A stretch of DNA of 64,000 nt from Marsupella aquatica. Taxonomy: Eukaryota; Plantae; Marchantiophyta. The stretch spans positions 5,488,476 through 5,552,475 of the forward strand of contig OZ316892.1 in NCBI GenBank assembly GCA_973895155.1. The letters are read 5' to 3'. Each line of letters begins with the position of its first letter. The first letter of the stretch is position 1. This document shows, piece by piece, positions 1-64,000 of this stretch. The notes below the pieces were generated by a model. The model searched no databases. It had not been told where the DNA came from and saw only the letters and a program-made list of their open reading frames with translations. The position numbers were made by a program, and so were the translations under genes.

Positions 1-2
1 AA

Positions 3-3000
3 CTCATCGCGAAGACCAGAGTCGACATCACTATCGAGGAACTGTTCCAGTTAGCACCACAGTGCAAGGAAGCAGTAATGAGACGGTTGGGAGGCAGAAT
101 TAGTCCTACCACATTACCCGGAGTACCACTGTACCAAGCTGGGAAGATTCCCCTAATCGACAAAGGAGCCGTAGTACAGATCAGCGTAAGGGGCATCAAA
201 CTAAAGAACGTATTGCTGGATGGAGGGTCAGCCGTAAACCTCATGAGTGAGCAGACCTACAGACTGCTAGGCAGAGTCAAACTCTTACCAGCCCCTTTTA
301 ATTTAATAATGGCCGATCAAAGCAGCTGTCACCCACTGGGTTACGTGCCAGACTTACCAATGCTGATTTCAGGCATCAAGTACAATTTAGGAGTGGTAGT
401 TTTGAGAGAAGCAGATTCCACCCGAGGACAACCCATGTTGTTAGGATGACCTTGGCTAAGACAGGCCAAAGTAAAACAACACTGGGGGGAAGAGAAGGAT
501 TATATAAAAATAGAACACGGAGGAGAGACTTTCAAGATCAGAACCAAGGCTATTGAGGATGGTGTACCACCTATGGCCAGAGTCTGTACCTTGAACTGGG
601 CAGAGGGGTTGAATGAGGATGAAGAAGAGACCTATTTAAAATGCCATCTAGACTTAGTCCCAATTTCAGATATGGAAATAGTCAAGCTCGACGAGATGCA
701 AGGAATGACCAAAGAAAAAATGGATCATGATCTACGAAACGATCTGTTTAAACACATAGACCCGCAAGGCATTCAGGAGTGCTCATTAAAGGAGGAAGAA
801 GCACAGACCACCTTGCAGGATCTAGCAGAGAAAGTGGTGGGATGGAGTGCCACCGAGGAAGAGCACATTCAGAAGGTCGATTTGAGTGACACTGAACGAC
901 CACGAGAAGTAAAGATAGGGAAACACCTTTCCCCCGAGCTCAAAGAGGAACTTGTTACCCTACTCGCCGAATTCCGAGATGTTTTTGCCTGGGATTACAC
1001 GGAGTTAAAGGGAGTTCCAGAGTCAATTGGCGTACATCGAATCCGACTCATACCAGGATCAGTACCGGTGCAGACACAACGATATAGGATGAACCCCAAC
1101 TATGCGGAAAAGGTAAAAGAAGAAATCCAAAGGCTCCTTGATGCCAAATTCATTGAACCTGTTAAGCGTTATACGTGGCTATCCCCAATAGTCGTAGTAC
1201 CTAAGAAAAATGGGAAGTTAAGAGTCTGCATTGATTTCAGAAAATTAAACGCAGCGACCATAAAAGACCCTTTCCCGGTACCCTTTCTAGACGCAGTTCT
1301 GGATGTGGTAGCAGGAAAGTCAACTTATTCATTTTTAGATGGGTACAGTGGGTACAGTCAGGTCCGGTTAGCAACAGAAGCAAGGGAGCTAACCACTTTC
1401 ATTACGGAATGGGGCGCTTTCCAGTGTCTCGTATTACCCTTTGGATTATGCAATGGGCCTAGTACATTCCAGCGATTAATGATGATGTTATTTCATGAGT
1501 ATTTGAATCAGTTTATGCAAATCTTCCTAGATGACTTCACCATATACGGAGAGGAAGAGCAACATATAGGTCATCTCAGATTATGCCTCTTAAGATGTAG
1601 GGAAGGGGGAGTCAGCCTGAACCCTGATAAGTGCACCTTCTTTGTACCATCGGGCAGGATATTAGGACACATAGTCTGTAAACAGGGCTTGTTAGTAGAC
1701 CAAGATAAGATAAAAATCATTAAAGAGATGCCAGTTCCCAATAGTGCAACCCAAGTCAGAAGGTTCCTGGGAAGTGGAGGTTTTTACCGTCGTTACATCA
1801 AGGGGTACTCCCAAATCAGTGCCCCGTTGGCACGATTAACGGATAACCATCAAACGTTCACTTGGGACGACGACTATCAAAACGCGTTTGAAGAAATCAA
1901 AGACCGGTTGTGCCATGCACCCATACTCAAGGAGCCAGATTGGAAGAGGGAGTTCCATCTACATACAGATGCTTCTCTGGTGGCGGTGGGGGCAGTGTTA
2001 GCACAGAAGGGAGAACAAGGTATCGATTTACCAGTATACTATGCCAGTAGACTGTTAAACGTGCATGAAAGGAACTACACCACGACTGAGAGGGAAGCAT
2101 TAGCCATGATATTTGTAGTAAAGAAATTTAGGCATTATTTACTTGGGAATCGATTCATATTCTATGTAGATCATAATGCCTTGGTCAACTTAGTAAACAA
2201 ACCACAGCTGTCGGGCCAAATTGCAAGATGGATTTTGTTATTAGCTGAGTTTGATTACACCATCATTTATAAACCCGGGAAAACCCATGTCATACCCGAT
2301 TATTTGAGTAGACTCGAATCAAGAGAGACAGGCAAGGAAGAAGACGATCAATTACCGGATATGGAGCTATTTCAAGACGCCAAGGAAAGGCATCCTGTAA
2401 ATCTAGTGACCTTGGATGACAAACCAGCATTAGAAAGGTATTTACGCACAGCGGTATTCCCCGAGGGGTTGTCCAGTAAGGAAAGGAAGGTCTACGCCTG
2501 TAAGGCAAGGCCCTAAATCTTGATCAACCACGTGCTTTATTACCAGGGGCCCGATGACATACTACGTAGAGTAGTTCCGGAGGAAGAACGGCCAGAAGCC
2601 TTAATCGCGGCACATGAAGGACTAGGAGGGGGACATTTCGGCACCGAGATCACCCTGAGGAAGATTCTTCAGCAAGGACGTTGGTGGGCAACTGTCCATA
2701 AAGACACTCGGGAGTTTGTAAAAACTTGCGACCTGTGTCAGCGTACAGGACCTATAAAGGAAAACATGGAGTTCAGGCCTATAATCGCCCCTTATATTTT
2801 TCAGAAATGGGGACTAGATTTCATAGGACCCATCACTCCATCTTCCAGATATAGTCAGAACCAGTATATTTTAGCAGCAACAGAATATACCACAAAATGG
2901 GTGGAAGCAATCGCAACTCGGGAGAACACTGCCCGAGTAACAGCCAAGTTCTTGTACCAGAACATCATCACGAGATACGGATTACCAGGTGAGCTAGTGA

Positions 3001-4406
3001 GCGATCAAGGTTCACATTTTCTGAACAAGGTTATCCAGGAACTAACGGATAATTACCATATAAGCCATCGGTTTTCGACTCCCTATTACCCTCAGTGTAA
3101 CGGGCAAGCGGAGTCAACAAACAAAGTCTTACTCAACGTTTTACGGAAAGTGGTTAACAAACAGCAAAACGATTGGGACGTTCAGCTGCCGGCGGCAGTA
3201 TGGGCATTCCGCATGGCATATAAGGTAACCACGGGCCACACCCCTTTTCAATTAATGTTTGGAGTTGAGGCCCGTATGCCGACAGACTACAAATTACCTA
3301 GTTTGCAAATCACAGCGGGATACGACATAAATCAGAACCCGTGTTTAACTAGACGATTAAAAGCACTACTGGAGGTTACCAAAACCCGGAGAAGGGCTGA
3401 AGAGCGATTAGAGTATGTACAAGGACAACGCAAGCAACAAATAGACGATCAACGGGAGGTAACCACGTTCACGGAAGGGGAATTAGTACTGTGGTGCCGA
3501 AAGCGGGCACGAATAAAAAAAGGAAAGTTGAGACTTAAATGGGAAGGACCCTTTACCGTCCTCAAGCCGTGGGGAAACGGAACCTTCAAAATTACCAGCC
3601 AGGATGGGAGCGAGCAACAGCGGGTGAACGGGAATAAGATGAAGTCGTACCATGTAAGGAACGACGTGTACTTACGAGAAGTAGAGGATACAGTTAACGA
3701 CTACCCAGGGGAAAGCGAAGTCGGCAACGACTCCGATACGGTACCGGCGCTCAATGAGGACGACGACAGCTATCAACTGCCGACAGCACCACCTAACGAG
3801 AGTCAAGCGGATGGAGAAGGGTACGAGCTACCCACTAGAATGGTAGCCTGTATCGGCGTGACCCCCGATCAAGCATCTACGGAAGCCACCGGAGGGGCAC
3901 TCACCGCCAAGAACAAGGAACGACCCTTAGCACACGCAAAGAAGTTAGTCGCGACCACCACACGTGACACACTATGACGAGAAGAAAGCACCAATGAACA
4001 AGGACGAGAACTAACGATCAAGGGGTACCCGTTAGAGGATTACGTGAACGGAACCATCCCATCAAACGAACCAACAGAATCAGGTCAAATCAAGTCAGTG
4101 GTTCTAGCGGCGGAGGACCTATCTGAAATCTTTCAGATCCACGATTGGAAGCACAAAGTACCCAAAGGCCAGGAAGAGAGGAGGAGAAGGTTTCCTTATA
4201 GAGTAGTAATCGTAGGATGTACACACGGACCCTTTTCCACATGGATTGCAGATCGGATTTTGATAGGACCCAACTCGATACCCTGTATTGAGAACTACTC
4301 CACGGGAAAATTACATGTTATACTAGAAGTCCAGGATACACTAGAATCCAAAGGGCGAGCACCATCATCCGCAAAAGAACTGTTAAACCAAAAACCCTAT
4401 TTCTGA
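3..4406 (+). pseudogene. Gypsy pol (protease-RT-RNaseH-integrase plus extension) with in-frame stops
   Basis: ORFs 78-449, 573-2516, 2520-3977 and 4044-4406 share one frame and are separated only by single stops (TGA 447, TAA 2514, TGA 3975, TGA 4404). Confidence 0.92.
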
Positions 4407-4457
4407 CTGGCAAGGAGATTACGAGAGAACCCCGAGGGGAGTGGCTATCAGCACGAG

Positions 4458-7184
4458 GTGAAATTTGAATGCTCGAGGGTCGGTAATAGGCATTACACAT
4501 TACCGGTGGGCATGAAGACTTTGAAGCTGAAACGATCAAACGAGTTTGAGGACGATAAACCGAGGAAGCGCGTTACTATCAGCAAACTACTCGAAACCCC
4601 GGTGATGGAGGAGACACCAGCCCCCACGCACACAGAGGGAGAAGGGCCGACAACAGCAGAGGGCATGGAGCTGGAAGTTTCCGAGTCAACGGAAAGGGAA
4701 AGGAGCAACCCCGAAGATGATCAAGAGATCGTGAGTCAGGGACCTTCAGCGGCTGACCATCTCTCGGAAACTACAGCCAAAAGGGAAGGGCAGGGGCCCG
4801 CCGAGGAGCCAACCCTAGAGACACAAACCGAATCAGTAATCGAGGCACCAACGGAGCAAGCGGCCGAGCAGACAGAAGAACAAGGGGGAAACCAGCTGAA
4901 CAAACTTCAACAAGAAGGGAGGCGGAAGCTGACCATGGCAGAATTGTTAGCCAACCCGGATCCCACGGAAGCGATCACGACGGTCACCACAGCGATATTT
5001 GAGGAAACGACTCCTTCTAGGACCAAGAGGAACCGCAAGGGGACAGCCAAAATGATTAAACTTGAGCCGCCAACGATGAGGGAGGTGCGATCCGTAAGGG
5101 GAAAGATCAAAATAGTTGAATCCGAGGAGGAAGAACCGGAAGAATCTGACAGTGAAGAAGAAGAAGAACCAGTAGAAGAAGCAAAAAGTAGGACCGGGAA
5201 GTCGACGCGCGCCGCAAAGGCAAGTCCAGGGGAAACAAGTCATGTTTTGAAATTTGAGAGAATGGGGCCACAGATATTGCAAACTATGCGCGGACAAGCA
5301 CACAGGAAATTTCTACAGACACAAGGATTGGAGAAATTCGTGAAACTAAAGTGGAATCAAACCACGAAGCTACAAGCAGAGGACTACAGCGAGTTCATCA
5401 CCACGTGGAAACCCACCAAAAATCAGGGAATATGTAGGGGCCAAGTCATTAAGACGAATCCTCGGAAGCTTCAGGAGCTTTTCAAACTGCCAAAGCAAGG
5501 AGCGGAGATCAAGAAATGGATGGGGAAAACTTGGCAACCTGCCACATTTCCACAACACAAGGACGTAGACGACAACAGGGGCTATCCGACCAAGCATTGC
5601 ACGGATGAGAAAATCAAGGAAAGGCTCGAATTTGTAACCCATGCATTACATTGGAAGAGGCCCAGATCAGAATATCCTCGATTTATGATTAAAATTGTAG
5701 AGGAGGGAGACGGGAAGCAAAAGGATTGGTCGGCCTTTTTCCACAAAGGGTTCCATGCAGCCATCAAGCGAGCAAAACGATTAATCAGCAGTAAAAGCAA
5801 CCTGCCAGTAGAGATCGAGTCACATCTCCAAGTGCTAATCGGGAGTCAGCTTACAGGGGAAGACAGGGGAAAAACAAAATCAGCAGCTACCATTTACCAA
5901 CCAACGAGGAGTGAGGGAGCCAAGAAGCAGAAGGGCACCCTGCCAGAAGAGGAAGCAGCCAACAAAGAGCAAGAGGGGGACGCATCACCAGTGCGCACCA
6001 CCAGGAGGAAAGAAACCAATCCAACACCGACCAAGGAGTCAGAATCAGAGGGTCAAGAACCAGCGGAGGAAGACAAAATGCGAGCAAAAACCAAGGCTTA
6101 TAGGACAGCGCCCATTGATGACGACGACCTCAAGTACGCCCTCTCAACCGTAAAAGAAGGTGATGAACAACAATTACGGGAGAAGCTGGGGATCGAAGTA
6201 TTGAAAGAGAAGATCAACACAGTGCAAAAAGATAGCATCTTTACAATCATGATCGGACAAATCGCCAGTCAATTAGCCATTTATCAGGGAATAACGAGTT
6301 CGCTAGTACACTTGGAGTGGAACAAGCGAGAAGAAGAAATCGCCGAGGACTTAGCCGGGAAGGAGGAGGCAGATAAATGGGCAGTGGAGGCCGAGGAGAC
6401 CATCAAGGAGTTACTAAATCGTAACAAAGAGCTAATAGCAGATAGGGATCGACTGACAACCATAGGAAGAGGCTGGAGGCATGAGGAGGCAGCCACGCAG
6501 GAATTGGCTGATTACCTAGGGATAGAAGGGTTACGTCCAGGGGGACTAACGACAAATTACCAGGAGGTTGTCATGGCCATCGGAGCAGCCATAGCCATAG
6601 TCAAAGCAGATAGCCAAAAGATCAATTCACAGCTAAGGGAGGATAATGAGAAACTCAAGGAAATAGAAGAATTGCAATCGCAACTCAAGGATGAAGCAGC
6701 AAAGCAACGCAGAACAGCCAGGGAATGGGCAGTGGAACGCCAGAGGGTGGAGGAATTGAAGAAAAAGCTCCAGGGTCTGGAAACCCAACTCCAGCAAACC
6801 ACCGCAGTCAAGGATTCCAAAGGGGACCCCACGGAGGATCTGAACAAACAAGCCCTACTGGAGGAGCAACTAGGGAAGCTCGGACGAAAACACTATGAAG
6901 TATCAGAGAGTTGGAGAATCACAGAAGATGACTATAAGCGGAAAATTGCTGAGTTAGAAGCCACTGTGAAGCTACAGGGCACTGGAGAGGAGAGTATCAC
7001 TAAACAGACCAAGGAACTCAAGCAATTGAGGGCAGAGAACGATCAGCTTTCGCAAGAACTGGAAGATAGGGAACGATCAATTTTGGATTTAAAATCCGAA
7101 GTGAGGAAGCTGAAGGCACAGAGCAGAGTTCCGATAACTCCAACCAGGACGACCAATGTTAGCGAGGGTAGGGGAGTGAAGTAG
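4458..7184 (+). CDS. Gypsy accessory ORF: acidic/disordered N-terminus, Athila-ORF2/Transposase_32-like domain, long C-terminal coiled coil
   Basis: 908 open codons in the pol frame; EFITTW...RGQVIKTNPRKLQELFKLP resembles the EF..N...RG..I.......LP signature of Athila-type accessory proteins; heptad-rich E/K/Q/L C-terminus. Confidence 0.7.
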   Translation: MKFECSRVGNRHYTLPVGMKTLKLKRSNEFEDDKPRKRVTISKLLETPVMEETPAPTHTEGEGPTTAEGMELEVSESTERERSNPEDDQEIVSQGPSAADHLSETTAKREGQGPAEEPTLETQTESVIEAPTEQAAEQTEEQGGNQLNKLQQEGRRKLTMAELLANPDPTEAITTVTTAIFEETTPSRTKRNRKGTAKMIKLEPPTMREVRSVRGKIKIVESEEEEPEESDSEEEEEPVEEAKSRTGKSTRAAKASPGETSHVLKFERMGPQILQTMRGQAHRKFLQTQGLEKFVKLKWNQTTKLQAEDYSEFITTWKPTKNQGICRGQVIKTNPRKLQELFKLPKQGAEIKKWMGKTWQPATFPQHKDVDDNRGYPTKHCTDEKIKERLEFVTHALHWKRPRSEYPRFMIKIVEEGDGKQKDWSAFFHKGFHAAIKRAKRLISSKSNLPVEIESHLQVLIGSQLTGEDRGKTKSAATIYQPTRSEGAKKQKGTLPEEEAANKEQEGDASPVRTTRRKETNPTPTKESESEGQEPAEEDKMRAKTKAYRTAPIDDDDLKYALSTVKEGDEQQLREKLGIEVLKEKINTVQKDSIFTIMIGQIASQLAIYQGITSSLVHLEWNKREEEIAEDLAGKEEADKWAVEAEETIKELLNRNKELIADRDRLTTIGRGWRHEEAATQELADYLGIEGLRPGGLTTNYQEVVMAIGAAIAIVKADSQKINSQLREDNEKLKEIEELQSQLKDEAAKQRRTAREWAVERQRVEELKKKLQGLETQLQQTTAVKDSKGDPTEDLNKQALLEEQLGKLGRKHYEVSESWRITEDDYKRKIAELEATVKLQGTGEESITKQTKELKQLRAENDQLSQELEDRERSILDLKSEVRKLKAQSRVPITPTRTTNVSEGRGVK

Positions 7185-7387
7185 ACCGGTGACGACTTGT
7201 CCCCAACGTGTACCAAGCATAACGGATATCGAGGACGAATCCGTAGGTAAGCAAAGGAGAATGTAAATGATAAAAATTACACCGGCGATATTATAGTTTT
7301 TTTAAGGTTTAGAAGTGTCAACTAGAGGTCAACCAAGATTATTTAGGAAGTAGTAAGCAAGGACCAGCGGTTATTCATTTTGTTGAG

Positions 7388-7993
7388 ATGACAGAAAGGC
7401 TGGAAGTAGGGGAGGCGACCATCATCTCGATTAACGGTCGTGTAGGAGTCAAGTTCTGCTATGAAGGCTGCGATGGCCTACTAGCAGATGGCAGAGTATG
7501 TGCCTTAGGCACAAGAGCTCGACAGAAAAGGCAAGGGGGGGCAGATATAGGAACCCCCGTTAGCAGGAATCGGTTAGCTCATGAGTGTAAGTCGCTAGGC
7601 GAAGGAGTGCCTATGTTCATGTTCACTATTCGGATCAAAGAAGGAAGCTGTCGTGTATGGGATGCGGCTAGGCAACAATTGTTCGGAATGAAGGGCGAAG
7701 AGTTCCGCCAACGATTCACCACCGGTGAGGCCATTGAGGAACTCTGCAGAAAGGTCATGCGGAAGAAATGGAATCTGCTGCTAAGACGGGAGAACAACCA
7801 CGATCAGCGGATTACGTGGCGATTAATCACCACCGAACAAGTAATCGTGGCCGGCGAACCGAGCAACCCCAAGGAAGATGACAGAAGTCAGGAGGTCGAG
7901 GCACATATGGCAAGATTAACAATCGGGAGTCCGGAAGCTTCCGGATCAGGCGCAACCGAAGGGAATCGAGGAGGCCGTTGCCCAGTTCAGTAA
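7388..7993 (+). CDS. RPA70 C-terminal (DBD-C, zinc-ribbon OB-fold)-like protein carried by the Gypsy element
   Basis: ATI...KFCYEGC..(9)..C...HEC...PMFMFTIRIKE..CRVWDAARQQLFGMKGEEF...IEELCRKVMRKKWNLLLR parallels RPA1 DBD-C (ATI..NFCYxAC..C.K..C..C..RYILQ..I.D..VTAF.E..E.IMG.SA..L..F..I..KV.F..Y.FKLK). Intact 201 aa with ATG. Confidence 0.7.
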   Translation: MTERLEVGEATIISINGRVGVKFCYEGCDGLLADGRVCALGTRARQKRQGGADIGTPVSRNRLAHECKSLGEGVPMFMFTIRIKEGSCRVWDAARQQLFGMKGEEFRQRFTTGEAIEELCRKVMRKKWNLLLRRENNHDQRITWRLITTEQVIVAGEPSNPKEDDRSQEVEAHMARLTIGSPEASGSGATEGNRGGRCPVQ

Positions 7994-8391
7994 CCAGGAA
8001 GACAGAACTTCTTGACATAGTAATCAGCAGTTCTTGGCTTCCACTCATCGTTCTGGTAGGCATTAGTTAGCGTTCTTGGTGAATGAGCGGAGGAGAGCAA
8101 AGAGGAGGCGCGAGTCGCCCAATTGTAATCGGCGCACCCCAAGAAGTAGTAGAGGCCTCGGGCGAAGATAGACGCGGGGTAAAGGTATTTAGGGGCTTTG
8201 AAGTACTAGTCACGGTGTCACTTTTTGCTAGAAGTCTGGGGCAAGGTAGGGCTCTGCTCACCTTAGGAATGCCAGCAATTTTGTAATAGTGTCCCTACTC
8301 AGTTGAGTAGTCTTTGAGTATAAAGAGAGAGTTTGGAATGAATGCAACAGAGTGAAGTCCGCACTTGAGCAGTGAATGAGAACATCGAATC

Positions 8392-8412
8392 AGAGAGAGA
8401 GAGAGAGAGAGA
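8392..8412 (+). repeat. (GA)n microsatellite in the LTR
   Basis: About 10 AG/GA units seen directly. Confidence 0.9.
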
Positions 8413-9128
8413 AGGAATTTGCCTTATGCAGCAAGTCGTTACTCGTTAATCGCAACAATGAATGAATATCGTCTCATTGCGAACCAGAACCTTACGGGCC
8501 AGCGCCTCAAGGTATAGGTTGAACAGACAGCTAGTGAGAAGCGGTGTCTGGTTGGAGATAGTGTGTTTTGAAGGCGATACACTGGTCGTCATACACCTCC
8601 ATCATACAAGGGTAAACGTGATACTGGGGTACTTGCTTAGGGTAACCCTGTCATAGTCACCCACACAATCCGAAAATCAATTGCCAGGCAGGCTGATTCA
8701 AAGGACAGCCGGACTTAATCAGGTCACGGCTACTACAAACCATGAACGCAAACAACAGTGACGACAAGTCTTGCTCCTTGATTACCTTAAGATCACTGGA
8801 ACTGTGGATCTGTTCTATCGGCACCCATCTTATTTCCCGTCAGTTACTATACGAGAACATTCCGATTTGCTTGATCACTTACCGCGAGTGGTGTGGGTTC
8901 ATTGAGATTGTGTATAGAGAGGGGTTAGTGTTGGCCGAGGCTGAAGTGCCTGAGAAGTGGAAGACGGAACTCGACATTCAAGAGCACTTGGTCGGATTCA
9001 CTTACGGGGACTGTGTCGAGATAGAAGGAGTGCCGTCTCTCGAAGGTCGGTTAATCGTTTAAACAAGATTATTGAGGAGAAGGTAGTTAAACGGCCATTA
9101 ATCGCAAGGTCGAAGTTGGCATTTAACA

Positions 9129-11480
9129 GTCCTTCATCTTAAATTTTGCACTAAGCAGTGCCTTGAGCTTAACAATCTCAGACCTATCCTTGGCTGCAAT
9201 TAGCATGTCATCCACATAAAGTACTAAAACAATGAACCCAAAGACAGCATTCTTCACCGGTTTAAGATACACACATGGGTCAAACACACTCCTGTGAAAG
9301 CCTTGTGATAGACTTATTCCACTGTCTTGGTGACTGCTTCAACCCGTACAAGGATCTCAGCAATCTGCAAACCAAATCCTCTTGCCCTTTCTTCACAAAA
9401 CCTAGCGGCTGTCTCATGAAGATCACCTCTTCCAAGGTGCCATAGAGGAAAGCTGTGACAACATCCATCTGATCTAGCAGCAGACCAAACATAACAACAA
9501 GCACACACAATAGCCGTATTGTTGAGTACTTAGCAATTGGTGAGAAAACCTCATTGTAATCCACACCTTTTTCTTGTGTGAATCCCTTGGCTACCAACCT
9601 AGCCTTGTAGACCTTCGATCCACCTCCTGTGGACTGATCCTTCAGCTTGTATATCCACTTGCTGTCCACCACTTGCTGTCCCTTAGGCAGCTTGACAAGC
9701 TCCCAAGTTTTATTGTCCTTCAGTGGTTGCATCTCCGTTTGCATTGCTGCAGTCCACTCCTGCTTCTCCTTTGAAGCCCTTGCTTCATGAAATGAAGAAG
9801 GTTTACCTTCTTCCAAAATCAACACATCACCCTCATCGTCAGTAACAAAATCCTCCTCTTGCAATTGAGATGAATCAACTCACTGTCCATACCTTGGTGG
9901 AGCGCGTACAGTGCGACCAGATGCTCTTCTAGCCGATGACTCCGGTTGATCTGCGTGTGCTGGTATAATTTGAAGCTCAACAACATCCACTTGCTGCTCA
10001 CTAGCATCAACAAACTCCTCTGGTTCCTCTGGCACACGAACCAGCTCCATAATTGGAGCAACTCCTTCTCTCCGGTCATGCACCTCATAACCAATCTCCC
10101 CCTCAACGAGATCCGGGATAGGAGATTTTCCTTTGTCAGTACGGGAGACCTGAGTATTCTCCCCTTCCTTCAATAATTTGGATTCATTGAAGGAAACATC
10201 CCTACTGATAACGAGCTTACAGGCAATAGGATCCCATAGCCTATAGGCTTTCACACCACTCTAGTACCCAAGAAAAACACATTTCTTGGAGGTAGGATCC
10301 AACTTGGTCCTATTCTACTTCGGCGTGAGAGCATATGCATCACTTCCAAAAACTACCAAGCCATGATAGTCTGCTTGCCGCTTATAGCGCATCTCAAACG
10401 GCGTTTTGAAATTGATAGCACTAGAAGGAGAAAGATTTACCAAATAAGCTGCGGTATTGATAGCTTCTGCCCAAAATTCTTGTGGTAAACCTGATTGGCT
10501 CAACATACTCCGTGACCATTCCAACAGTGTCTGATTGAGCCTCTCAACGACACCATTCTGCTGCGGAGTATAAACTATGGTGAGATGGCGAGTTATTCCC
10601 TATTCTGAACAGTACTCTTCAAATTCCATTGAAATGTACTCCCCGCCGTTGTCTGACCTCAAACTCTTCACCCTTGTATCCAAACACTTGACCGTGTTTC
10701 CAGTCTGATTCTCCACCTGGGCCTTCCACTTCTTAAAAATGGACAAGACATCAGACTTATGCGTCATGAAATAAATCCACACAAATCTTGAATAATCGTC
10801 AATAAATGATACATAGTACAACTTTCCAGAGTGTGAGGGAGTCGGGGATGGACCCCACACGTCACTATGTATGTACTCAAGAACCGCTTTGGAACGATGA
10901 GTTCCAACACCAAAAGCACGACAATGCTGCTTTCCAAGAATGCAATGCTCACAGAACTCTAATTTACAAGATTGTAAATCAGAAATGAGTCCATTCTTCC
11001 GTAAGATAGCCAAACCCTTCTCACTCATGTGGCCTAGCCGTGAATGCCATAGTTGAGTCATCTCCTTGTGAGACTTGGTTACATTGGCCTCTCCACATAC
11101 AGTATTGCCCTGTAACACATACAAATTCTTTTGTCTGCTCCCCTTCAAAATCATTGTCTCTCCCGACTTGACTTGAAGTTCACCATCAATAACGCTCCAT
11201 TGATGACCATTTGAATCCAACACACCGAGTGAAATCAAATTCTTACGCATGCCAGGTACATACCTGACTCCGGACACTGTGCGCACAACGCCATCAAACA
11301 TTTTAATCTTCACAGACCCAATTCCCTCAATTTGACAGGAGTGATCATTTCCCATCAGAACTGAACCGTTTGAAACAGAGTAAGAACTGAAAAACTCACG
11401 AATGTAATAAATATGAAAAGAGCAAGCACAATCAAGAATCCACACATCATCTGCTCTCCTAGATGACGTGCACAGGGCAT
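9129..11480 (-). pseudogene. Copia pol (PR-IN-RT) with stops and frameshifts
   Basis: Fragmented ORFs 10600-11445, 10315-10524, 9880-10254 and 9280-9864, plus the YVDDML segment near 9200. Confidence 0.92.
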
Positions 11481-11483
11481 ACC

Positions 11484-11791
11484 CCCGGCCTCGGGGGTTT
11501 CACTTCCACAAAAATGGCACATCACGTGCGACGAAGGATAGGGTCGTTTTATTGGTTTAAAGGGAAGACTTAAGAATTTTTGTAGAAGAACAATAGGGTC
11601 TTTTAAATTCAATTTTGAGACTTATAAGAACATTAGGGTCTTTCTAACCAAATTTTTGAAATATTCCAAGAATATTCCAACTTTATAGGGGTTGAAAAAT
11701 AATATATTTTTCTTACATTTTAGGGGTCCGAGGCCTAAAAACGTCATAGGGGATGGGGAGGCATCCATATAGTGAGACCCCCGAGCCCCTG
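11484..11791. mobile_element. ~308-bp MITE-like insertion between Copia gag and protease
   Basis: Imperfect 21-bp terminal inverted repeats (CCCGGCCTCGGGGGTTTCACT / AGTGAGACCCCCGAGCCCCTG), AT-rich core, interrupts the gag-pol frame (..LLNDE | YALCTSS..DVWILD). No clear TSD. Confidence 0.65.
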
Positions 11792-11794
11792 GCT

Positions 11795-12835
11795 TCATAA
11801 AACATTCTCATCATTGAGTAAATCAGCTTCTCCATCAGCCCTAGCCATATTTGTCGATGAAGTTTCCGCTACCTTTCCCTTATAGTCTCGCTTGAAGTGT
11901 CCAACTTGGTTGCACTTCCAACATGTCACTTGCCTCCTCTGAGGGGATTTACCCCTGGACTTAGATCTGGATTTAGATCTAAACTGGGTTCTACGGTCCC
12001 CAGTTGGTCGCTGCATACTCCTCCCACGGTTAACATTGAGGGCAGCACCAGATGATGAAAGCTGTGACATGATGTGCATCTTCTGCTGAAGATCATCACT
12101 AAGCAGAGAACTTACCACGTCATTGTATGAAATGGTATCCCTATCACGATGCAACAACACTCGTGATAGGGACTGGTAAGCTGGAGGCAATGAACTAAGA
12201 AGCTGCAGAGCCTTCGTCTCATCATTCAAAGTCTCCCCAAGGTTTTCCAGGTCAACGACCATGTCGTTGAAAGCATCCACATGGTCTTGCAACTTCGTAC
12301 CGGATTCCTTCATCCTGAAACTCATCAGTTTGTAGGCAGTGTAGAGCCGGTTCGACAACTCCTTGCGGTGATACTTGCTCTGCAATTCCGCAAACAAGGA
12401 CATGCAATCCTTATGTGCACCCAACTGCTTGATGATGGAAGGCATGAGATAGAGTGTAACACACCACACTCCCTGCTCCTGCATGCGGTCCCATTGTTTC
12501 TCATCAACATCGTCTTCACGAGGGCTCAACAGTTGGCCCATCCCTAACGCATAGAGCACTCCCTTCACCTGCTTCTCCCATAGCAAGTAGTTAGAGCGCC
12601 CATCATACTTTGTCACTTCATACTTGGGTCCCCCAAGCTTGAAAGTCCCCATCTTCTTCTTTGGCACTACCGTGAGCTCCGGTAGTAGTATTGCTTCCTC
12701 CACCACACGCCGCACCGGTGATGGTATCGGTGTCACGTGCTCTTCCTCCTGCTCCTCTCTTTGCCCCTCAAACCGCCGTGGTGATCCTCGTGCTTCAAGT
12801 TCCACGTCTTCGAAAAACTCCTCCGAATCACTCAT
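11795..12835 (-). CDS. Copia Gag (UBN2-type) with degenerate zinc knuckle
   Basis: KYDGRSNYLLW, LMSFRM, LLSSLP.Y, RGRS, CWKCNQVGHFKRDY. Confidence 0.9.
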   Translation of the reverse strand: MSDSEEFFEDVELEARGSPRRFEGQREEQEEEHVTPIPSPVRRVVEEAILLPELTVVPKKKMGTFKLGGPKYEVTKYDGRSNYLLWEKQVKGVLYALGMGQLLSPREDDVDEKQWDRMQEQGVWCVTLYLMPSIIKQLGAHKDCMSLFAELQSKYHRKELSNRLYTAYKLMSFRMKESGTKLQDHVDAFNDMVVDLENLGETLNDETKALQLLSSLPPAYQSLSRVLLHRDRDTISYNDVVSSLLSDDLQQKMHIMSQLSSSGAALNVNRGRSMQRPTGDRRTQFRSKSRSKSRGKSPQRRQVTCWKCNQVGHFKRDYKGKVAETSSTNMARADGEADLLNDENVL

Positions 12836-14220
12836 ATGAGAAAATCACAAAAAATGTCATTTTTCACAACTTCTCAAAAAACTCAAAACTTAGCACCGCC
12901 GCGTAGCCCACGAAGCTAGGACTCCAATACTGAAAATCAAAATCAAAATCAAAATTTGACGGAAAAGTTATTCAAATTTTGGTCGAGGTGGGTAAAACCT
13001 TGGGAAACTCCCCTGTTTTAACCACCTCAGGGAATAACCAAAATACCAAGTACAACCCGTCGTTGGAATTGCGATGTGATCAGTGCGCCGCGTTGCCAAC
13101 TTCAATGGCTACGACCTCGCCAAAAAAGAACCAAAAAAGTTATCGTTCGGCGGATGAAATCTTTGTCGGACGGTCAAAAAATAGCTCTCTGGTTTTTTGG
13201 AATATTCTATGACCCTTGTACAGGCCCTGTGGGAATTTTGGAAGAACAATCGAGGGGCTGACACGTGTCCTCGAACCCCCAAAACCCCCTACCACCCTTC
13301 GTCGTCGAAATCTGGTCGCGCGCGCAGAAAATACACACGGCAGAATGTACCCCTCAACACCAAACGCAAGATATCTCACTCGCGTTTTGACGAAATTAAG
13401 ATCTGATTTCAGATTTGGAAACTAGACTCCGAGGCGGTGAAAATCGATATAAGAAGCACCCAAAACAAGGAAAGAATGAGGGAGAAAAAAATTGGTAAAG
13501 ATGACAGATTTCTCTCAATTGCCATAGCCAATTTCGAATCAATTTTTCAAAGAGAAAAAATGGTACCTTGTCAACAACAAATGTTGATGAATTGCACTTG
13601 GTGCCGTCACCAAGTCCAACAAGGTAATTGATTTTGCTTAGCCTTCCTCTTCGCATCAAAGAGCCAATCCCGGACTCAAAAAAATCGTCTTGCCTCAATC
13701 TCTCCGTTGAGTCAAAATACTTGACGCTTCTCCCTTTGAGTCAATTGCCACGACAAGAAACCCCGATCAGGCAAAAGAGAACTCCATAGCCGGTCAGAAA
13801 ATCAGAATGCTTCTTTTGCTCGTCCCGTCGCACACGGTACACACTTGGTAACAAATCAGCTACCAAAACAAACAGCTCATCCCGATCTACAAGCAGAGCT
13901 ACAGCATGCGATGCCTCCTTTGCCGTAGAGCTCAAACCGTCGAGAAAACAAACTCTGGTCCCTCCTCCGAAAAACCGTCGAACACGAATGTTACCAACTT
14001 TCTTCACAAAATCCAGAACGACAAAAACTTAGATCTCTCTGCACCACGAGCTCCGTTCAGCAATTTCTTCACACCGTTAGAAAGCTCTTGCCCCGATCTA
14101 TCCGTTGAGCCCATAAACTCTAAGTTCCATGCAACGGAACTCCGAGAAATCCACCGACACTCAACACTGGAAAAAACCATCACAAAATCCTGTCACGAAC
14201 ACATGTCACCTCCCAGGCAT

Positions 14221-14232
14221 GCTCTGATACCA
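14221..14232 (-). other. Primer binding site (tRNA-iMet)
   Basis: TGGTATCAGAGC on the minus strand, 2 nt after the LTR end. Confidence 0.9.
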
Positions 14233-14234
14233 AT

Positions 14235-14579
14235 TGTTGAGCATAGACGACGATCGCAACGGCAAGCCCATGAACCATCCAACGCACAATAGTCGACACA
14301 GAGAGATACGTGGTTCACCTCCACATGAGGCTACGTCCACGGGAATATACGAGAGCTTTACTGCACTCTAGGCCGACCGGCCATACCAAGCATCCACAGC
14401 ACAAGCTCTCCCTATCTCTCAACTGGCTCCGTAACAATGAGCCTGAGTTCCACCTCTCCAAGCAAACACCGCTTGGTTATAGAGTGTGCACAGCATGACT
14501 AACCTAACCAAGTGTGCGACTAAGGTTAGTCTTAACTACGGTACATTCGTAACTCTAGACCTAAGAGTAAATCCTAACA
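14235..14579 (-). repeat. Copia 5' LTR (345 bp)
   Basis: TGTT...AACA termini adjacent to the PBS. Confidence 0.8.
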
Positions 14580-15071
14580 AATCCGTATTGGAGTTCGGAT
14601 TGAATCAGGAAATGCAGGAATGTTCCAAACCACTAAAATTAATGCTCACAAACATTCAATTTATCAAGGAAAAATTAGATTCGGAAACTTTCGCCTGAAC
14701 CTCATATTCACGCTCTCCGAAGATATATGAAATGTCTTATCTAGAAATCCATATCCACTTTTTGAGCAAAGTCCGATAATTGTATCGGACTCCGGATTTC
14801 AACCATGAAAGTTCCGACACAATCTCAGTTTTCTCAGTTTTTGGTTATTTACCGTAACTATTTTACATCACAGTCAATAAGAAATTATTGCACGGTTTGT
14901 CAAACTTACCTTGTAGTTACCTCCGCAATTGACCATAGTTACCTCCGCAAGTGACCATAGTCAACATGCCGTTGTTTCAATAGCAATGCGCAGTCCGATA
15001 AAATTATCGCAAAAACTACGAACGGCAAAAATACTTGCCGACAATACTAAGATCCTTTGGTTCATCGGTTA

Positions 15072-15231
15072 AATTTCAAAATTGCAACTATCCATATGAA
15101 GAAAACACTTTTTGGAATACCAACATCAGATAAATTTATCGCTTCAATTTCAAAATTGCAACTTCCATATTCAGAAGGAAACACCTTTTGCAATACCAAC
15201 ATCAGATAAATTTATCGCTTCAATTTCAAAA
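15072..15231. repeat. ~75-bp tandem duplication containing the GATAAATTTATC palindrome
   Basis: Units start at 15072, 15146 and 15222 (partial). Confidence 0.85.
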
Positions 15232-18200
15232 CTATATAATTTTGCCACAATGCACGTGTAAGAATGAAATTAGAAATCCAAGAAATATACCCTTCTCTGC
15301 TATTTTCTCGTTTAGGGCGACGGCCAATCAAAAGTGGCCACATGGGCCAACCCGTCAATAGACACTATAAAAGGGCCACCACCGATAAGTTTTTGGCGTC
15401 ATTATCCAGAGTAGATTTTTGGGAGTTGTGTTCTTGGAGCAACATTCTGTCCGCTGAGCCATTCGTTTTCCCTGATTGAGGGAGTAATGCAAAGTCCCAT
15501 AGTGTCTCAAGTAGCCATGTCTGAATCAGACACAGATTCACCTTCAAGTTTAGTTGAATCCTCTCCTAATGTTATCGCCCGCTGTTTGCCAAGTTGCATA
15601 CTTAAAGCTCTAAACCTCTCTCACAACAGATAGTGCCCGAAAGCTCTGGCTCAGATTCTGATGCAAGTTCTGGTCCTTAGCCCAGTTCTTACTATGTGTC
15701 GCCTAGTAAACGTGAGAAGCATCATCTCTTGAGCGTTCCATCGCCAAGAAATGAGAAACTTTCAATTCCAGGTTTAGGTCCAAGACGTCACTTCAGGCCA
15801 TCCATCCCGGGTTATGGAGAGGGTATCCGGCGACGGATACGCATATCGCACTCGGCATTCAAGTCGCCACATTCAACACACGTTCAACGACGGATCTTTC
15901 AGTCTTCGAGTGAGGATCGGGAGGGAGAAATACAAAGACCGATACGGCGATCGGTCTTTGCATTGCCTGGACTGGACATGCGAGCAAGCGAGCGAATCGG
16001 ATTGCAAAGTCCAAACTCGGCCCTTTCCTGAATGGTCCGTGGGAATCGTGGTGAACAAGTGCTCAGTTTTCCTGCAGCTCGCAGAGGCGTTGGGACTGCA
16101 CGTGTGAATTCGGAATCTCCAAGTTCTCCAGGGCGGACTATGATTGGTTCTTGGCTCTAAGTGTCGAGGAGACGTCTTAGTGGCGTTCGGGTTATGTATA
16201 GAGAGCCACGGAGTCCAATTGTGTTTTCAGATGAGTAGAGTGGATCAGAGGACGAAGATCAGGAAGGAGATAGAGAATCCGATATCATAGTACAAGTTGT
16301 GTCTAAATGTTTAGAAGGAGCTGTAGAAGAGAATAGTTATAGTCGCCTTTTCAGTGCCCCTCTAAATGCGTCAAGGAGATTTATGGAGGATGGTAGCTCA
16401 GCAGAGAGTGATGCATCTATTCACGAGGTACCTGAAGGACCCAAAAATATCAATGTTATCAACGGATTTCAGGCTATAGAGAAGTCAAATGAGCCTAGTG
16501 AAAAAGATAGAGACCGAATTACTAGGAAAGACAATGTGATAAATGATAAATTGAATAGAAACAAAATGGGAGAAATTTATAAGTATCCGGGCTGTTGTGA
16601 TAATTTTTGTCTGAGGAATTTGGATTTGCAGGATATGACAAAACAACGCACATATTACTATGGGCTATCCTACCAAGAGAAGAACGTACTTCTACGAGGA
16701 TGTGTGAAGGGTGGGCATGCCGGTGCAAGTGGTTACTCAGTTAGCGGTAGATCCTTTTGTCGGAGTGGTTTTAAGAAATTATTTTCACTAGGAAATAATT
16801 GTCTCCAAAAAATCTCAAAGAACATGTTTTCTCGGATACATGTTTTCTCGGATACAGATACATTTTGTAGAGAAAAATTGTCCGCACATCTTGGTCTCAT
16901 TAAGTGGCTGGATGATTTTTTTACTGTCACAAATGTAGAGAGTCTCCCCAACAAGGTTATCTTTCATTTACCTGACAATTGGACAAAAACAAAAGTTTTC
17001 GATGCCTTCCAGTCTGAAACTCTAATGCGCCAAGAACAAGGCGTGACATATTCATGGTTTGTTTGCATTTGGAACAAGGAGTTTCCTTGCGTCCGCATCC
17101 CCAAAAGGAGTCATTTCTCCACCTGTGCCCCGTGTACTGAGTTCAAAGCACTCCGTGACAAGGCAACACTCGAAGCAGATAAGAGTAAGTTTCTAAACCC
17201 GTGTGTTGTACTCCCGATAATTTTATCGGGTTGAGTATTCCCATGCTTCTTCTTTGGTAATGTGTGTGAATATATCGTTTGAACAGTTTGAATACTAATC
17301 CCGATAAATTTATCGCTGTCATGCTTTAACATTACCGTTATTGTGTTTGAATACTGAACCCGATAAATTTATCGCTGTCAGGCCAGCAAAGTCCTAAACC
17401 TTTTTATTATTGTAGGAAAATTCTCAACGGAAAAGCACTGGAGCAAATGTTATAAGAGTTCGAAGAAATATTTGGGCATCTGTATTGATGGAATGGATCA
17501 AAAGAAGACAGAGTTACCTCATTTCATTTGGTGTCCAAAGAATATGGATGAAAAGTATTTCATCCCTGTACACGTAGTGGGTTGTCTGATCTTCAACAAA
17601 CAATTAAGTTCAAATGTTTTTTTGAACTATCCAAATATTCACAATGATAGCAACTTGACCATCCACGTTATTCAGCATATTTTGAATACCTGGGAAGGTC
17701 CGCTTCCTCCAGTGCTGTACCTCCAGCTTGATAACACTGCTCGAGAAAATAAGAATAAATATTTTATGGCATATTTGAACATGTTGGTGAGATAGGTGTT
17801 TTCCAGAAAATAAAGGTTGGTTTTTTGTTGGTGGGGTACACCCATGATCAAATTGATCAAATGTTTAGCAAGTTTTCTTCAAAATTGAACAAGCAAAAAG
17901 CTTTTCGGTTGGACACTCTTTCCGCAATCATAGAGGAATCCTACAATCCTACGGCAAAGATATTTTTCGTTGATGAGGTTGCCGATTTCAAAAAATTTGT
18001 GTCTGACAAGGATCAAGCAAATGACAAAGATATGGATAGTCAGGTTCTGCGTACTCTCCATGGCATAAGTGCTCAGAAACAATTTTGGATTACAGGAGTA
18101 CTTGAAGATGGAAGTGCTCGGTCTGTCTTCCATGCCAAACATCTTTCCACGACAATAGATTGTGAGGAGCCCGTGGAATTTGTTCGGTATATTCCTTCAT

Positions 18201-18293
18201 CTGGAATGTGGGTCGCACCACAAATGGCATTGAAGTCGGCCACGGGAGCAATAGGAGACAATGATGAGCAAGAGAATGATACTAAGGAACAAG

Positions 18294-20745
18294 TGTCACG
18301 CGATTGACATGGGTCTTAACACCAAAGACGTCACTATGGGTGCCAAAACCATCTCCTTGTACCTGAGGATCACGAAGGGATGCTGTGAAGGCCGGTAAAC
18401 ACCACTTTATGCCCTTAACACCAGACTATCATAACAAATCTGTCACACATCACCCAAGCTCAATCCCTAAGAACCAAGGTTGGGGATCAGATCTGCGCTC
18501 ATGATAGTTCTAGTGAGAAGGGGTCTTCATATCGGGCCCGTACACACAGGGCCTAGCGCTACGGTGCGCATAGGTCTATACATATGCTTACTGTCATAGG
18601 TATGTTTCTATTCCGCCACCGGAATGTACCCATAAACCAGTGACTCCTGACTGATTCCCGGCTTAGGGACTTCTAAGCCATTGCCCCACCACTCTGCCAT
18701 TCCACTCTCAACAATCAGAGCTATGACAGTCCTCACCCAGCCCGCTTCAATGCACCCTATACACCTCTCAGTGGCGCTGCTAGTCCCATCATACACTCAG
18801 ATTGCCTCACACACACACACATCCATGAGAGAAATGAGGCCTGAGAGGAAAACTCAATTAGATTCAAAGATGTGCACAATAGTTCACTGAGAACACTTGA
18901 TCCGAACACTAGGGCCGAAGGCTGTCTCCTCCAGATTGTGACGTGCTTGCCCCGCAAGCCCCGTGCTTGCCATGCAAGCTCAATCCTGAACCTGAGCCCA
19001 GCTCACTCCAGATTGCGACGACAGATTGGACTCGAACCAATCTCGTACTTGCCTTGCAAACTCAATCTTGAACTCAACCTCCTTCATTGCACTTCATTCT
19101 TGGGGACACGTACAGATCTCACACCTCCATTTCAGAATGTCAAGTTACGCATGCACAGTTGACTCGACTTCAAAGCTGGTACCAGGCCTAACGGCGATCT
19201 ACCCCAGACTATAATGAGGCCCGGCCTCACGCTTGCCCTGCAAACTCAGCCCTGGCCATAAATCCCTTAGTGCTCTCTACCAGACAAAGGCCGGGACTCC
19301 CCATGGATCACGTAGCCTTGCCAGACCGAACTGTAAATGCTCCTTCTGCTGCCCCTCAATCAGTGTCTCAGCCTCCCTAATGTGCTCACCACAAATCACA
19401 TTGAAATCCTCCCCACAGTTTACAATCACCAATACATCACCTATCACAAGGCTCTGTATCGGGGGAAAAGAACCCAGTTGTGCTGCCCACTAGAAAGAGC
19501 CACAATGCAGCTCGCAAACCTAGCAACCCGTTGCAGCTGTGAAGCTTGGCTGATTACTCCCTAAGTAATAGCACAACCAAGCTTTCCCCAACACGCAGCG
19601 TCCAAGTCCAGCCTTGCTTGCACAGAGCTCCTCCCTGCTGCTCAGTCTAAGTGAGATCACACAACTGAAGTTCCCCCCCTGCCTCTACCGGGGGGCTGCT
19701 CTATATACTCTCATACTGAGCCCAAATGGGTGGATACTACGCTGTTGGAGCCCCATCCCAGCCCTAACAGAGCCGCCACTATCTCTAACTACTGAACCCT
19801 AACTCGCAACTTTATTTCTATCTTGAATTGACTATGTTCTTCGGATTTGGCCTTCCTCCATGGTTTTTGCGAGCTTGCGCCTCCTCTCCCGATTTCTCTA
19901 TTCAACCATTTGCTGCGTGGATAGCAGCGTTGGAAGCGGCTTGAGCTCCTCTTTCCAACGAGGTCAATTATAGCCGATTTGGTCCAATACACAGAGAGTT
20001 ATGCCCCGCAACCGAGAGGGGGTACTCACTGCTGCGCTAACTCGAGTTACATAGCTAACCCAAGTTCGGCTAACCTAGCTATCCTATCTAACCCGAGTAG
20101 AGCTAACCCGTGGTCTCGGGTTAGGCCGCTACCCGCTATCCGCTATCCGCTAACCTAGCCTAAGCTGAGCCCGAACCCGAGCTTACCTATGCTAACCTGA
20201 GCCCGAGTTTAGACTAACCCGAGTTCAGTCTAACCCGGGATCAATCTAATCCGAACCCGGGTTAAGCCTAAGCTGAAGCTGTGTTGACCTGAGCTAAGCT
20301 GAAGCCGTGCTTACCTAAGCTAAGCTGAAGCTGTGCTTACCTAAGCTAAGCTGAAGCCGTGCTCACATAAGCTAAGCCGTGGTCGAGCTTGGGTTAACCC
20401 GAAACTGAAGCCGAACCCGCTAATTCCGGCCACAAGTTAACCCGTCACACTAATCAGGCCGTATCTTCCTTAATACACCTCCGTTTCTCGAGTGTTTTAT
20501 ATCGATTTTACTCGCCTTGACCAGATCTTTCCAATGCTCTTTACAGATCCGGATTTGGTGACATATTGAAAGAGATATGGTCGCCGACCACCCGCGACAT
20601 AGCTTTTATTTCCCTACTCTTAACGCCATGATTGCCCTTATTCTTGCCATCTTGCTAATTGTTATGCGGTATCAATAGCTACTCCTTGCATACAGCAACC
20701 TAGTTAATCAGATCATAGAATAAGGACCATGTCATCGGCGTCACA
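18294..20745 (-). mobile_element. Solo LTR (2452 bp) with 5-bp TSD ACAAG
   Basis: TGTCACGC...GCGTCACA termini; ACAAG at 18289-18293 and 20746-20750; no coding domains; host transposase frame continues across it. Orientation inferred from TATA (~19702) and the repeat array. Confidence 0.9.
20030..20445. repeat. Degenerate GCTAACCCG / CTAAGCTAAGCTGAAGCCGTGCTTA array within the solo LTR
   Basis: About 25-bp tandem units at 20268-20380 plus many TAACCCG motifs. Confidence 0.8.
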
Positions 20746-21124
20746 ACAAGACGAGCGGGCAGCTCAAAATCATTTTTTGACTCTTCAAAAGTATCGGAGA
20801 GCAATTGAAGATGGATTCAATTACTTTGACGACGAAGATCGGCTATGGCCGGAGGGGTCATTTTTTTGACAAAAAAAAAGAAGTGATCCAACACCACCTG
20901 AAACTTGCACATTGGAGTTTTGATTGGAGTTGGCCCAAGGTAAACGTACAAAGAGAACCTACAACCAATCCTACGGAAGCAGCAATGGAACCTATCTTGG
21001 TTGATAAAATAGCGGGTGTGAGGACAGTCATGTATTCCAGAAGTTGGCAAAAAGTCACATAAATTGGAGACATCAAGGATCTAGAGGTGAATACTAAATT
21101 TGCAATGATGTGAATTGCCCTTGC

Positions 21125-24100
21125 CTTCACTGGAAGCACTTGTCGAAAATCACCTGCAAATACAACTACAACCCCTCCAAAGATTCGGTCATTATCTCAT
21201 ATGTCGCGTAAAGTTCTATCCAACGCCTCCACTCCATGCCGATGGATCATGGGTGCTTCATCCCACATAATAAAAGTTGCCCTCCGCAATAATCCAGCAA
21301 GGTCAGATTGTTTTTGGATGCTGCATGTCGATGTCGAGATTGGTTTCAATGGTAGCTTGAATCTTGAGTGTGCGGTGCGACCTCCATCTAACAAAAGACT
21401 TGCAATACCCGAGGAAGCTATGGCCAATGCGACATCCCCATCTGCACGGACTCTCCGAAGTAGAACATTCTCCACAAATGTTTTGCCCGTCCCCCCTGGT
21501 CCATCAATAAAGAATGTCGCTCCATCTCGAGCCCTCACGGCTGCAAGTATTGCAGTGTACATTGCCCTTTGACCCTCGTTCAACAACGGCTCTTGCTCTG
21601 CAAGTTGTTGTAGAAGTACATCCATTGGATAACATGTCTCCTCTCTTATCAACCGGTTTCTATTTTCTTCCTCTTGGAAAAAATCCATACCTGGTTTCGG
21701 AAGACCAAACTCCAACAATGTTTTACCCACACTTTTCAAAGCCTCATCCATCAAATGTAGAGCAAAGCTTTGTTGTTGCTGCTCTGTAGAATCTAAGAAG
21801 CCCATCAATTGCAAACGATACCTACAATCATCACTCAAATTGGATGCATGTTGTGCCCATAGGTCGCACGGTTTGGCAACACCTCCAAACAACAATATTG
21901 TAATAAATAGTTGTCGTATTTGCACACCGGTGTGCATGCTTGCCGCTTCTTGAAGGCATCTATCCCACTCCTCATCGTTCTCATACAAACCCCGAGCAAG
22001 AGCCGTTGCTTGAAAGGTGGGGTATACAGTGCCCTCAAAAGTGCGAAGGTCGATGAATGATGTTGCACCTTTGATGTGAAGAAGAAGCGCCCTCAAATAG
22101 TACCGTTCACCCGCGACTGGTGGCACAAAATACATCCTACCAATGCTAAACCCTCTTCTTCGTGGGTTCCATGCACGGGAGGACGTATCCCATACAAACT
22201 CATGGGGGAAATTGCTGTAGAGAAGTTGTTTTGCCTGTTCATGCAAAGTGTTAGCTCTGAACCACCCTGTGAGAGTTGTGTCCCTATGAGATTCTTGTTG
22301 AACCACATCACTGATGTTAGAATCCTCATTGAACATTATAGATTGTTCCCCCTCACAATGAACTTGCAGCCGTTGCACCGAAGTAGTACTCTCAGACATT
22401 TCAAACTGGTTAATGCGCCATACTCCCTCAGCAGCAGACACATATCTGGCATCTAAGTGCTCCTTCACTTCATCTCGTTGCTCCACCTCAACCGTTGCCT
22501 TATCATGCCCTTTATAACAGTACTTGTATAAATACTTGATTGCTTTAATAGAGCAACAAATCTCCACATTAATATGGGCATTGAATCTCATGCTCAAATA
22601 TGGACTATGAGGAACAACCCACCTATTGTCAAACTTAAACCCACTTCGGTCTTTTGAGAAATTGCGGCCATCATCCCGACGTCGATACATAGGATACCCA
22701 TCATCTCCAAAAACTGTTTCGGTTGAGAATGATCGTGGATAGCCCTTGCTGCACTGCCCGTCAACCATGCAAGGTGAGTTTGGATATACACGACCGCATG
22801 GACCATGGACCATGGACTTCATAATAGTTTCATATAATTGTGGATGTACTTGTGCGTCCGGTATCTCCGCCGACACCAATTGATCAACCAACTCTGGAGT
22901 GCGTAACTTATGTCGTTCCACCAATATTATCAGAATGTGGGCGTGCGGCAGACCCCTCTTTTGAAATTCAATGACATACATAGAGGCAATAGGTCTACCC
23001 AATACCCCTGCCCGAATATCCGCCAACAGGGCCTTCAACTTAAGTTTGTCGAACACTCTCGCCACAATGTCATCGCGGTTGGCCGGGGTCTGGTAGGGGA
23101 AGCACTCCACTTTGATTTCAGGCCATTCAGGATTGCACGTAAAAGTTGTGAAAAGGTCAGGAGGCCCATATGTTCGAACAACTGCCATGGCATCCTGATA
23201 GGCTTGCATCATATGTCATGCACTACCCCCATATGTGGACGGTAAAATGTAGGTCCTACCCACATTGCTTGCTTGTGCATCCCCATCTTGAACTGCATCT
23301 TGTAGCCCTTGATATAACTCGGTCCTAAGCTTTTTCTGATTGTTCCGAATATATGTGAGGCGTGTCTGGTCTATACACGCATATGCATCCACAATAAATT
23401 GCTTTAGCAATCTTCCTCCACGAAGCAGCCAATCATCTTCCCGCCTTGCATGTAACATATATGCATAGTATTGAAGTTGGGTCACTTTCTTAGAACCATT
23501 TCGTCCACCCCTCGCTCCTGGTTCAACAGGCACAATGACCCCATCTTGGAATTCGTGCCCTGCCAACGGGATGTCATAAGACCATCCATCCTGTCCATGA
23601 GGAAAGAGTAAAACATAATGGAGCGGTGCATAGGACCTATGCCACTCGGAAATCCGTTGTAGGCCACCATTCCTCTTCCTTAGGATTATATCCCTCCCAC
23701 ATGTTTCAATATCCTCATCTCCGACCATTATCACGCCAATTTCATCTGCCGTCGGCTTATTGTAGCGCCTAGGGTCTGTGTCCCGCTCCGCTACAATACG
23801 TAGCAATACGTCTGGCACATCGGTGTTGTCAATGCGGCTCCCTGCATTTTTAAAGACCCTCACATATGGATTGTACGTATGGAGCATCTCTTGCAAGGAA
23901 GCCAACACCACCTGATCCAATTGTGGCATCCTATTCATCCTGGAACCCAAAAAAAATCCATAAGACAGCTTATTCCAAAGATCATGTAATATGAAAGGAA
24001 ATTGAGGCAAAAAGTTGTACATGTTAATTACCTGTTCCCCAACTCATTCCCTGTGTCATGAATATAGAGTGGAGCAAACTTCGGCCCCGCTCCATCAGGC

Positions 24101-27100
24101 GGTAAGAGGCTACCGACACGATGATATAATGCTCCTTGGATACGAAAGGAGTACGGGCCACAATTTCCGCCCCTTTCATCAATTTTAACACCTAGGGACG
24201 TAAATGCTAGTGCATTGTTGTAGCCATGAATGTTTTTCCGGAATGCTACAGCTGCGGCATTGGTACCAATCAGCAAGCCTCAAAGTGGTTCAGGAGGAGC
24301 ACCAAGCAGCGGTAATCCCACTTTCCCGTCGGCACAACACATGGTGAAGCACGGGTTGCGTTGTGTTCCTGACTTGCACTCTTCCATCCAATGAAGCGCT
24401 TTGCATTGTGGGCACTCGATGTTCATTCGCCCCAAAACATGTCTACCCATTGCAGGGTCCAAAGGCTGCCTTGCCTTTGGCAACCGTTGGATCTCTTCCA
24501 ATCTTTGATGCTCCCACAACACGTCATCAGGATTGAGTTGAGCTGGGGTAACTGGTGCCAGGTTTGTGCCTCCCATTTCCTCTTGGAGGATATTCTCAAT
24601 CTCGTCCTCCTCATATTCATTTGGCAAATCCAAGGTGCCCTCAATAAATGTGTCAAATTGACCTCCTCCATCATCGAGGATAGGATTTTCCCCCTCGTGC
24701 AGAGCATCGTCAATGAGCCAATCTTCATCAAAGATGTCATGGTTATTTGACCGTTCATTGTTTGGTATGGATTCATAGGGCATGGGGACGGCCAAAGGGG
24801 CAACCCCATCTTGTAAAGCGCCATCAATAAGCCATCCCTCGTCAAAGACATCTACATGTTGTGGCACAATGTTGGTCATGGGCTCGCATGGTGGGGGGAT
24901 GGCAAATTCCTCTGGCTCAGGCTGGTCAACCCTACATGCATCCAAGGCACCATCAATGAGCCATCCTTCATCGAACATGGGAGGGTCAGATGCAACGCTC
25001 ACGAGCATCACTGCATGGCTGGATATTGCACTTGGGGCAACCTCTCGACTGTTATTGATAGCAATGGATCTGGCCAAGGCTTGTTGAGTAGCCCTAGCTT
25101 CACGACGAAGCTCCCTTCCACTATTTGCGCGGCCAGATGCCAGAGTTGATTCCCCGGTTGATTCTAAACTTGCCCCCGCAAGGGAGAGCAACGGTCTCGC
25201 CAACGGTGATGTTGGAGTTTGTCGTGGTGCCCTTTCTTCGCGCCGTAGTTGTCGACCACTAACTCTGTGGGCAGGTGGCACACTTGGCACCACACCTGAA
25301 CCACTTGGTTGTGGTGCCAAGAGTGCCACACTTGGTTCCAGCACCGGGGAACCCATAGTTGGTGTGGCACTTGGTTGTGGCACTGCACAGACTCGAGCCC
25401 CCTCTTGCAATCGTCGTTGAGCATATTGTTGCCGACGCCTTGCATTTATTGCTTCCTTATTTTGGGTATGACGCTCACAATCAGCTTCCAGCCTCTCCCT
25501 TGGGGTTCTCATGGTGCAAAAACTCTCAAAACCCGTCCATCATCTGCATCCAACCCACAAAACAAATGATAAGTTTTTACGCACCCCCAATTCAAGCTCG
25601 ACAGACCCCTAAGTATCTTGAACGCCGGTTGGGCCACACCTTTGCAAGAGACCCGAGACATGTGAGGAGACCCAATATCCGTCGAGGATACTGCTTACCA
25701 CAATCCCTCGTCTCACCCCCCCAACCTTGGTGGCGATCATCCTCCTTCTAGAATGTCACTTGCCCCTACGGTATCCACTTTTGGAGCCTCGACCACCCTT
25801 CATTCCAGTGGTCACCCATCCTGAATCGCAACTAACATAGTGTTAGATTTTATTATGGGTCACCCCATGGGGTGTGGCCACCATCAAACTCCCCTGGTTG
25901 CCCATTGCACATAGCATCGCAAGTACCCACCATCCACTCCCCTGGTCACCCATCCCGCATCACATTTCCAAAAAGTATTCAAATTGCTATGAGGGCCACC
26001 CATAGGCTGTGGGCACCAATCCCATCGTCATCCAAAGTCCCGTCGTCATCCAAAATTGCCTCGCGATTAGTAGTCCCCTCATATATGCATCTGGGGTCCT
26101 GCCACCCCCGGACCACGTTTGGCAGACATTTTTTGGCCCCCAACCCCCAAACTACTCGGACCAAACGGAGCGGGGAAGAGCGCACGGCTAGGAAGGAGGG
26201 ACGGCAGGGGTTGGCAGGGAATGTTGGGCCCTCTTGCCTGGGTCCAGGCGTGCTCAAGAGGGGAGCGAGGCAGCCACGGCACAATGGCAGCATGAGGGGG
26301 CGAGCGAGGGGCAGGCAGGGTCAGCAAGTATGGCAGTGGCAGGAGGCCCTGGCAAGGCGAGGGCACAACATGACGGCAAGGCAGGGCAGGCGAGCCTGGT
26401 CCAGGCGCACGGGGAGTGAAGCTGCGGCAAGAGCCAGCCATGGCGAGGCAGAGCCACAAAGCAGCAGGGGGCGGCAGGAGGGGGCAGGCCGCGAATGAGG
26501 GGCGCACGTAGGAGGAGGGGGGAGGAGGGGGCAGGCCGCAAGGCATCCTCCCAGCAGCAGGGGCGAGCAAGGGGAGGCCGTGGCGAGCAAGGAGGGGAGG
26601 CCGCGCCGTGGTCTGCAGGGCAGGCGCGCAGGGGAGGGGAGGCTGTGGTTGCCGCAAGGCAGGGCATGGCAGGCGCGCACGGGAGGGGAGGGGAGAGAGG
26701 TGAGGGGAGGAGGGGCGCTGGCAGGGCAGGGCAGCCACGGCAGGCGAGCCTGGGTCCAGGCGTGGCAGCTGCGGCAGGGCAGGGCATTGGCGTGAAGGAG
26801 GCCGTTGCAGGAGGGCAGGGCAAGCGAGCTCGGCCCTGGCGAGCTGCAGCAGGGGCTGGCAGGGAGACCGCAGGCAGGAAATGGGTGCGCGAGGCAGGGC
26901 CGTGACAGACCGGACGCAGGGCCGTGGCGAGCCTGGCGGCAGCAGCGAAAGGGCCATGGCGATGGAGGGAGGGAAACACAGCAGCAGCAACGTCGGCAGT
27001 GCAAGGGCCGTGGCGAGGCACGAGGGAGGGAGGGGAGGAGACGCACGATGGAGGGAGGGGGGAAACGCGCGAGGGCGCGAGGGGGGAGGGAGGGATGGGG

Positions 27101-27595
27101 AGGAGACGCGCGAAGGAGGGAGGGGGGAAATGCGCGAGGGGGGAGGGAGGGAGGGGCGCAATGGGAGGGAGGAGGGTGGGCGCGAGGGAGGGGGGAGCCC
27201 CGATGGCAGCCCAAGGGATGGCCCCAAGGGAGGCTGGCAGCAGCCGATCGTGAGCCAATGGCCGAGGGTGAGCGCGAGGAGGAGGAGGCAGTGCAAGGCA
27301 GGAAGAACGGCACGGCAGGGCAGGACGGGCGTGCGGGGCTGCCAGGGTTTGTACTCCTTGCCTGGACTGAGGCAAGGGTAGACTCACTCATGAGGGGGTT
27401 AGGGGAAGCGAGGCAGCAAGGAAGACCGTTGCAAGACGGCGACATACCTCATCTGGCGAGCGAGGCAGACAAACCAATGAACGGCCCTTAAAAGACGTTA
27501 AAAAATCCAACGGCCATGGATGACTCCCGCCCTGAGCTCATTTCGTAAACGGACGAAAGCCCAAATTTGGCGGCATCCAGTATTATAGTGTTAGA
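21125..27595 (-). mobile_element. Helitron (autonomous type, 3'-truncated)
   Basis: 5' terminus A|TCTAACACTATAATA at 27595; RepHel coding region; no 3' hairpin/CTRR end found. Confidence 0.9.
21127..25512 (-). pseudogene. Helitron Rep/Pif1 helicase (RepHel) with stops, one intron (23940-24031), truncated after helicase motif III
   Basis: CPQC..CC zinc motif, YNNALAFTSLG, FTTFTCNP.W.EI, IEFQKRGLPHAHIL (HUH), KYLYKYCYKG (Y2), GPGGTGKT, WDEAPM, GDFRQVLP. Confidence 0.95.
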
Positions 27596-30089
27596 TACAA
27601 ATCTTTCCTTCTCCACTTCCTGGTGAAATGACACAAAGAAAAATAATAGGAATACACAATTGATACCAAATACAACACCTAATTTATAAGTATATATTAG
27701 ATGGGTCCCACATCTTTTCCCTCCTAGACCTTTGAGGCATTTGCCAGTTTGAATCACAAACTACAGAAAAGAAATCACCTACGTACTGTTGGGATTTAAG
27801 GTGATCCCCAATCCTTTTTATTTTGAGGTTTAGGAGAGTGAGTGGGACCATGCTTAATTTGCCAATACCAAGAAGGTGCCCAACTGGGTAGAATAATATT
27901 CATTCCAAAACCTTATATAGTATAGTATTGTAACATGCATAAGAAGATTGAATGAATTAGTGGTTCCCGTCTTTGTATTTGCCACCTCCTTTGCTGGATA
28001 TTCCATGCAATTTATGTAAATAGAACAATTACCATGGTGTCTCAATTTAGACTTAAATCCATGCAGTCAATTAACTTACCAAGTTCAAGTAATTGGTGGC
28101 TAATCCTGAACTAATACACAACAAAAGCCCAACTAGACCAAAAGTTGCAAATGAATCTGAAACCTTCCCACTCCTTGCCCACCCTAATCGTCCATTTAGT
28201 TTTAGTTTTTTTCTCTTGTCCCTAAATCCTAACTCACTTTTCCAGTTTGTGTTACTTTCATTTCAATTTCTTTCATCTGATTTGTTTGATGCGGGTCATA
28301 AATGGTTTTTGAGATATATCCATTTTTCTTAAAAATTATTTTGGACAACATAGGTCCCAAGCTAGGTTACACCAACATAATAAATCTCAGCCCAAACAGG
28401 TTTGCAATAATGAACTTGTGGTTAAAATTCTCTTTTGATGCATGTTAGGCCCAGATCTTAGGATGCTATTGTTAGTATTTGAGTAACATGAAAATTCGGT
28501 TGTGGACGGGCCCTGCCTTTTATGGTTGTGAGTAAACTAGTAATGTTCTCTCACATGGGTTGTTGGAGCTCATTTTCACCATTTGTGTTTGTGATGGAAC
28601 TAAGAGTTAACATGGTGCAAGCATGTGCTAGAAAATTTAAAAAGAGAATCCTCACAGGTCTGTAACAATATCATGAAAACTTAAAAAGAACAATTGATTA
28701 CATAAAGTAGGCCATTGGTCTAATGAGCACATTGTCACCTTAATGATCAACATTTGATCTCATTTGTAGATCTAAGAAATCTGACAAACATGAATATTTT
28801 TTGTGACCGTTAAGTTGTGCAACCATCATCAACCATCCTCTTTGTTACCCAATGATTGATGGAATACATATATCAATCAGTTTATCAAATAATCAGATCT
28901 AATGTCTAGAGTAAGTAGATGTTGTTTTAATTTTGAAGTAATATTAAATATGCAAAGATAGTTTATCATAATTTAAAAACTAAGAAAAGAAAATGTTTTG
29001 CCCCCAGGCATTCTTTGTTATTCAACATGTTAATTTTCAGTTTCTTAAGTTTTTATTATTCTCGGGTTTAATGATATTTGCTAGTGTCATGATAAACAAG
29101 AAACAAAAGCCCGGATGGACCAAGACTGCGTAAAGCGAGATATCATGGCTTTAACAGTGAAAAGAAAAACCGGTCGCAGATTGCAGTTGACGACTTTGAC
29201 TAATTTGGGGAGAAAACTAGTAGTCAAGACGACATGGTGATCCTAAATAATGGCATGACGTCTTGATGTCTTTCAGGTTCAAGGTCGTCAAGTTATCAAG
29301 GAAACCAACTCGGTAATGTACGTAATTGAAATCTTTTGCAAATGATAAGGAGACCGTTTACAGGTCACATTTCAATAAATAAAGTGTACCCGATGTTATC
29401 TGATTCAGTTAAATGTTCTGAGCAAGTCCATCCAAGCTTTGCGAGTCCATATGGACTTCATAGACAAAGTGAAGATCCATCCTAGCTTTAGTTTGTGATA
29501 AACAAAGTAGTAGTGTGTTGTTTCTGTTGTACTAGAAACACTAACATGGGGTAACCATAGTCTAGGATTTTTTTAATAAATTGGTCATGGGGTCGAGAAT
29601 AAGATAAATCATTTCCAAATTAAGACTCAATCTTCAATAAAGCTTCCAACAAAATGTGATAATTATTCCTTGGAACCTAATTTGTATCAAACGTTATGAT
29701 CCAAAATTGTTTTACACTTGCATTTCAATTCCAGGGCAGTGCCATAAATTTTGCAATTTTGCAATCCTGCAGTTCCAATTCTTTTCGCCATAATTTTAAT
29801 TCATGGTAACTATGAAAGAACAATTGAGATTCTCATTCATAAACTAGACAGTATGTGTAATAGTGACCCAGCAAAGTGAGAGTGTTCCGTTTTATGTTAC
29901 GAAACTTGCGTGTGTTCCCAGCGAGCTTCCTTGCAAATATTCCACGGTGATAGTCAGGACTGGGGAACAGATAAATAGGATTGTCGATCTGTGATCCCAG
30001 CGTGATCTCTAGCAGTACATGTGCAAAGACTACTGTCAACTCCTTCGGGTGACCCCCCAAGTGACCCACACGGCCTCGAGACTGGCGCA

Positions 30090-31610
30090 GAAGCAGCCTC
30101 TTATAAAAGGGACAGCTAGAAAGAAGAGGGACGGAGATAGTGATCATTACATCCCTGCCCCACCGACAACTGATTGACCAATTAAACCAGGTTGAGTCCT
30201 TCCGTCTTTGTTGGCCAAGAGTCTTTTTCTTCGTGGAAAAGTCTTGTTGAATGTCTTAGTTACATATCATATGGTAGCCCAGTTGCCGAAGTCTTTGAGG
30301 ATGATCCACATAAGTAACTCGATGAAATTTCTGCACAATCCATTAAATAACGCAGTAAAGGACATTGCTGCAATATTTGAGACAAAACTAGGAACAAAAT
30401 ATTCCCTGTACGGCAAGGGCTCTTAATCACAGTACGTATGTGTGCCTGTTCAACCTTAACTTGACTGGCATTGCCTCATGGGCAGGATTCCATGCATTCA
30501 GACGACTCTCGAGTGGGGGCCAATTCCAACCTAGAGATCTAAACATTGGTGATCAGAGCGGACCAGGTCGGTTTCTTTTTATTCTATGGTTATTGTTTGT
30601 TTTAGTGGGGCAAATGTGGGACGACTTAAGACGGAATAATTGCATAACAACATGAGAGTAATTAAAGTTCATCTCAAGTCTCACTGGTTATACTGGAGAG
30701 TGGTGACCAGATCGATTGCATTTTCAAATGCAGGGCCAAGAAAAACCACCTGGAACGTTTAACTCTATCATCGGAGTGCAATGGCCTCCAATCCAGGATA
30801 TGGGCCCTTATTGAAAGGATTATGTGCAAGAGGCTATTTGGAAAGATGATCTATACTTCGGCTACTATTTAATACAAACTGGTTGAGATTCTTTTTGTGT
30901 GTGCTATGCTGCAGAACTTACACTAGATGATGATTGGATGCATGATTGGGAAGTAAGACTTTGCGAGTACAATATCAATCATGGCAAGGGAGATGTTAGT
31001 AGGACTCTGATCAATTATATTAATCTTGATGTTGACCTCACTGGACACCTAACAACACTTCCTGTCATTTGTCATCTATTGAAGGCATTCCTATGGAACT
31101 GCCTGCAATGGAAATTTAAAACGGGAATTTTAGCCTCAAAGATCTGACACACTGTAATCTGTACGTCGCATCATTCCCAAAAACCACAGAGTGAAAAGTG
31201 CTCCTCATCTTATCCTCGCCCATGAAACACAAAATGAGAAAACTGGTCATTCAAATTTTACAGAATATTTCACATGGCCCTACTCGATACCAAAAGCCAC
31301 AGTCGGATATTGAAAGTCATGATTCCCATGGCCCACTTCCGACGTCCAGTCACAAGTCTGATTACTTTGTCATGGGACACAGCAAGCACCAGCACCGAGT
31401 GCCTGCATGCAGGTGATAATTTTACAGACAATTCTGTTCCCTGTGCGATTTGTGGTTGCAACAATGAATCGTGTCATCTGCAATTCAAGACCCAATTCCC
31501 AATTCTACGCGTCTGGCTCGGATTGAGATTAAACTTCATGGACACTCGAAGGGATTGCGTTATAATTGTATGTTATTCCCTGTTTCGCCGAAGCCGGCTA
31601 CCGATACACA
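30090..31610. repeat. Copy 1 of a diverged ~1.5-kb local direct duplication
   Basis: Collinear blocks shared with 34146-35770, e.g. AAAAGGGACAGCTAGAAAGAAGAG, CATGCATTCAGACGACTCTCGAGTGGGG, GCTGCAGAACTTACACTAGATGATGAT. Confidence 0.85.
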
Positions 31611-33419
31611 CTTTTCTGCTTACACCTTATGAGGTTATGTGGGAAGAAGAGAGTGGTCGTGGCTTTGGGCCCTCCTTCATTGGTCGGTGGATCATTTATC
31701 GGTTTGAATGTTGTCCAGTGACACATAAGTTTGGGTGAGCTCCGTCAAGTGAACACATAATTATTTAGCATTTGCATCTTCCAAAACACATATGTCAAGC
31801 TGAGACAAGAGCCGTGGCTGTGTAGCAAGTCACGCCAACCTGGTCAACTGATCTTGTTAACGTGTGACGACCTTTCTATGAATAGCTCAGCATATTATTT
31901 CAACCAGTAGGAGAATATGGAGAATGTGAAAATCAGACAGATCTGAGGGCAAATCTTCAGCAATGGGCGCACCAACGCACCTCATCATCGACCTATCTTG
32001 TAAGTGAAAACCCAGGGCCAGGTAGCCCGCTGGCTATTCTTCAGCTTGTGACGTAGGAACTCTAAGCATCTCTAATGCCACCGTGATTTCCAGCAGGTCC
32101 ATGTGCAAAGAAGCTCGCAAAGGAACTAAATGCCAGTACTCTCAGTCAGCTCCTTTCGGGTGACCCAAAATGACGGTCTAAAGGGCAAGAACTGAGGGAG
32201 AGAAGGCATTTATATATGAAAGATGGTGTGATTGGAAGTAAAAATATGTGATTGTGTACGTAAAAAATGTGATCAAGTATAAAGATGTCATGGTGCCAAA
32301 GATATTGTTCTAAAAATATTGTTATGTTGAAAATGTCATGAAGTAAAAAGTTATTGCGGCGCCAAAGATGATTGTTGTTAAGGAAAAACTATGTTGTTGC
32401 GTCAAATATGTCAATAAGTAAAGGGATATAGTTAGCTAAAGGTGTTGTGGTAGCAGATGTTCACTTGTTAATACAAAATGTCCTCAATAAATAATCTTAA
32501 GAAGTCATTAAGTAAACAATGTAAGTTGTTGTACGTGTGTATCGCTGTGATGTTGTTGCCAAAACATGATGTTCAACAAAGTATGACACATTTCTGCCAA
32601 TTGAAAGAAGATACAATATAGAAAAGTGAAAGAAAAACATGGTCAAGATAAAAGTGATTGAAGTGAATACGCATGATGAGGTCCTAGCCATGTGTAAGTT
32701 TGGTAACCCCACTTCTGGTCAATTTTATTATGCTTTGCTGAAAGTTGCCTTTGTTGGTTACTTGGCTTTGGTCACCTTATTATTGAGACCCCTTGCCTGG
32801 GGCAATGGCACAGCTTGGCCCACTTTTGAACGACCTTTTTTCCTATCCCTTGCATTGTGGAACCCTATTGGTAACCCAAGTTTTTTGGTTACTTTAAGTT
32901 TTTTTACTTAAAGTTGCCATGGTGGCTTAATTACTTGGCTTTGGCACCGCCCCAATGCCAAGACCCCTTGGGGCAACAGCACGGCTCAGGCCACTTTTCA
33001 GGGCACAATTAATTTTCCTACCCCTTAATTTGATAACGACATTCAAGTTATTGCTTCCTTTTTTTCTCATTTCCATTTCTTCCACCCAAAATGACCCTGC
33101 AATTTAGAAAGACGACCAATAGTGTATTATAACTTTTGATACTGGAAGACCTCCAGCATTTAGAGTTCAGGGTCCATGTATTGTACTCACGAGGGAATCG
33201 TTGTGTTCCGGGACCAGGAGCAGCTATAGAAGTGTGTCATCCCAGCTGCCCGTCAGTCTCATACAATAAAAGTATGTTTTGCCTTGAAAGACTTGTCCAG
33301 CCAATCAGCATAATCTCACCTGGCTTGACAGTAGATTGCTTTCCCTCCCTCCCTCTCGCCCCACCTCCTTCTTCCCTCCCCAAAAACAACAACTGAAGAG
33401 ACTTGAACCAATTGGCTAC

Positions 33420-33730
33420 ATGTGGTCAGTTGGGCAGGGGCAAAGACTAGATCCATGAGGTCCCAGGTTCACTCCCCACTCAAGGGGTGTGGAGGGTATG
33501 TGTGGGGTGTGGAGGGTATGTGTGTACCTATGTGTGGTTAAAGTGTAGTGGTGAGAGTATTGGTTTCTCCTACACTAGGCCCCTAGCTAGCCCACTTTGG
33601 GGCCAGATTTAACCCTCTCTCCCTCCTGGTTCAGTTCTCTTGTGACTACCCTACATAAAAATTGCATGCAGGAAGAGTCTATCCTATTATGGATGGGCCT
33701 GCTGTGGCCTTTGAAAGGGAAAACAAAAAG
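33420..33730 (+). mobile_element. tRNA-derived SINE-like element
   Basis: A-box-like TGGTCAGTTGG, B-box-like GGTTCACTCCC, GT-rich body, A-rich tail; homologous to 37589-37885. Confidence 0.65.
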
Positions 33731-34145
33731 AGACTACAAACTATATGCATGTTCATATCATCTTTAGGACGGAATGGGACCTTCCTTTTCTACGGGGTTG
33801 TCAATAGTTGGTCAGTCCATGAGCAGGCCATGCACAGAAATCAATTGGAACACCGCACAAACTTAGTTCACGAATCACGCGTTAGCCACATTGGGAAGGA
33901 AATGGCTAGAGCTAGCTGTGCAAATCACTGGTTTCCATGTTGTAGAGAAAGTTCCCGGAGAGGGGATGATTGATGTTCATAGATTCAAGATGGCGGCACA
34001 CCGAGGGATCAGGGATGGCTCCAGTTCTGTACTCACTGGTCTATCATCATGCGAGGCAAACTTGACGGTTATACTTACTTTCCCAATCCCGAAGCAACGA
34101 ACGTTTGCCATTTGGCCTTGGGCAAGGGGAGGAAAGGAGGCAAGA

Positions 34146-35770
34146 AAGCAGCCTCAGTCTTACAAAAGGGACAGCTAGAAAGAAGAGAGAGGGAGAGAGT
34201 GATCATTGCATCCCCTGCCCCACCGACATGATTGACAAACTAAACCAGATTCACTCCTCCGGTGTTTGTTGGCCAAGTCAGAGTCTTTTCTTCCTGCAAA
34301 AGTCTTGTCGAATCATGTCTTAGTTAGTTACATGTGGCAGCCCAATTGCAGAAGTCTTTTGAGTATTCCACGTAAGTACCCGATCAAATTTCTATTCTGA
34401 CTGCGCAATCCAGTAATAACATATATAGTAAAGGAGGTTTCCGCAATATTTGGGACAAACTAGCAACAAAATATTCCCTGTACGACGAGGGCTCCCAATT
34501 TGAGTATTGGTGTCCATTCACCATCAGCTTGAACATTAATGGCATTGCAGTACGGGCAGGAATCCATGCATTCAGACGACTCTCGAGTGGGGGACAATTC
34601 CAACCTAGAGATGTAAACATTGGTGATCAGAGGGGACAAGGCCGGTTGCCTGCTATGCTAACGTTATTGTGTGATAGAGTGGGGCCAATGTGAGACGACG
34701 TAAGACAGACTTATTTTCTACACAAAATGAGAGAAAAATTCTTTTCAAGTCAGTTTAGACTGGTGAGCGGTGACCAGATCGATTGCCCTTTCAAATGGTA
34801 TGAAGGACCAAGAAAAACCACCTGGAACCTTGAGCTCTATCATCTGGAATACATGCAGTGCCCTCCAATCAAGATTATGTGCCCTTGCCCTTGTTGGAAA
34901 GCTTATGAGCAAGATGCTATCTGAAAGATGTTCCATACCTTACGTACTTGGCATGACTGGCTACTATTTGAAACCAACTGGTTCAGATCGTTTTTTGTGT
35001 CCTGTGCTGCAGAACTTACACTAGATGATGATCTGATGCATAGGAACTAAGACTTTGCGAATCCAATATCAATGGCAAGGGAGATATGGAATTAATTCTG
35101 ATGAAGTTTAATCTTTGTAATGACCTCACTGGACACCTAAGAACTGCCTGCAATGAAAAAATGAAATGGGATTTTAGCCTAAAAGAAATCAATCGCATCA
35201 GTGCCATAAATGTCACCAAAAAACCACAAACAGTGAAAAATGGGTCCCACCATGTCCTCGCCCATTAAGCACACCCACCAAAAAAATTAATTGTTCGTAA
35301 TACTGCAGTAGTTTGACACAAATTGACGCCCAGTCGCCCATACTCGATACTAAAGCACACTTGGATATTGAAAGTCCTGATGCCCATGGCCCACTTCCGA
35401 CTTCCAATCACAAGACTGATTACTTTGTCGTAGGACTACCGTTTCCGACTTCCAGTCACAAGACTGATTACTTTGTCATAGGACTACGGTTTCCGACTTC
35501 CACTCACAAGACTGATTACTTCGTCATTGGACTACCGTTTGCTGGGACACACCAAGCTCTAGCCCCGAGTGCCTGCAGGTGATAGATTCGCTGTTAGTAC
35601 GATTCTTAGTTGCAACGATGAATGATGACCTCTGTCATTCCAGGCACAATCTCCAATCCAACGCGTATGGCACGGATTGAAAATGAAACTTCATCGTCGC
35701 TCGAAGGGATTGCGTTATTGTATGCTTTATTCCCTTTTTCGCCGAAGCCCGCAACCGGTACAAACTTTTC
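34146..35770. repeat. Copy 2 of the diverged ~1.5-kb local duplication
   Basis: Collinear with 30090-31610; carries an extra 48-bp triplication. Confidence 0.85.
35395..35538. repeat. 3 x 48-bp tandem repeat
   Basis: TTCCGACTTCCAxTCACAAGACTGATTACTTTGTCxTAGGACTACxGT units; single copy in the paralogous segment (~31336). Confidence 0.92.
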
Positions 35771-36473
35771 TTCGTCCACGGGCCTGAAGAGAAATCGATC
35801 GACCCATGCATTACGGTTGGTCAAAAGGGGGCACCACTCCCACACAACCTCATGACGCATAAGAGGGCCCGCGGAAGACGAAGTGTGTACCAGCAGCCAG
35901 TTTCCATGCAACCCTTTCGAGACTAATGACTATGCGTTCTCAATCCGAGCCGTACCCGTAGGTATAGGGGACTGCTCTTGGCTCGCAGAATGCGATGCAT
36001 CATTGATATTCTTGCAATTAAAAATGGTACAGCGAAGCGAGTCTATGGTAAAAGTGCCATTAGGGTCCCAGAGTCTTGACTTGCTCGGACCTGAGTTGAT
36101 ACAAGGTGCTCGGCTTGACTATTAGTGCTCGCGGGCCAGGAAGGTACCTCGATCCAACTGTCCTCATCATGGTTTTCAAATGAAGCGAATTACACTCGTC
36201 CGGATAAACGTCCCTGAGGATGTGGTGAGACCCGGCACTTTATAAGCATCTGTCCAACTATCCGTTCAGTCATTCATTCATCCACGATCCACTCCGGATT
36301 GATGACTGGCGCATAATCCCGTACATAATGCAAAGCAGGCAGTACCAATATTGCTTCGAGCAATTTTAGCATGTCGTCTCAAACGAACAAAAACGCTCTT
36401 GAGACTTAGAGAGCTCTCCTCCCTCTCCTCTCCAGTCCTCTCCTCTCCTCTAGGCAAGACCCTGCGTGTAGAT

Positions 36474-36932
36474 ATGGCTTGGAAAGGTCGAGGAGTGCTG
36501 CTGACCTTAGGACTGCTATATGTTACTGTTTCCCTTCAAGTGGGCTTGTGTAGCGCTGCTGATTCAGGGTCATGTACAAATAATGTGCCCTGCGGCTCTG
36601 GCTACTGCTGCAGTCAATCTAACTATTGTGGAACAGGTGGCCTTTACTGCGGAGATGGGTGCAAGAGTGGCCCTTGTTACGGCAATTCTAATGGTTCATT
36701 AGGATTGTGTGTCAATCAGTCCTGTGCTGATAGATTTTGCTGCAGTTCCTATAACTACTGTGGTACGAATTCCAGCTATTGCGGAATTGGGTGCCTGAGT
36801 GGACCGTGCTATAGCAATTCAGGTGGTACAAGTCAGATGAGCAGTGGTGCGGCAATCGCTGGATTTGCGTTAGCCTCTGTGCTCGGGAGTATGACATTGT
36901 TGGGGACACTCTTGTCTAGCCCAGGCGAGTAG
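36474..36932 (+). CDS. Secreted two-domain hevein/CBM18 chitin-binding lectin with hydrophobic C-terminus (putative GPI anchor), 152 aa
   Basis: Signal peptide MAWKGRGVLLTLGLLYVTVSLQVGLCSA; two 8-Cys domains (C..C....CCS...YCG.....C...C.SGPC); Ser/Gly spacer and hydrophobic tail; no catalytic domain; intronless. Confidence 0.88.
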   Translation: MAWKGRGVLLTLGLLYVTVSLQVGLCSAADSGSCTNNVPCGSGYCCSQSNYCGTGGLYCGDGCKSGPCYGNSNGSLGLCVNQSCADRFCCSSYNYCGTNSSYCGIGCLSGPCYSNSGGTSQMSSGAAIAGFALASVLGSMTLLGTLLSSPGE

Positions 36933-36934
36933 GC

Positions 36935-37075
36935 ATTTCTTGGAGAAGTCGAATGTGGTTGCTGACCTTCGCACTGGTGTGTATCACGATTTCGCTGCAG
37001 GTGGGCTTGAGTAGAGCTGATGCAGGATCTTGTATAAATCAGATATGTGGGACTGGCGCCAGTCAACTGCTTTAG
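36935..37075 (+). pseudogene. Truncated tandem paralog of the hevein lectin gene
   Basis: Translates ISWRSRMWLLTFALVCITISLQVGLSRADAGSCINQICGTGASQLL*, aligning to MAWKGRGVLLTLGLLYVTVSLQVGLCSAADSGSCTNNVPCGSG. Confidence 0.8.
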
Positions 37076-37588
37076 AGCAAAAGTTTTACTTACTACGCAC
37101 TCCTCTAACCTCGTTGCCGCGCAGTACTGCAGAACGTTTTCGGAACATCTAACCTCCTGCTGACGAATCTGTCGGTCCAAGGGCGATTATGAGATTGAGG
37201 ATATCTAAATGGAATGTGATCTAACTCAGACGCGTACTTCAGCCAGTATGGGTACGTCAGGTGCTAGACGATACTGCTGTTGCCTCTGTTCGGCAATATA
37301 ATGGCGAAGTAAAAGTTCGAGATAAAATCTGGATGGGTAGCCTTAGACGGTTGTCTTCAATGTACGTTTGTTTCGTTTGTTGTACTAGTTACAATTGGTT
37401 AACGACGGCCAGTTATAATAGCACCGCAATTAATGTCTTGTTTGAGATCATCATTTTGCTATGATCGAGCTAAACCAATTTTTTTTCTACCAGTCAGTTC
37501 ACTCGCCCGTGAGCGGTATGATTTAGCTTTGACTTGTATCGCTTAGTTTTATAGTGACAATTTATATTACTGTGCCATGTTTCGACAA

Positions 37589-37885
37589 ATTTTTATTTAT
37601 TTTTCCTTGAAACCGAAAGCTGACCAATCCTACAGAGGATAGACCATCAACTCCTGAGCATGCACCTCTGTAGGGTAGCCCACAAGGGGGGTCATACCCA
37701 GGACCAGGAGAGAGAGAGGGTTGGACCAGAACCCAAAGCGGACCAGCCAGGGCTGAAGAAAAACCAATACTCCCACCACTACACCCCACCCACACACACA
37801 CTCAGCCTCCACAACCCTTGCATGTGGAGGGGGGATTGAACCTGGGACCTCTCAGTAGTTGGAGTAGTGGACGAGGTGTTACATA
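37589..37885 (-). mobile_element. tRNA-derived SINE-like element with 12-bp TSD
   Basis: B-box GGTTCAATCCC, A-rich tail, TSD ATGTTTCGACAA at 37577-37588 and 37886-37897. Confidence 0.8.
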
Positions 37886-38803
37886 ATGTTTCGACAAGTT
37901 TCGCTTAGTGTTATAGTGACATGTTATTACTGTGCAACTGCGGTTTACACCCGAGTTATTTTCACGCAGACACCGATCTTCCTAACTCTTTTCATCGTTT
38001 TAGACATAAGTACTTTAATTCGTAGGGATGCGCTCCGGGCTTCAAAAGAGCGATTTCACACTTGTCATTGGTAGGTGTGTAACAAAAAAGATCCTAAGGA
38101 GCTAGACGATGGCCCTTGGATATTTCTCCACTTGATGTTATCTGCATTTTAACTAACAACAAGATCCATGCAAAATTTGATGCTTCATTTATGTTCGATC
38201 GCTTCTGTCATGACAAAGATGTGAGGATGGCAATGTACAGATGAAGCACTATTCTACGGCATATATCTAGGGTAGATCATTTCAATACGAACCTCGACTT
38301 TCCCAAATCTGCTTTATATTGACACTCGTATTGACATAGATATAGACTCATTTTAGTTCCCGCAGAACCTGGTGGGCCCTCCTCTGTTATAATTGAGGTA
38401 GAAGGAAACAAAGACAGAATCGTCAATAACAAGGGGCATGAAATAGTTCTTTAAATAATGTGCAAGTTCTTATCCCACGAAATTGAAGCACTATGTTCCA
38501 ATAGGAACGACTGAAGTCCACTGAAATGAAGCCAACTAAGGCTCGATGTTTCAATACCTTCATTGCGCTGGTAAGATTGTCACTGTACTGAGATCTCAAT
38601 TCACGAAACAATTTCAGCAGAAAGAACGACATGTGACAATTGAACAGTCAACTCAGTGACATTCAACCTGCAATTCAACCTAGGTATTTAATGTGGGAAG
38701 CGTTCATTGATCATGACAGAATACCACTAAAGGAGGCCAACTCCTCAATTTCCCTTCTGACCCGGCCATTTCCCCTGTCACTGTTATTTATCCCTACCAT
38801 CGT

Positions 38804-38855
38804 CTGACTAACTGGTAGAGCCCTCTCTTGCTCGAGGGCTCTACCAGTTAGTCAG
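38804..38855. other. Perfect 22-bp-stem hairpin (candidate small-RNA precursor)
   Basis: CTGACTAACTGGTAGAGCCCTC - 8-nt loop - GAGGGCTCTACCAGTTAGTCAG. Confidence 0.75.
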
Positions 38856-40727
38856 TCGAATCTAAACAATAAAATATACTTGTTCTTTCTCATGGTCTTA
38901 TGACAAAATGTGATTCTGGTGCAAAACCTCCCTGGCCACATGTTTATGGTGCATGTTTAACCATGCGATGGGCCAATACGTCACTCTCCCCACATTTTGT
39001 GCAGTCGAGCACACACTCATTGAAATACAGTGGCCAGGCCGCCTCACTGACTAATTGGATCATCTGACTGCCGTGCCCTCTCACTTACACTCGAGAACTG
39101 TTCCACTCAATCTCACTTCATATTGACCGTACCCTGCAAAGCATGGACATTGGGCTAGTGTTTCATAAAATCCCAAAGAAGTAGCTACGCTGGAAGCTAA
39201 ATATCTCCTAACACGTTAGCTACATACCAGTTGCATTTTTTCAGCACAGACATGCAAACTAGAAATATTTAATGACACCAAAGATATTTGTTTAGTCTGA
39301 CCAAGTCAATGAAAAGTTTACGTAAGACAAATATTAATGCACAGAAATCTGATGATTCATAAGGGACGCCATAAGGGACGCATAGTTTGTAGGATGAAAT
39401 CCAAAAAGTTTTAGTTCTGTACTTGTTCGCAGTTTTCTTCGTTGAACTACATTATCCAGGTCAATATCTAGTCATACGCCTCCAAACCTGGGGCACAATG
39501 GAGCTTGTTATACAACTTCAGGATGGTTTTGCCAATGATAAACTGGGTCTATGTTTTCCGTAGTATTTAAGTCGATTTTCGTGTGAATGATATAGAACAT
39601 TTAAGTTTCCGAACAAAGGACATCTGAGGTTGTCTTGAAACAGCATTCAAATTGTCTGTCTAAGAGGACCCAAAGGCAGAATCAATCAGTAGTACAGAAT
39701 ATGGAAATTTTACAGGGTCAACGCTAAGATATTGACCTTTTCATTCCAGCAACATTCCACAATATGGCTAAAAATTCAGTCCTGCCAACAAGAGCAGGTA
39801 GAGAGGTGCTGTGCCTGTCCCTGTTGTCATTAACTATCATAGACAGTCCTTTCACCCACACCAGGCGGTGCTGATCATCTAGTACTGCTTAGAACGGTCT
39901 ATGATTTTGAAGTGACAGTTTTCCACTTCGCAGTTCCTTACTGCAAGCTGAGGTGGCAGACCACATTGCAGCTTCTCAACAGGTCAATGGAGAAGGGAAG
40001 GAAGCATGAGCTTCCCCATCCGGTGGTCGTAGTGACACTCGGTTCTGGAAAGAACATAGGACCCAACGCGGATTGAAGCAGTTTCGATGCAAGCTCTGGT
40101 GGTTCTCCGAAAAGGTTAGTCTAGACAGTCCCGAAGGAGTCCCAAACTGATAACTTAGAGGCTAGGACGCATTCGGTTTTGCAAAGAAGTCATGCTCTCC
40201 AACGCAAGGAAATTTCTGTTGAGCCAACAAACAGTAGTAAAGCCATATTACAAAGCTTCTATCACTTTCCAAATACTTGAATGTTTCTGCCGCCAGAACT
40301 CACCCAGGTCTTCTGAGATTGCTTGCTGAGAACCAGGTACCCACTGATGTATTCGGTGACTATTCCAGAAAATTTCAGCTCAGTACCGTTCTGGCTCATA
40401 TACAACCACTTCTTTGAGGATATGCCGGTCGTCTCGCAACACTTGCCTGGGCATTGCGACAGCAGTTCATGTTAAACTGATGTTCCTCAGCACAGGAAGT
40501 GCTTGGAGACCACATCTGTCTGACCAATAAGGATCTTTGCGTTGTCGACTTACGCTTAGTTCCTTCAATTTGTTGGGCCATATAGACAGTAAGCTTGCAA
40601 GACGCCATGTCCCTGTTCATCCACCACGTACTACTTGATGCTTACGGTCTATTCACAGTGAAGGTACTCAGTAACAAGGCAACGGTAGAATACACGGCAG
40701 CCCGACAGGATAGCTCAGAATTGATGA

Positions 40728-43700
40728 CTACCTGATTTGAACTGTTGGGGATAGTGTCCGAGGGGATTGAATAGGTATAGAATGTCTTCGAAGAGGAGAT
40801 CTGGGTCTAGTAGAATTTGGCAGTGCGCTTGTTGGTTGTGCAGGAGATTGGGGAGCAGGGGACTTTGATTGGGGAGATCGAGATTGAGGGAATTGACTGC
40901 AATCTATTCCACTTCCAGAGTTTTGATAACGGTTGCCATTGCTCTTGCTCCCACTATTTGTGTTGAATCCGGAACGGACGTCAGTGGCATAGGACATTTG
41001 TTGGCGAGGTAAAATCACCCCCGTAGACGCCCCTATTTTGGACATCCAAGAGGATGTATCATCGGGCCAAGAGGGAGGACCAGCATTATCTGTGGCCAGG
41101 GAGCCATGAGCTGGAGAGGAATTGGCCTCACCATTGACCATTGTATTGGGTGCTCTCACAAGATGAGCTGGCCTATACTGAACTTTCGAAGAAGCCGAAC
41201 TAGTTGATGGTGCTCCCGTTGCAGCCGCAGCAGCTGCAGAAGCAAATTTTCCCATACAGCAGGGTCGGCTACCAGCAGTAGTTACGTAAGATGTCGGCAA
41301 GCCAGGGCCTGTGCCATTTGCGTTAGGTGCCAAGTTTATAGGAGATACAAAATTGCCGTCAGGGATATTGTAGGGAGCTGTTGAAAAAGAATGACCAGAG
41401 GGTATTGAGGGTTTGAACGGAACTGTAGGACTGGCGTTTCCGCCGATACTGCTTGACGACGAGAGTGATGTTCCAGTGCCATTGGCATCAACCATGGACC
41501 GTGATGCCAAAATATTATTCGCAGGGTATGAGAGACCATTCGGTAGCCTGAAGAGATACCGTGATGAGACTCCACCCTGCCCAAGTTTGGCAAGTTGAGT
41601 TTCTGTCAACTGCTGGTTCAGCCACCTGCGTCAACAAACGATCTGAGTTTCAGCTTGTTATTCTGATACGAGCTTATATAAAGGTTTAACCATGCCAGAG
41701 TACGGTAATAAACCCCAAAACGGCTTCATCGAGGCTCTTGCCTTAATCGGGTGAACTCGATCCAGAAAAGGATCTGCAGATAACTAAACCAGGTAACAAA
41801 TTTCACTGCGTCTTGAATGAAACTATTTAGTTTTGTCTGAACTCACTAGTACATGGAGTCATAGCTCTTGCTTTCCAGAAATTTTTCACAACTTTAGCAG
41901 TTTCCTTTTGATTGCGTGATGACAAGGTCTCCCATATTCGCTACCGCTTACAATCTCTTGATGGAATTCGTTGGTTGACAGATCTTTGAATTATCCAGAC
42001 CATTTATTTTTCCTCATAGAATCCTTGCTGTAGGGGTGTGTTAAGGAGAGCCTTTAAGAGTGAAGCCCTTGCAAGTTCCAAGAACGGAAGGACAGAAGAA
42101 ATGAGGCATTTTCGGCTGGCAAATTGCCTCTCGGAGAACTTACTGAACCAATTGCTGATTCGATTTCACAAGCTCGTGAGCCTCATCTAGCTTCCCTTGC
42201 AAATCTGTTGTCTGTCATCCGTCAGAAACACAGAGTAAGTCCTTCCAAAGCGGATAAAAACTTGCCTCAAACAAATACAATGGTTGGTGCTATCCCTGGA
42301 CGACAAAGGTGACAGGAAGAACAGCTGTAGCTAAATAGATCAAACCTTCTTCTTCAAACTCTCATTATCAGTCTTCAGATGGTCCACTTCATGTCGTAAT
42401 AAGTGGATGTCGCTGAGTCCTTTGTCAATGGCATTCTGCTTCTCCTGGAGCAAGGTGTCTTGCTGTGATGTGACTTGTCCTTTTAGCTTCACCTTTGACT
42501 TCATGGATCGGAGCTCCAGCTGTTCACATTTTTACATAAACTATCAGCTTCACCCAATTTCTCAATCACATTTCCTGAATCGATGATATGTCGGCTCAAA
42601 TCACCACAACAGTGTTGGGATTACGTGAGTGGCTCGAGCGCTGTGAGAGATTGTGTCGAGTCAGTCTTCAAGGTCAGGTAGTTGAAGTCGTTCAAAGTGA
42701 CGATCTCTATCGATGAAGTCCGTTTGAGTTGAATTACAAGACATGACGAAGCTAAGAAGTGCAGCGAAGAGAACGAATAATCTCACCTGCAATTTCTCAA
42801 TTATTTGGTAGCATTTCGTGATCTCAGCTGCGCTGGCACTGGATCTCTCCTCAGCACGATCAGCGGCAGCTTGAGCTTCCTTCCAGGATCCCTCCAATGC
42901 TGATCTGAATTTTGTTCCATAAGATTGTCAACTCGACATGATGTTTGAGGGGGGCGGCTTCTTTGCAGCGGATATTGCCAATGAACGTCAAAATTTGTCG
43001 ACCCCAAGATACATTCGCATACACGACTACTAACTAACGGAGACGACATTTGAAGAAAGATTTGCTAAAAAAAGGATTCCACACCTATGGGAACCCTCTT
43101 TATCCAGCTGCATCGTCAAATTTGCCACCAAATCATTCTTATCCTGAACCTGCCAAACAAATCATACATTACCCAGAAAGAATTAACTCTTCGATACATG
43201 ACAAGATGTATCAAAATGTCTTTCCACGTGATAATTTCTTTTTCTTCTGTCAGTACGAGAGAGGAACATCGCCCCAAAAGAACAGGAGAGATGGATCCTC
43301 ACTTCCTGCTCCAACGCACTAAGGCGAATAAGGTGACGATTCAGCTGCTTCGTATTTTCGTGTTTATCAGAATCCAGGGTGCGGTTTTCCCTACGTAGGC
43401 GCTCACACTCCTGTGAAGAACAGGTCTTAAATTATCACTTTGTCCGATGATACTTGCAAATTGGAGGGATTCCTTTACGAAAGCAATATCCATGTACACA
43501 TTTATATTTGATGTGCGTTTTCAAGGGGGAAAAAACATTCTACATCGTATCGAAAATAATAAAACGTTGCAGACCCCAGCAGGTGTTTACCTGCTGCTTC
43601 TCATCCAAGTCCTTCTCCACAGCAACAAACTTTGTGCGGAGTTCAGTGACTTTGGTGTCTAGCTTGTACTTGCTGTCCAATAGGGTCCGAACCTGTATAT

Positions 43701-46670
43701 AGGTCCATCAGAACACGGGGCTCCATTCACCACACAAGTAATGACCATACGTTCGGTCTCTTATTCCTCTCTTCATGGACAAACCGTCGTTTCGCGCCTT
43801 TTCGCAGAATATATATTCCTCGCAAAAATATATATATGTTTTTCGGGATTCCTAGGAAAAAGAGTGGAATCTGTTCTATTCACTACACTAGCAGTAATTT
43901 TCTGCAACAAAGAGCTTCTGCATTATATCTATATATTTATTCCTTCACAAATTTCATATTTCATGAGCCCAACTTCGGAAATGTTGTTAAACCTCAGGTT
44001 CGCTTTTTTCAAGTAGAAATGGTTGGAAGGTGCTTCAAATTCTCTTCGGACGGAAGGTTCGTTTGTAAGAAAAAAGGAACGACTCGCAGACCTGTTTATC
44101 AAGCTCAGTGGCACGCTCCTGCTGAATATCTGCTTGCTGTCTAAGTCTGGCCTCCAACTCTTTTCGTTCTCTCTCCAACCGTTCCTTCAACTCGGCTGAC
44201 TCTTGCATTGCCTAATTTGTTTCATCAAAAATGGAACAAGTTTGGGTACCTCTATAAGGAATAATTACAGTAAACGGTTTGTACAATCACGCGATCCATC
44301 TCCTTTATGAAGCATTTGCATTGCGACGTTTTCATAAAGGTTATGCACAACTTTATGTTCAATTAAGAATCCAATAAATATGGATTCATGAATTCCACGA
44401 TCTTCGTAATCAGGGAAGACCACGCCAGATGGATTAAATTTGCCAGCTAAACGCATTACAGGGAGGTTCCTGAACCGGAAGCCTTCCTTCTGGACAGGCT
44501 TTACAGCCAGCTAAAAATGCGGATACTTAACGAACCCTTCAAAAGTTTGAAAGACATCCAAACCTTCTCTTTCTCATGAGCAATCTCAAGAGCGTACTCT
44601 GCTTTCAGTTCATTGTTAGAACTAGTTTGTTTTTCCTTGAGTTCAGCGACTTCACTGGGAGAAGAAGAGAGTATCAGATAAATGGTGCTCAACTATACAT
44701 TTTTGAGAGTTCACAAAATGGCAGAGACAATTTTTCCTCTTCGGTAATGTTCAGAGGCATCCAAACAGCTCTTACTAGCCAAAATGGGACAGACTAAGGT
44801 CAGGTAAGTGGACGCTAGGTAGGTAAAGCTGGCAACAATCACAAAGCTATGATTGTGTGATGAGAATGCCATACAAAGAATAAAGCAGACGAAGAGTAAC
44901 CACAAAAGACTGGGACAAAAGTACATGCCTACAACATTACCTGCTCAAGTTGTCGACATCATATAAGGCATTTTCTAAAGAAAGTAAAGTCCGCCTCAGC
45001 TTCTCATGTAGATCCAAGTTGATCGTCTGTCAAATACATTAGACGTGGAGTAGGTATTACTGAGGGACCAAAAACATGTCAAACCAGGCAGATGAAAGGA
45101 GGCCGTGGGATAAGGACATGGGCATGAATTGCAATGCGAACAGGGAAATTCCTTCGAACTGATATGGTCTAAGTCTGGCCGGCTGACGAAAAATAGGTTT
45201 CTCTACTTTTTGAATTGCACAGTCAATTATCTCAATCTCAAACTAGGAATCTCTCCACGAGACCCACTCACAACGACAAGATTTTACAAGAAAAAGAGGA
45301 CCACTGTCAACTTGTATCGAAAATTAGCCACCCTCATAAATATTGTTTAGCACCGATTTTGAATTCGGAACCTTGGGTAACCACATGTCTGGATTCAAAT
45401 ATGTACATCGGAGGATGGAAATGGGTAGCCTCCAGAAATGATATTCTCAAATAATTGATTATCAGAAGGTGGGTCTATTCCAAAGGGCTTGCGTCACACA
45501 ATTAGCTCTCAACTTCGCAAAAATCTTGCAATCGATCTGTAAAATGAAAGGAACTTAAGGCAGGGAACAGAATGTCATTGACCCTCTGCAGAGTGGAAAT
45601 CACTTCCGTGGTCATATAAGTTTCCCATTTATCACACAGCGAACATTATTGCTTTTAGATCGTGGGTGGATGACTTGTGTTTATTACCTTGAACTCCGCC
45701 AACCTCCCAGCCAGATAACTTTTAATGGTTTGATCATTTCCTTGTCGGAAGCACAAGGAGATGTGGCTCAGGTGCTTGAACTGATTTGTCTCAACAATAC
45801 TGAAGCTTGAATCCCCTGTCCGTACGTTCAAGATTGCCAAAAACCTGCAGATAATAACGGGACAGATAGATCAATAACTCTAAAGAACAGTGCAGACACC
45901 TGGCTCCTCTTTCTCTGTCACAGAATATCGTCAAAAGCCTCTACTAGCAATTAGAAGTGCAGGCTATAATACCTATGTGCACATTCAGAATGTCACATGA
46001 GCAATCTTGAATTTGCGTACCTTGGGTTATCGTTGCAACCTGACACTATGCATTGCTCCAAAAGCTCTATGAATTTGTAGGGAAAGGTTGAAAAATCCAC
46101 AAGAATACATTGTTCGACTTTCAAGCTTTGAAAATCATCTTCATTTACGTCCAAAGAATAGAAGAAAAACGGGTCCCCTTCGCTTGTGATTTGCACCTGC
46201 AGGACCTGGGGATACAAAGAGGACCAATCAGACTTCGTTGTCTATGAAATTGAAAATGTGTGATTGAAAATCACTGAAAAAAATCACGCCCTGTTGGTTG
46301 CAGGGGGATAAGGGCTGGCGGAGCAGGGGTGTTGCACAGTGTTCTCTGCAAACATACACCTCCTTTGAAACTAATCTGATGATGGGAAATTCGCATCCAT
46401 CAAGTTGAAAAGTTGACCAATCCACAAATCCCAAATCTGCACGTTCGCAGATGTTTCTTCCCCACCCCCCTAATCTTCCTCATCAGTCTGGACGAGGACC
46501 AGCGTTCATACCTTACTTGTACGATGAAGCTTGTTGACGCCCACAATAAAGCGGACGGTCAAATCCATGTGTCGGTCTTCAGAACCACATTTTGTAATCC
46601 TGACTGGAATGACCTTCTCAAACAATGTGGAAGTGCTCTCCATCGCGCTCCTCTTAAATATATCGTCCAT
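40728..46670 (-). CDS. SAS6: Spindle assembly abnormal protein 6 (centriole cartwheel protein), about 13 exons
   Basis: Head domain ITSEGDPFFFYSLDVNEDDFQSLKVEQCILVDFSTFP..., VETNQFKHLSHISLCF; coiled coil ending KSNQQLVQWLNQQL. Phase-consistent GT-AG exons: 46670-46512, 46205-46021, 45844-45688, 45026-44941, 44654-44564, 44211-44092, 43692-43591, 43410-43303, 43149-43085, 42904-42787, 42519-42346, 42211-42144, 41625-40728. Start codon (46670 vs 46808) and last exon are uncertain. Confidence 0.92.
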
Positions 46671-49600
46671 CTGAATCCGCGACATAGAAATTGACTCTCT
46701 ACCATTGACCATGTGGTTGCAGCTCGCATCAGAGACACGATCACGAAAGTGCAATCCACATGGGAATGATGATGAACCAACGTTTGACATGAATCCTAGG
46801 TCGTTCATGTGGCTCGAAGCTGATGTTTTCAAAGAACCTACGTCCTAGGTCCTCCAATCGATTGCGAGCCTCACGTCCACAATCTTCCATGAAGCTTGAT
46901 TCCAACCGGGACATGATGTCCCAATCCCCAGCAGCTGACGCATTTCCATACTAAATCCGTTTCTCCGCTGCTCTAGTCATGCCGTGATCAAGGATAGCCA
47001 CCCTCGATCTATCCTTGATCGACAATTCTGTATCATCGTTCCCTTAGCTGAAACTCCGACATGGGCCTGGTGATCAACCCTGAGTACCTAATGATGAGGG
47101 GAAGATGGGTTACACACGTGATCAGCAAAAGGTGATGGAGGTTTCCGAATGAGCAGCTAGGGCCTCTCGTGACTCGCCGCCACAAAGACAATCCGTGCAG
47201 AAATATCAGGAATTTGTCCACCGGGCCTGACCATGATCGCCAACGCGCTAACGGCTCTAGGAAAAAATTAACGTCTGGTCTGTCCGCAGGGAAAACTGAT
47301 GGGTAGTGGGGTGAAGAGCCGGTTAAGTCAAGAGAGTCGCGCACAAGGAAAGAACGTGATAAGCCGGAGGATGGCCGGGTCTTTCTTGTTTCTGCAAGTG
47401 CATGTAACTGCTTCCGCAAGCACCACTGTACACTCTGCGCTACACATATCCAGCCACACAATGTACTACATGAGCGCTTCTGCGCCTTGTAATCGAGGTC
47501 TCAATAACCTGCAAGAACTCTACCTTGAGCCACTGTTCGATCACCGATATACATTACTGAGGACGGTCCCCTTGCTGCACCTAAAAGCCTGTCGATTAAG
47601 ATTGTAGCAGAAATTGAAGGCTAGGACAGGAGAATTCTACCGGAATGTTGCGAGATCTTCTTGATCCTGTTTGGTTTGAGTTGTAGTCAGAACGTTCATG
47701 GAATCAATACGTGGGTCTAAGCTTTCTTAGGGACTCTCCAAAGTATCAAGAGTTTTACGTAATGATCTCTCTCCCAATATTGGTCACCACCATCAACTCG
47801 AGGTCTGTCGCTGGCACTTCAGCGGTCATTGGGTTGAACATGGTGGTGCAAAAGGTTTTTCTCCTTTCATCGGCTTTTTGAGCACCAGGTTCGAAGCAAG
47901 GCAGGAGGGCCATCAAGAGAAATGGTGGTGTTGACAAGGATAAATTTACTGAATGTGCAAGATCGTAACAGAGGATCTTTCTCGTCTCTGTTTTGCTCTG
48001 TCCATTCTCACCCATATATGTTCTTTGCTTACAATGGGTCTCTGGAAGGCTTAGAAACAACGACAGATTGAAGAGGCAAACGACAAGACTGACTAGGTTG
48101 AAATTACATTAACTTTAATTGCAACTGTTGTTCAATATTCGCGCCTCATCGTTTGTTGTTTCCCTTTTGCAGGGAAAAAGTGAAAAGAAGTTTGGGCTCG
48201 AGGGTGAAGGTTTCGGTCTACATTTTACATTCATTGGAACTTTCTTTCTCGACCTTCAAGCTACAAACTAAGCTAATGATCCTATTGTAAGCCATTCATT
48301 TCAAGCTTGCTTGCCGAGAGATCTCACTGTTGTTACCAACACCTGGGCCAGCATACTCCACCAGATTTATTCCCTAGGCACGAGTAGACAGCACTGAATT
48401 GGTTACAAATAATTGAAACTTTCCAGTCGGATCTGTTGGTGAGTCACACGTTTCGAAACTTGCCGAAATGCCTGACTTTGTTTATTCTGACCACTTGGGG
48501 CCCATACCATGCTGCTGTTTTCTCCCTAGTTTACAAAGTCAATCGCCACTGAAGAATTGGTGGAGTGAGCTTGGGGTCTCGCCCTCGGATGATTTGCAGA
48601 CAAAGCTTCTTGAACAGTAGTTTACATTAGCCTAACCGGAGGTAAGATGCATTGATTTCGATTGGAAGTAAGGTTATGAAACTCATTCGAGCTTGCAATG
48701 TCGTTTGTCCCTTCTTTGCTTTGTCTTAGATCTTTGTGCTCTGTTAGCAATGTACAAGGATGCAGTGTATTCATTCTGCTGCTGGGAGTGCGTGTAGTCT
48801 TGATTGTTGATAAGCAAGACAAGAGCACTCCGTAAGGAACCCTTACGCCTAAAATTTAATTATTAGAGCTTTTACGGAGCAGAGCGGCCTGTGCGACTAA
48901 AACATATTAAACGAGCGCAGAAGCAAACAGCAGGATGGAATTATACAATGAGGTACGACATTCAGGATTTTGGGCAAGATACTACTTCAGCAATGCTGGG
49001 TTCTCAGCTGTTACCTTAGTGCTGTTTGAGGTTACGAACTCCGGCTTGTAACTGTGAGTGAGCCACGATCATGTAAGCTATTAGCTGGATGAAAGCTTGG
49101 ACTCTCCTTCCACCCTGTGGCCGGCTTCGTCATTAGAATGGTCTCCTGCTGAAGCTCCGGCTACCTTGCATTGTGATAAGTTCTCGCCTTGACCAAGGTT
49201 ATGCAATGGAATGACCTTCCGTTTCCGATCGAGAACATGGTAGTTCAGTTTTGAAGCCTACGTGTAGTACCATCATGTGAGCTCTGTTGGCTTGGGTATT
49301 AAAGCAACGGCTGCTGATGCATCCTTTTTTCGCTCTACCACGTTGCCAATCGAAACATCTAAAACAGGTCCAGGGTCGCATCCTAAATTCTTCAAAGGTT
49401 TCACTGTTTCACAGAGGTCAACTTATAAATTTGATATCTCCACTTCCTTCATTTTCGGTTATAGTGAGCCCCACATTCTCGAACACTGTTTCTGACATTG
49501 ACATGGTTCGCTTTCAAACAAGGTGGGTCACCGGTTGCAATGTCGGTGACGAATTTTGGTCTTAGATCCTCGTATATCTAGGGTAGATCTCGGCCCTGTA

Positions 49601-51996
49601 GATTCTGAGTTGTTTTTAGTGCTGGCAATAGTCTCCTGCATTTCACTAGAGCCATCAAAGTCGGTTCATATTTCAAAATAGCTTGATTGATTTTTATTTG
49701 TCGATTATATTTTGAATTGCAAAACAAGACCAATGCTATGGTTGCACGAACTTGGGTAAGTTGCCCTTACTTTGCACATGGCTGAAGATTTCGTTCCGAA
49801 TGCATGGGAAAAGTTCTGTCAAAACAACCCAACCCTATCTACCGTCTTCACTTAGAGAAGAGCTTCAGCTTTGCGCATGTCCTGATTGAAACTGTGGTGG
49901 AGGATCAGGTAGGGACGGAGTACGGATTTTCCAATGGAGCATGAAAGGGCAATGTTTCTGCAGTGGAGAGTTGGGATTGGTGAGAAGAGTTGTCTACTTT
50001 GTGCCGAATTGCAATGTTTTGTGCCAAAGTTCCCCAGATGAGAAGCTTTGTAATAGATGAAACTGGACTTTGGAAGCAGTGAACGGGTATAACATTTCCA
50101 CCATTGGTGATCCTAGATTTTCACCCAATTTTGATTGATTCTTTCTGCTAATTAAGTTGATATCTACGACAGTAAGAAATTGAGTTTGGAAATCATCTTC
50201 CTTGCTTTGTCGAGTTTCTTGTGTCTTTCTACAGGGTGACTACTCCTCCTCCAGCTTGATTGGGCAGGCATGTGGGTTCGAATCCCACTGGAGGTTATCA
50301 AGATTTCGGTGAGAAGAATTCACGGAACCCAACTACTGAACTGTAATTTGTCATAATCGATAAGGGAGTCGAAAAAGTCTTTTAACTTGAAAATGAAGTG
50401 TCACGAAATACGAAGTAACATTTAGGAAAACAAGCCAGAAATAAGATCAGACTGCAATTTGATTTTGCGCACAACACAGCATAATCTCTCTAAAATGAAA
50501 GTGGAAATTTGGGATAAGGGAGGACTGAGTCCCATGGAAACCACAAACTTTAAAAGTTGTCCAAATATGAACAATGGTGATAAGTGTCAAAGGATTATGA
50601 TGGTGAGCTTGGATCCGTCCGACATGTGATAAGCATGTTTATTTGTGGTCATGGATGTTTAGATAGGAAATAAAAATATTGCAAGGCACAATTTGGTCAG
50701 TCATCCTACGGTAAGGTCTTCAAATCTAGGTCCAACATCGGAGCACTCTATTTTGGAGATGAATTGACACATCAGAAGAATAGGAGAGACGTTAACGACA
50801 CCATCATCATCTGATTCGTTTCATTCGGATATCTCATGAGAGTTTGTGAAGGGGAGCAAAGTTGGATCTGTACAGTGTGCGTCAGGAACCGCAACGGAAA
50901 CTGTATCCAGTCCCTAATTGTCAAAAATCAATTGCTGGAGATAGATCGCAATTAGGAGTGGTGAAATACCCTGACCGATGTTGGCAACAAGGGCATGCAT
51001 GCAGTTCGCACCGTGTGCTGCATCCCAGTTCTACCAATGAAACAAGCATTCCACAGAAATTAAATCCCAGTCGCATACACAATCCTTCCGGTGACATTCG
51101 CCCATCACCAGGGACTGTAATTTGGACTGTATCCAAGCACAGAGTACCAAATCCAACCACGGTGTCCCTAGTCAACGATTTAAAACAGAGTTTGTCTAGT
51201 ATCAACAAAGAGGACGGCCAGAAATTACATAACAGAGTCAAAATCGTGTTCTGACGGCCACACTAAAGTCCACTTCACAAAGTCATACTTCACAAATGGC
51301 CAAAAGAGGAATCGCTCACTTTTGGTTGAGGGATATCGTTGAGGATTAGACAAACAGGCAACGTCGCGTAGTCGTGATCGAGATCACAGTGACACAACAA
51401 ACTGCAGCCATGCACGGACGCGTGACGGTGAGTGATCTAGGCAGACGAAAATCTTCGTGGGTACTGACTAGTCAACATCAGAATCAAGGAGGAGTTGCGA
51501 ATCCAACGACATTTTGTGCACTCCAGATAAGATTTTGGCCTAAGTGAAGGCTGCAAGTCTGTTTCCTATAATTGTCAACGAAAATTCGCCACTGATTCTG
51601 GAAGAGAAACACCAGGATGCGATCCCTCAAAAAGTTTCGTTATTTTTAGACTCTAAGAATTGCTTGCGCATATAGTTGGGCAAATTGACAAATCGCCCTG
51701 TAGGAATCAATGCGACTTACAATCAGGACAATTACTATGTCACACTCATAAAGAACAAAATGCGTCAAACCTGGAGACAAGATACCAAAGGCCCAAATAA
51801 ATGGGACAACCAAGTGAGAGGAAGACCGGGAGCCAACTCTCACATAATAAATGCGGACAGAAGCATCAATCCAAGTACAGTCGTTGAACGAAATCTATGA
51901 GCCCATGTGAAGTCAAGAAACATGGAGTGCCAAATTGAAACGAGGCATGAGTGAAAAATAATCATAAAAGGAGTTCTGTTTGATTTGCTAATACCG

Positions 51997-52098
51997 ACAA
52001 CATGAGTTGAGACAATTGCTTTGCAACTACACAACATGAGTTGAGACAATTGCTTTGCAACTAGACAACATGAGTTGTGACATTTGCTTTGCAACTAG
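51997..52098. repeat. 3 x 34-bp tandem repeat
   Basis: ACAACATGAGTTGAGACAATTGCTTTGCAACTAS units, no spacers. Confidence 0.92.
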
Positions 52099-53909
52099 AG
52101 TACGTCTCAGTGACTGGACACATGTCTAGATGCACAAAGTGACTAAAGTTTTGATGGACCTCCACGTTTACAAAAATGCTCAGGATATACTTTTAGACTT
52201 TTGCAGCTGAGACAGACTTATTTTCTGTTCAGATGGTAGTATGGTACATATTACACTGGTAAGGCAGATATGACAAGAATACCAGACAAGTCATCTTTAG
52301 GAACCTGTAGGTCTCACAATTCTCATTCGTAGCTGTTGCACAATTTGATTCCCTCTACATGCACGGCGTTGCAGATCTAGAATGAACAGTCTCCTCTGGG
52401 TGTGCATGAAATGACTCAGGGTTTGCACTGCCTCTATTCTCAGATTGTTGTTTCTTTAAATAGGCAAGAGTGCAATTTCATCATTTTGTCTCGGATTTTG
52501 TGAGCAACCAGAATATATTTGCTTGGGAAGTCAAAAGAAAAAAGATAGTTGACCAGGAGCTTACTGTCTAGGAATTGGCATCCCAGGTAGTAAATTTGAG
52601 AATATTCTATCATAGTGATAGAGTACCCATGGTGGGATATTTGAGAATATAAATAGTAAAAGTAGCCATTGTAGGATATTTGTGCAATAGAAAATCGTGA
52701 GATCAAGTAGTGGGACCTTTGTGTCTCTGTGACGTTCCCTGTAATTGCAGATCAAAATGTGCTACTGTACTCTGTAATATGTTAATTATTTCCTAATATC
52801 ATAATGAACCCAATCATTTTGTTTAAATCACTTAGTGTTGTTCACAGTGACCACAGTATACTGTTGCATACCATGAAAATCCAATTACTCAGTCTCTCTA
52901 ACTAAATCACTGAGTGTTATTCACATTTTTTATATACAATTAGGGAGTAAAAAAGGAGGTGGTACTCCCCTTGTCATGTTTTGATGTACAACTATCAGGA
53001 CGAGTAAGAAAGGAGGTGGAACCCCCCCTGAGTGGATGGAAAACCAATATTCTCACCTTCCCTGTACATACTGTAGTAATATTCCTCACTTCAGGTACTG
53101 ACGTGAAATGCACTTCTCACCATATCACTTAGTCCCAGGTGCCCTTTCCTCCACTCGCCCTTAGTAACTTGGGTAGGGTAGTCACGGGAGGATCTTTCGA
53201 ACAACGGCACAGGACGGAAATAACAAATGCTTAATTAGGGCATCTCAAACTATCGATTTCCCGGGTCGTTTTACTGTGCCAAAATTGCGCGGGCAGGGCC
53301 GTGACCGGAAAGTGGGCGGTGCCCAAAATCGGTGACCGTCAATAACTCGGACGGTCACATTACCGTTACCGTGACCCGAGTGGGTCCATGACTAACCCTA
53401 TCGTCTGAGGGACGCAGTGACAGAAAAACTAGCTGCGCGCGACAGAGAAGCCGGGGATGTGTGCGACAGAGAAACTGTTCCTTCTCGCACTGTGCGTGTT
53501 TGTGCGACTACATGCAGGGCGCCCATGATCGCAAGGCTGTCAACTCATAGCGATTGACACTTTTTTCCTGTAAGTTTGTTATGGTTTTGGGCTCCCACTT
53601 AAGCAAGTCATTTAGAGTACAGGAGATCGCTTTAGGCTGACATGCTAGAGCTGCATGTTGATGCTCGATTTTGTGAGCAGCTGCCAGTGAGGAGCTGCCA
53701 GTGAGGAGCTGCAAGTGAGTGTAAACAAAACTACGGCTAAGTGTAAAGGACCCACCTTCGACAATCTGAGAGGCTACGACTGAGCATACTTGCAGGACGA
53801 CCCCGATTGTTTGGCACTCGACTCACACCTGATTGTAAGTTAAAGATCACCTCAATGTTTTTCCGCTTTTGTTTCCTGCAATGCTCACAACCAGGACAAG
53901 GGATGTTGA

Positions 53910-54542
53910 ATGGCTGAATGCTTCGTCGTTTGCCAGGAGGCCATGGCTCATTGGATTTCTTTGTCAGACGTGGGGGAGAAGAGAGCTAGAGGCATGAGTA
54001 CGCAGTTCGCACCGTCTTTAGTTTGGGCAGCAAACTACACAGCTCGAAATCCCTACCCTCAAAAATTTGTTTACTCCTCTTGCCCTCATAGGGACAATGA
54101 TGGACATCGATGTAACAAATCTTTGGAATGGGGCGATAAATGTGGACATCACTTACCTGGAGAACCTGCCTTTCGATTCCAACTGGTCTTGTTTGATGCC
54201 ATTCATGGTGGTGTGCAGCCTGTGACAGTCTTGCTGTGGAATTGCGCTACCATTCTCTTGAATTATACAGCACTTGAATTCAGCATTCTACCTGAATTTG
54301 AGCAAATTCAGATTGTTTATGACATTCTGAAGCATTCGCCCAAGCTACAAGTCTCTCTTGAAGTGAAGGGACTCGAGATGCACATTCAGAGATTGAGTTT
54401 TGTGGATCCTGGAATTCCCAGGACACCTACAAAAACCCTTGTCAAATCGAAGTCCAGTCCTGGGAAACCTAAGAGTGCCAAGAAAATCCTAGCAGACCTC
54501 GTGTTGCAATTGAAGAATGCAGATTTAGAGGACTTGGATTAG
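53910..54542 (+). CDS. RPA70 C-terminal (DBD-C, zinc-ribbon OB-fold)-like protein inside the Harbinger-type element
   Basis: KFVYSSCPHRDNDGHRCNKSL...CGHH...PAFRFQLVLFD...VTVLLWNCATILLNYTALEF matches the RPA1-C pattern F.Y.ACP....C.KK...C..C...Y...L.I.D...VT.F......LG.SA.EL. Intact 210 aa. Confidence 0.72.
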   Translation: MAECFVVCQEAMAHWISLSDVGEKRARGMSTQFAPSLVWAANYTARNPYPQKFVYSSCPHRDNDGHRCNKSLEWGDKCGHHLPGEPAFRFQLVLFDAIHGGVQPVTVLLWNCATILLNYTALEFSILPEFEQIQIVYDILKHSPKLQVSLEVKGLEMHIQRLSFVDPGIPRTPTKTLVKSKSSPGKPKSAKKILADLVLQLKNADLEDLD

Positions 54543-54704
54543 GGATTACAATTGTATGCACTCGGCCCTCATATTCAGGATGTATACACTTTCAGGATGC
54601 GCAATGTTGCAAGCTTAGAAAGAAATTTATACTTATTGAATAAAATTTGGCTCATTTTGGTATAAACTGACTTTATCACTTCTTCACAGCTGTTAGGGTC
54701 GAAC

Positions 54705-56055
54705 ATGCCTCGGTTTTCAGACAGGCAAAGAGGCTTGAAACGAGTCAAACAGCAACTTGAACTAGCCATTGTTGTTCAGAGTTCGAAGAGTTCTCAAGAT
54801 ACTGGATCTGAAGACCTCGACCTCCATGGATTCTCTGAAGTTGACTCTCATATTTCTGAGAGGACTGACAATGATTCAGACTTGCCTTTGGATAGCTCAT
54901 CTGAGGATCAAAACAGGGAAGAAAATTTGGAGAATGATGAGAATCCAACAGACCTCTTAGAGCTATATTTTGTGTTGTATAATACTCGTTATTTTGTTCA
55001 TCGTCATGTGAGCCTGAAATCTAAGGAATTTGCACAACAGTTCTTTCATTGCTTGGCAGATCCTTTGTTTAGGCAGCTCACGAGGATGGACAAGTCCTCT
55101 TTCTATCACCTTCTAGGCTTGATTGAAGGACACCCTGTCTTCCAGAATGAATCGAATTGTCAGCAAGCACCTATTGAGGCCCAATTAGCTGTCTGCCTAG
55201 ACAGGCTTGGTCATGATGGGAATGGTGCTTGCTTAAATCATATGATCCCCACATGGGGCGTGAGTTGTGGTTCAATTGTCAACTACTCAAAACATGCCTT
55301 TGAGGCTTTGGATGATGTTTTAAGCGACTATATCCAGTGGCCTACCAGCAGGGAACGAGCTGCAAGTTTGGAGGCATTTGCAAGGTTGGGATTTCCAGGC
55401 TGTATCAGTCTAATTGATGGAAGCCTGTGCCCCTTGGCTCAACGTCCTGGCGTTCATGGAGAGTGCTACTATGATCGCAAGAGTCGATATTCCATAAATG
55501 TACAGGTGGTCTGTGACCACCGCAGAAGAATCATGTTCTTGTTCTCAGGTGAGCAGTTATTTTCAACGTTGAATATGTTGAATGAGGCAGCAGTATCCAG
55601 TATCAACCAATGACTGCTACTATTTGTGCCTTGCTGCAGGAATGCCTAGATCATGCTCCGACCTGGCTTGTGTGCGAAAGTCTCCACTCTTTTTCTTTCT
55701 GACTGATGTCAGAAAGAATGCTCTATTTGAATCTGACCAGTACATTTTAGGAGATTCAGGCTATCAAGCCCTTCCACACATGGTTTCTGCATTTAAAAGG
55801 ACTGACATGGTACCAGATAAAGAGAACTTCAATACTTGTGTTGCCAAGTGCAGGGTAACCAATGAGCACTGCATTGGAGTTTTGAAGAGCAGATGGCATT
55901 CTTTAAAAGAAGTTCAAACTCAATTGAATTCAAAGAAGGACAGCCTATGGATGGTAAGGTGGATCAATTTGTGTGGGAAATTGCATAACTATGTGCTTCA
56001 CAGGCAGGATGCATGGACACCCGAGGATATTGCGCTGCAGAGAGCAAGATGGTGA
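54705..56055 (+). CDS. Harbinger/HARBI1-type DDE transposase (intron 55549-55639; C-terminus possibly frameshifted)
   Basis: FRQLTRM, QLAVCLDRLG, IDGS, YYDRKSRYSINVQVVCD, G.P.S.SD, LGDSGY, RVTNEHCIGVLKSRW, LHN. Confidence 0.9.
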
Positions 56056-56869
56056 AACCCAGGAGGACTTCTATCCAGAGCCCAATGTTGGTGGACCGGC
56101 TAATGCAGAGCGAGACCCTGGGGTACGTAGTTTCGCGATGTGCTCTGGTGCGAGCTGGCAATGCACTACTAGTTTGAGTTATGGATACTGCTTTGGAACA
56201 CTATCGTCAACCGGGGCAATTTTTACACCGTGAAGCTTGATTGGTCAAACATAGCTCATAGGATCTGTTTGTTTAACAGCCAATGATTGGCCGGCTTCCT
56301 TGTTCAAACGTAGCTGGGAGGACTTAAGCATAGCTGGTAGGAGTTACCTGGTGGTAGGAGGTAGCAGATGATTAAAGCCAATGATCAGCTGTAGCTTAAT
56401 TAGTTACAAGCTGTAGTTTGGTACCAACTTAGTCAAATGCCTTGAGCATTTAAAAGCTCGGCTCTGCAATTTTGTAATCTCGCCACTTCTAAAATATGTG
56501 CTTGCATTGTGGGCACTTGAAGACATACAATTGTGATATGTAAAGCTTCTATTGTCTTGGAATGAAGTAAGTTTTCAATGCACAATCCAGTCTACAATGG
56601 AGATCTTCATAAATTAGCCCAGTGTTGCAAAGAGCAGTGGAGATGCATGCTTATATACCCAGACTGTCAATCATGGTCCAGAGAGAAGAACAAATAGGAT
56701 CCACTTGAGAATTGCAAACAAATGTTCAAGAGGACTTCATTGAAAACACATCTGGACATTTCACAAAAGAGTTCAACCTTTATTCAAAATTTGAGCCTTG
56801 CAGCATAGCAATGTCTGGAAGGCTGCATCGACAAATTGGGTAATGTGCAGCTAAGTGTATGTAAAAAAA

Positions 56870-58246
56870 CTATTCATCTAAGTCAATTGGCGTGTTGGGA
56901 GCACATGGCATTGCAGTAGTAGGAGGATGAGTCCTTCCGGGTGGATTGACATTGATAGGACCAGGGGGAAAATACTCAATAGCGCTACCAACTTTTGATC
57001 TGTTGCTCCTAACAAGCTCGGTAAGTAACGTTGTGTGCTGTTGGCGATCAATCAAATCCACCTGGTGTTTGTGCTCCAACCGTGCCCTCTTCTCCTCATG
57101 TCTCCTTTGCATTCGATTGTTTTTGTCTACTTGCATCCTCTGCAATCAGATGTTTTTGTCTAGCTGAGCTGCAGCAACTTTTCTCGCCTCTCGCCTATCA
57201 ACCAATTCTTGGGTTCTCCACTTATCCTTGGTCTGGATCATCTCTTGCCTGTACAACGATTTGTCACTAAGCTTATCTAAATAAAGATCAGCCATACTTG
57301 TCCTTGACTGTGCCTGTGATGATGGTGGAGCTGATCTCTTATTAGGAACCCGCCTTTGCCCATTCCCGATCGGAGTTGGAGTTGGGATTGGCCTAGCTTG
57401 TGACTCCTCCTCAACATATCCTGGTGTCCCAGTATTAGCAGTAGTACCCTGCTCAGTGGCGCAAGGTTGGGCCTCGGTTTCAACACCAGCATTGGTCACG
57501 CCTTCGTGCTCCCGTTCGTGCTGCGTCTGTGGTCCGTTGTCGCCAGCCATCTCAAATTCATCCTGTTGCGGGCCAACACTGTCACCATAGGGCTCTTCTT
57601 CATCAGCACCTGGATCATATATGAGCTCAGGCTGTCCAGGGATACCGCATTGCCCTAGTGCAGGAGGAGCCACATTAGCACGCTCCCCATAAAGTGCATT
57701 CATCCTTTCAAAGTGCGGGCATATCTTGTCAAGCTTATCGTCAAGTGTAATCCCCACTCTTAGCTCTGCCAGGGTGAGCCCAGCACCCGAATCATTCTTC
57801 ATTGCCAACGCCTCCTTAAACTTGCTCGTGTATCTGCCAAATCTCTTGCCCAAATTCTCTCCTGTTTGGACAAACTTTGCAAATCCGTTGGAATGCAGCA
57901 TAATAAGCATAAGCTTAAACACAGTTTTCTTCGACGGATGCTTATCGCCAACCGATAGCCTTGATTGTGTCCCATGAAGCATTGCATAGTTATCAGCATT
58001 TTCGAGCCAATCAACGATCTTTGATAGGTCCTCCCTAGACAACTTCTTGTTCTCAGTAGGAATGTTCACGGCCGGACGTGGTGCAGGTCTTCCTTGTGCT
58101 CCAGCTGATGCACCAGCAACCACCATCGCTTTGACTGTCTGAGAATCTCTCACAATCAGAGGGGGCGAATCCAAAAACTGAAAGTGCTCTGCTTCAACAC
58201 GTTCACCTGCAAAGTTAACACCTTCGTGGTCCATTGTATAGTCCAT
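56870..58246 (-). pseudogene. Harbinger ORF2 (Myb/SANT/trihelix-like DNA-binding partner) with one in-frame TGA at 57146-57148
   Basis: IVDWLEN..NY...G, SGAGLT, KLDKICPHFERMNALYG.R.NV, acidic linker, C-terminal coiled coil continuing in frame to 56870. Confidence 0.75.
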
Positions 58247-58300
58247 AAGGAGCCTAACTCGCACTACCCAGATTTTTGAGAAATTCTGAGGGGGAACGAC

Positions 58301-58775
58301 CCCGGGTACGCAACTCTTGTATAATTGGCAGGGGTCTACATTTTTATATGGACTAAAAAGTTGGCTATACAAAATTATTAAAATTTGAAAAAACCTGGGT
58401 TTTCCACTTTTAAAAAATTTCAAGTCATATAAAAGGTTTGGTTCTCCTCTTTTTCCATATGAAATTAAAAAATATTCCTATACATGTTGTAGTTTTTATT
58501 AAAAGATTTTTAAAATTTTAATAAAAATCCTAAAAAGCTGGCTAGTTTGGCTGTAGACCCCTGTATTAAAAAAAAGTCATATAATTTGGTTTTGATCAAC
58601 CTTTTATACATCAAAACATATTCGGAATTTTTTTTAAGTTACATTTTTGGATTCCTTGAGTTGAGAGGTACAAGACTTTAGTAAACTAAAATGAAATCTA
58701 AGATGGTCTAAGGATATAGGGTCATTATAAGGAATTAAAAACTTGATTTATAAAAAGGGGAGTTGCATACCCGGG
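58301..58775. mobile_element. 475-bp MITE nested in the Harbinger-type element, 8-bp TSD
   Basis: TIR CCCGGGTACGCAACTC / GAGTTGCATACCCGGG; TSD GGAACGAC at 58293-58300 and 58776-58783; AT-rich core. Confidence 0.88.
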
Positions 58776-60224
58776 GGAACGACAACTTTCAAATCTCTCA
58801 GCCAAAACGGCTGCACATTCATGGCTCTTTGTCAAAATATGCGCAAATTGTGAGGAGTGGAAGCACTACATCATGCCGTGTCAAGTTTGCATTTTGAACT
58901 ACACATGGGCAGGGGCTGGTTTGGAAGTCTGCGTAATCCGCGGGGGGGCACTTATTGACCCCTCTCAAAGTTAGTATCCCCAGGGTTAAACTCACCCGGA
59001 ACTGAGGTTCCAGTCACCGTTTCGGACCTCAACTTGGGGGGACGGCCGTCCGGGAAAAGACTCGGACGGCCAAGTTTGAGACGCCCTATTGGTTCAATCA
59101 GTCTTCATGTCACGTGACCGAAGAGAACAAAGGACTTTTGGTCACTGGCCTGGTTAAGAATACTGTCCTGGCCTTTCCAGCCCAAATTGTTAACGAAGAC
59201 AAAAATTGAACAGGACTACGGTAGCCGTATCGATTGGATGGTTCAAGACTGCATCACAAGTGGGGTACCCAGCCCAACAGAAAATGTACGTCGGCAGCTT
59301 TTCTTCTGTTTGTGTCAATTGGAATGCCAATGCTTACTCACGTTGAGCATTTTGTGAAAAGTTCGTCCGGAGCAATCAGAGTACCAAATAGAATAATTTG
59401 ATCGATCGAGCATTCACATACGGATAGGCAAGGAAGATTGAAGACAGATGAGAATACGATTGCTGGTCGAATGCTGAATGCATCCACCACCTGGGAACAG
59501 ACACATATGTCCAGTTAGACAGTTAGACTTGGCAAGTTGGGACTGAGAGAGGACGTAGGTAGTACTCTGCTGAGCGGTAGTACCAGTTAGTAGAGAATAA
59601 GTACTTAGACGGGTTGAATTGAGAGTACTAATACTATCCTGGGCTTGCACTTGGTACTTATTTGAATTGGAGTGCCCACTGGGTACTTCTACTAGCGGGT
59701 AGTGAGCACCCAAGATTATGCAGTAACAAATCCAAAGCCATGAACGTCCTCTGTGCAGCTTTCTTCATGATTGTCACTGGAGTGGATTGATATAAGAGAA
59801 TATCCACTTTCAGATTTGTTCGGCATCACTGTCCCTAGAATTCTGAATCTTTCCAATAAAAACAATAAGGTTTGTTGTCACAGCGCAGACCATGGACAAT
59901 CGGATTTGAATAACGTCAAATCGGCTAGCCGTCTGTCTATGTCCAGAACTTGCGGATTTCTTGGAACTTATCTATTTCTGCGAGAGGTTATCTGTGGATA
60001 GCTCAGGTTGCACAATTCTTGGACCTTATCTAATTCTGGACGGTGCTGAACTGTAGCTGGAGTTTGATGGAAGTTTAATGGCGTGCGGGCAGCACGTCGG
60101 TCGATCAGACCGATCGAGTACAACCGCGCTGCGTGTCCAGCAGTTTAATCGGCCGATCTGTCCTCCTGCATTGAACTGATTGCTACATGCATCGGGATCA
60201 TAGCGCAAATAATGGTCGTTCAAC

Positions 60225-60400
60225 TCCTTCGTCAATGGATGAGGAGATTGAAGTAGTGGTGCTGAACGTTGAGATTTTCGGGAGAGGACAGTGAGTACCT
60301 GGTGGGAGTTTCCTTCGTCCATGGATGAGGAGATTGATCGAAGTGGTGGTCCTGAACGTTGAGATTTTCGGGAGAGGACAGTAAGTACCTAGTGGGAGTT
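60225..60400. repeat. 2 x ~88-bp tandem duplication upstream of IPT
   Basis: TCCTTCGTC.ATGGATGAGGAGATTGA...GTGGGAGTT at 60225-60310 and 60311-60400. Confidence 0.9.
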
Positions 60401-60800
60401 GGTGAGCTCACCAATATTCCCTCCGTCATATTCCGACTGCTCCTCGAGCTTGGACGATTCATTCTGAAGAATACCAATACTGAACGCTAGATTGCTGGTC
60501 TCGCTGAAAGTATCTTCATGGGGCGATGGCAGTCCGGAAACATGTAAGGTTCTTGCTTCAGACACGTGGGGCGTCAGGGTCATCCCATTGTGCCGAAAAT
60601 CGAGTCGACATCATACAAATACGTCAATAAAATCCTGATTTACCCTTGTGAACTCACACCATAACTCTAGCTTGCGGAATCCGAATTACTTCATAACCTT
60701 CTTTCCTCTCCCATCTTGCACACTCTGTTACTCCGATATTCGTCTCTTCAGCAGCCAGCACGAGCTGCAACTTCAATTCAACTGCAGTGGAGCTTCATAG

Positions 60801-61958
60801 ATGGCCCCCCGCAGGACTGTAATCGCCATTGTCGGTCCCACCGGGACGGGCAAGACTGCGCTTGGCCTCGCAATCGCTACACACCTCGGCACCGAAGTCA
60901 TTTCTGTCGACTCGCTTCAATGCTACAAGCACGGGCAAATCATCACAGCCGCTCCCAAAGCAGCCGAGAGGGAGCAAGTGAAGCACCACATGGTAGGTTA
61001 TTTGCAGCCAGACGAAGAGCCTGGAGAAGAGTTTGCGCTGCGGGCGGTGGCGGTGGCCGACGGGCTGCATGCGAAGGGCAAGATCCCTGTGCTGGTTGGC
61101 GGCAGCACGAGCCTGATGTTGCCGCTGCTGTTTTCTCCAGCTCGTGGTTCAGACAATGAGCAGACTCTGAAAGGCTCGTCCAATGATGCAGTGGGGAAGA
61201 ATCTTGGACGGCTGCGGTGGCGGACGCTGGTAATCGTACTCAATGCCAAGACTCAGGAGTGCCTGGAAAAGATATTAGACGCCCGGGTGGAGGACATGTT
61301 GGCAACGGGGTTGGTGAAGGAATTGCAGGAGTCCTTGTATTCGCTGCAAAAGAAGCTGCTGCCCGGGCAGAATGGGAGTAATCTGAGGAGGGGTGTGTGG
61401 AAATGTATTGGGTATCAGGAGCTGTATCCCTTTTTGGTTGCGACAGACGACACTCTGCAGAGAGTCGCTCCAAGCCCAGAGATTTCACCACGAGAGAACA
61501 ATGGGAATGGGAATGCGAACAGGCTAGTGGAGGAGGTGGCGATAGGGGAGCTGGCAAAGGGGTTGTTCAGGGAGGGAATTGAGCTGATGAAAGAAAATAC
61601 ACGGCGGTATGCGCAATGGCAGACCACGTGGGCGCAGAGCGTACTAGTGCCTGCTTTGAGGACGGAGGGGATGCCAGTGCACTGGTTTGAGATCCCATCT
61701 GAGACCTGTGTGGACGAGCGAGAAAAAGATGGAGGATTTTCGAATAGGTGGGTGGAGAGTGTGGAAGGACCAGCCATGAGGCTTTGTGAGGCTTGGAGGG
61801 CGGCGGCGCAAGAAGATGATGCTGGTCCTGGTGCCGTCGCGGCCGCGGTGGGAGAGGTAATGAAGGAGATTATAAATGTCCAGAAGTTTCAACAATGGGG
61901 GGACTCAGATCGGGATGGTATCTACTATCGTCATGGTTCGTTCTTGACGGCAGGATGA
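60801..61958 (+). CDS. IPT: Isopentenyl(dimethylallyl)transferase, IPT/MiaA family (cytokinin biosynthesis or tRNA modification), intronless
   Basis: GPTGTGKT P-loop, ISVDSLQCYK, HHMVG, VLVGGS, RVEDMLATGL, IGYQEL, TRRYA..Q..W; no C-terminal zinc finger. Confidence 0.92.
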   Translation: MAPRRTVIAIVGPTGTGKTALGLAIATHLGTEVISVDSLQCYKHGQIITAAPKAAEREQVKHHMVGYLQPDEEPGEEFALRAVAVADGLHAKGKIPVLVGGSTSLMLPLLFSPARGSDNEQTLKGSSNDAVGKNLGRLRWRTLVIVLNAKTQECLEKILDARVEDMLATGLVKELQESLYSLQKKLLPGQNGSNLRRGVWKCIGYQELYPFLVATDDTLQRVAPSPEISPRENNGNGNANRLVEEVAIGELAKGLFREGIELMKENTRRYAQWQTTWAQSVLVPALRTEGMPVHWFEIPSETCVDEREKDGGFSNRWVESVEGPAMRLCEAWRAAAQEDDAGPGAVAAAVGEVMKEIINVQKFQQWGDSDRDGIYYRHGSFLTAG

Positions 61959-62854
61959 TGTATACAACTTCTAAATTAATCGATCGACCTCCATAGATTC
62001 GACGGGGATGATGATGAAATCGAAGCATTACAGTATCTTCTTCCCCAGTTTGCTCCGTCCGGCCAGCTAGAGCTTCAGAGGAATAACATATACTTTGCTA
62101 ACTTTGCTGGGATGGTTTCCGAGGCTAAGAACGGTTCATTCAGCTAGAATGGACGCAGAGATCTCAGTCAGTAGATCCGTTAATATTGAACCGAGTCCAC
62201 CATAGACATACAGTGAGAGTGATTGCTGATTGAAATAATCTCAAGTCCTTGTAGAGCGAGAGAGCATTCTGTGAAATTTTGTATCGGAGGGAATCTACTC
62301 CGGATGCAGTATATATGGACCGAGTTTGGAGGGGAGACGCAGTTGAAGGAATGTTTCTCCCTCGATCTAGAAACAATATTAATACCAAGAGTTCCAGAAC
62401 GATGTAGGATTTAGCTCTGCATGCAGCTTTTCGGTAACTTAGCTCATTCAAGCACATGGGCTCCCTGGTTTCGGAGTCCGGAGTTCAAGTTCGGACTTCA
62501 TAGTTATATCGGCTCCCTGGTTTCGGAGTTCTAGTAGCATAAAATTATAGTGAAGAATCGCATATTGAAAAACAACTTAACTCTTCCAATATAGTTTCTT
62601 CATCTGGAAACTGTTTCGTGATGTTTAGGTTGGATCTAATTTATTTGTGACTGTTTCATCGTATTTGCTAAAATTGAGTGAATCAAATACAAGAGTAGAA
62701 GTACAACTAATGCAAAGAAATTATATTTTACATAATGTTCAGAAAAAGTATCTACACACTCTGACTAATAAAGGATCCGACTCTTTTGTAAGCATCCTCT
62801 TCAGTGTATTTGTTAAGGTTTTTAATTGGTTTTTTATATTTAGCCAGTGTGGCG

Positions 62855-63133
62855 ATGTTTGTTTCTGTAAGGGAGGAGATTCTAAAAATATTCTCCTTCC
62901 AACTCTACTCTTCTCCTTTAGCCAAATTCCACTTCCCCAAAAAACTTTAGCCACTTTTGGCTAATATTTGCTGCATTTTTTTTTACACCATTAGCCACTC
63001 TTCCACCAAATCATGGACCCCATTGTCCAGAATCTAACGGTTCTCCTTAAAACTATGGATATCATCACAATTTAATTCAGTAAAATCTGATAGAGAATAT
63101 TTTTAGAATCTCCTCCCTTAGAGAAATAAACAT
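62855..63133. mobile_element. MITE-like inverted-repeat element
   Basis: 41-bp inverted repeats (62855-62895 / 63093-63133) with about 2 mismatches; true ends may lie further out. Confidence 0.65.
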
Positions 63134-63399
63134 TTTTCAAAAAATTAAATCCCATACTAAGCCATATATTCCCATGTTTATGTGCAGTGGACCCTCTAAA
63201 ATTTTGCTAAAACAGATTTTTGTCCTTCCTCAGTTGGGCCCACAACATCTTTAAGGCTAGGACATCCTTTATGCAACTACTTATTTTCCACAACATCTAC
63301 TATGCAATGACATCATTCTTATGTGCAATTCATGGGTGCTAAACATGACTATATGGCCAGGATGATACATAACATACCCCAATAACTACCTCATCAATG

Positions 63400-63727
63400 A
63401 AGTTTACATTTTTTTTCCTCGCCTTGACATATTTTCTCATTTTGACATATTTTTCTCTCCCCAACATCTTTTCATCACCTTGACATTTGTTTTTTTTGTC
63501 TCGAGGTCTTTTCCTCATCTCAACAGTCATCTTTTCTTGTCCCAAGATTGTTTTCTCTCCTTGACATCTCTTTCTCACATCACAAACATTTTTTCACATC
63601 ATTTGACATCTTTTCCCACCTCAACACGGGCCTCAACATTTTCTCACCTTGACATCTTTCTCACATCACAAACATTTTTTCACATTGACATCTTTTCCCA
63701 CCTCAACATTTTCTCACCTTGACATCT
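63400..63727. repeat. Degenerate CATTTTCTCACCTTGACAT-type tandem array
   Basis: Repeated TGACAT/CAACAT plus T-run units of about 18-20 bp. Confidence 0.7.
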
Positions 63728-64000
63728 TCTGTGTAATGCATGGGCATGGGGCTCCTAAGTTTATGATATAACTGAGGTACAAAAGTGTTGTGCGCATAAA
63801 GTACAAATACTCATTTCCCTTAGGTAATGACACACATCAGTCAAAATCATGAGCTGAGGAAACAAAACCTCAAGGATAACTTAAAACACGATATGTCCAC
63901 CTTGACGTCATTTAGAATCATTGAATCCTTCATTTTGTTCTCTCAATGATGAGACCAGAGAGACTCTCTCTGGTAGTAGATATTCCTTGAGATTTGCTAG

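Follow-up and report, generated by a model that had tools for sequence, protein, structure and literature searches.

Predicted RPA1 DBD-C-type genes carried by a Gypsy retrotransposon and a Harbinger-type transposon of a liverwort

Two small genes in two unrelated elements

The window analysed here, a stretch of 64,000 nucleotides from the liverwort Marsupella aquatica, contains two short open reading frames, P0001 and P0002 (Table 1), which an earlier note had described as intact, as belonging to two unrelated transposons and as sharing the pattern of the DBD-C domain of RPA1. Both frames are indeed open throughout on the forward strand (201 and 210 aa), and the elements around them are indeed unrelated, one being recognised by its Gypsy pol context and the other by Harbinger TIRs, an ATT duplication and a DDE_Tnp_4 transposase. 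P0001 lies 3' of reverse transcriptase, RNase H and integrase domains, whose order in a Pfam scan is that of Ty3/Gypsy elements, and 3' of a 925-codon ORF with an acidic N-half and a coiled-coil C-half; it lies 5' of position 9128, where an interrupted Copia reverse transcriptase picks up again. The Gypsy element starts before position 1, its 5' end falling outside the window, and in this copy pol is broken by an in-frame stop (2514-2516).

P0002 is found upstream of the transposase, and its true start is likely M12, at position 53943. The element has an ATT (ANT) target duplication on both sides and a TIR beginning with AG, as in Pangu/Harbinger2 transposons, and in four of four sequencing runs contig depth steps up and then down at the TIR ends. 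The letters of the duplication are also compatible with a 2-bp TA, as in PHISTA, and no empty site was encountered.

Table 1. Coordinates of the features in the window
Feature	Position	Strand	Remarks
Gypsy pol: RT, RNase H, integrase	450..3977	+	Pfam RVT_1, RT_RNaseH, Integrase_H2C2, rve; ORF list
925-codon sense extra ORF, Gypsy element	4407..7184	+	no family match
P0001, stand-alone DBD-C-like zinc OB gene (predicted)	7388..7993	+	Gypsy-borne, family G
Predicted P0001 zinc site C28, C38, H65, C67	7469..7588	+	CCHC in 11/13 family G members
Likely amphipathic helix of P0001, ~residues 166-179	7883..7924	+	judged by eye from alignment
Gypsy 3' non-coding and candidate LTR-like end	7994..9128	+	TATAAA at 8319; terminal CA at Copia RT resumption
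Left TIR, Pangu/Harbinger2-type transposon	53237..53251	+	ATT before it at 53234-53236; depth step
P0002, stand-alone DBD-C zinc OB gene (predicted)	53910..54542	+	Harbinger-borne, family H
Predicted P0002 zinc site C58, C68, C78, H80	54081..54149	+	CCCH in 56/75 aligned rows, fragments included
Amphipathic helix of P0002, residues 190-203	54477..54518	+	model helix 179-192
DDE transposase, two exons	54705..56055	+	Pfam DDE_Tnp_4; putative GT-AG intron 55549-55639
Second transposon ORF	57146..58246	-	no Pfam family; like Pangu ORF2 as reported
High-copy miniature element nested in transposon	58300..58776		17-nt inverted ends
Right TIR, Pangu/Harbinger2-type transposon	59073..59087	+	ATT after it at 59088-59090; depth step

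Relatives, selection and predicted fold

A profile search returned 100 relatives, 88 resembling the Harbinger ORF (family H) and 12 the Gypsy ORF (family G), mostly single-domain proteins of ~200 aa. Since 92 of the 100 are no longer than 300 aa and the domain never occurs twice in one protein, DBD-A and DBD-B as well as DBD-F are absent from them; at least 90 residues precede the match in only three. In both window proteins, which lack DBD-F, DBD-A and DBD-B, the domain begins within the first residues. An organism is named for ten relatives, all ten of them liverworts; several are annotated genes of Calypogeia fissa and Riccia sorocarpa, one Riccia genome contributes seven different clusters, and the Riccia members have a different C-terminal domain in place of the tail helix. 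Element context has been shown for both elements of the window and close copies of them, but not among the 100 relatives from databases. Three further candidates (P0026, P0097 and P0101) were discarded, as their matches were repeat-driven. A word-based protein search found one relative for P0002 and none for P0001, and a 75-row profile yielded three proteins only in that search, while scans of JGI metagenomes and viral contigs gave no related locus. A transposase motif scan detected eight distant Pangu loci (33% identity), presumably fungal-like, in which neither tblastn nor a profile found the OB gene, several of these loci having short flanks.

Both ORFs are under purifying selection, and further copies of each are present in four sequencing runs. 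The Gypsy ORF shows 12 synonymous and seven non-synonymous changes in 39 codons (pN/pS 0.19-0.25, p 0.0004-0.003), and in a subfamily of 15% divergence 459 nt align without a gap and keep the frame, with flanks below 80% identity. The substitutions in the Harbinger ORF are far more conservative than neutral, none of 3000 simulations being as conservative, and a 2643-nt contig, ~16% diverged, joins the end of this ORF to the transposase. Of the two outcomes that the earlier note had named as fatal to its proposal, neither was observed: the ORFs are not confined to single copies and do not evolve neutrally, and an OB fold is predicted for both.

The structural model of P0002, built from 75 sequences (pLDDT 90.6), has an OB barrel in which a zinc insertion separates strands 1 and 2, and three helices separate strands 3 and 4. 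Its best seven Foldseek rows (E 2e-5 to 1e-4) consist of RPA entries from human and Ustilago and of repair complexes that contain RPA; VIA gives Z scores of 14.1 to Teb1 OB-C, 13.7 to Ustilago RPA1 and 13.3 to human RPA1, with an rmsd of 2.4-3.0 across 136-140 residues, and the best PDB sequence match of the family H profile is yeast RPA1 DBD-C (E 0.0043). A DBD-C-type zinc OB fold is predicted for P0002 from this model. Because domains of POT1, CTC1 and RMI1 also have this fold, and Teb1 OB-C matches it as well as RPA1 does, the fold by itself does not point to RPA2/RPA3 as partners. A viral structure library gave no match at E 0.001, and the ESM Atlas had no usable one for P0002. P0001 gave a single-sequence model with a pLDDT of 34, and the family G profile no match among PDB sequences; the ESM Atlas assigned it to Rep_fac-A_C at 0.92 (24 of 30 matches), hhalign joined families G and H with a probability of 96.5% (E 7.7e-10), and the H profile scored 3-23 bits on 13 G proteins and at most 2.4 on their reversals. 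From this combination of profile, reversed-sequence control and language model, P0001 too is predicted to have a DBD-C-type fold, so that the check for an OB fold proposed in the earlier note came out positively for both proteins, by model and Foldseek in one case and by profile and language model in the other.

In the proposed Pfam check a direct scan matched neither window ORF and neither reached the gathering cut-off of Rep_fac-A_C (PF08646); one of 88 scanned relatives, P0058, exceeded it (30.4 vs 28.5) and nine others had weak matches to Rep_fac-A_C or CDC24_OB3. Neither ORF on its own matched a PDB sequence. The DBD-C pattern does occur in both ORFs, these being its two occurrences in six frames, against none in 1000 residue shuffles of 87 long frames, for a pattern fitted after both ORFs had been seen. 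That the two proteins are very divergent was borne out, for they are not significantly alike pairwise (local shuffle p 0.05-0.16; hhalign 1%), and their pairwise likeness was dropped as a proof of kinship, which holds only between the families. In a quick-search tree, containing neither host RPA1 nor Helitron RPA sequences, the branch between G and H is long (0.93, support 99).

Both families are predicted from sequence to have the four zinc ligands of DBD-C, although in different order, CCHC in G and CCCH in H; the ligands are C4 in eukaryotic RPA1 and C4 or C3H in archaea. Given the long branch and the different ligand order, G and H need not share one job. The tryptophan that the earlier note saw in place of the usual phenylalanine is typical of G (12 of 13) but not of H (35 W and 34 F among 73), and a common W was dropped as a diagnostic marker. 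Three aromatic positions of family H (F/Y43 in 61 of 68, Y55 in 66 of 68 and W/F110 in 69 of 73) are by alignment the likely counterparts of RPA1 stacking residues, and are accompanied by the basic residues K/R52, K/R70 and R89; the strand-3 Trp with which RPA1 stacks DNA is not kept in the family H alignment.

In P0002 the tail helix is preceded by a linker rich in Ser, Pro and Lys, and an amphipathic pattern is present in 55 of 60 family H tails, compared with 34.9 in shuffles (maximum 46 in 2000). In the model the OB match stops at residue 157 (human RPA1 600) and the helix begins at 179, a displacement of ~21 residues; in both proteins the predicted helix sits ~20 residues or more past the position of the RPA1 trimerisation helix, and tail length in family H varies widely around a median of 72 aa. 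In RPA1 the helix directly follows the last strand, and the C-terminal helices of RPA1, RPA2 and RPA3 form a bundle essential for the trimer (PMC8329085). With this displacement and the variable tail, the helix of the transposon proteins is closer in appearance to a motif that docks freely than to one fixed in a bundle. Foldseek alignments to RPA trimer-core chains span 206-214 columns, through the tail, a weak indication since any helix can align. SIM-like strings were counted in 10 of 60 tails, compared with 1.2 in shuffles, with a pattern chosen once the tails had been seen; P0001 and P0002 have no clear string of this kind.

What the proteins may do

The genes are intact, lie inside elements, are repeated and belong to two related single-domain families seen in liverworts. 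The reading that we tentatively prefer, while giving it somewhat less than an even chance, is that each encodes a truncated RPA1 that docks on host RPA2/RPA3, forming a cut-down RPA that aids the element. The gene would go back to the 3' portion of a gene of RPA1 type, belonging to the host or to a Helitron, and the tail helix would be the former trimerisation helix on a lengthened linker. DBD-C and the tethered helix would together dock on RPA2/RPA3, and the hybrid complex, because DBD-A, DBD-B and the protein-recruiting DBD-F are missing, would be weak in binding ssDNA and poor in signalling, and at element DNA it would dampen RPA-dependent, replication-coupled silencing or responses to damage. 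RPA2A has a role in transcriptional silencing in Arabidopsis. A host-directed role fits the fact that a retrotransposon and a cut-and-paste transposon both keep the gene despite their differing chemistries. Against this reading stand the displaced helix with its variable tail, the other C-terminal domain of the Riccia members, a fold that is not peculiar to RPA, and the distance between G and H. Protection of ssDNA intermediates, one of the functions suggested earlier, is weakened, since the proteins lack the high-affinity DBD-A/B, and DBD-C binds weakly. An extended version, in which a mini-RPA1 passed between liverwort retro- and DNA transposons hijacks RPA2/RPA3 as a decoy subunit of a core replication complex and acts in trans to suppress replication-coupled transposon silencing in general, is unlikely.

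One may also consider that the proteins are adaptors, the zinc OB domain binding ssDNA at fork gaps, repair gaps or R-loops and the tail recruiting a host protein, the integrase or the transposase, thereby steering insertion, or the repair of insertion or excision sites, in some members through the SIM-like motif. The aromatic and basic positions kept in H, the long, variable, Ser/Pro-rich linker and the excess of SIM-like strings would suit such a role, as would the recruitment of host RPA to L1 integration sites mentioned in a review. We nevertheless regard it as possible rather than probable, as the strand-3 tryptophan is lost, a single helix would have to serve an integrase and a Pangu transposase that have no obvious common surface, and the window proteins themselves show no clear SIM-like string. 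An element-directed role, in which each protein would bind DNA or RNA of the element that carries it, as a transposition chaperone comparable to Helitron RPA or as a sequence-specific, VANC-like anti-silencing factor, is improbable. Helitron RPA has been proposed to bind ssDNA in transposition (PMC4067079, PMC11417382), and the rapid divergence of G and H would fit co-evolution with each element. Teb1, TEBP-alpha and POT1, telomeric relatives in fold, are sequence-selective binders. Yet only the weak-binding domain is retained, no tandem motif array was seen in either element, the nested miniature element aside, and neither the Gypsy nor the Harbinger type is known to pass through long rolling-circle ssDNA as Helitrons do.

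Liverworts might instead have a host gene family encoding single DBD-C proteins, from which each of the two elements took its gene independently and fairly recently; the selection observed would then be host history. There are points in favour of this reading: several relatives are annotated as genes in Calypogeia fissa and Riccia sorocarpa, the eight distant fungal-type Pangu loci have no such gene, and the ESM Atlas shows plant and arthropod clusters of Rep_fac-A_C proteins of 190-200 aa. What makes this very improbable is that selection is seen between element copies, in the Gypsy subfamily whose frame outlasts its flanks, that the diverged contig ties the Harbinger ORF to the transposase, and that seven clusters in one Riccia genome are what one expects of mobile genes. 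That the ORFs are functionless RPA1 fragments carried as neutral passengers, as their failure to match Pfam directly might suggest, is largely refuted by pN/pS near 0.2, by the conservative substitutions and by the retention of zinc ligands in 100 diverged relatives.

The origin and function of extra ORFs in plant LTR retrotransposons are mostly unknown, and a survey limited to ORFs of at least 250 codons would miss a gene of 200 codons (PMC7264820, PMC6317226). One Gypsy extra ORF and the third ORF of a Pangu-type element can now be put down to a defined, predicted RPA module with ~100 relatives. That the subunit-assembly domain is retained, and not the strong DNA binders, suggests a route by which the transposons might act on host replication or silencing, different from those of Helitron RPA and VANC; this would give a handle on the contribution of RPA to transposon silencing, testable in Marchantia.

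Comparison with known systems

The closest structures are those of RPA1 DBD-C (PDB 1L1O, 4GNX/4GOP, 8RK2 and 6I52; PF08646) and Teb1 OB-C (3U50), with Z of 13-14 to P0002. Common to RPA1 DBD-C and the model are the five-strand barrel, the zinc insertion after strand 1, the three helices and the C-terminal helix (features in PMC8329085), whereas the transposon proteins stand alone, have CCCH or CCHC for C4, share ~16% identity with it and place their helix beyond a linker at least 20 residues long. RPA-like genes of Helitrons and Helentrons are likewise accessory genes captured by transposons, more than once; their hosts are rolling-circle elements with ssDNA intermediates, here replaced by an LTR retrotransposon in one case and a DDE transposon in the other, the protein is proposed to bind ssDNA during transposition, and a mite Helentron RPA holds DBD-A and DBD-B, the liverwort families having DBD-C only (PMC4067079, PMC11417382). 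The window's own Helitron (21197-25539) is far from both ORFs, which thus lie outside a Helitron-RPA context, and the 1632 frames of the window gave no third match.

The earlier note knew of no RPA70-like genes in either element type, and for Harbinger this novelty is weakened by two angiosperm PIF/Harbinger families, HARB-1_ALy and Harbinger-1_Bvul, listed with a CDD match to RPA_2b-aaRSs_OBF_like (Han et al. 2015, PMC4482050, Table S1); no published account of a DBD-C-only family common to the two classes of transposon was found. In these two TWA-type families the match lies in ORF2, of 373 and 462 aa, and the main text is silent on it (PMC4482050), while P0002 is a third ORF of 200 aa in an ANT-type element that has its own, separate ORF2. 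With the Pangu/Harbinger2 group of PHIS elements the window's element shares the ANT duplication, AG TIR, DDE transposase and motif-less second ORF, differing in its third ORF and its length of 5.85 kb against a Pangu average of 3.5 kb; two algae, but no land plants, are among the hosts listed for that group (PMC4482050). One accessory gene, of host or prokaryotic origin, in unrelated elements of one host lineage is also known for TET/JBP (PMC12730594), Fanzor (PMC3627910) and the bdelloid ORF3s (PMC5408684), but those are enzymes, whereas the predicted mini-RPA is a non-catalytic module present in class I as well as class II elements.

Intact genes in two unrelated elements

Reading the sequence alone, the earlier note had described two intact genes resembling DBD-C, the last, zinc-containing OB-fold domain of RPA1, one in a Gypsy retroelement (P0001) and the other in a Harbinger-type DNA transposon (P0002). 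Both are indeed open throughout, in plant DNA rich in transposons (Gypsy, Copia, Helitron and DDE elements) that also contains genes for a chitin-binding protein and for an isopentenyl transferase.

Features of the window and what was observed in each
Feature	Position	Strand	Remarks
Gypsy RT, RNase H, integrase	450-3977		window copy has an in-frame stop at 2514-2516
Coiled-coil ORF	4407-7184	+	925 codons; sense, between Gypsy pol and P0001
P0001 ORF	7388-7993	+	201 aa
Copia element	9129-14600	-	primer-binding site at about 14232; RT interrupted by the Gypsy element
DUF7869-coding region	14980-18307		probably a DNA transposon as well; has a 46-nt inverted repeat (14980-15025 / 17199-17244)
Helitron Rep/PIF1 gene	in 21197-27500	-	a block of G-rich repeats lies upstream; a profile search showed no RPA-like frame nearby
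Repeat pair	30099-35779		two copies of about 1.7 kb, about 4060 bases apart, 80-90% alike; resembles LTRs of an old non-coding element
Pangu-type transposon	53237-59087		bounded by a 15-base TIR pair, ATT on either side
P0002 ORF	53910-54542	+	210 aa
Miniature inverted-repeat element	58300-58776		lies within the Pangu-type transposon and exceeds it 20-50 times in summed depth
Isopentenyl-transferase gene (IPPT/IPT)	60801-61958	+	intronless; neighbors the transposon

Since the CA end at 9128 directly adjoins the cut in the Copia RT, we read it as the Gypsy 3' end, which places P0001 between pol and that end. The neighboring 925-codon ORF has an acidic, low-complexity N-terminal half, a central segment with conserved-looking aromatics and then a long coiled coil, and a family search with it gave nothing above the cut-off. 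Two contigs of X2, one of four sequencing runs assembled as contigs, overlap by 30 bases (6930-7327 and 7298-7600) and link this ORF with P0001, no single contig among those listed joining the two. The P0001 ORF has high summed depth in the contigs of the four runs, depth not being equivalent to copy number. A second Gypsy subfamily, present in all four runs, aligns to 7394-7852 with 70 differences and no gaps in 459 bases, alignment to the window copy being lost on either side. Among the differences listed (40 of 100 rows), 19 second-subfamily rows fall in 7451-7567, with the same difference density as overall (16%); 12 are synonymous and seven non-synonymous, one of the latter private to the window copy, giving a pN/pS of 0.19-0.25 (p 0.0004-0.003) for these 39 of the 201 codons.

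The transposon containing P0002 is delimited by contig depth, which rises at its left end and falls at its right end in all four runs (in X2, 26-30 outside, 83-147 over the P0002 ORF and 80-232 over the transposase). The Pangu group, Harbinger2 in Repbase, is defined by ANT duplications, TIRs starting with AG and a second ORF with no known motif (PMC4482050), and a TA target duplication is likewise compatible with the ends observed here. P0002 is the third ORF, 5' of the transposase, and a 2643-base contig from run X3, about 16% different, connects the end of this ORF with transposase segments, and thus represents a diverged copy with the same layout. The closest protein, P0003, is 78% identical, and the 44 substitutions between the two have a mean BLOSUM score of +0.64 versus -0.51 +/- 0.25 under neutrality, a value reached in none of 3000 simulations. 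P0003 and the other family members start at the position of M12 in the P0002 ORF. The two transposon-borne DBD-C-like genes are real, and they are under selection.

Two families of DBD-C-like proteins

As single ORFs, P0001 and P0002 had no matches in Pfam or among PDB sequences, and their pairwise similarity was not significant. A joint profile of three rows, searched against 1.84 billion representatives, recovered 103 proteins, of which 88 match P0002 alone (family H) and 12 match P0001 alone (family G); the other three, repeat artefacts, were discarded. The 100 relatives have a median length of 210 aa (92 are 300 aa or shorter), and none contains a second copy of the domain. Organism names were found on nine of 28 members looked up (two of family G from Calypogeia fissa, seven of family H from Riccia sorocarpa); including one further family H member from C. 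fissa, all ten named relatives are from liverworts, which suggests that the window DNA, too, has a liverwort host. In a Pfam scan of 88 relatives (15 short or long matches excluded) one exceeded the Rep_fac-A_C cut-off and nine had weak Rep_fac-A_C or CDC24_OB3 matches. Four R. sorocarpa proteins (P0034, P0038, P0064 and P0106, from several loci) combine the family H domain with a common C-terminal region of 300-450 aa that had no match in a Pfam scan, and these fusions possibly come from yet another, third kind of element with such a gene.

The proposed OB fold is well supported for P0002. Its structure, predicted from 75 rows that included 73 of the 88 family H matches (15 fragments or fusions left out), has a pLDDT of 90.6, and Foldseek places RPA trimer-core chains at the top (E 2e-5). 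In VIA-align, Teb1 OB-C (Z 14.1), Ustilago RPA1 (13.7) and human RPA1 439-600 (13.3) are tied, with POT1, CTC1 and RMI1 lower (Z 8-10), and the top PDB sequence match of the family H profile is yeast RPA1 DBD-C (E 0.0043). For P0001 the assignment comes from profile and ESM Atlas matches, as family G yielded no confident model and its profile no match among PDB sequences. Comparison of the two family profiles gives a probability of 96.5%, which gathering members with a joint profile may have inflated. Independently of that profile, the ESM Atlas places P0001 beside Rep_fac-A_C clusters (0.92, 187 of 256 features), which is moderate evidence because the recognition score is low.

The predicted zinc ligands are CCCH in family H and CCHC in family G, the first two cysteines being 10 apart in 50/63 and 12/12 rows, respectively, and 5 apart in yeast RPA1. 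This common spacing hints at a common origin; a longer loop is also present in some plant RPA1 paralogues, and a long branch separates the families in a tree of family G and H members. The tryptophan that had been noted in place of the RPA1 phenylalanine is not a consistent character, for 34 of 73 family H rows have phenylalanine.

What the genes may do

In family H the last strand is followed by a Ser/Pro-rich linker and then by a predicted amphipathic helix (model residues 179-192); the amphipathic pattern occurs in 55 of 60 tails versus 34.9 in shuffles, and in family G the helix was judged by eye only. The RPA1 C-terminal helix, which bundles with RPA2 and RPA3 (PMC8329085), comes directly after the barrel, whereas that of the transposon proteins comes after the linker. 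Some family H proteins, a minority (e.g. P0056, P0074, P0089 and P0098), have SUMO-interaction-like strings where the tail helix ends; by a pattern fitted after the tails were seen, 10 of 60 tails have them.

Within RPA, DBD-C binds weakly compared with the strong binders (PMC8210275). Because the elements have retained this weak-binding assembly domain and lost the strong binders, and because the gene is retained in elements of differing chemistry, we tentatively favor a truncated RPA1 that would dock on host RPA2/RPA3 and so might blunt RPA-dependent silencing or damage signalling, a reading that we put at somewhat under even odds. RPA2A has a role in silencing in Arabidopsis. Somewhat less probable, and doubtful in our view, is a candidate ssDNA adaptor whose tail helix would recruit another partner. 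A putative nucleic-acid binding activity specific to each element is unlikely, recent capture of a host family still more so, and we give hardly any credence to the notion that the genes are neutral cargo.

Relation to known transposon-borne genes

Helitrons and Helentrons are well known to carry RPA genes (PMC4067079, PMC11417382). Table S1 of PMC4482050 has RPA_2b-aaRSs_OBF_like matches in ORF2 of two angiosperm Harbingers, matches that go without discussion in its main text, so an OB gene in Harbinger is not unprecedented. For Gypsy extra ORFs, the accessible portions of three publications have no RPA match (PMC6317226, which surveys ORFs of at least 250 codons, with its Additional file 4; PMC11963269; PMC7264820). 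In the openly accessible literature, we found no description of LTR or Pangu elements with a family of genes for DBD-C alone. Accessory genes common to several superfamilies are exemplified by TET/JBP (PMC12730594), Fanzor (PMC3627910) and bdelloid ORF3s (PMC5408684). The DBD-C-only genes are a new form of transposon-captured RPA, and the RPA of a mite Helentron is the reverse of the domain choice made by the elements carrying families G and H.

Follow-up and report, generated by a model that had tools for sequence, protein, structure and literature searches.

The 64,000-nucleotide stretch of Marsupella aquatica DNA analysed here (the window) is transposon-rich and eukaryotic, with Ty3, copia, Helitron, and Harbinger elements alongside a hevein gene, a SAS6 gene, and an isopentenyltransferase (IPT) gene. 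A Ty3-type retroelement with a stop-interrupted pol and an extra 925-aa coiled-coil ORF (3–7993, + strand) is followed by a copia element (9280–12844, −), a DUF7869 element (16239–18307, +), and a Helitron (21197–25539, −). The hevein gene (36306–36932, +) is a single frame with two chitin-binding domains, a hydrophobic N terminus, and a hydrophobic tail; among PDB entries it most closely matches wheat germ agglutinins. SAS6, which encodes a centriole protein, is a multi-exon gene on the minus strand (approximately 40728–46685); 12 coding exons were located, and Pfam SAS-6_N matched on two exons. Its presence in the window indicates a host with centrioles or flagellated cells; SAS6 is not known from ascomycetes and has been lost from most seed plants. 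No tRNA genes were found in the 64-kb window.

Between SAS6 and the IPT gene lies a PIF/Harbinger element (53237–59087, strand not assigned), which contains an interrupted transposase (54666–56055, +), a partner ORF (57146–58477, −), and an extra ORF (53910–54542). Its 15-nt terminal inverted repeats match at 14 of 15 positions and a matching 3-nt target duplication is present on both sides, a pattern compatible with genuine insertion of the element between the flanks on the SAS6 and IPT sides, although a 3-nt match alone is weak. The preliminary description had relied on linkage of the IPT gene to SAS6. SAS6 is indeed present in the window, but it lies ∼14 kb from the IPT gene, beyond the 5.85-kb Harbinger element. 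Several smaller repeats can also be seen. A very high-depth MITE with an apparent 7–8-nt target duplication is nested in the Harbinger element (58300–58776), and a tandem duplication of ∼86–90 nt (60225–60400) precedes the IPT start by ∼400 nt. Downstream of the IPT gene, a MITE-like inverted repeat with 55-nt arms (62855–63133) and a degenerate array of 18–19-nt repeats (63411–63730) both occur at high depth in the sequencing runs.

The IPT gene (60801–61958, +) is intronless and encodes a protein of 385 aa (P0001), assigned below to the ascomycete adenylate-IPT family. Its frame is intact, with the ATG immediately 3′ of an in-frame stop, and a frame of 385 codons was obtained in 0 of 500 dinucleotide-resampled copies of 59088–64000, the longest being 200. 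P0001 matches Pfam IPPT (9.1e-28) and IPT (1.6e-08), both exceeding the cut-off, and these matches, together with the P-loop Thr and the catalytic Asp and Arg, make it a member of the IPT/IPPT superfamily. Against TIGR00174 (MiaA) it scored 123.7 bits, short of the cut-off of 148.65. The sequence features first reported for this gene were recovered: all five quoted motifs are found in the translation, and the coding region has no intron, because it is one frame colinear with its homologs. As had also been stated, the C2H2 zinc-finger pattern of eukaryotic tRNA-IPTs is absent from P0001, and likewise from its four closest relatives, and was detected in an Umbelopsis tRNA-IPT used as a positive control. 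The GC content is 0.56 for the gene versus 0.47 and 0.39 for the 1-kb flanks, again as described, and 0.45 for the window, with 2.9% of windows of the same size being equally GC-rich. GC3s is 0.61 for the IPT gene versus 0.37–0.50 for its neighbours, a comparison with three short stretches from which no evidence of origin was drawn. P0001 has no transit-peptide-like N-terminal extension, and no LOG domain is fused to it by Pfam scan or homolog alignment. A scan of 193 frames, upstream and close by, detected neither a LOG nor a P450; the window extends only 2 kb downstream of the IPT gene.

The stretch was found in five sequencing runs, belonging to three studies and carrying two organism labels. 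One run, X1, may be the window's own source: its contigs at 44636–52026, 52034–53311, 59059–60291, 60353–61010, and 61807–62946 show 0 differences at a depth of 16–23. On either side, these contigs reach into the ends of the Harbinger element at similar depth; none of them spans the element, and no single contig from any run joins SAS6 to the IPT gene. The missing bridge could speak for fungal contamination or a chimeric assembly, but the matching target duplication flanking the intervening Harbinger element and the identical contigs reaching both of its ends argue against such an artefact. In addition, runs from three studies have contigs that continue past the start codon into flanking DNA, among them X3 and X5 from the two other studies, with X5 several percent divergent. 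X1 further contains a second copy that is 87–89% identical (22/204, 33/270, and 36/279 letters differ) and departs from the window sequence just 5′ of the start and near the end; it was read as a paralog, and contig depth was not taken as copy number. Contamination is unlikely because three studies have runs in which the gene is joined to its flank, the gene is present in a second copy, and Calypogeia fissa has homologs on long contigs, one of 66.6 Mb. The genome setting is moreover plant-like, and the nearest fungal protein is merely 38–40% identical to P0001. An artefact is thus extremely improbable, and the earlier conclusion that this is not simple contamination stands.

To place P0001 among its relatives, sequence searches were carried out, which returned 115 matches from 7,995 candidates. 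The closest were a Logan protein (79% identity), C. fissa (60%), and a JGI protein (P0004, 55%); these liverwort-like matches were followed by 21 fungal-family proteins (29–39%) and then by bacterial MiaA, and none of the 115 was a named plant IPT from a known class. P0004 comes from a 1.7-kb metagenome contig and has the loops of the liverwort-like clade; it could be a protein of another bryophyte or of a fungus near the donor. C. fissa encodes three family proteins, 60–61% identical to P0001; being its nearest named relatives, they point to a leafy liverwort as the likely host. The location of the IPT gene among transposons might suggest a silent or decaying insertion, but the frames of P0001, P0002, and the three C. 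fissa proteins are all intact (60–79% identity) and change is concentrated in the loops: between P0001 and C. fissa the core is 74% identical and the loops 34%, and the core is more conserved across the clade. Decay is accordingly very unlikely, and by sequence at least two liverwort-like lineages have conserved and duplicated the gene. No family member from a moss or from Marchantia was found among the proteins searched, in which many bryophyte genomes are not represented.

A profile of the family ranked 90 members before the first tRNA-IPT among the 120 matches listed of 978, and a second profile, for which 12 fungal members were the sole input, gave 240–267 bits for the six liverwort-like proteins, compared with 214 for the best of 150 eukaryotic tRNA-IPT-type proteins. 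When 1.84 billion representatives were searched with HMMER, the best 150 comprised 23 family-type and 127 eukaryotic tRNA-IPT-type sequences, with one representative of the liverwort-like clade; 9 of the 127 carry names (fungi, oomycete, and animal), and none of the 150 was recognised as a plant adenylate IPT by the motifs of that class. Named family members outside the liverworts are all ascomycete, spanning the Dothideo-, Leotio-, Sordario-, and Eurotiomycetes, with the exception of P0010 (KAB8343006.1), labelled Carpinus fangiana. As P0010 clusters with Zymoseptoria (support 99/96), it is likely a fungal contaminant of the C. fangiana assembly. Those of Fusarium, Claviceps, Clonostachys, Ilyonectria, Dactylonectria, and Ustilaginoidea are mostly IPT-LOG fusions, and stand-alone members occur in Cenococcum, Cadophora, Botryosphaeria, Venturia, Zymoseptoria, Pleosporales, and Penicillium; the best-scoring fungal relatives of P0001 are stand-alone IPTs of the Cenococcum cluster and not fusions. 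In two metagenome scans, none of 56 candidate stretches was confirmed in the first and 2 of 87 in the second, one being a bacterial miaA (L001) and the other a 44-residue edge match (L002), and viral contigs yielded 0 of 93. All 65 plasmid records were below 60% identity and the named ones among the 25 listed were miaA, so no bacterial donor is indicated. An extra search aimed at plant tRNA-IPTs gave 48 matches, none with a plant name.

Phylogenetic trees of 59, 42, 174, and 73 rows were constructed from about 450 proteins, hand-chosen for spread, with fragments omitted and fused proteins trimmed to the IPT domain; their scope is bacterial, fungal, animal, and protist, with no plant tRNA-IPT or adenylate IPT in any of them. 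The liverwort-like clade received support of 100/100 in the 59-row and 42-row trees, and in both it grouped with the fungal family at 100/99, away from both MiaA and the tRNA-IPTs of fungi, animals, and protists. The kinship with ascomycete IPT and IPT-LOG enzymes noted in the preliminary description is thus borne out by the searches, these trees, and the fungal-only profile, and P0001 is by sequence a member of the ascomycete adenylate-IPT family (that of the IPT-LOG IPT domain) and not an IPT-LOG fusion. The claim that it is fungus-derived is thereby supported in part, for the kinship but not yet for the direction of transfer. The liverwort-like clade, on a long stem (0.6–1.0), nested weakly inside the fungi, with support of 90/41 and 82/52 (59 rows), at an open fork (42 rows), or with SH-aLRT 82 (a quick tree), and a sister position to the fungal members was not rejected (p-AU 0.434 and 0.481). 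With MiaA outgroups, the family was sister to all sampled eukaryotic tRNA-IPTs; a quick core-column tree put it within fungal tRNA-IPTs (SH-aLRT 82–89), but constraining the family to lie outside them improved on the unconstrained quick tree by 3.5 log-units (p-AU 0.559), and an origin within fungal tRNA-IPTs is not supported. Because the trees do not show direction (AU p = 0.43–0.56), it was taken from distribution: deep diversity across four ascomycete classes versus one shallow liverwort-like clade, and publications in which liverworts and mosses have no IPTs other than class I tRNA-IPTs. On this basis, transfer from fungus to liverwort appears probable.

The catalytic residues of P0001 were located by alignment. 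The P-loop (residues 12–19, 60834–60857, +), aligned to 2zm5, includes Thr14, the equivalent of E. coli MiaA Thr19 and Tzs Thr10, which contacts the DMAPP pyrophosphate (PMC8234997). The catalytic base Asp37 is followed by Ser38 (60909–60914, +), at the position of the ATP-binding Lys63 of hop IPT, and the catalytic Arg162 (61284–61286, +) corresponds to MiaA Arg217 and Tzs Arg138. Lys201 (61401–61403, +) aligns with the phosphate-binding Lys220 of hop IPT, where yeast Mod5 has Gln. Thr14, Asp37, Arg162, and Lys201 show no variation across all 75 family rows; the Thr, Asp, and Arg of Tzs, MiaA, and hop IPT are described as serving DMAPP activation and N6 deprotonation (PMC8234997). Of the three hop lysines, K63, K220, and K275, only the second is kept, the positions in P0001 being Ser38, Lys201, and Trp277.

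The family lacks the 70–75 residues of the tRNA-binding insertion domain, the site of which is a short low-confidence loop in P0001 (approximately residues 111–139, 61131–61217, +). The segment at this site is 46–55 aa in the liverwort-like clade and 32–34 aa in 70 fungal members; a cruder measure gave 56 for P0001 versus 94–114 in nine MiaA/Mod5 proteins. With the insertion domain and zinc finger missing and the catalytic residues kept, the adenylate-type anatomy proposed at the outset is upheld. The liverwort-like clade differs from the fungal members in three extra loops, a longer C terminus, and Ala51, where fungal members have Lys, Arg, or Gln. Yeast Mod5 is the best sequence match to P0001 among solved structures, as might be expected of a reduced tRNA-IPT still modifying A37 of tRNA. 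Against this reading, besides the missing domains, the tRNA-binding Lys56 of MiaA is replaced by Ala51, its Arg167 and Arg170 would fall in the missing stretch, and the score is under the MiaA cut-off. A tRNA substrate is therefore most improbable.

A structure model of P0001 (pLDDT 81) matched the hop adenylate IPT best (Z 30.3, rmsd 2.6, 278/289 aligned), followed by Mod5 (Z 28.8, rmsd 4.3, 280/402 aligned), and Atlas features put plant adenylate IPT clusters on top (26 of 30 matches). Sequence profiles favour Mod5 instead: one profile scored 207.6 for yeast Mod5 versus 130.6 for hop IPT, and a liverwort-only profile 123 versus 68.8. Because fold favours hop IPT while the profiles favour Mod5, the resemblance to hop was read as convergent loss of tRNA binding. 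It could instead reflect an old adenylate-IPT lineage akin to seed-plant ATP/ADP-IPTs, or one from an unsampled eukaryote, that some liverworts retained and ascomycetes later received. Such an origin would account for the fold and feature rankings and for the insertion loss, GGS.S motif, and Lys201 position common to P0001 and hop IPT, and it is compatible with the unrejected sister position and with a family not nested within fungal tRNA-IPTs. However, the profiles, the Mod5-like Ser38, Trp200, and Trp277, the absence of a recognisable plant adenylate IPT from the best 150 representatives, and the much greater diversity on the fungal side all point the other way, and many losses would be needed because sampled liverworts, mosses, and lycophytes have class I enzymes only. 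A plant or third-party origin is consequently judged improbable.

Compared with known systems, P0001 is closest to the ascomycete IPT-LOGs (CpIPT-LOG; Fusarium IPTLOG1/2 and FCK1) and their stand-alone relatives, at 36% identity to Claviceps IPT-LOG over 329 columns and 38% to Cenococcum, with the same invariant residues and, likewise, neither insertion domain nor zinc finger; it differs from them in its plant genome, its lack of LOG fusion, and the clade-specific loops, Ala51, and C terminus. With the seed-plant adenylate IPT of hop (HlIPT, PDB 3a8t) it shares the fold, Thr/Asp/Arg, the Lys220 equivalent, and an intronless gene, but identity is ∼23–26%, Lys63 and Lys275 are replaced by Ser and Trp, and profiles score hop below Mod5. 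The class II tRNA-IPT Mod5 (PDB 3eph) has GVW and C-terminal W..L.P features in common with P0001, which nevertheless falls outside the tRNA-IPT clade without either tRNA-binding domain or zinc finger. Bryophyte class I tRNA-IPTs (MpIPT1/2 and PpIPT1–7) and MiaA share the IPPT family and catalytic residues, whereas P0001 is under the MiaA cut-off and lacks the insertion and any transit-peptide-like extension. The bacterial and Dictyostelium AMP-IPTs (Tzs/Tmr, PDB 2ze5) have in common with P0001 its predicted substrate, AMP, but are remote (26.4 bits, fold Z 17) and are not the source.

The reading that best accommodates these observations, and which we think reasonably likely, is that an ascomycete-family IPT resides in the nuclear genome, probably came from an ascomycete at a time before Calypogeia and this lineage diverged, and would convert AMP to iPRMP without tRNA. 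The enzyme would transfer dimethylallyl from DMAPP to N6 of free AMP, presumably in the cytosol because there is no N-terminal extension; the host's own LOG would then free iP from iPRMP, and the gene would have a role in hormone supply. tRNA-IPTs grip the anticodon stem between the core and the insertion domain. AMP is favoured over ADP or ATP because Ser38 and Trp277 replace two hop lysines and because CpIPT-LOG does not use ADP or ATP as substrates, as stated in a review (PMC7913349); overexpression of Fusarium IPTLOG is reported to give higher iP (PMC5203792). P0001 is thus likely an adenylate-type, AMP-using cytokinin synthase.

The same fungal origin and chemistry could serve another purpose, namely a specialised adenine metabolite (discadenine-like, for defence, or for signalling to fungal partners) or an altered acceptor. 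The substrate of the clade may have shifted, because the stem is long and Ala51 and three loop insertions are specific to it; the lineage-specific duplications are also in keeping with a shift, as are the many fungus-derived liverwort genes said to act in biotic interactions (PMC12513842) and the low total cytokinins (12.6–20.2 pmol/g FW) given for four Jungermanniales profiled (PMC4431756), which may or may not carry the gene. Nonetheless, the known catalytic residues are all kept, and iPRMP would meet LOG and cytokinin signalling, both described in Marchantia (PMC9729187, bioRxiv 10.64898/2026.10.12.758437), which makes a purpose other than hormone supply unlikely, though it carries some weight. 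For the broader proposal, we lean slightly towards the view that some leafy liverworts took up and duplicated a synthase of plant-associated ascomycetes and domesticated it as their own rate-limiting hormone enzyme, giving an AMP-based, tRNA-independent pathway that arose apart from that of seed plants. It would be the first IPT of adenylate type in any land plant outside the seed plants.

In the surveys consulted, liverworts, mosses, and lycophytes have class I tRNA-IPTs only and adenylate (ATP/ADP) IPTs are reported from seed plants only (PMC6071968, PMC7049300, PMC10338860), with class I alone in sampled liverworts and mosses also supported by PMC9729187 and PMC4036517; how bryophytes produce iP and tZ without adenylate IPTs is posed as an open question (PMC4036517). 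The IPT gene offers a specific candidate, open to assay, for making cytokinin independently of tRNA in one bryophyte lineage. With no member found in mosses or Marchantia, it leaves the moss problem unsolved. No report of a liverwort IPT of fungal or adenylate type was found by title or abstract, most subscription papers lying outside this search. Dong et al. 2025 describe 1,809 transferred families (PMC12513842); "cytokinin" is absent from the main text and the IPT term from one supplementary file of that work, and its Supplementary Data 8–11 may list the family. The fungus-to-liverwort transfers MTPSL, FBT lectin, YANB, EUPF, and RDS1 resemble this gene in being intronless, transposon-rich in setting, and ascomycete-like, but as described they are defence, stress, and metabolite genes, with none for cytokinin biosynthesis among them (PMC12513842, PMC12448838). 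The present gene would be a case of a core hormone enzyme of likely fungal origin and, if the proposal is true, of a microbial hormone-manipulation enzyme turned into a plant's own.

On the fungal side, stand-alone family members were noted in Cenococcum geophilum, Botryosphaeria, Cadophora, Venturia, Zymoseptoria, and Penicillium (P0128, P0139, P0180, P0287, P0303, and P0312). A single tRNA-IPT ortholog and no others had been stated for Dothideomycetes (PMC5521058); because stand-alone members were found despite this, IPTs for de novo cytokinin synthesis seem to occur more broadly among ascomycetes than has been described. The fungal family thus extends beyond the Claviceps and Fusarium fusions and includes the ectomycorrhizal Cenococcum.
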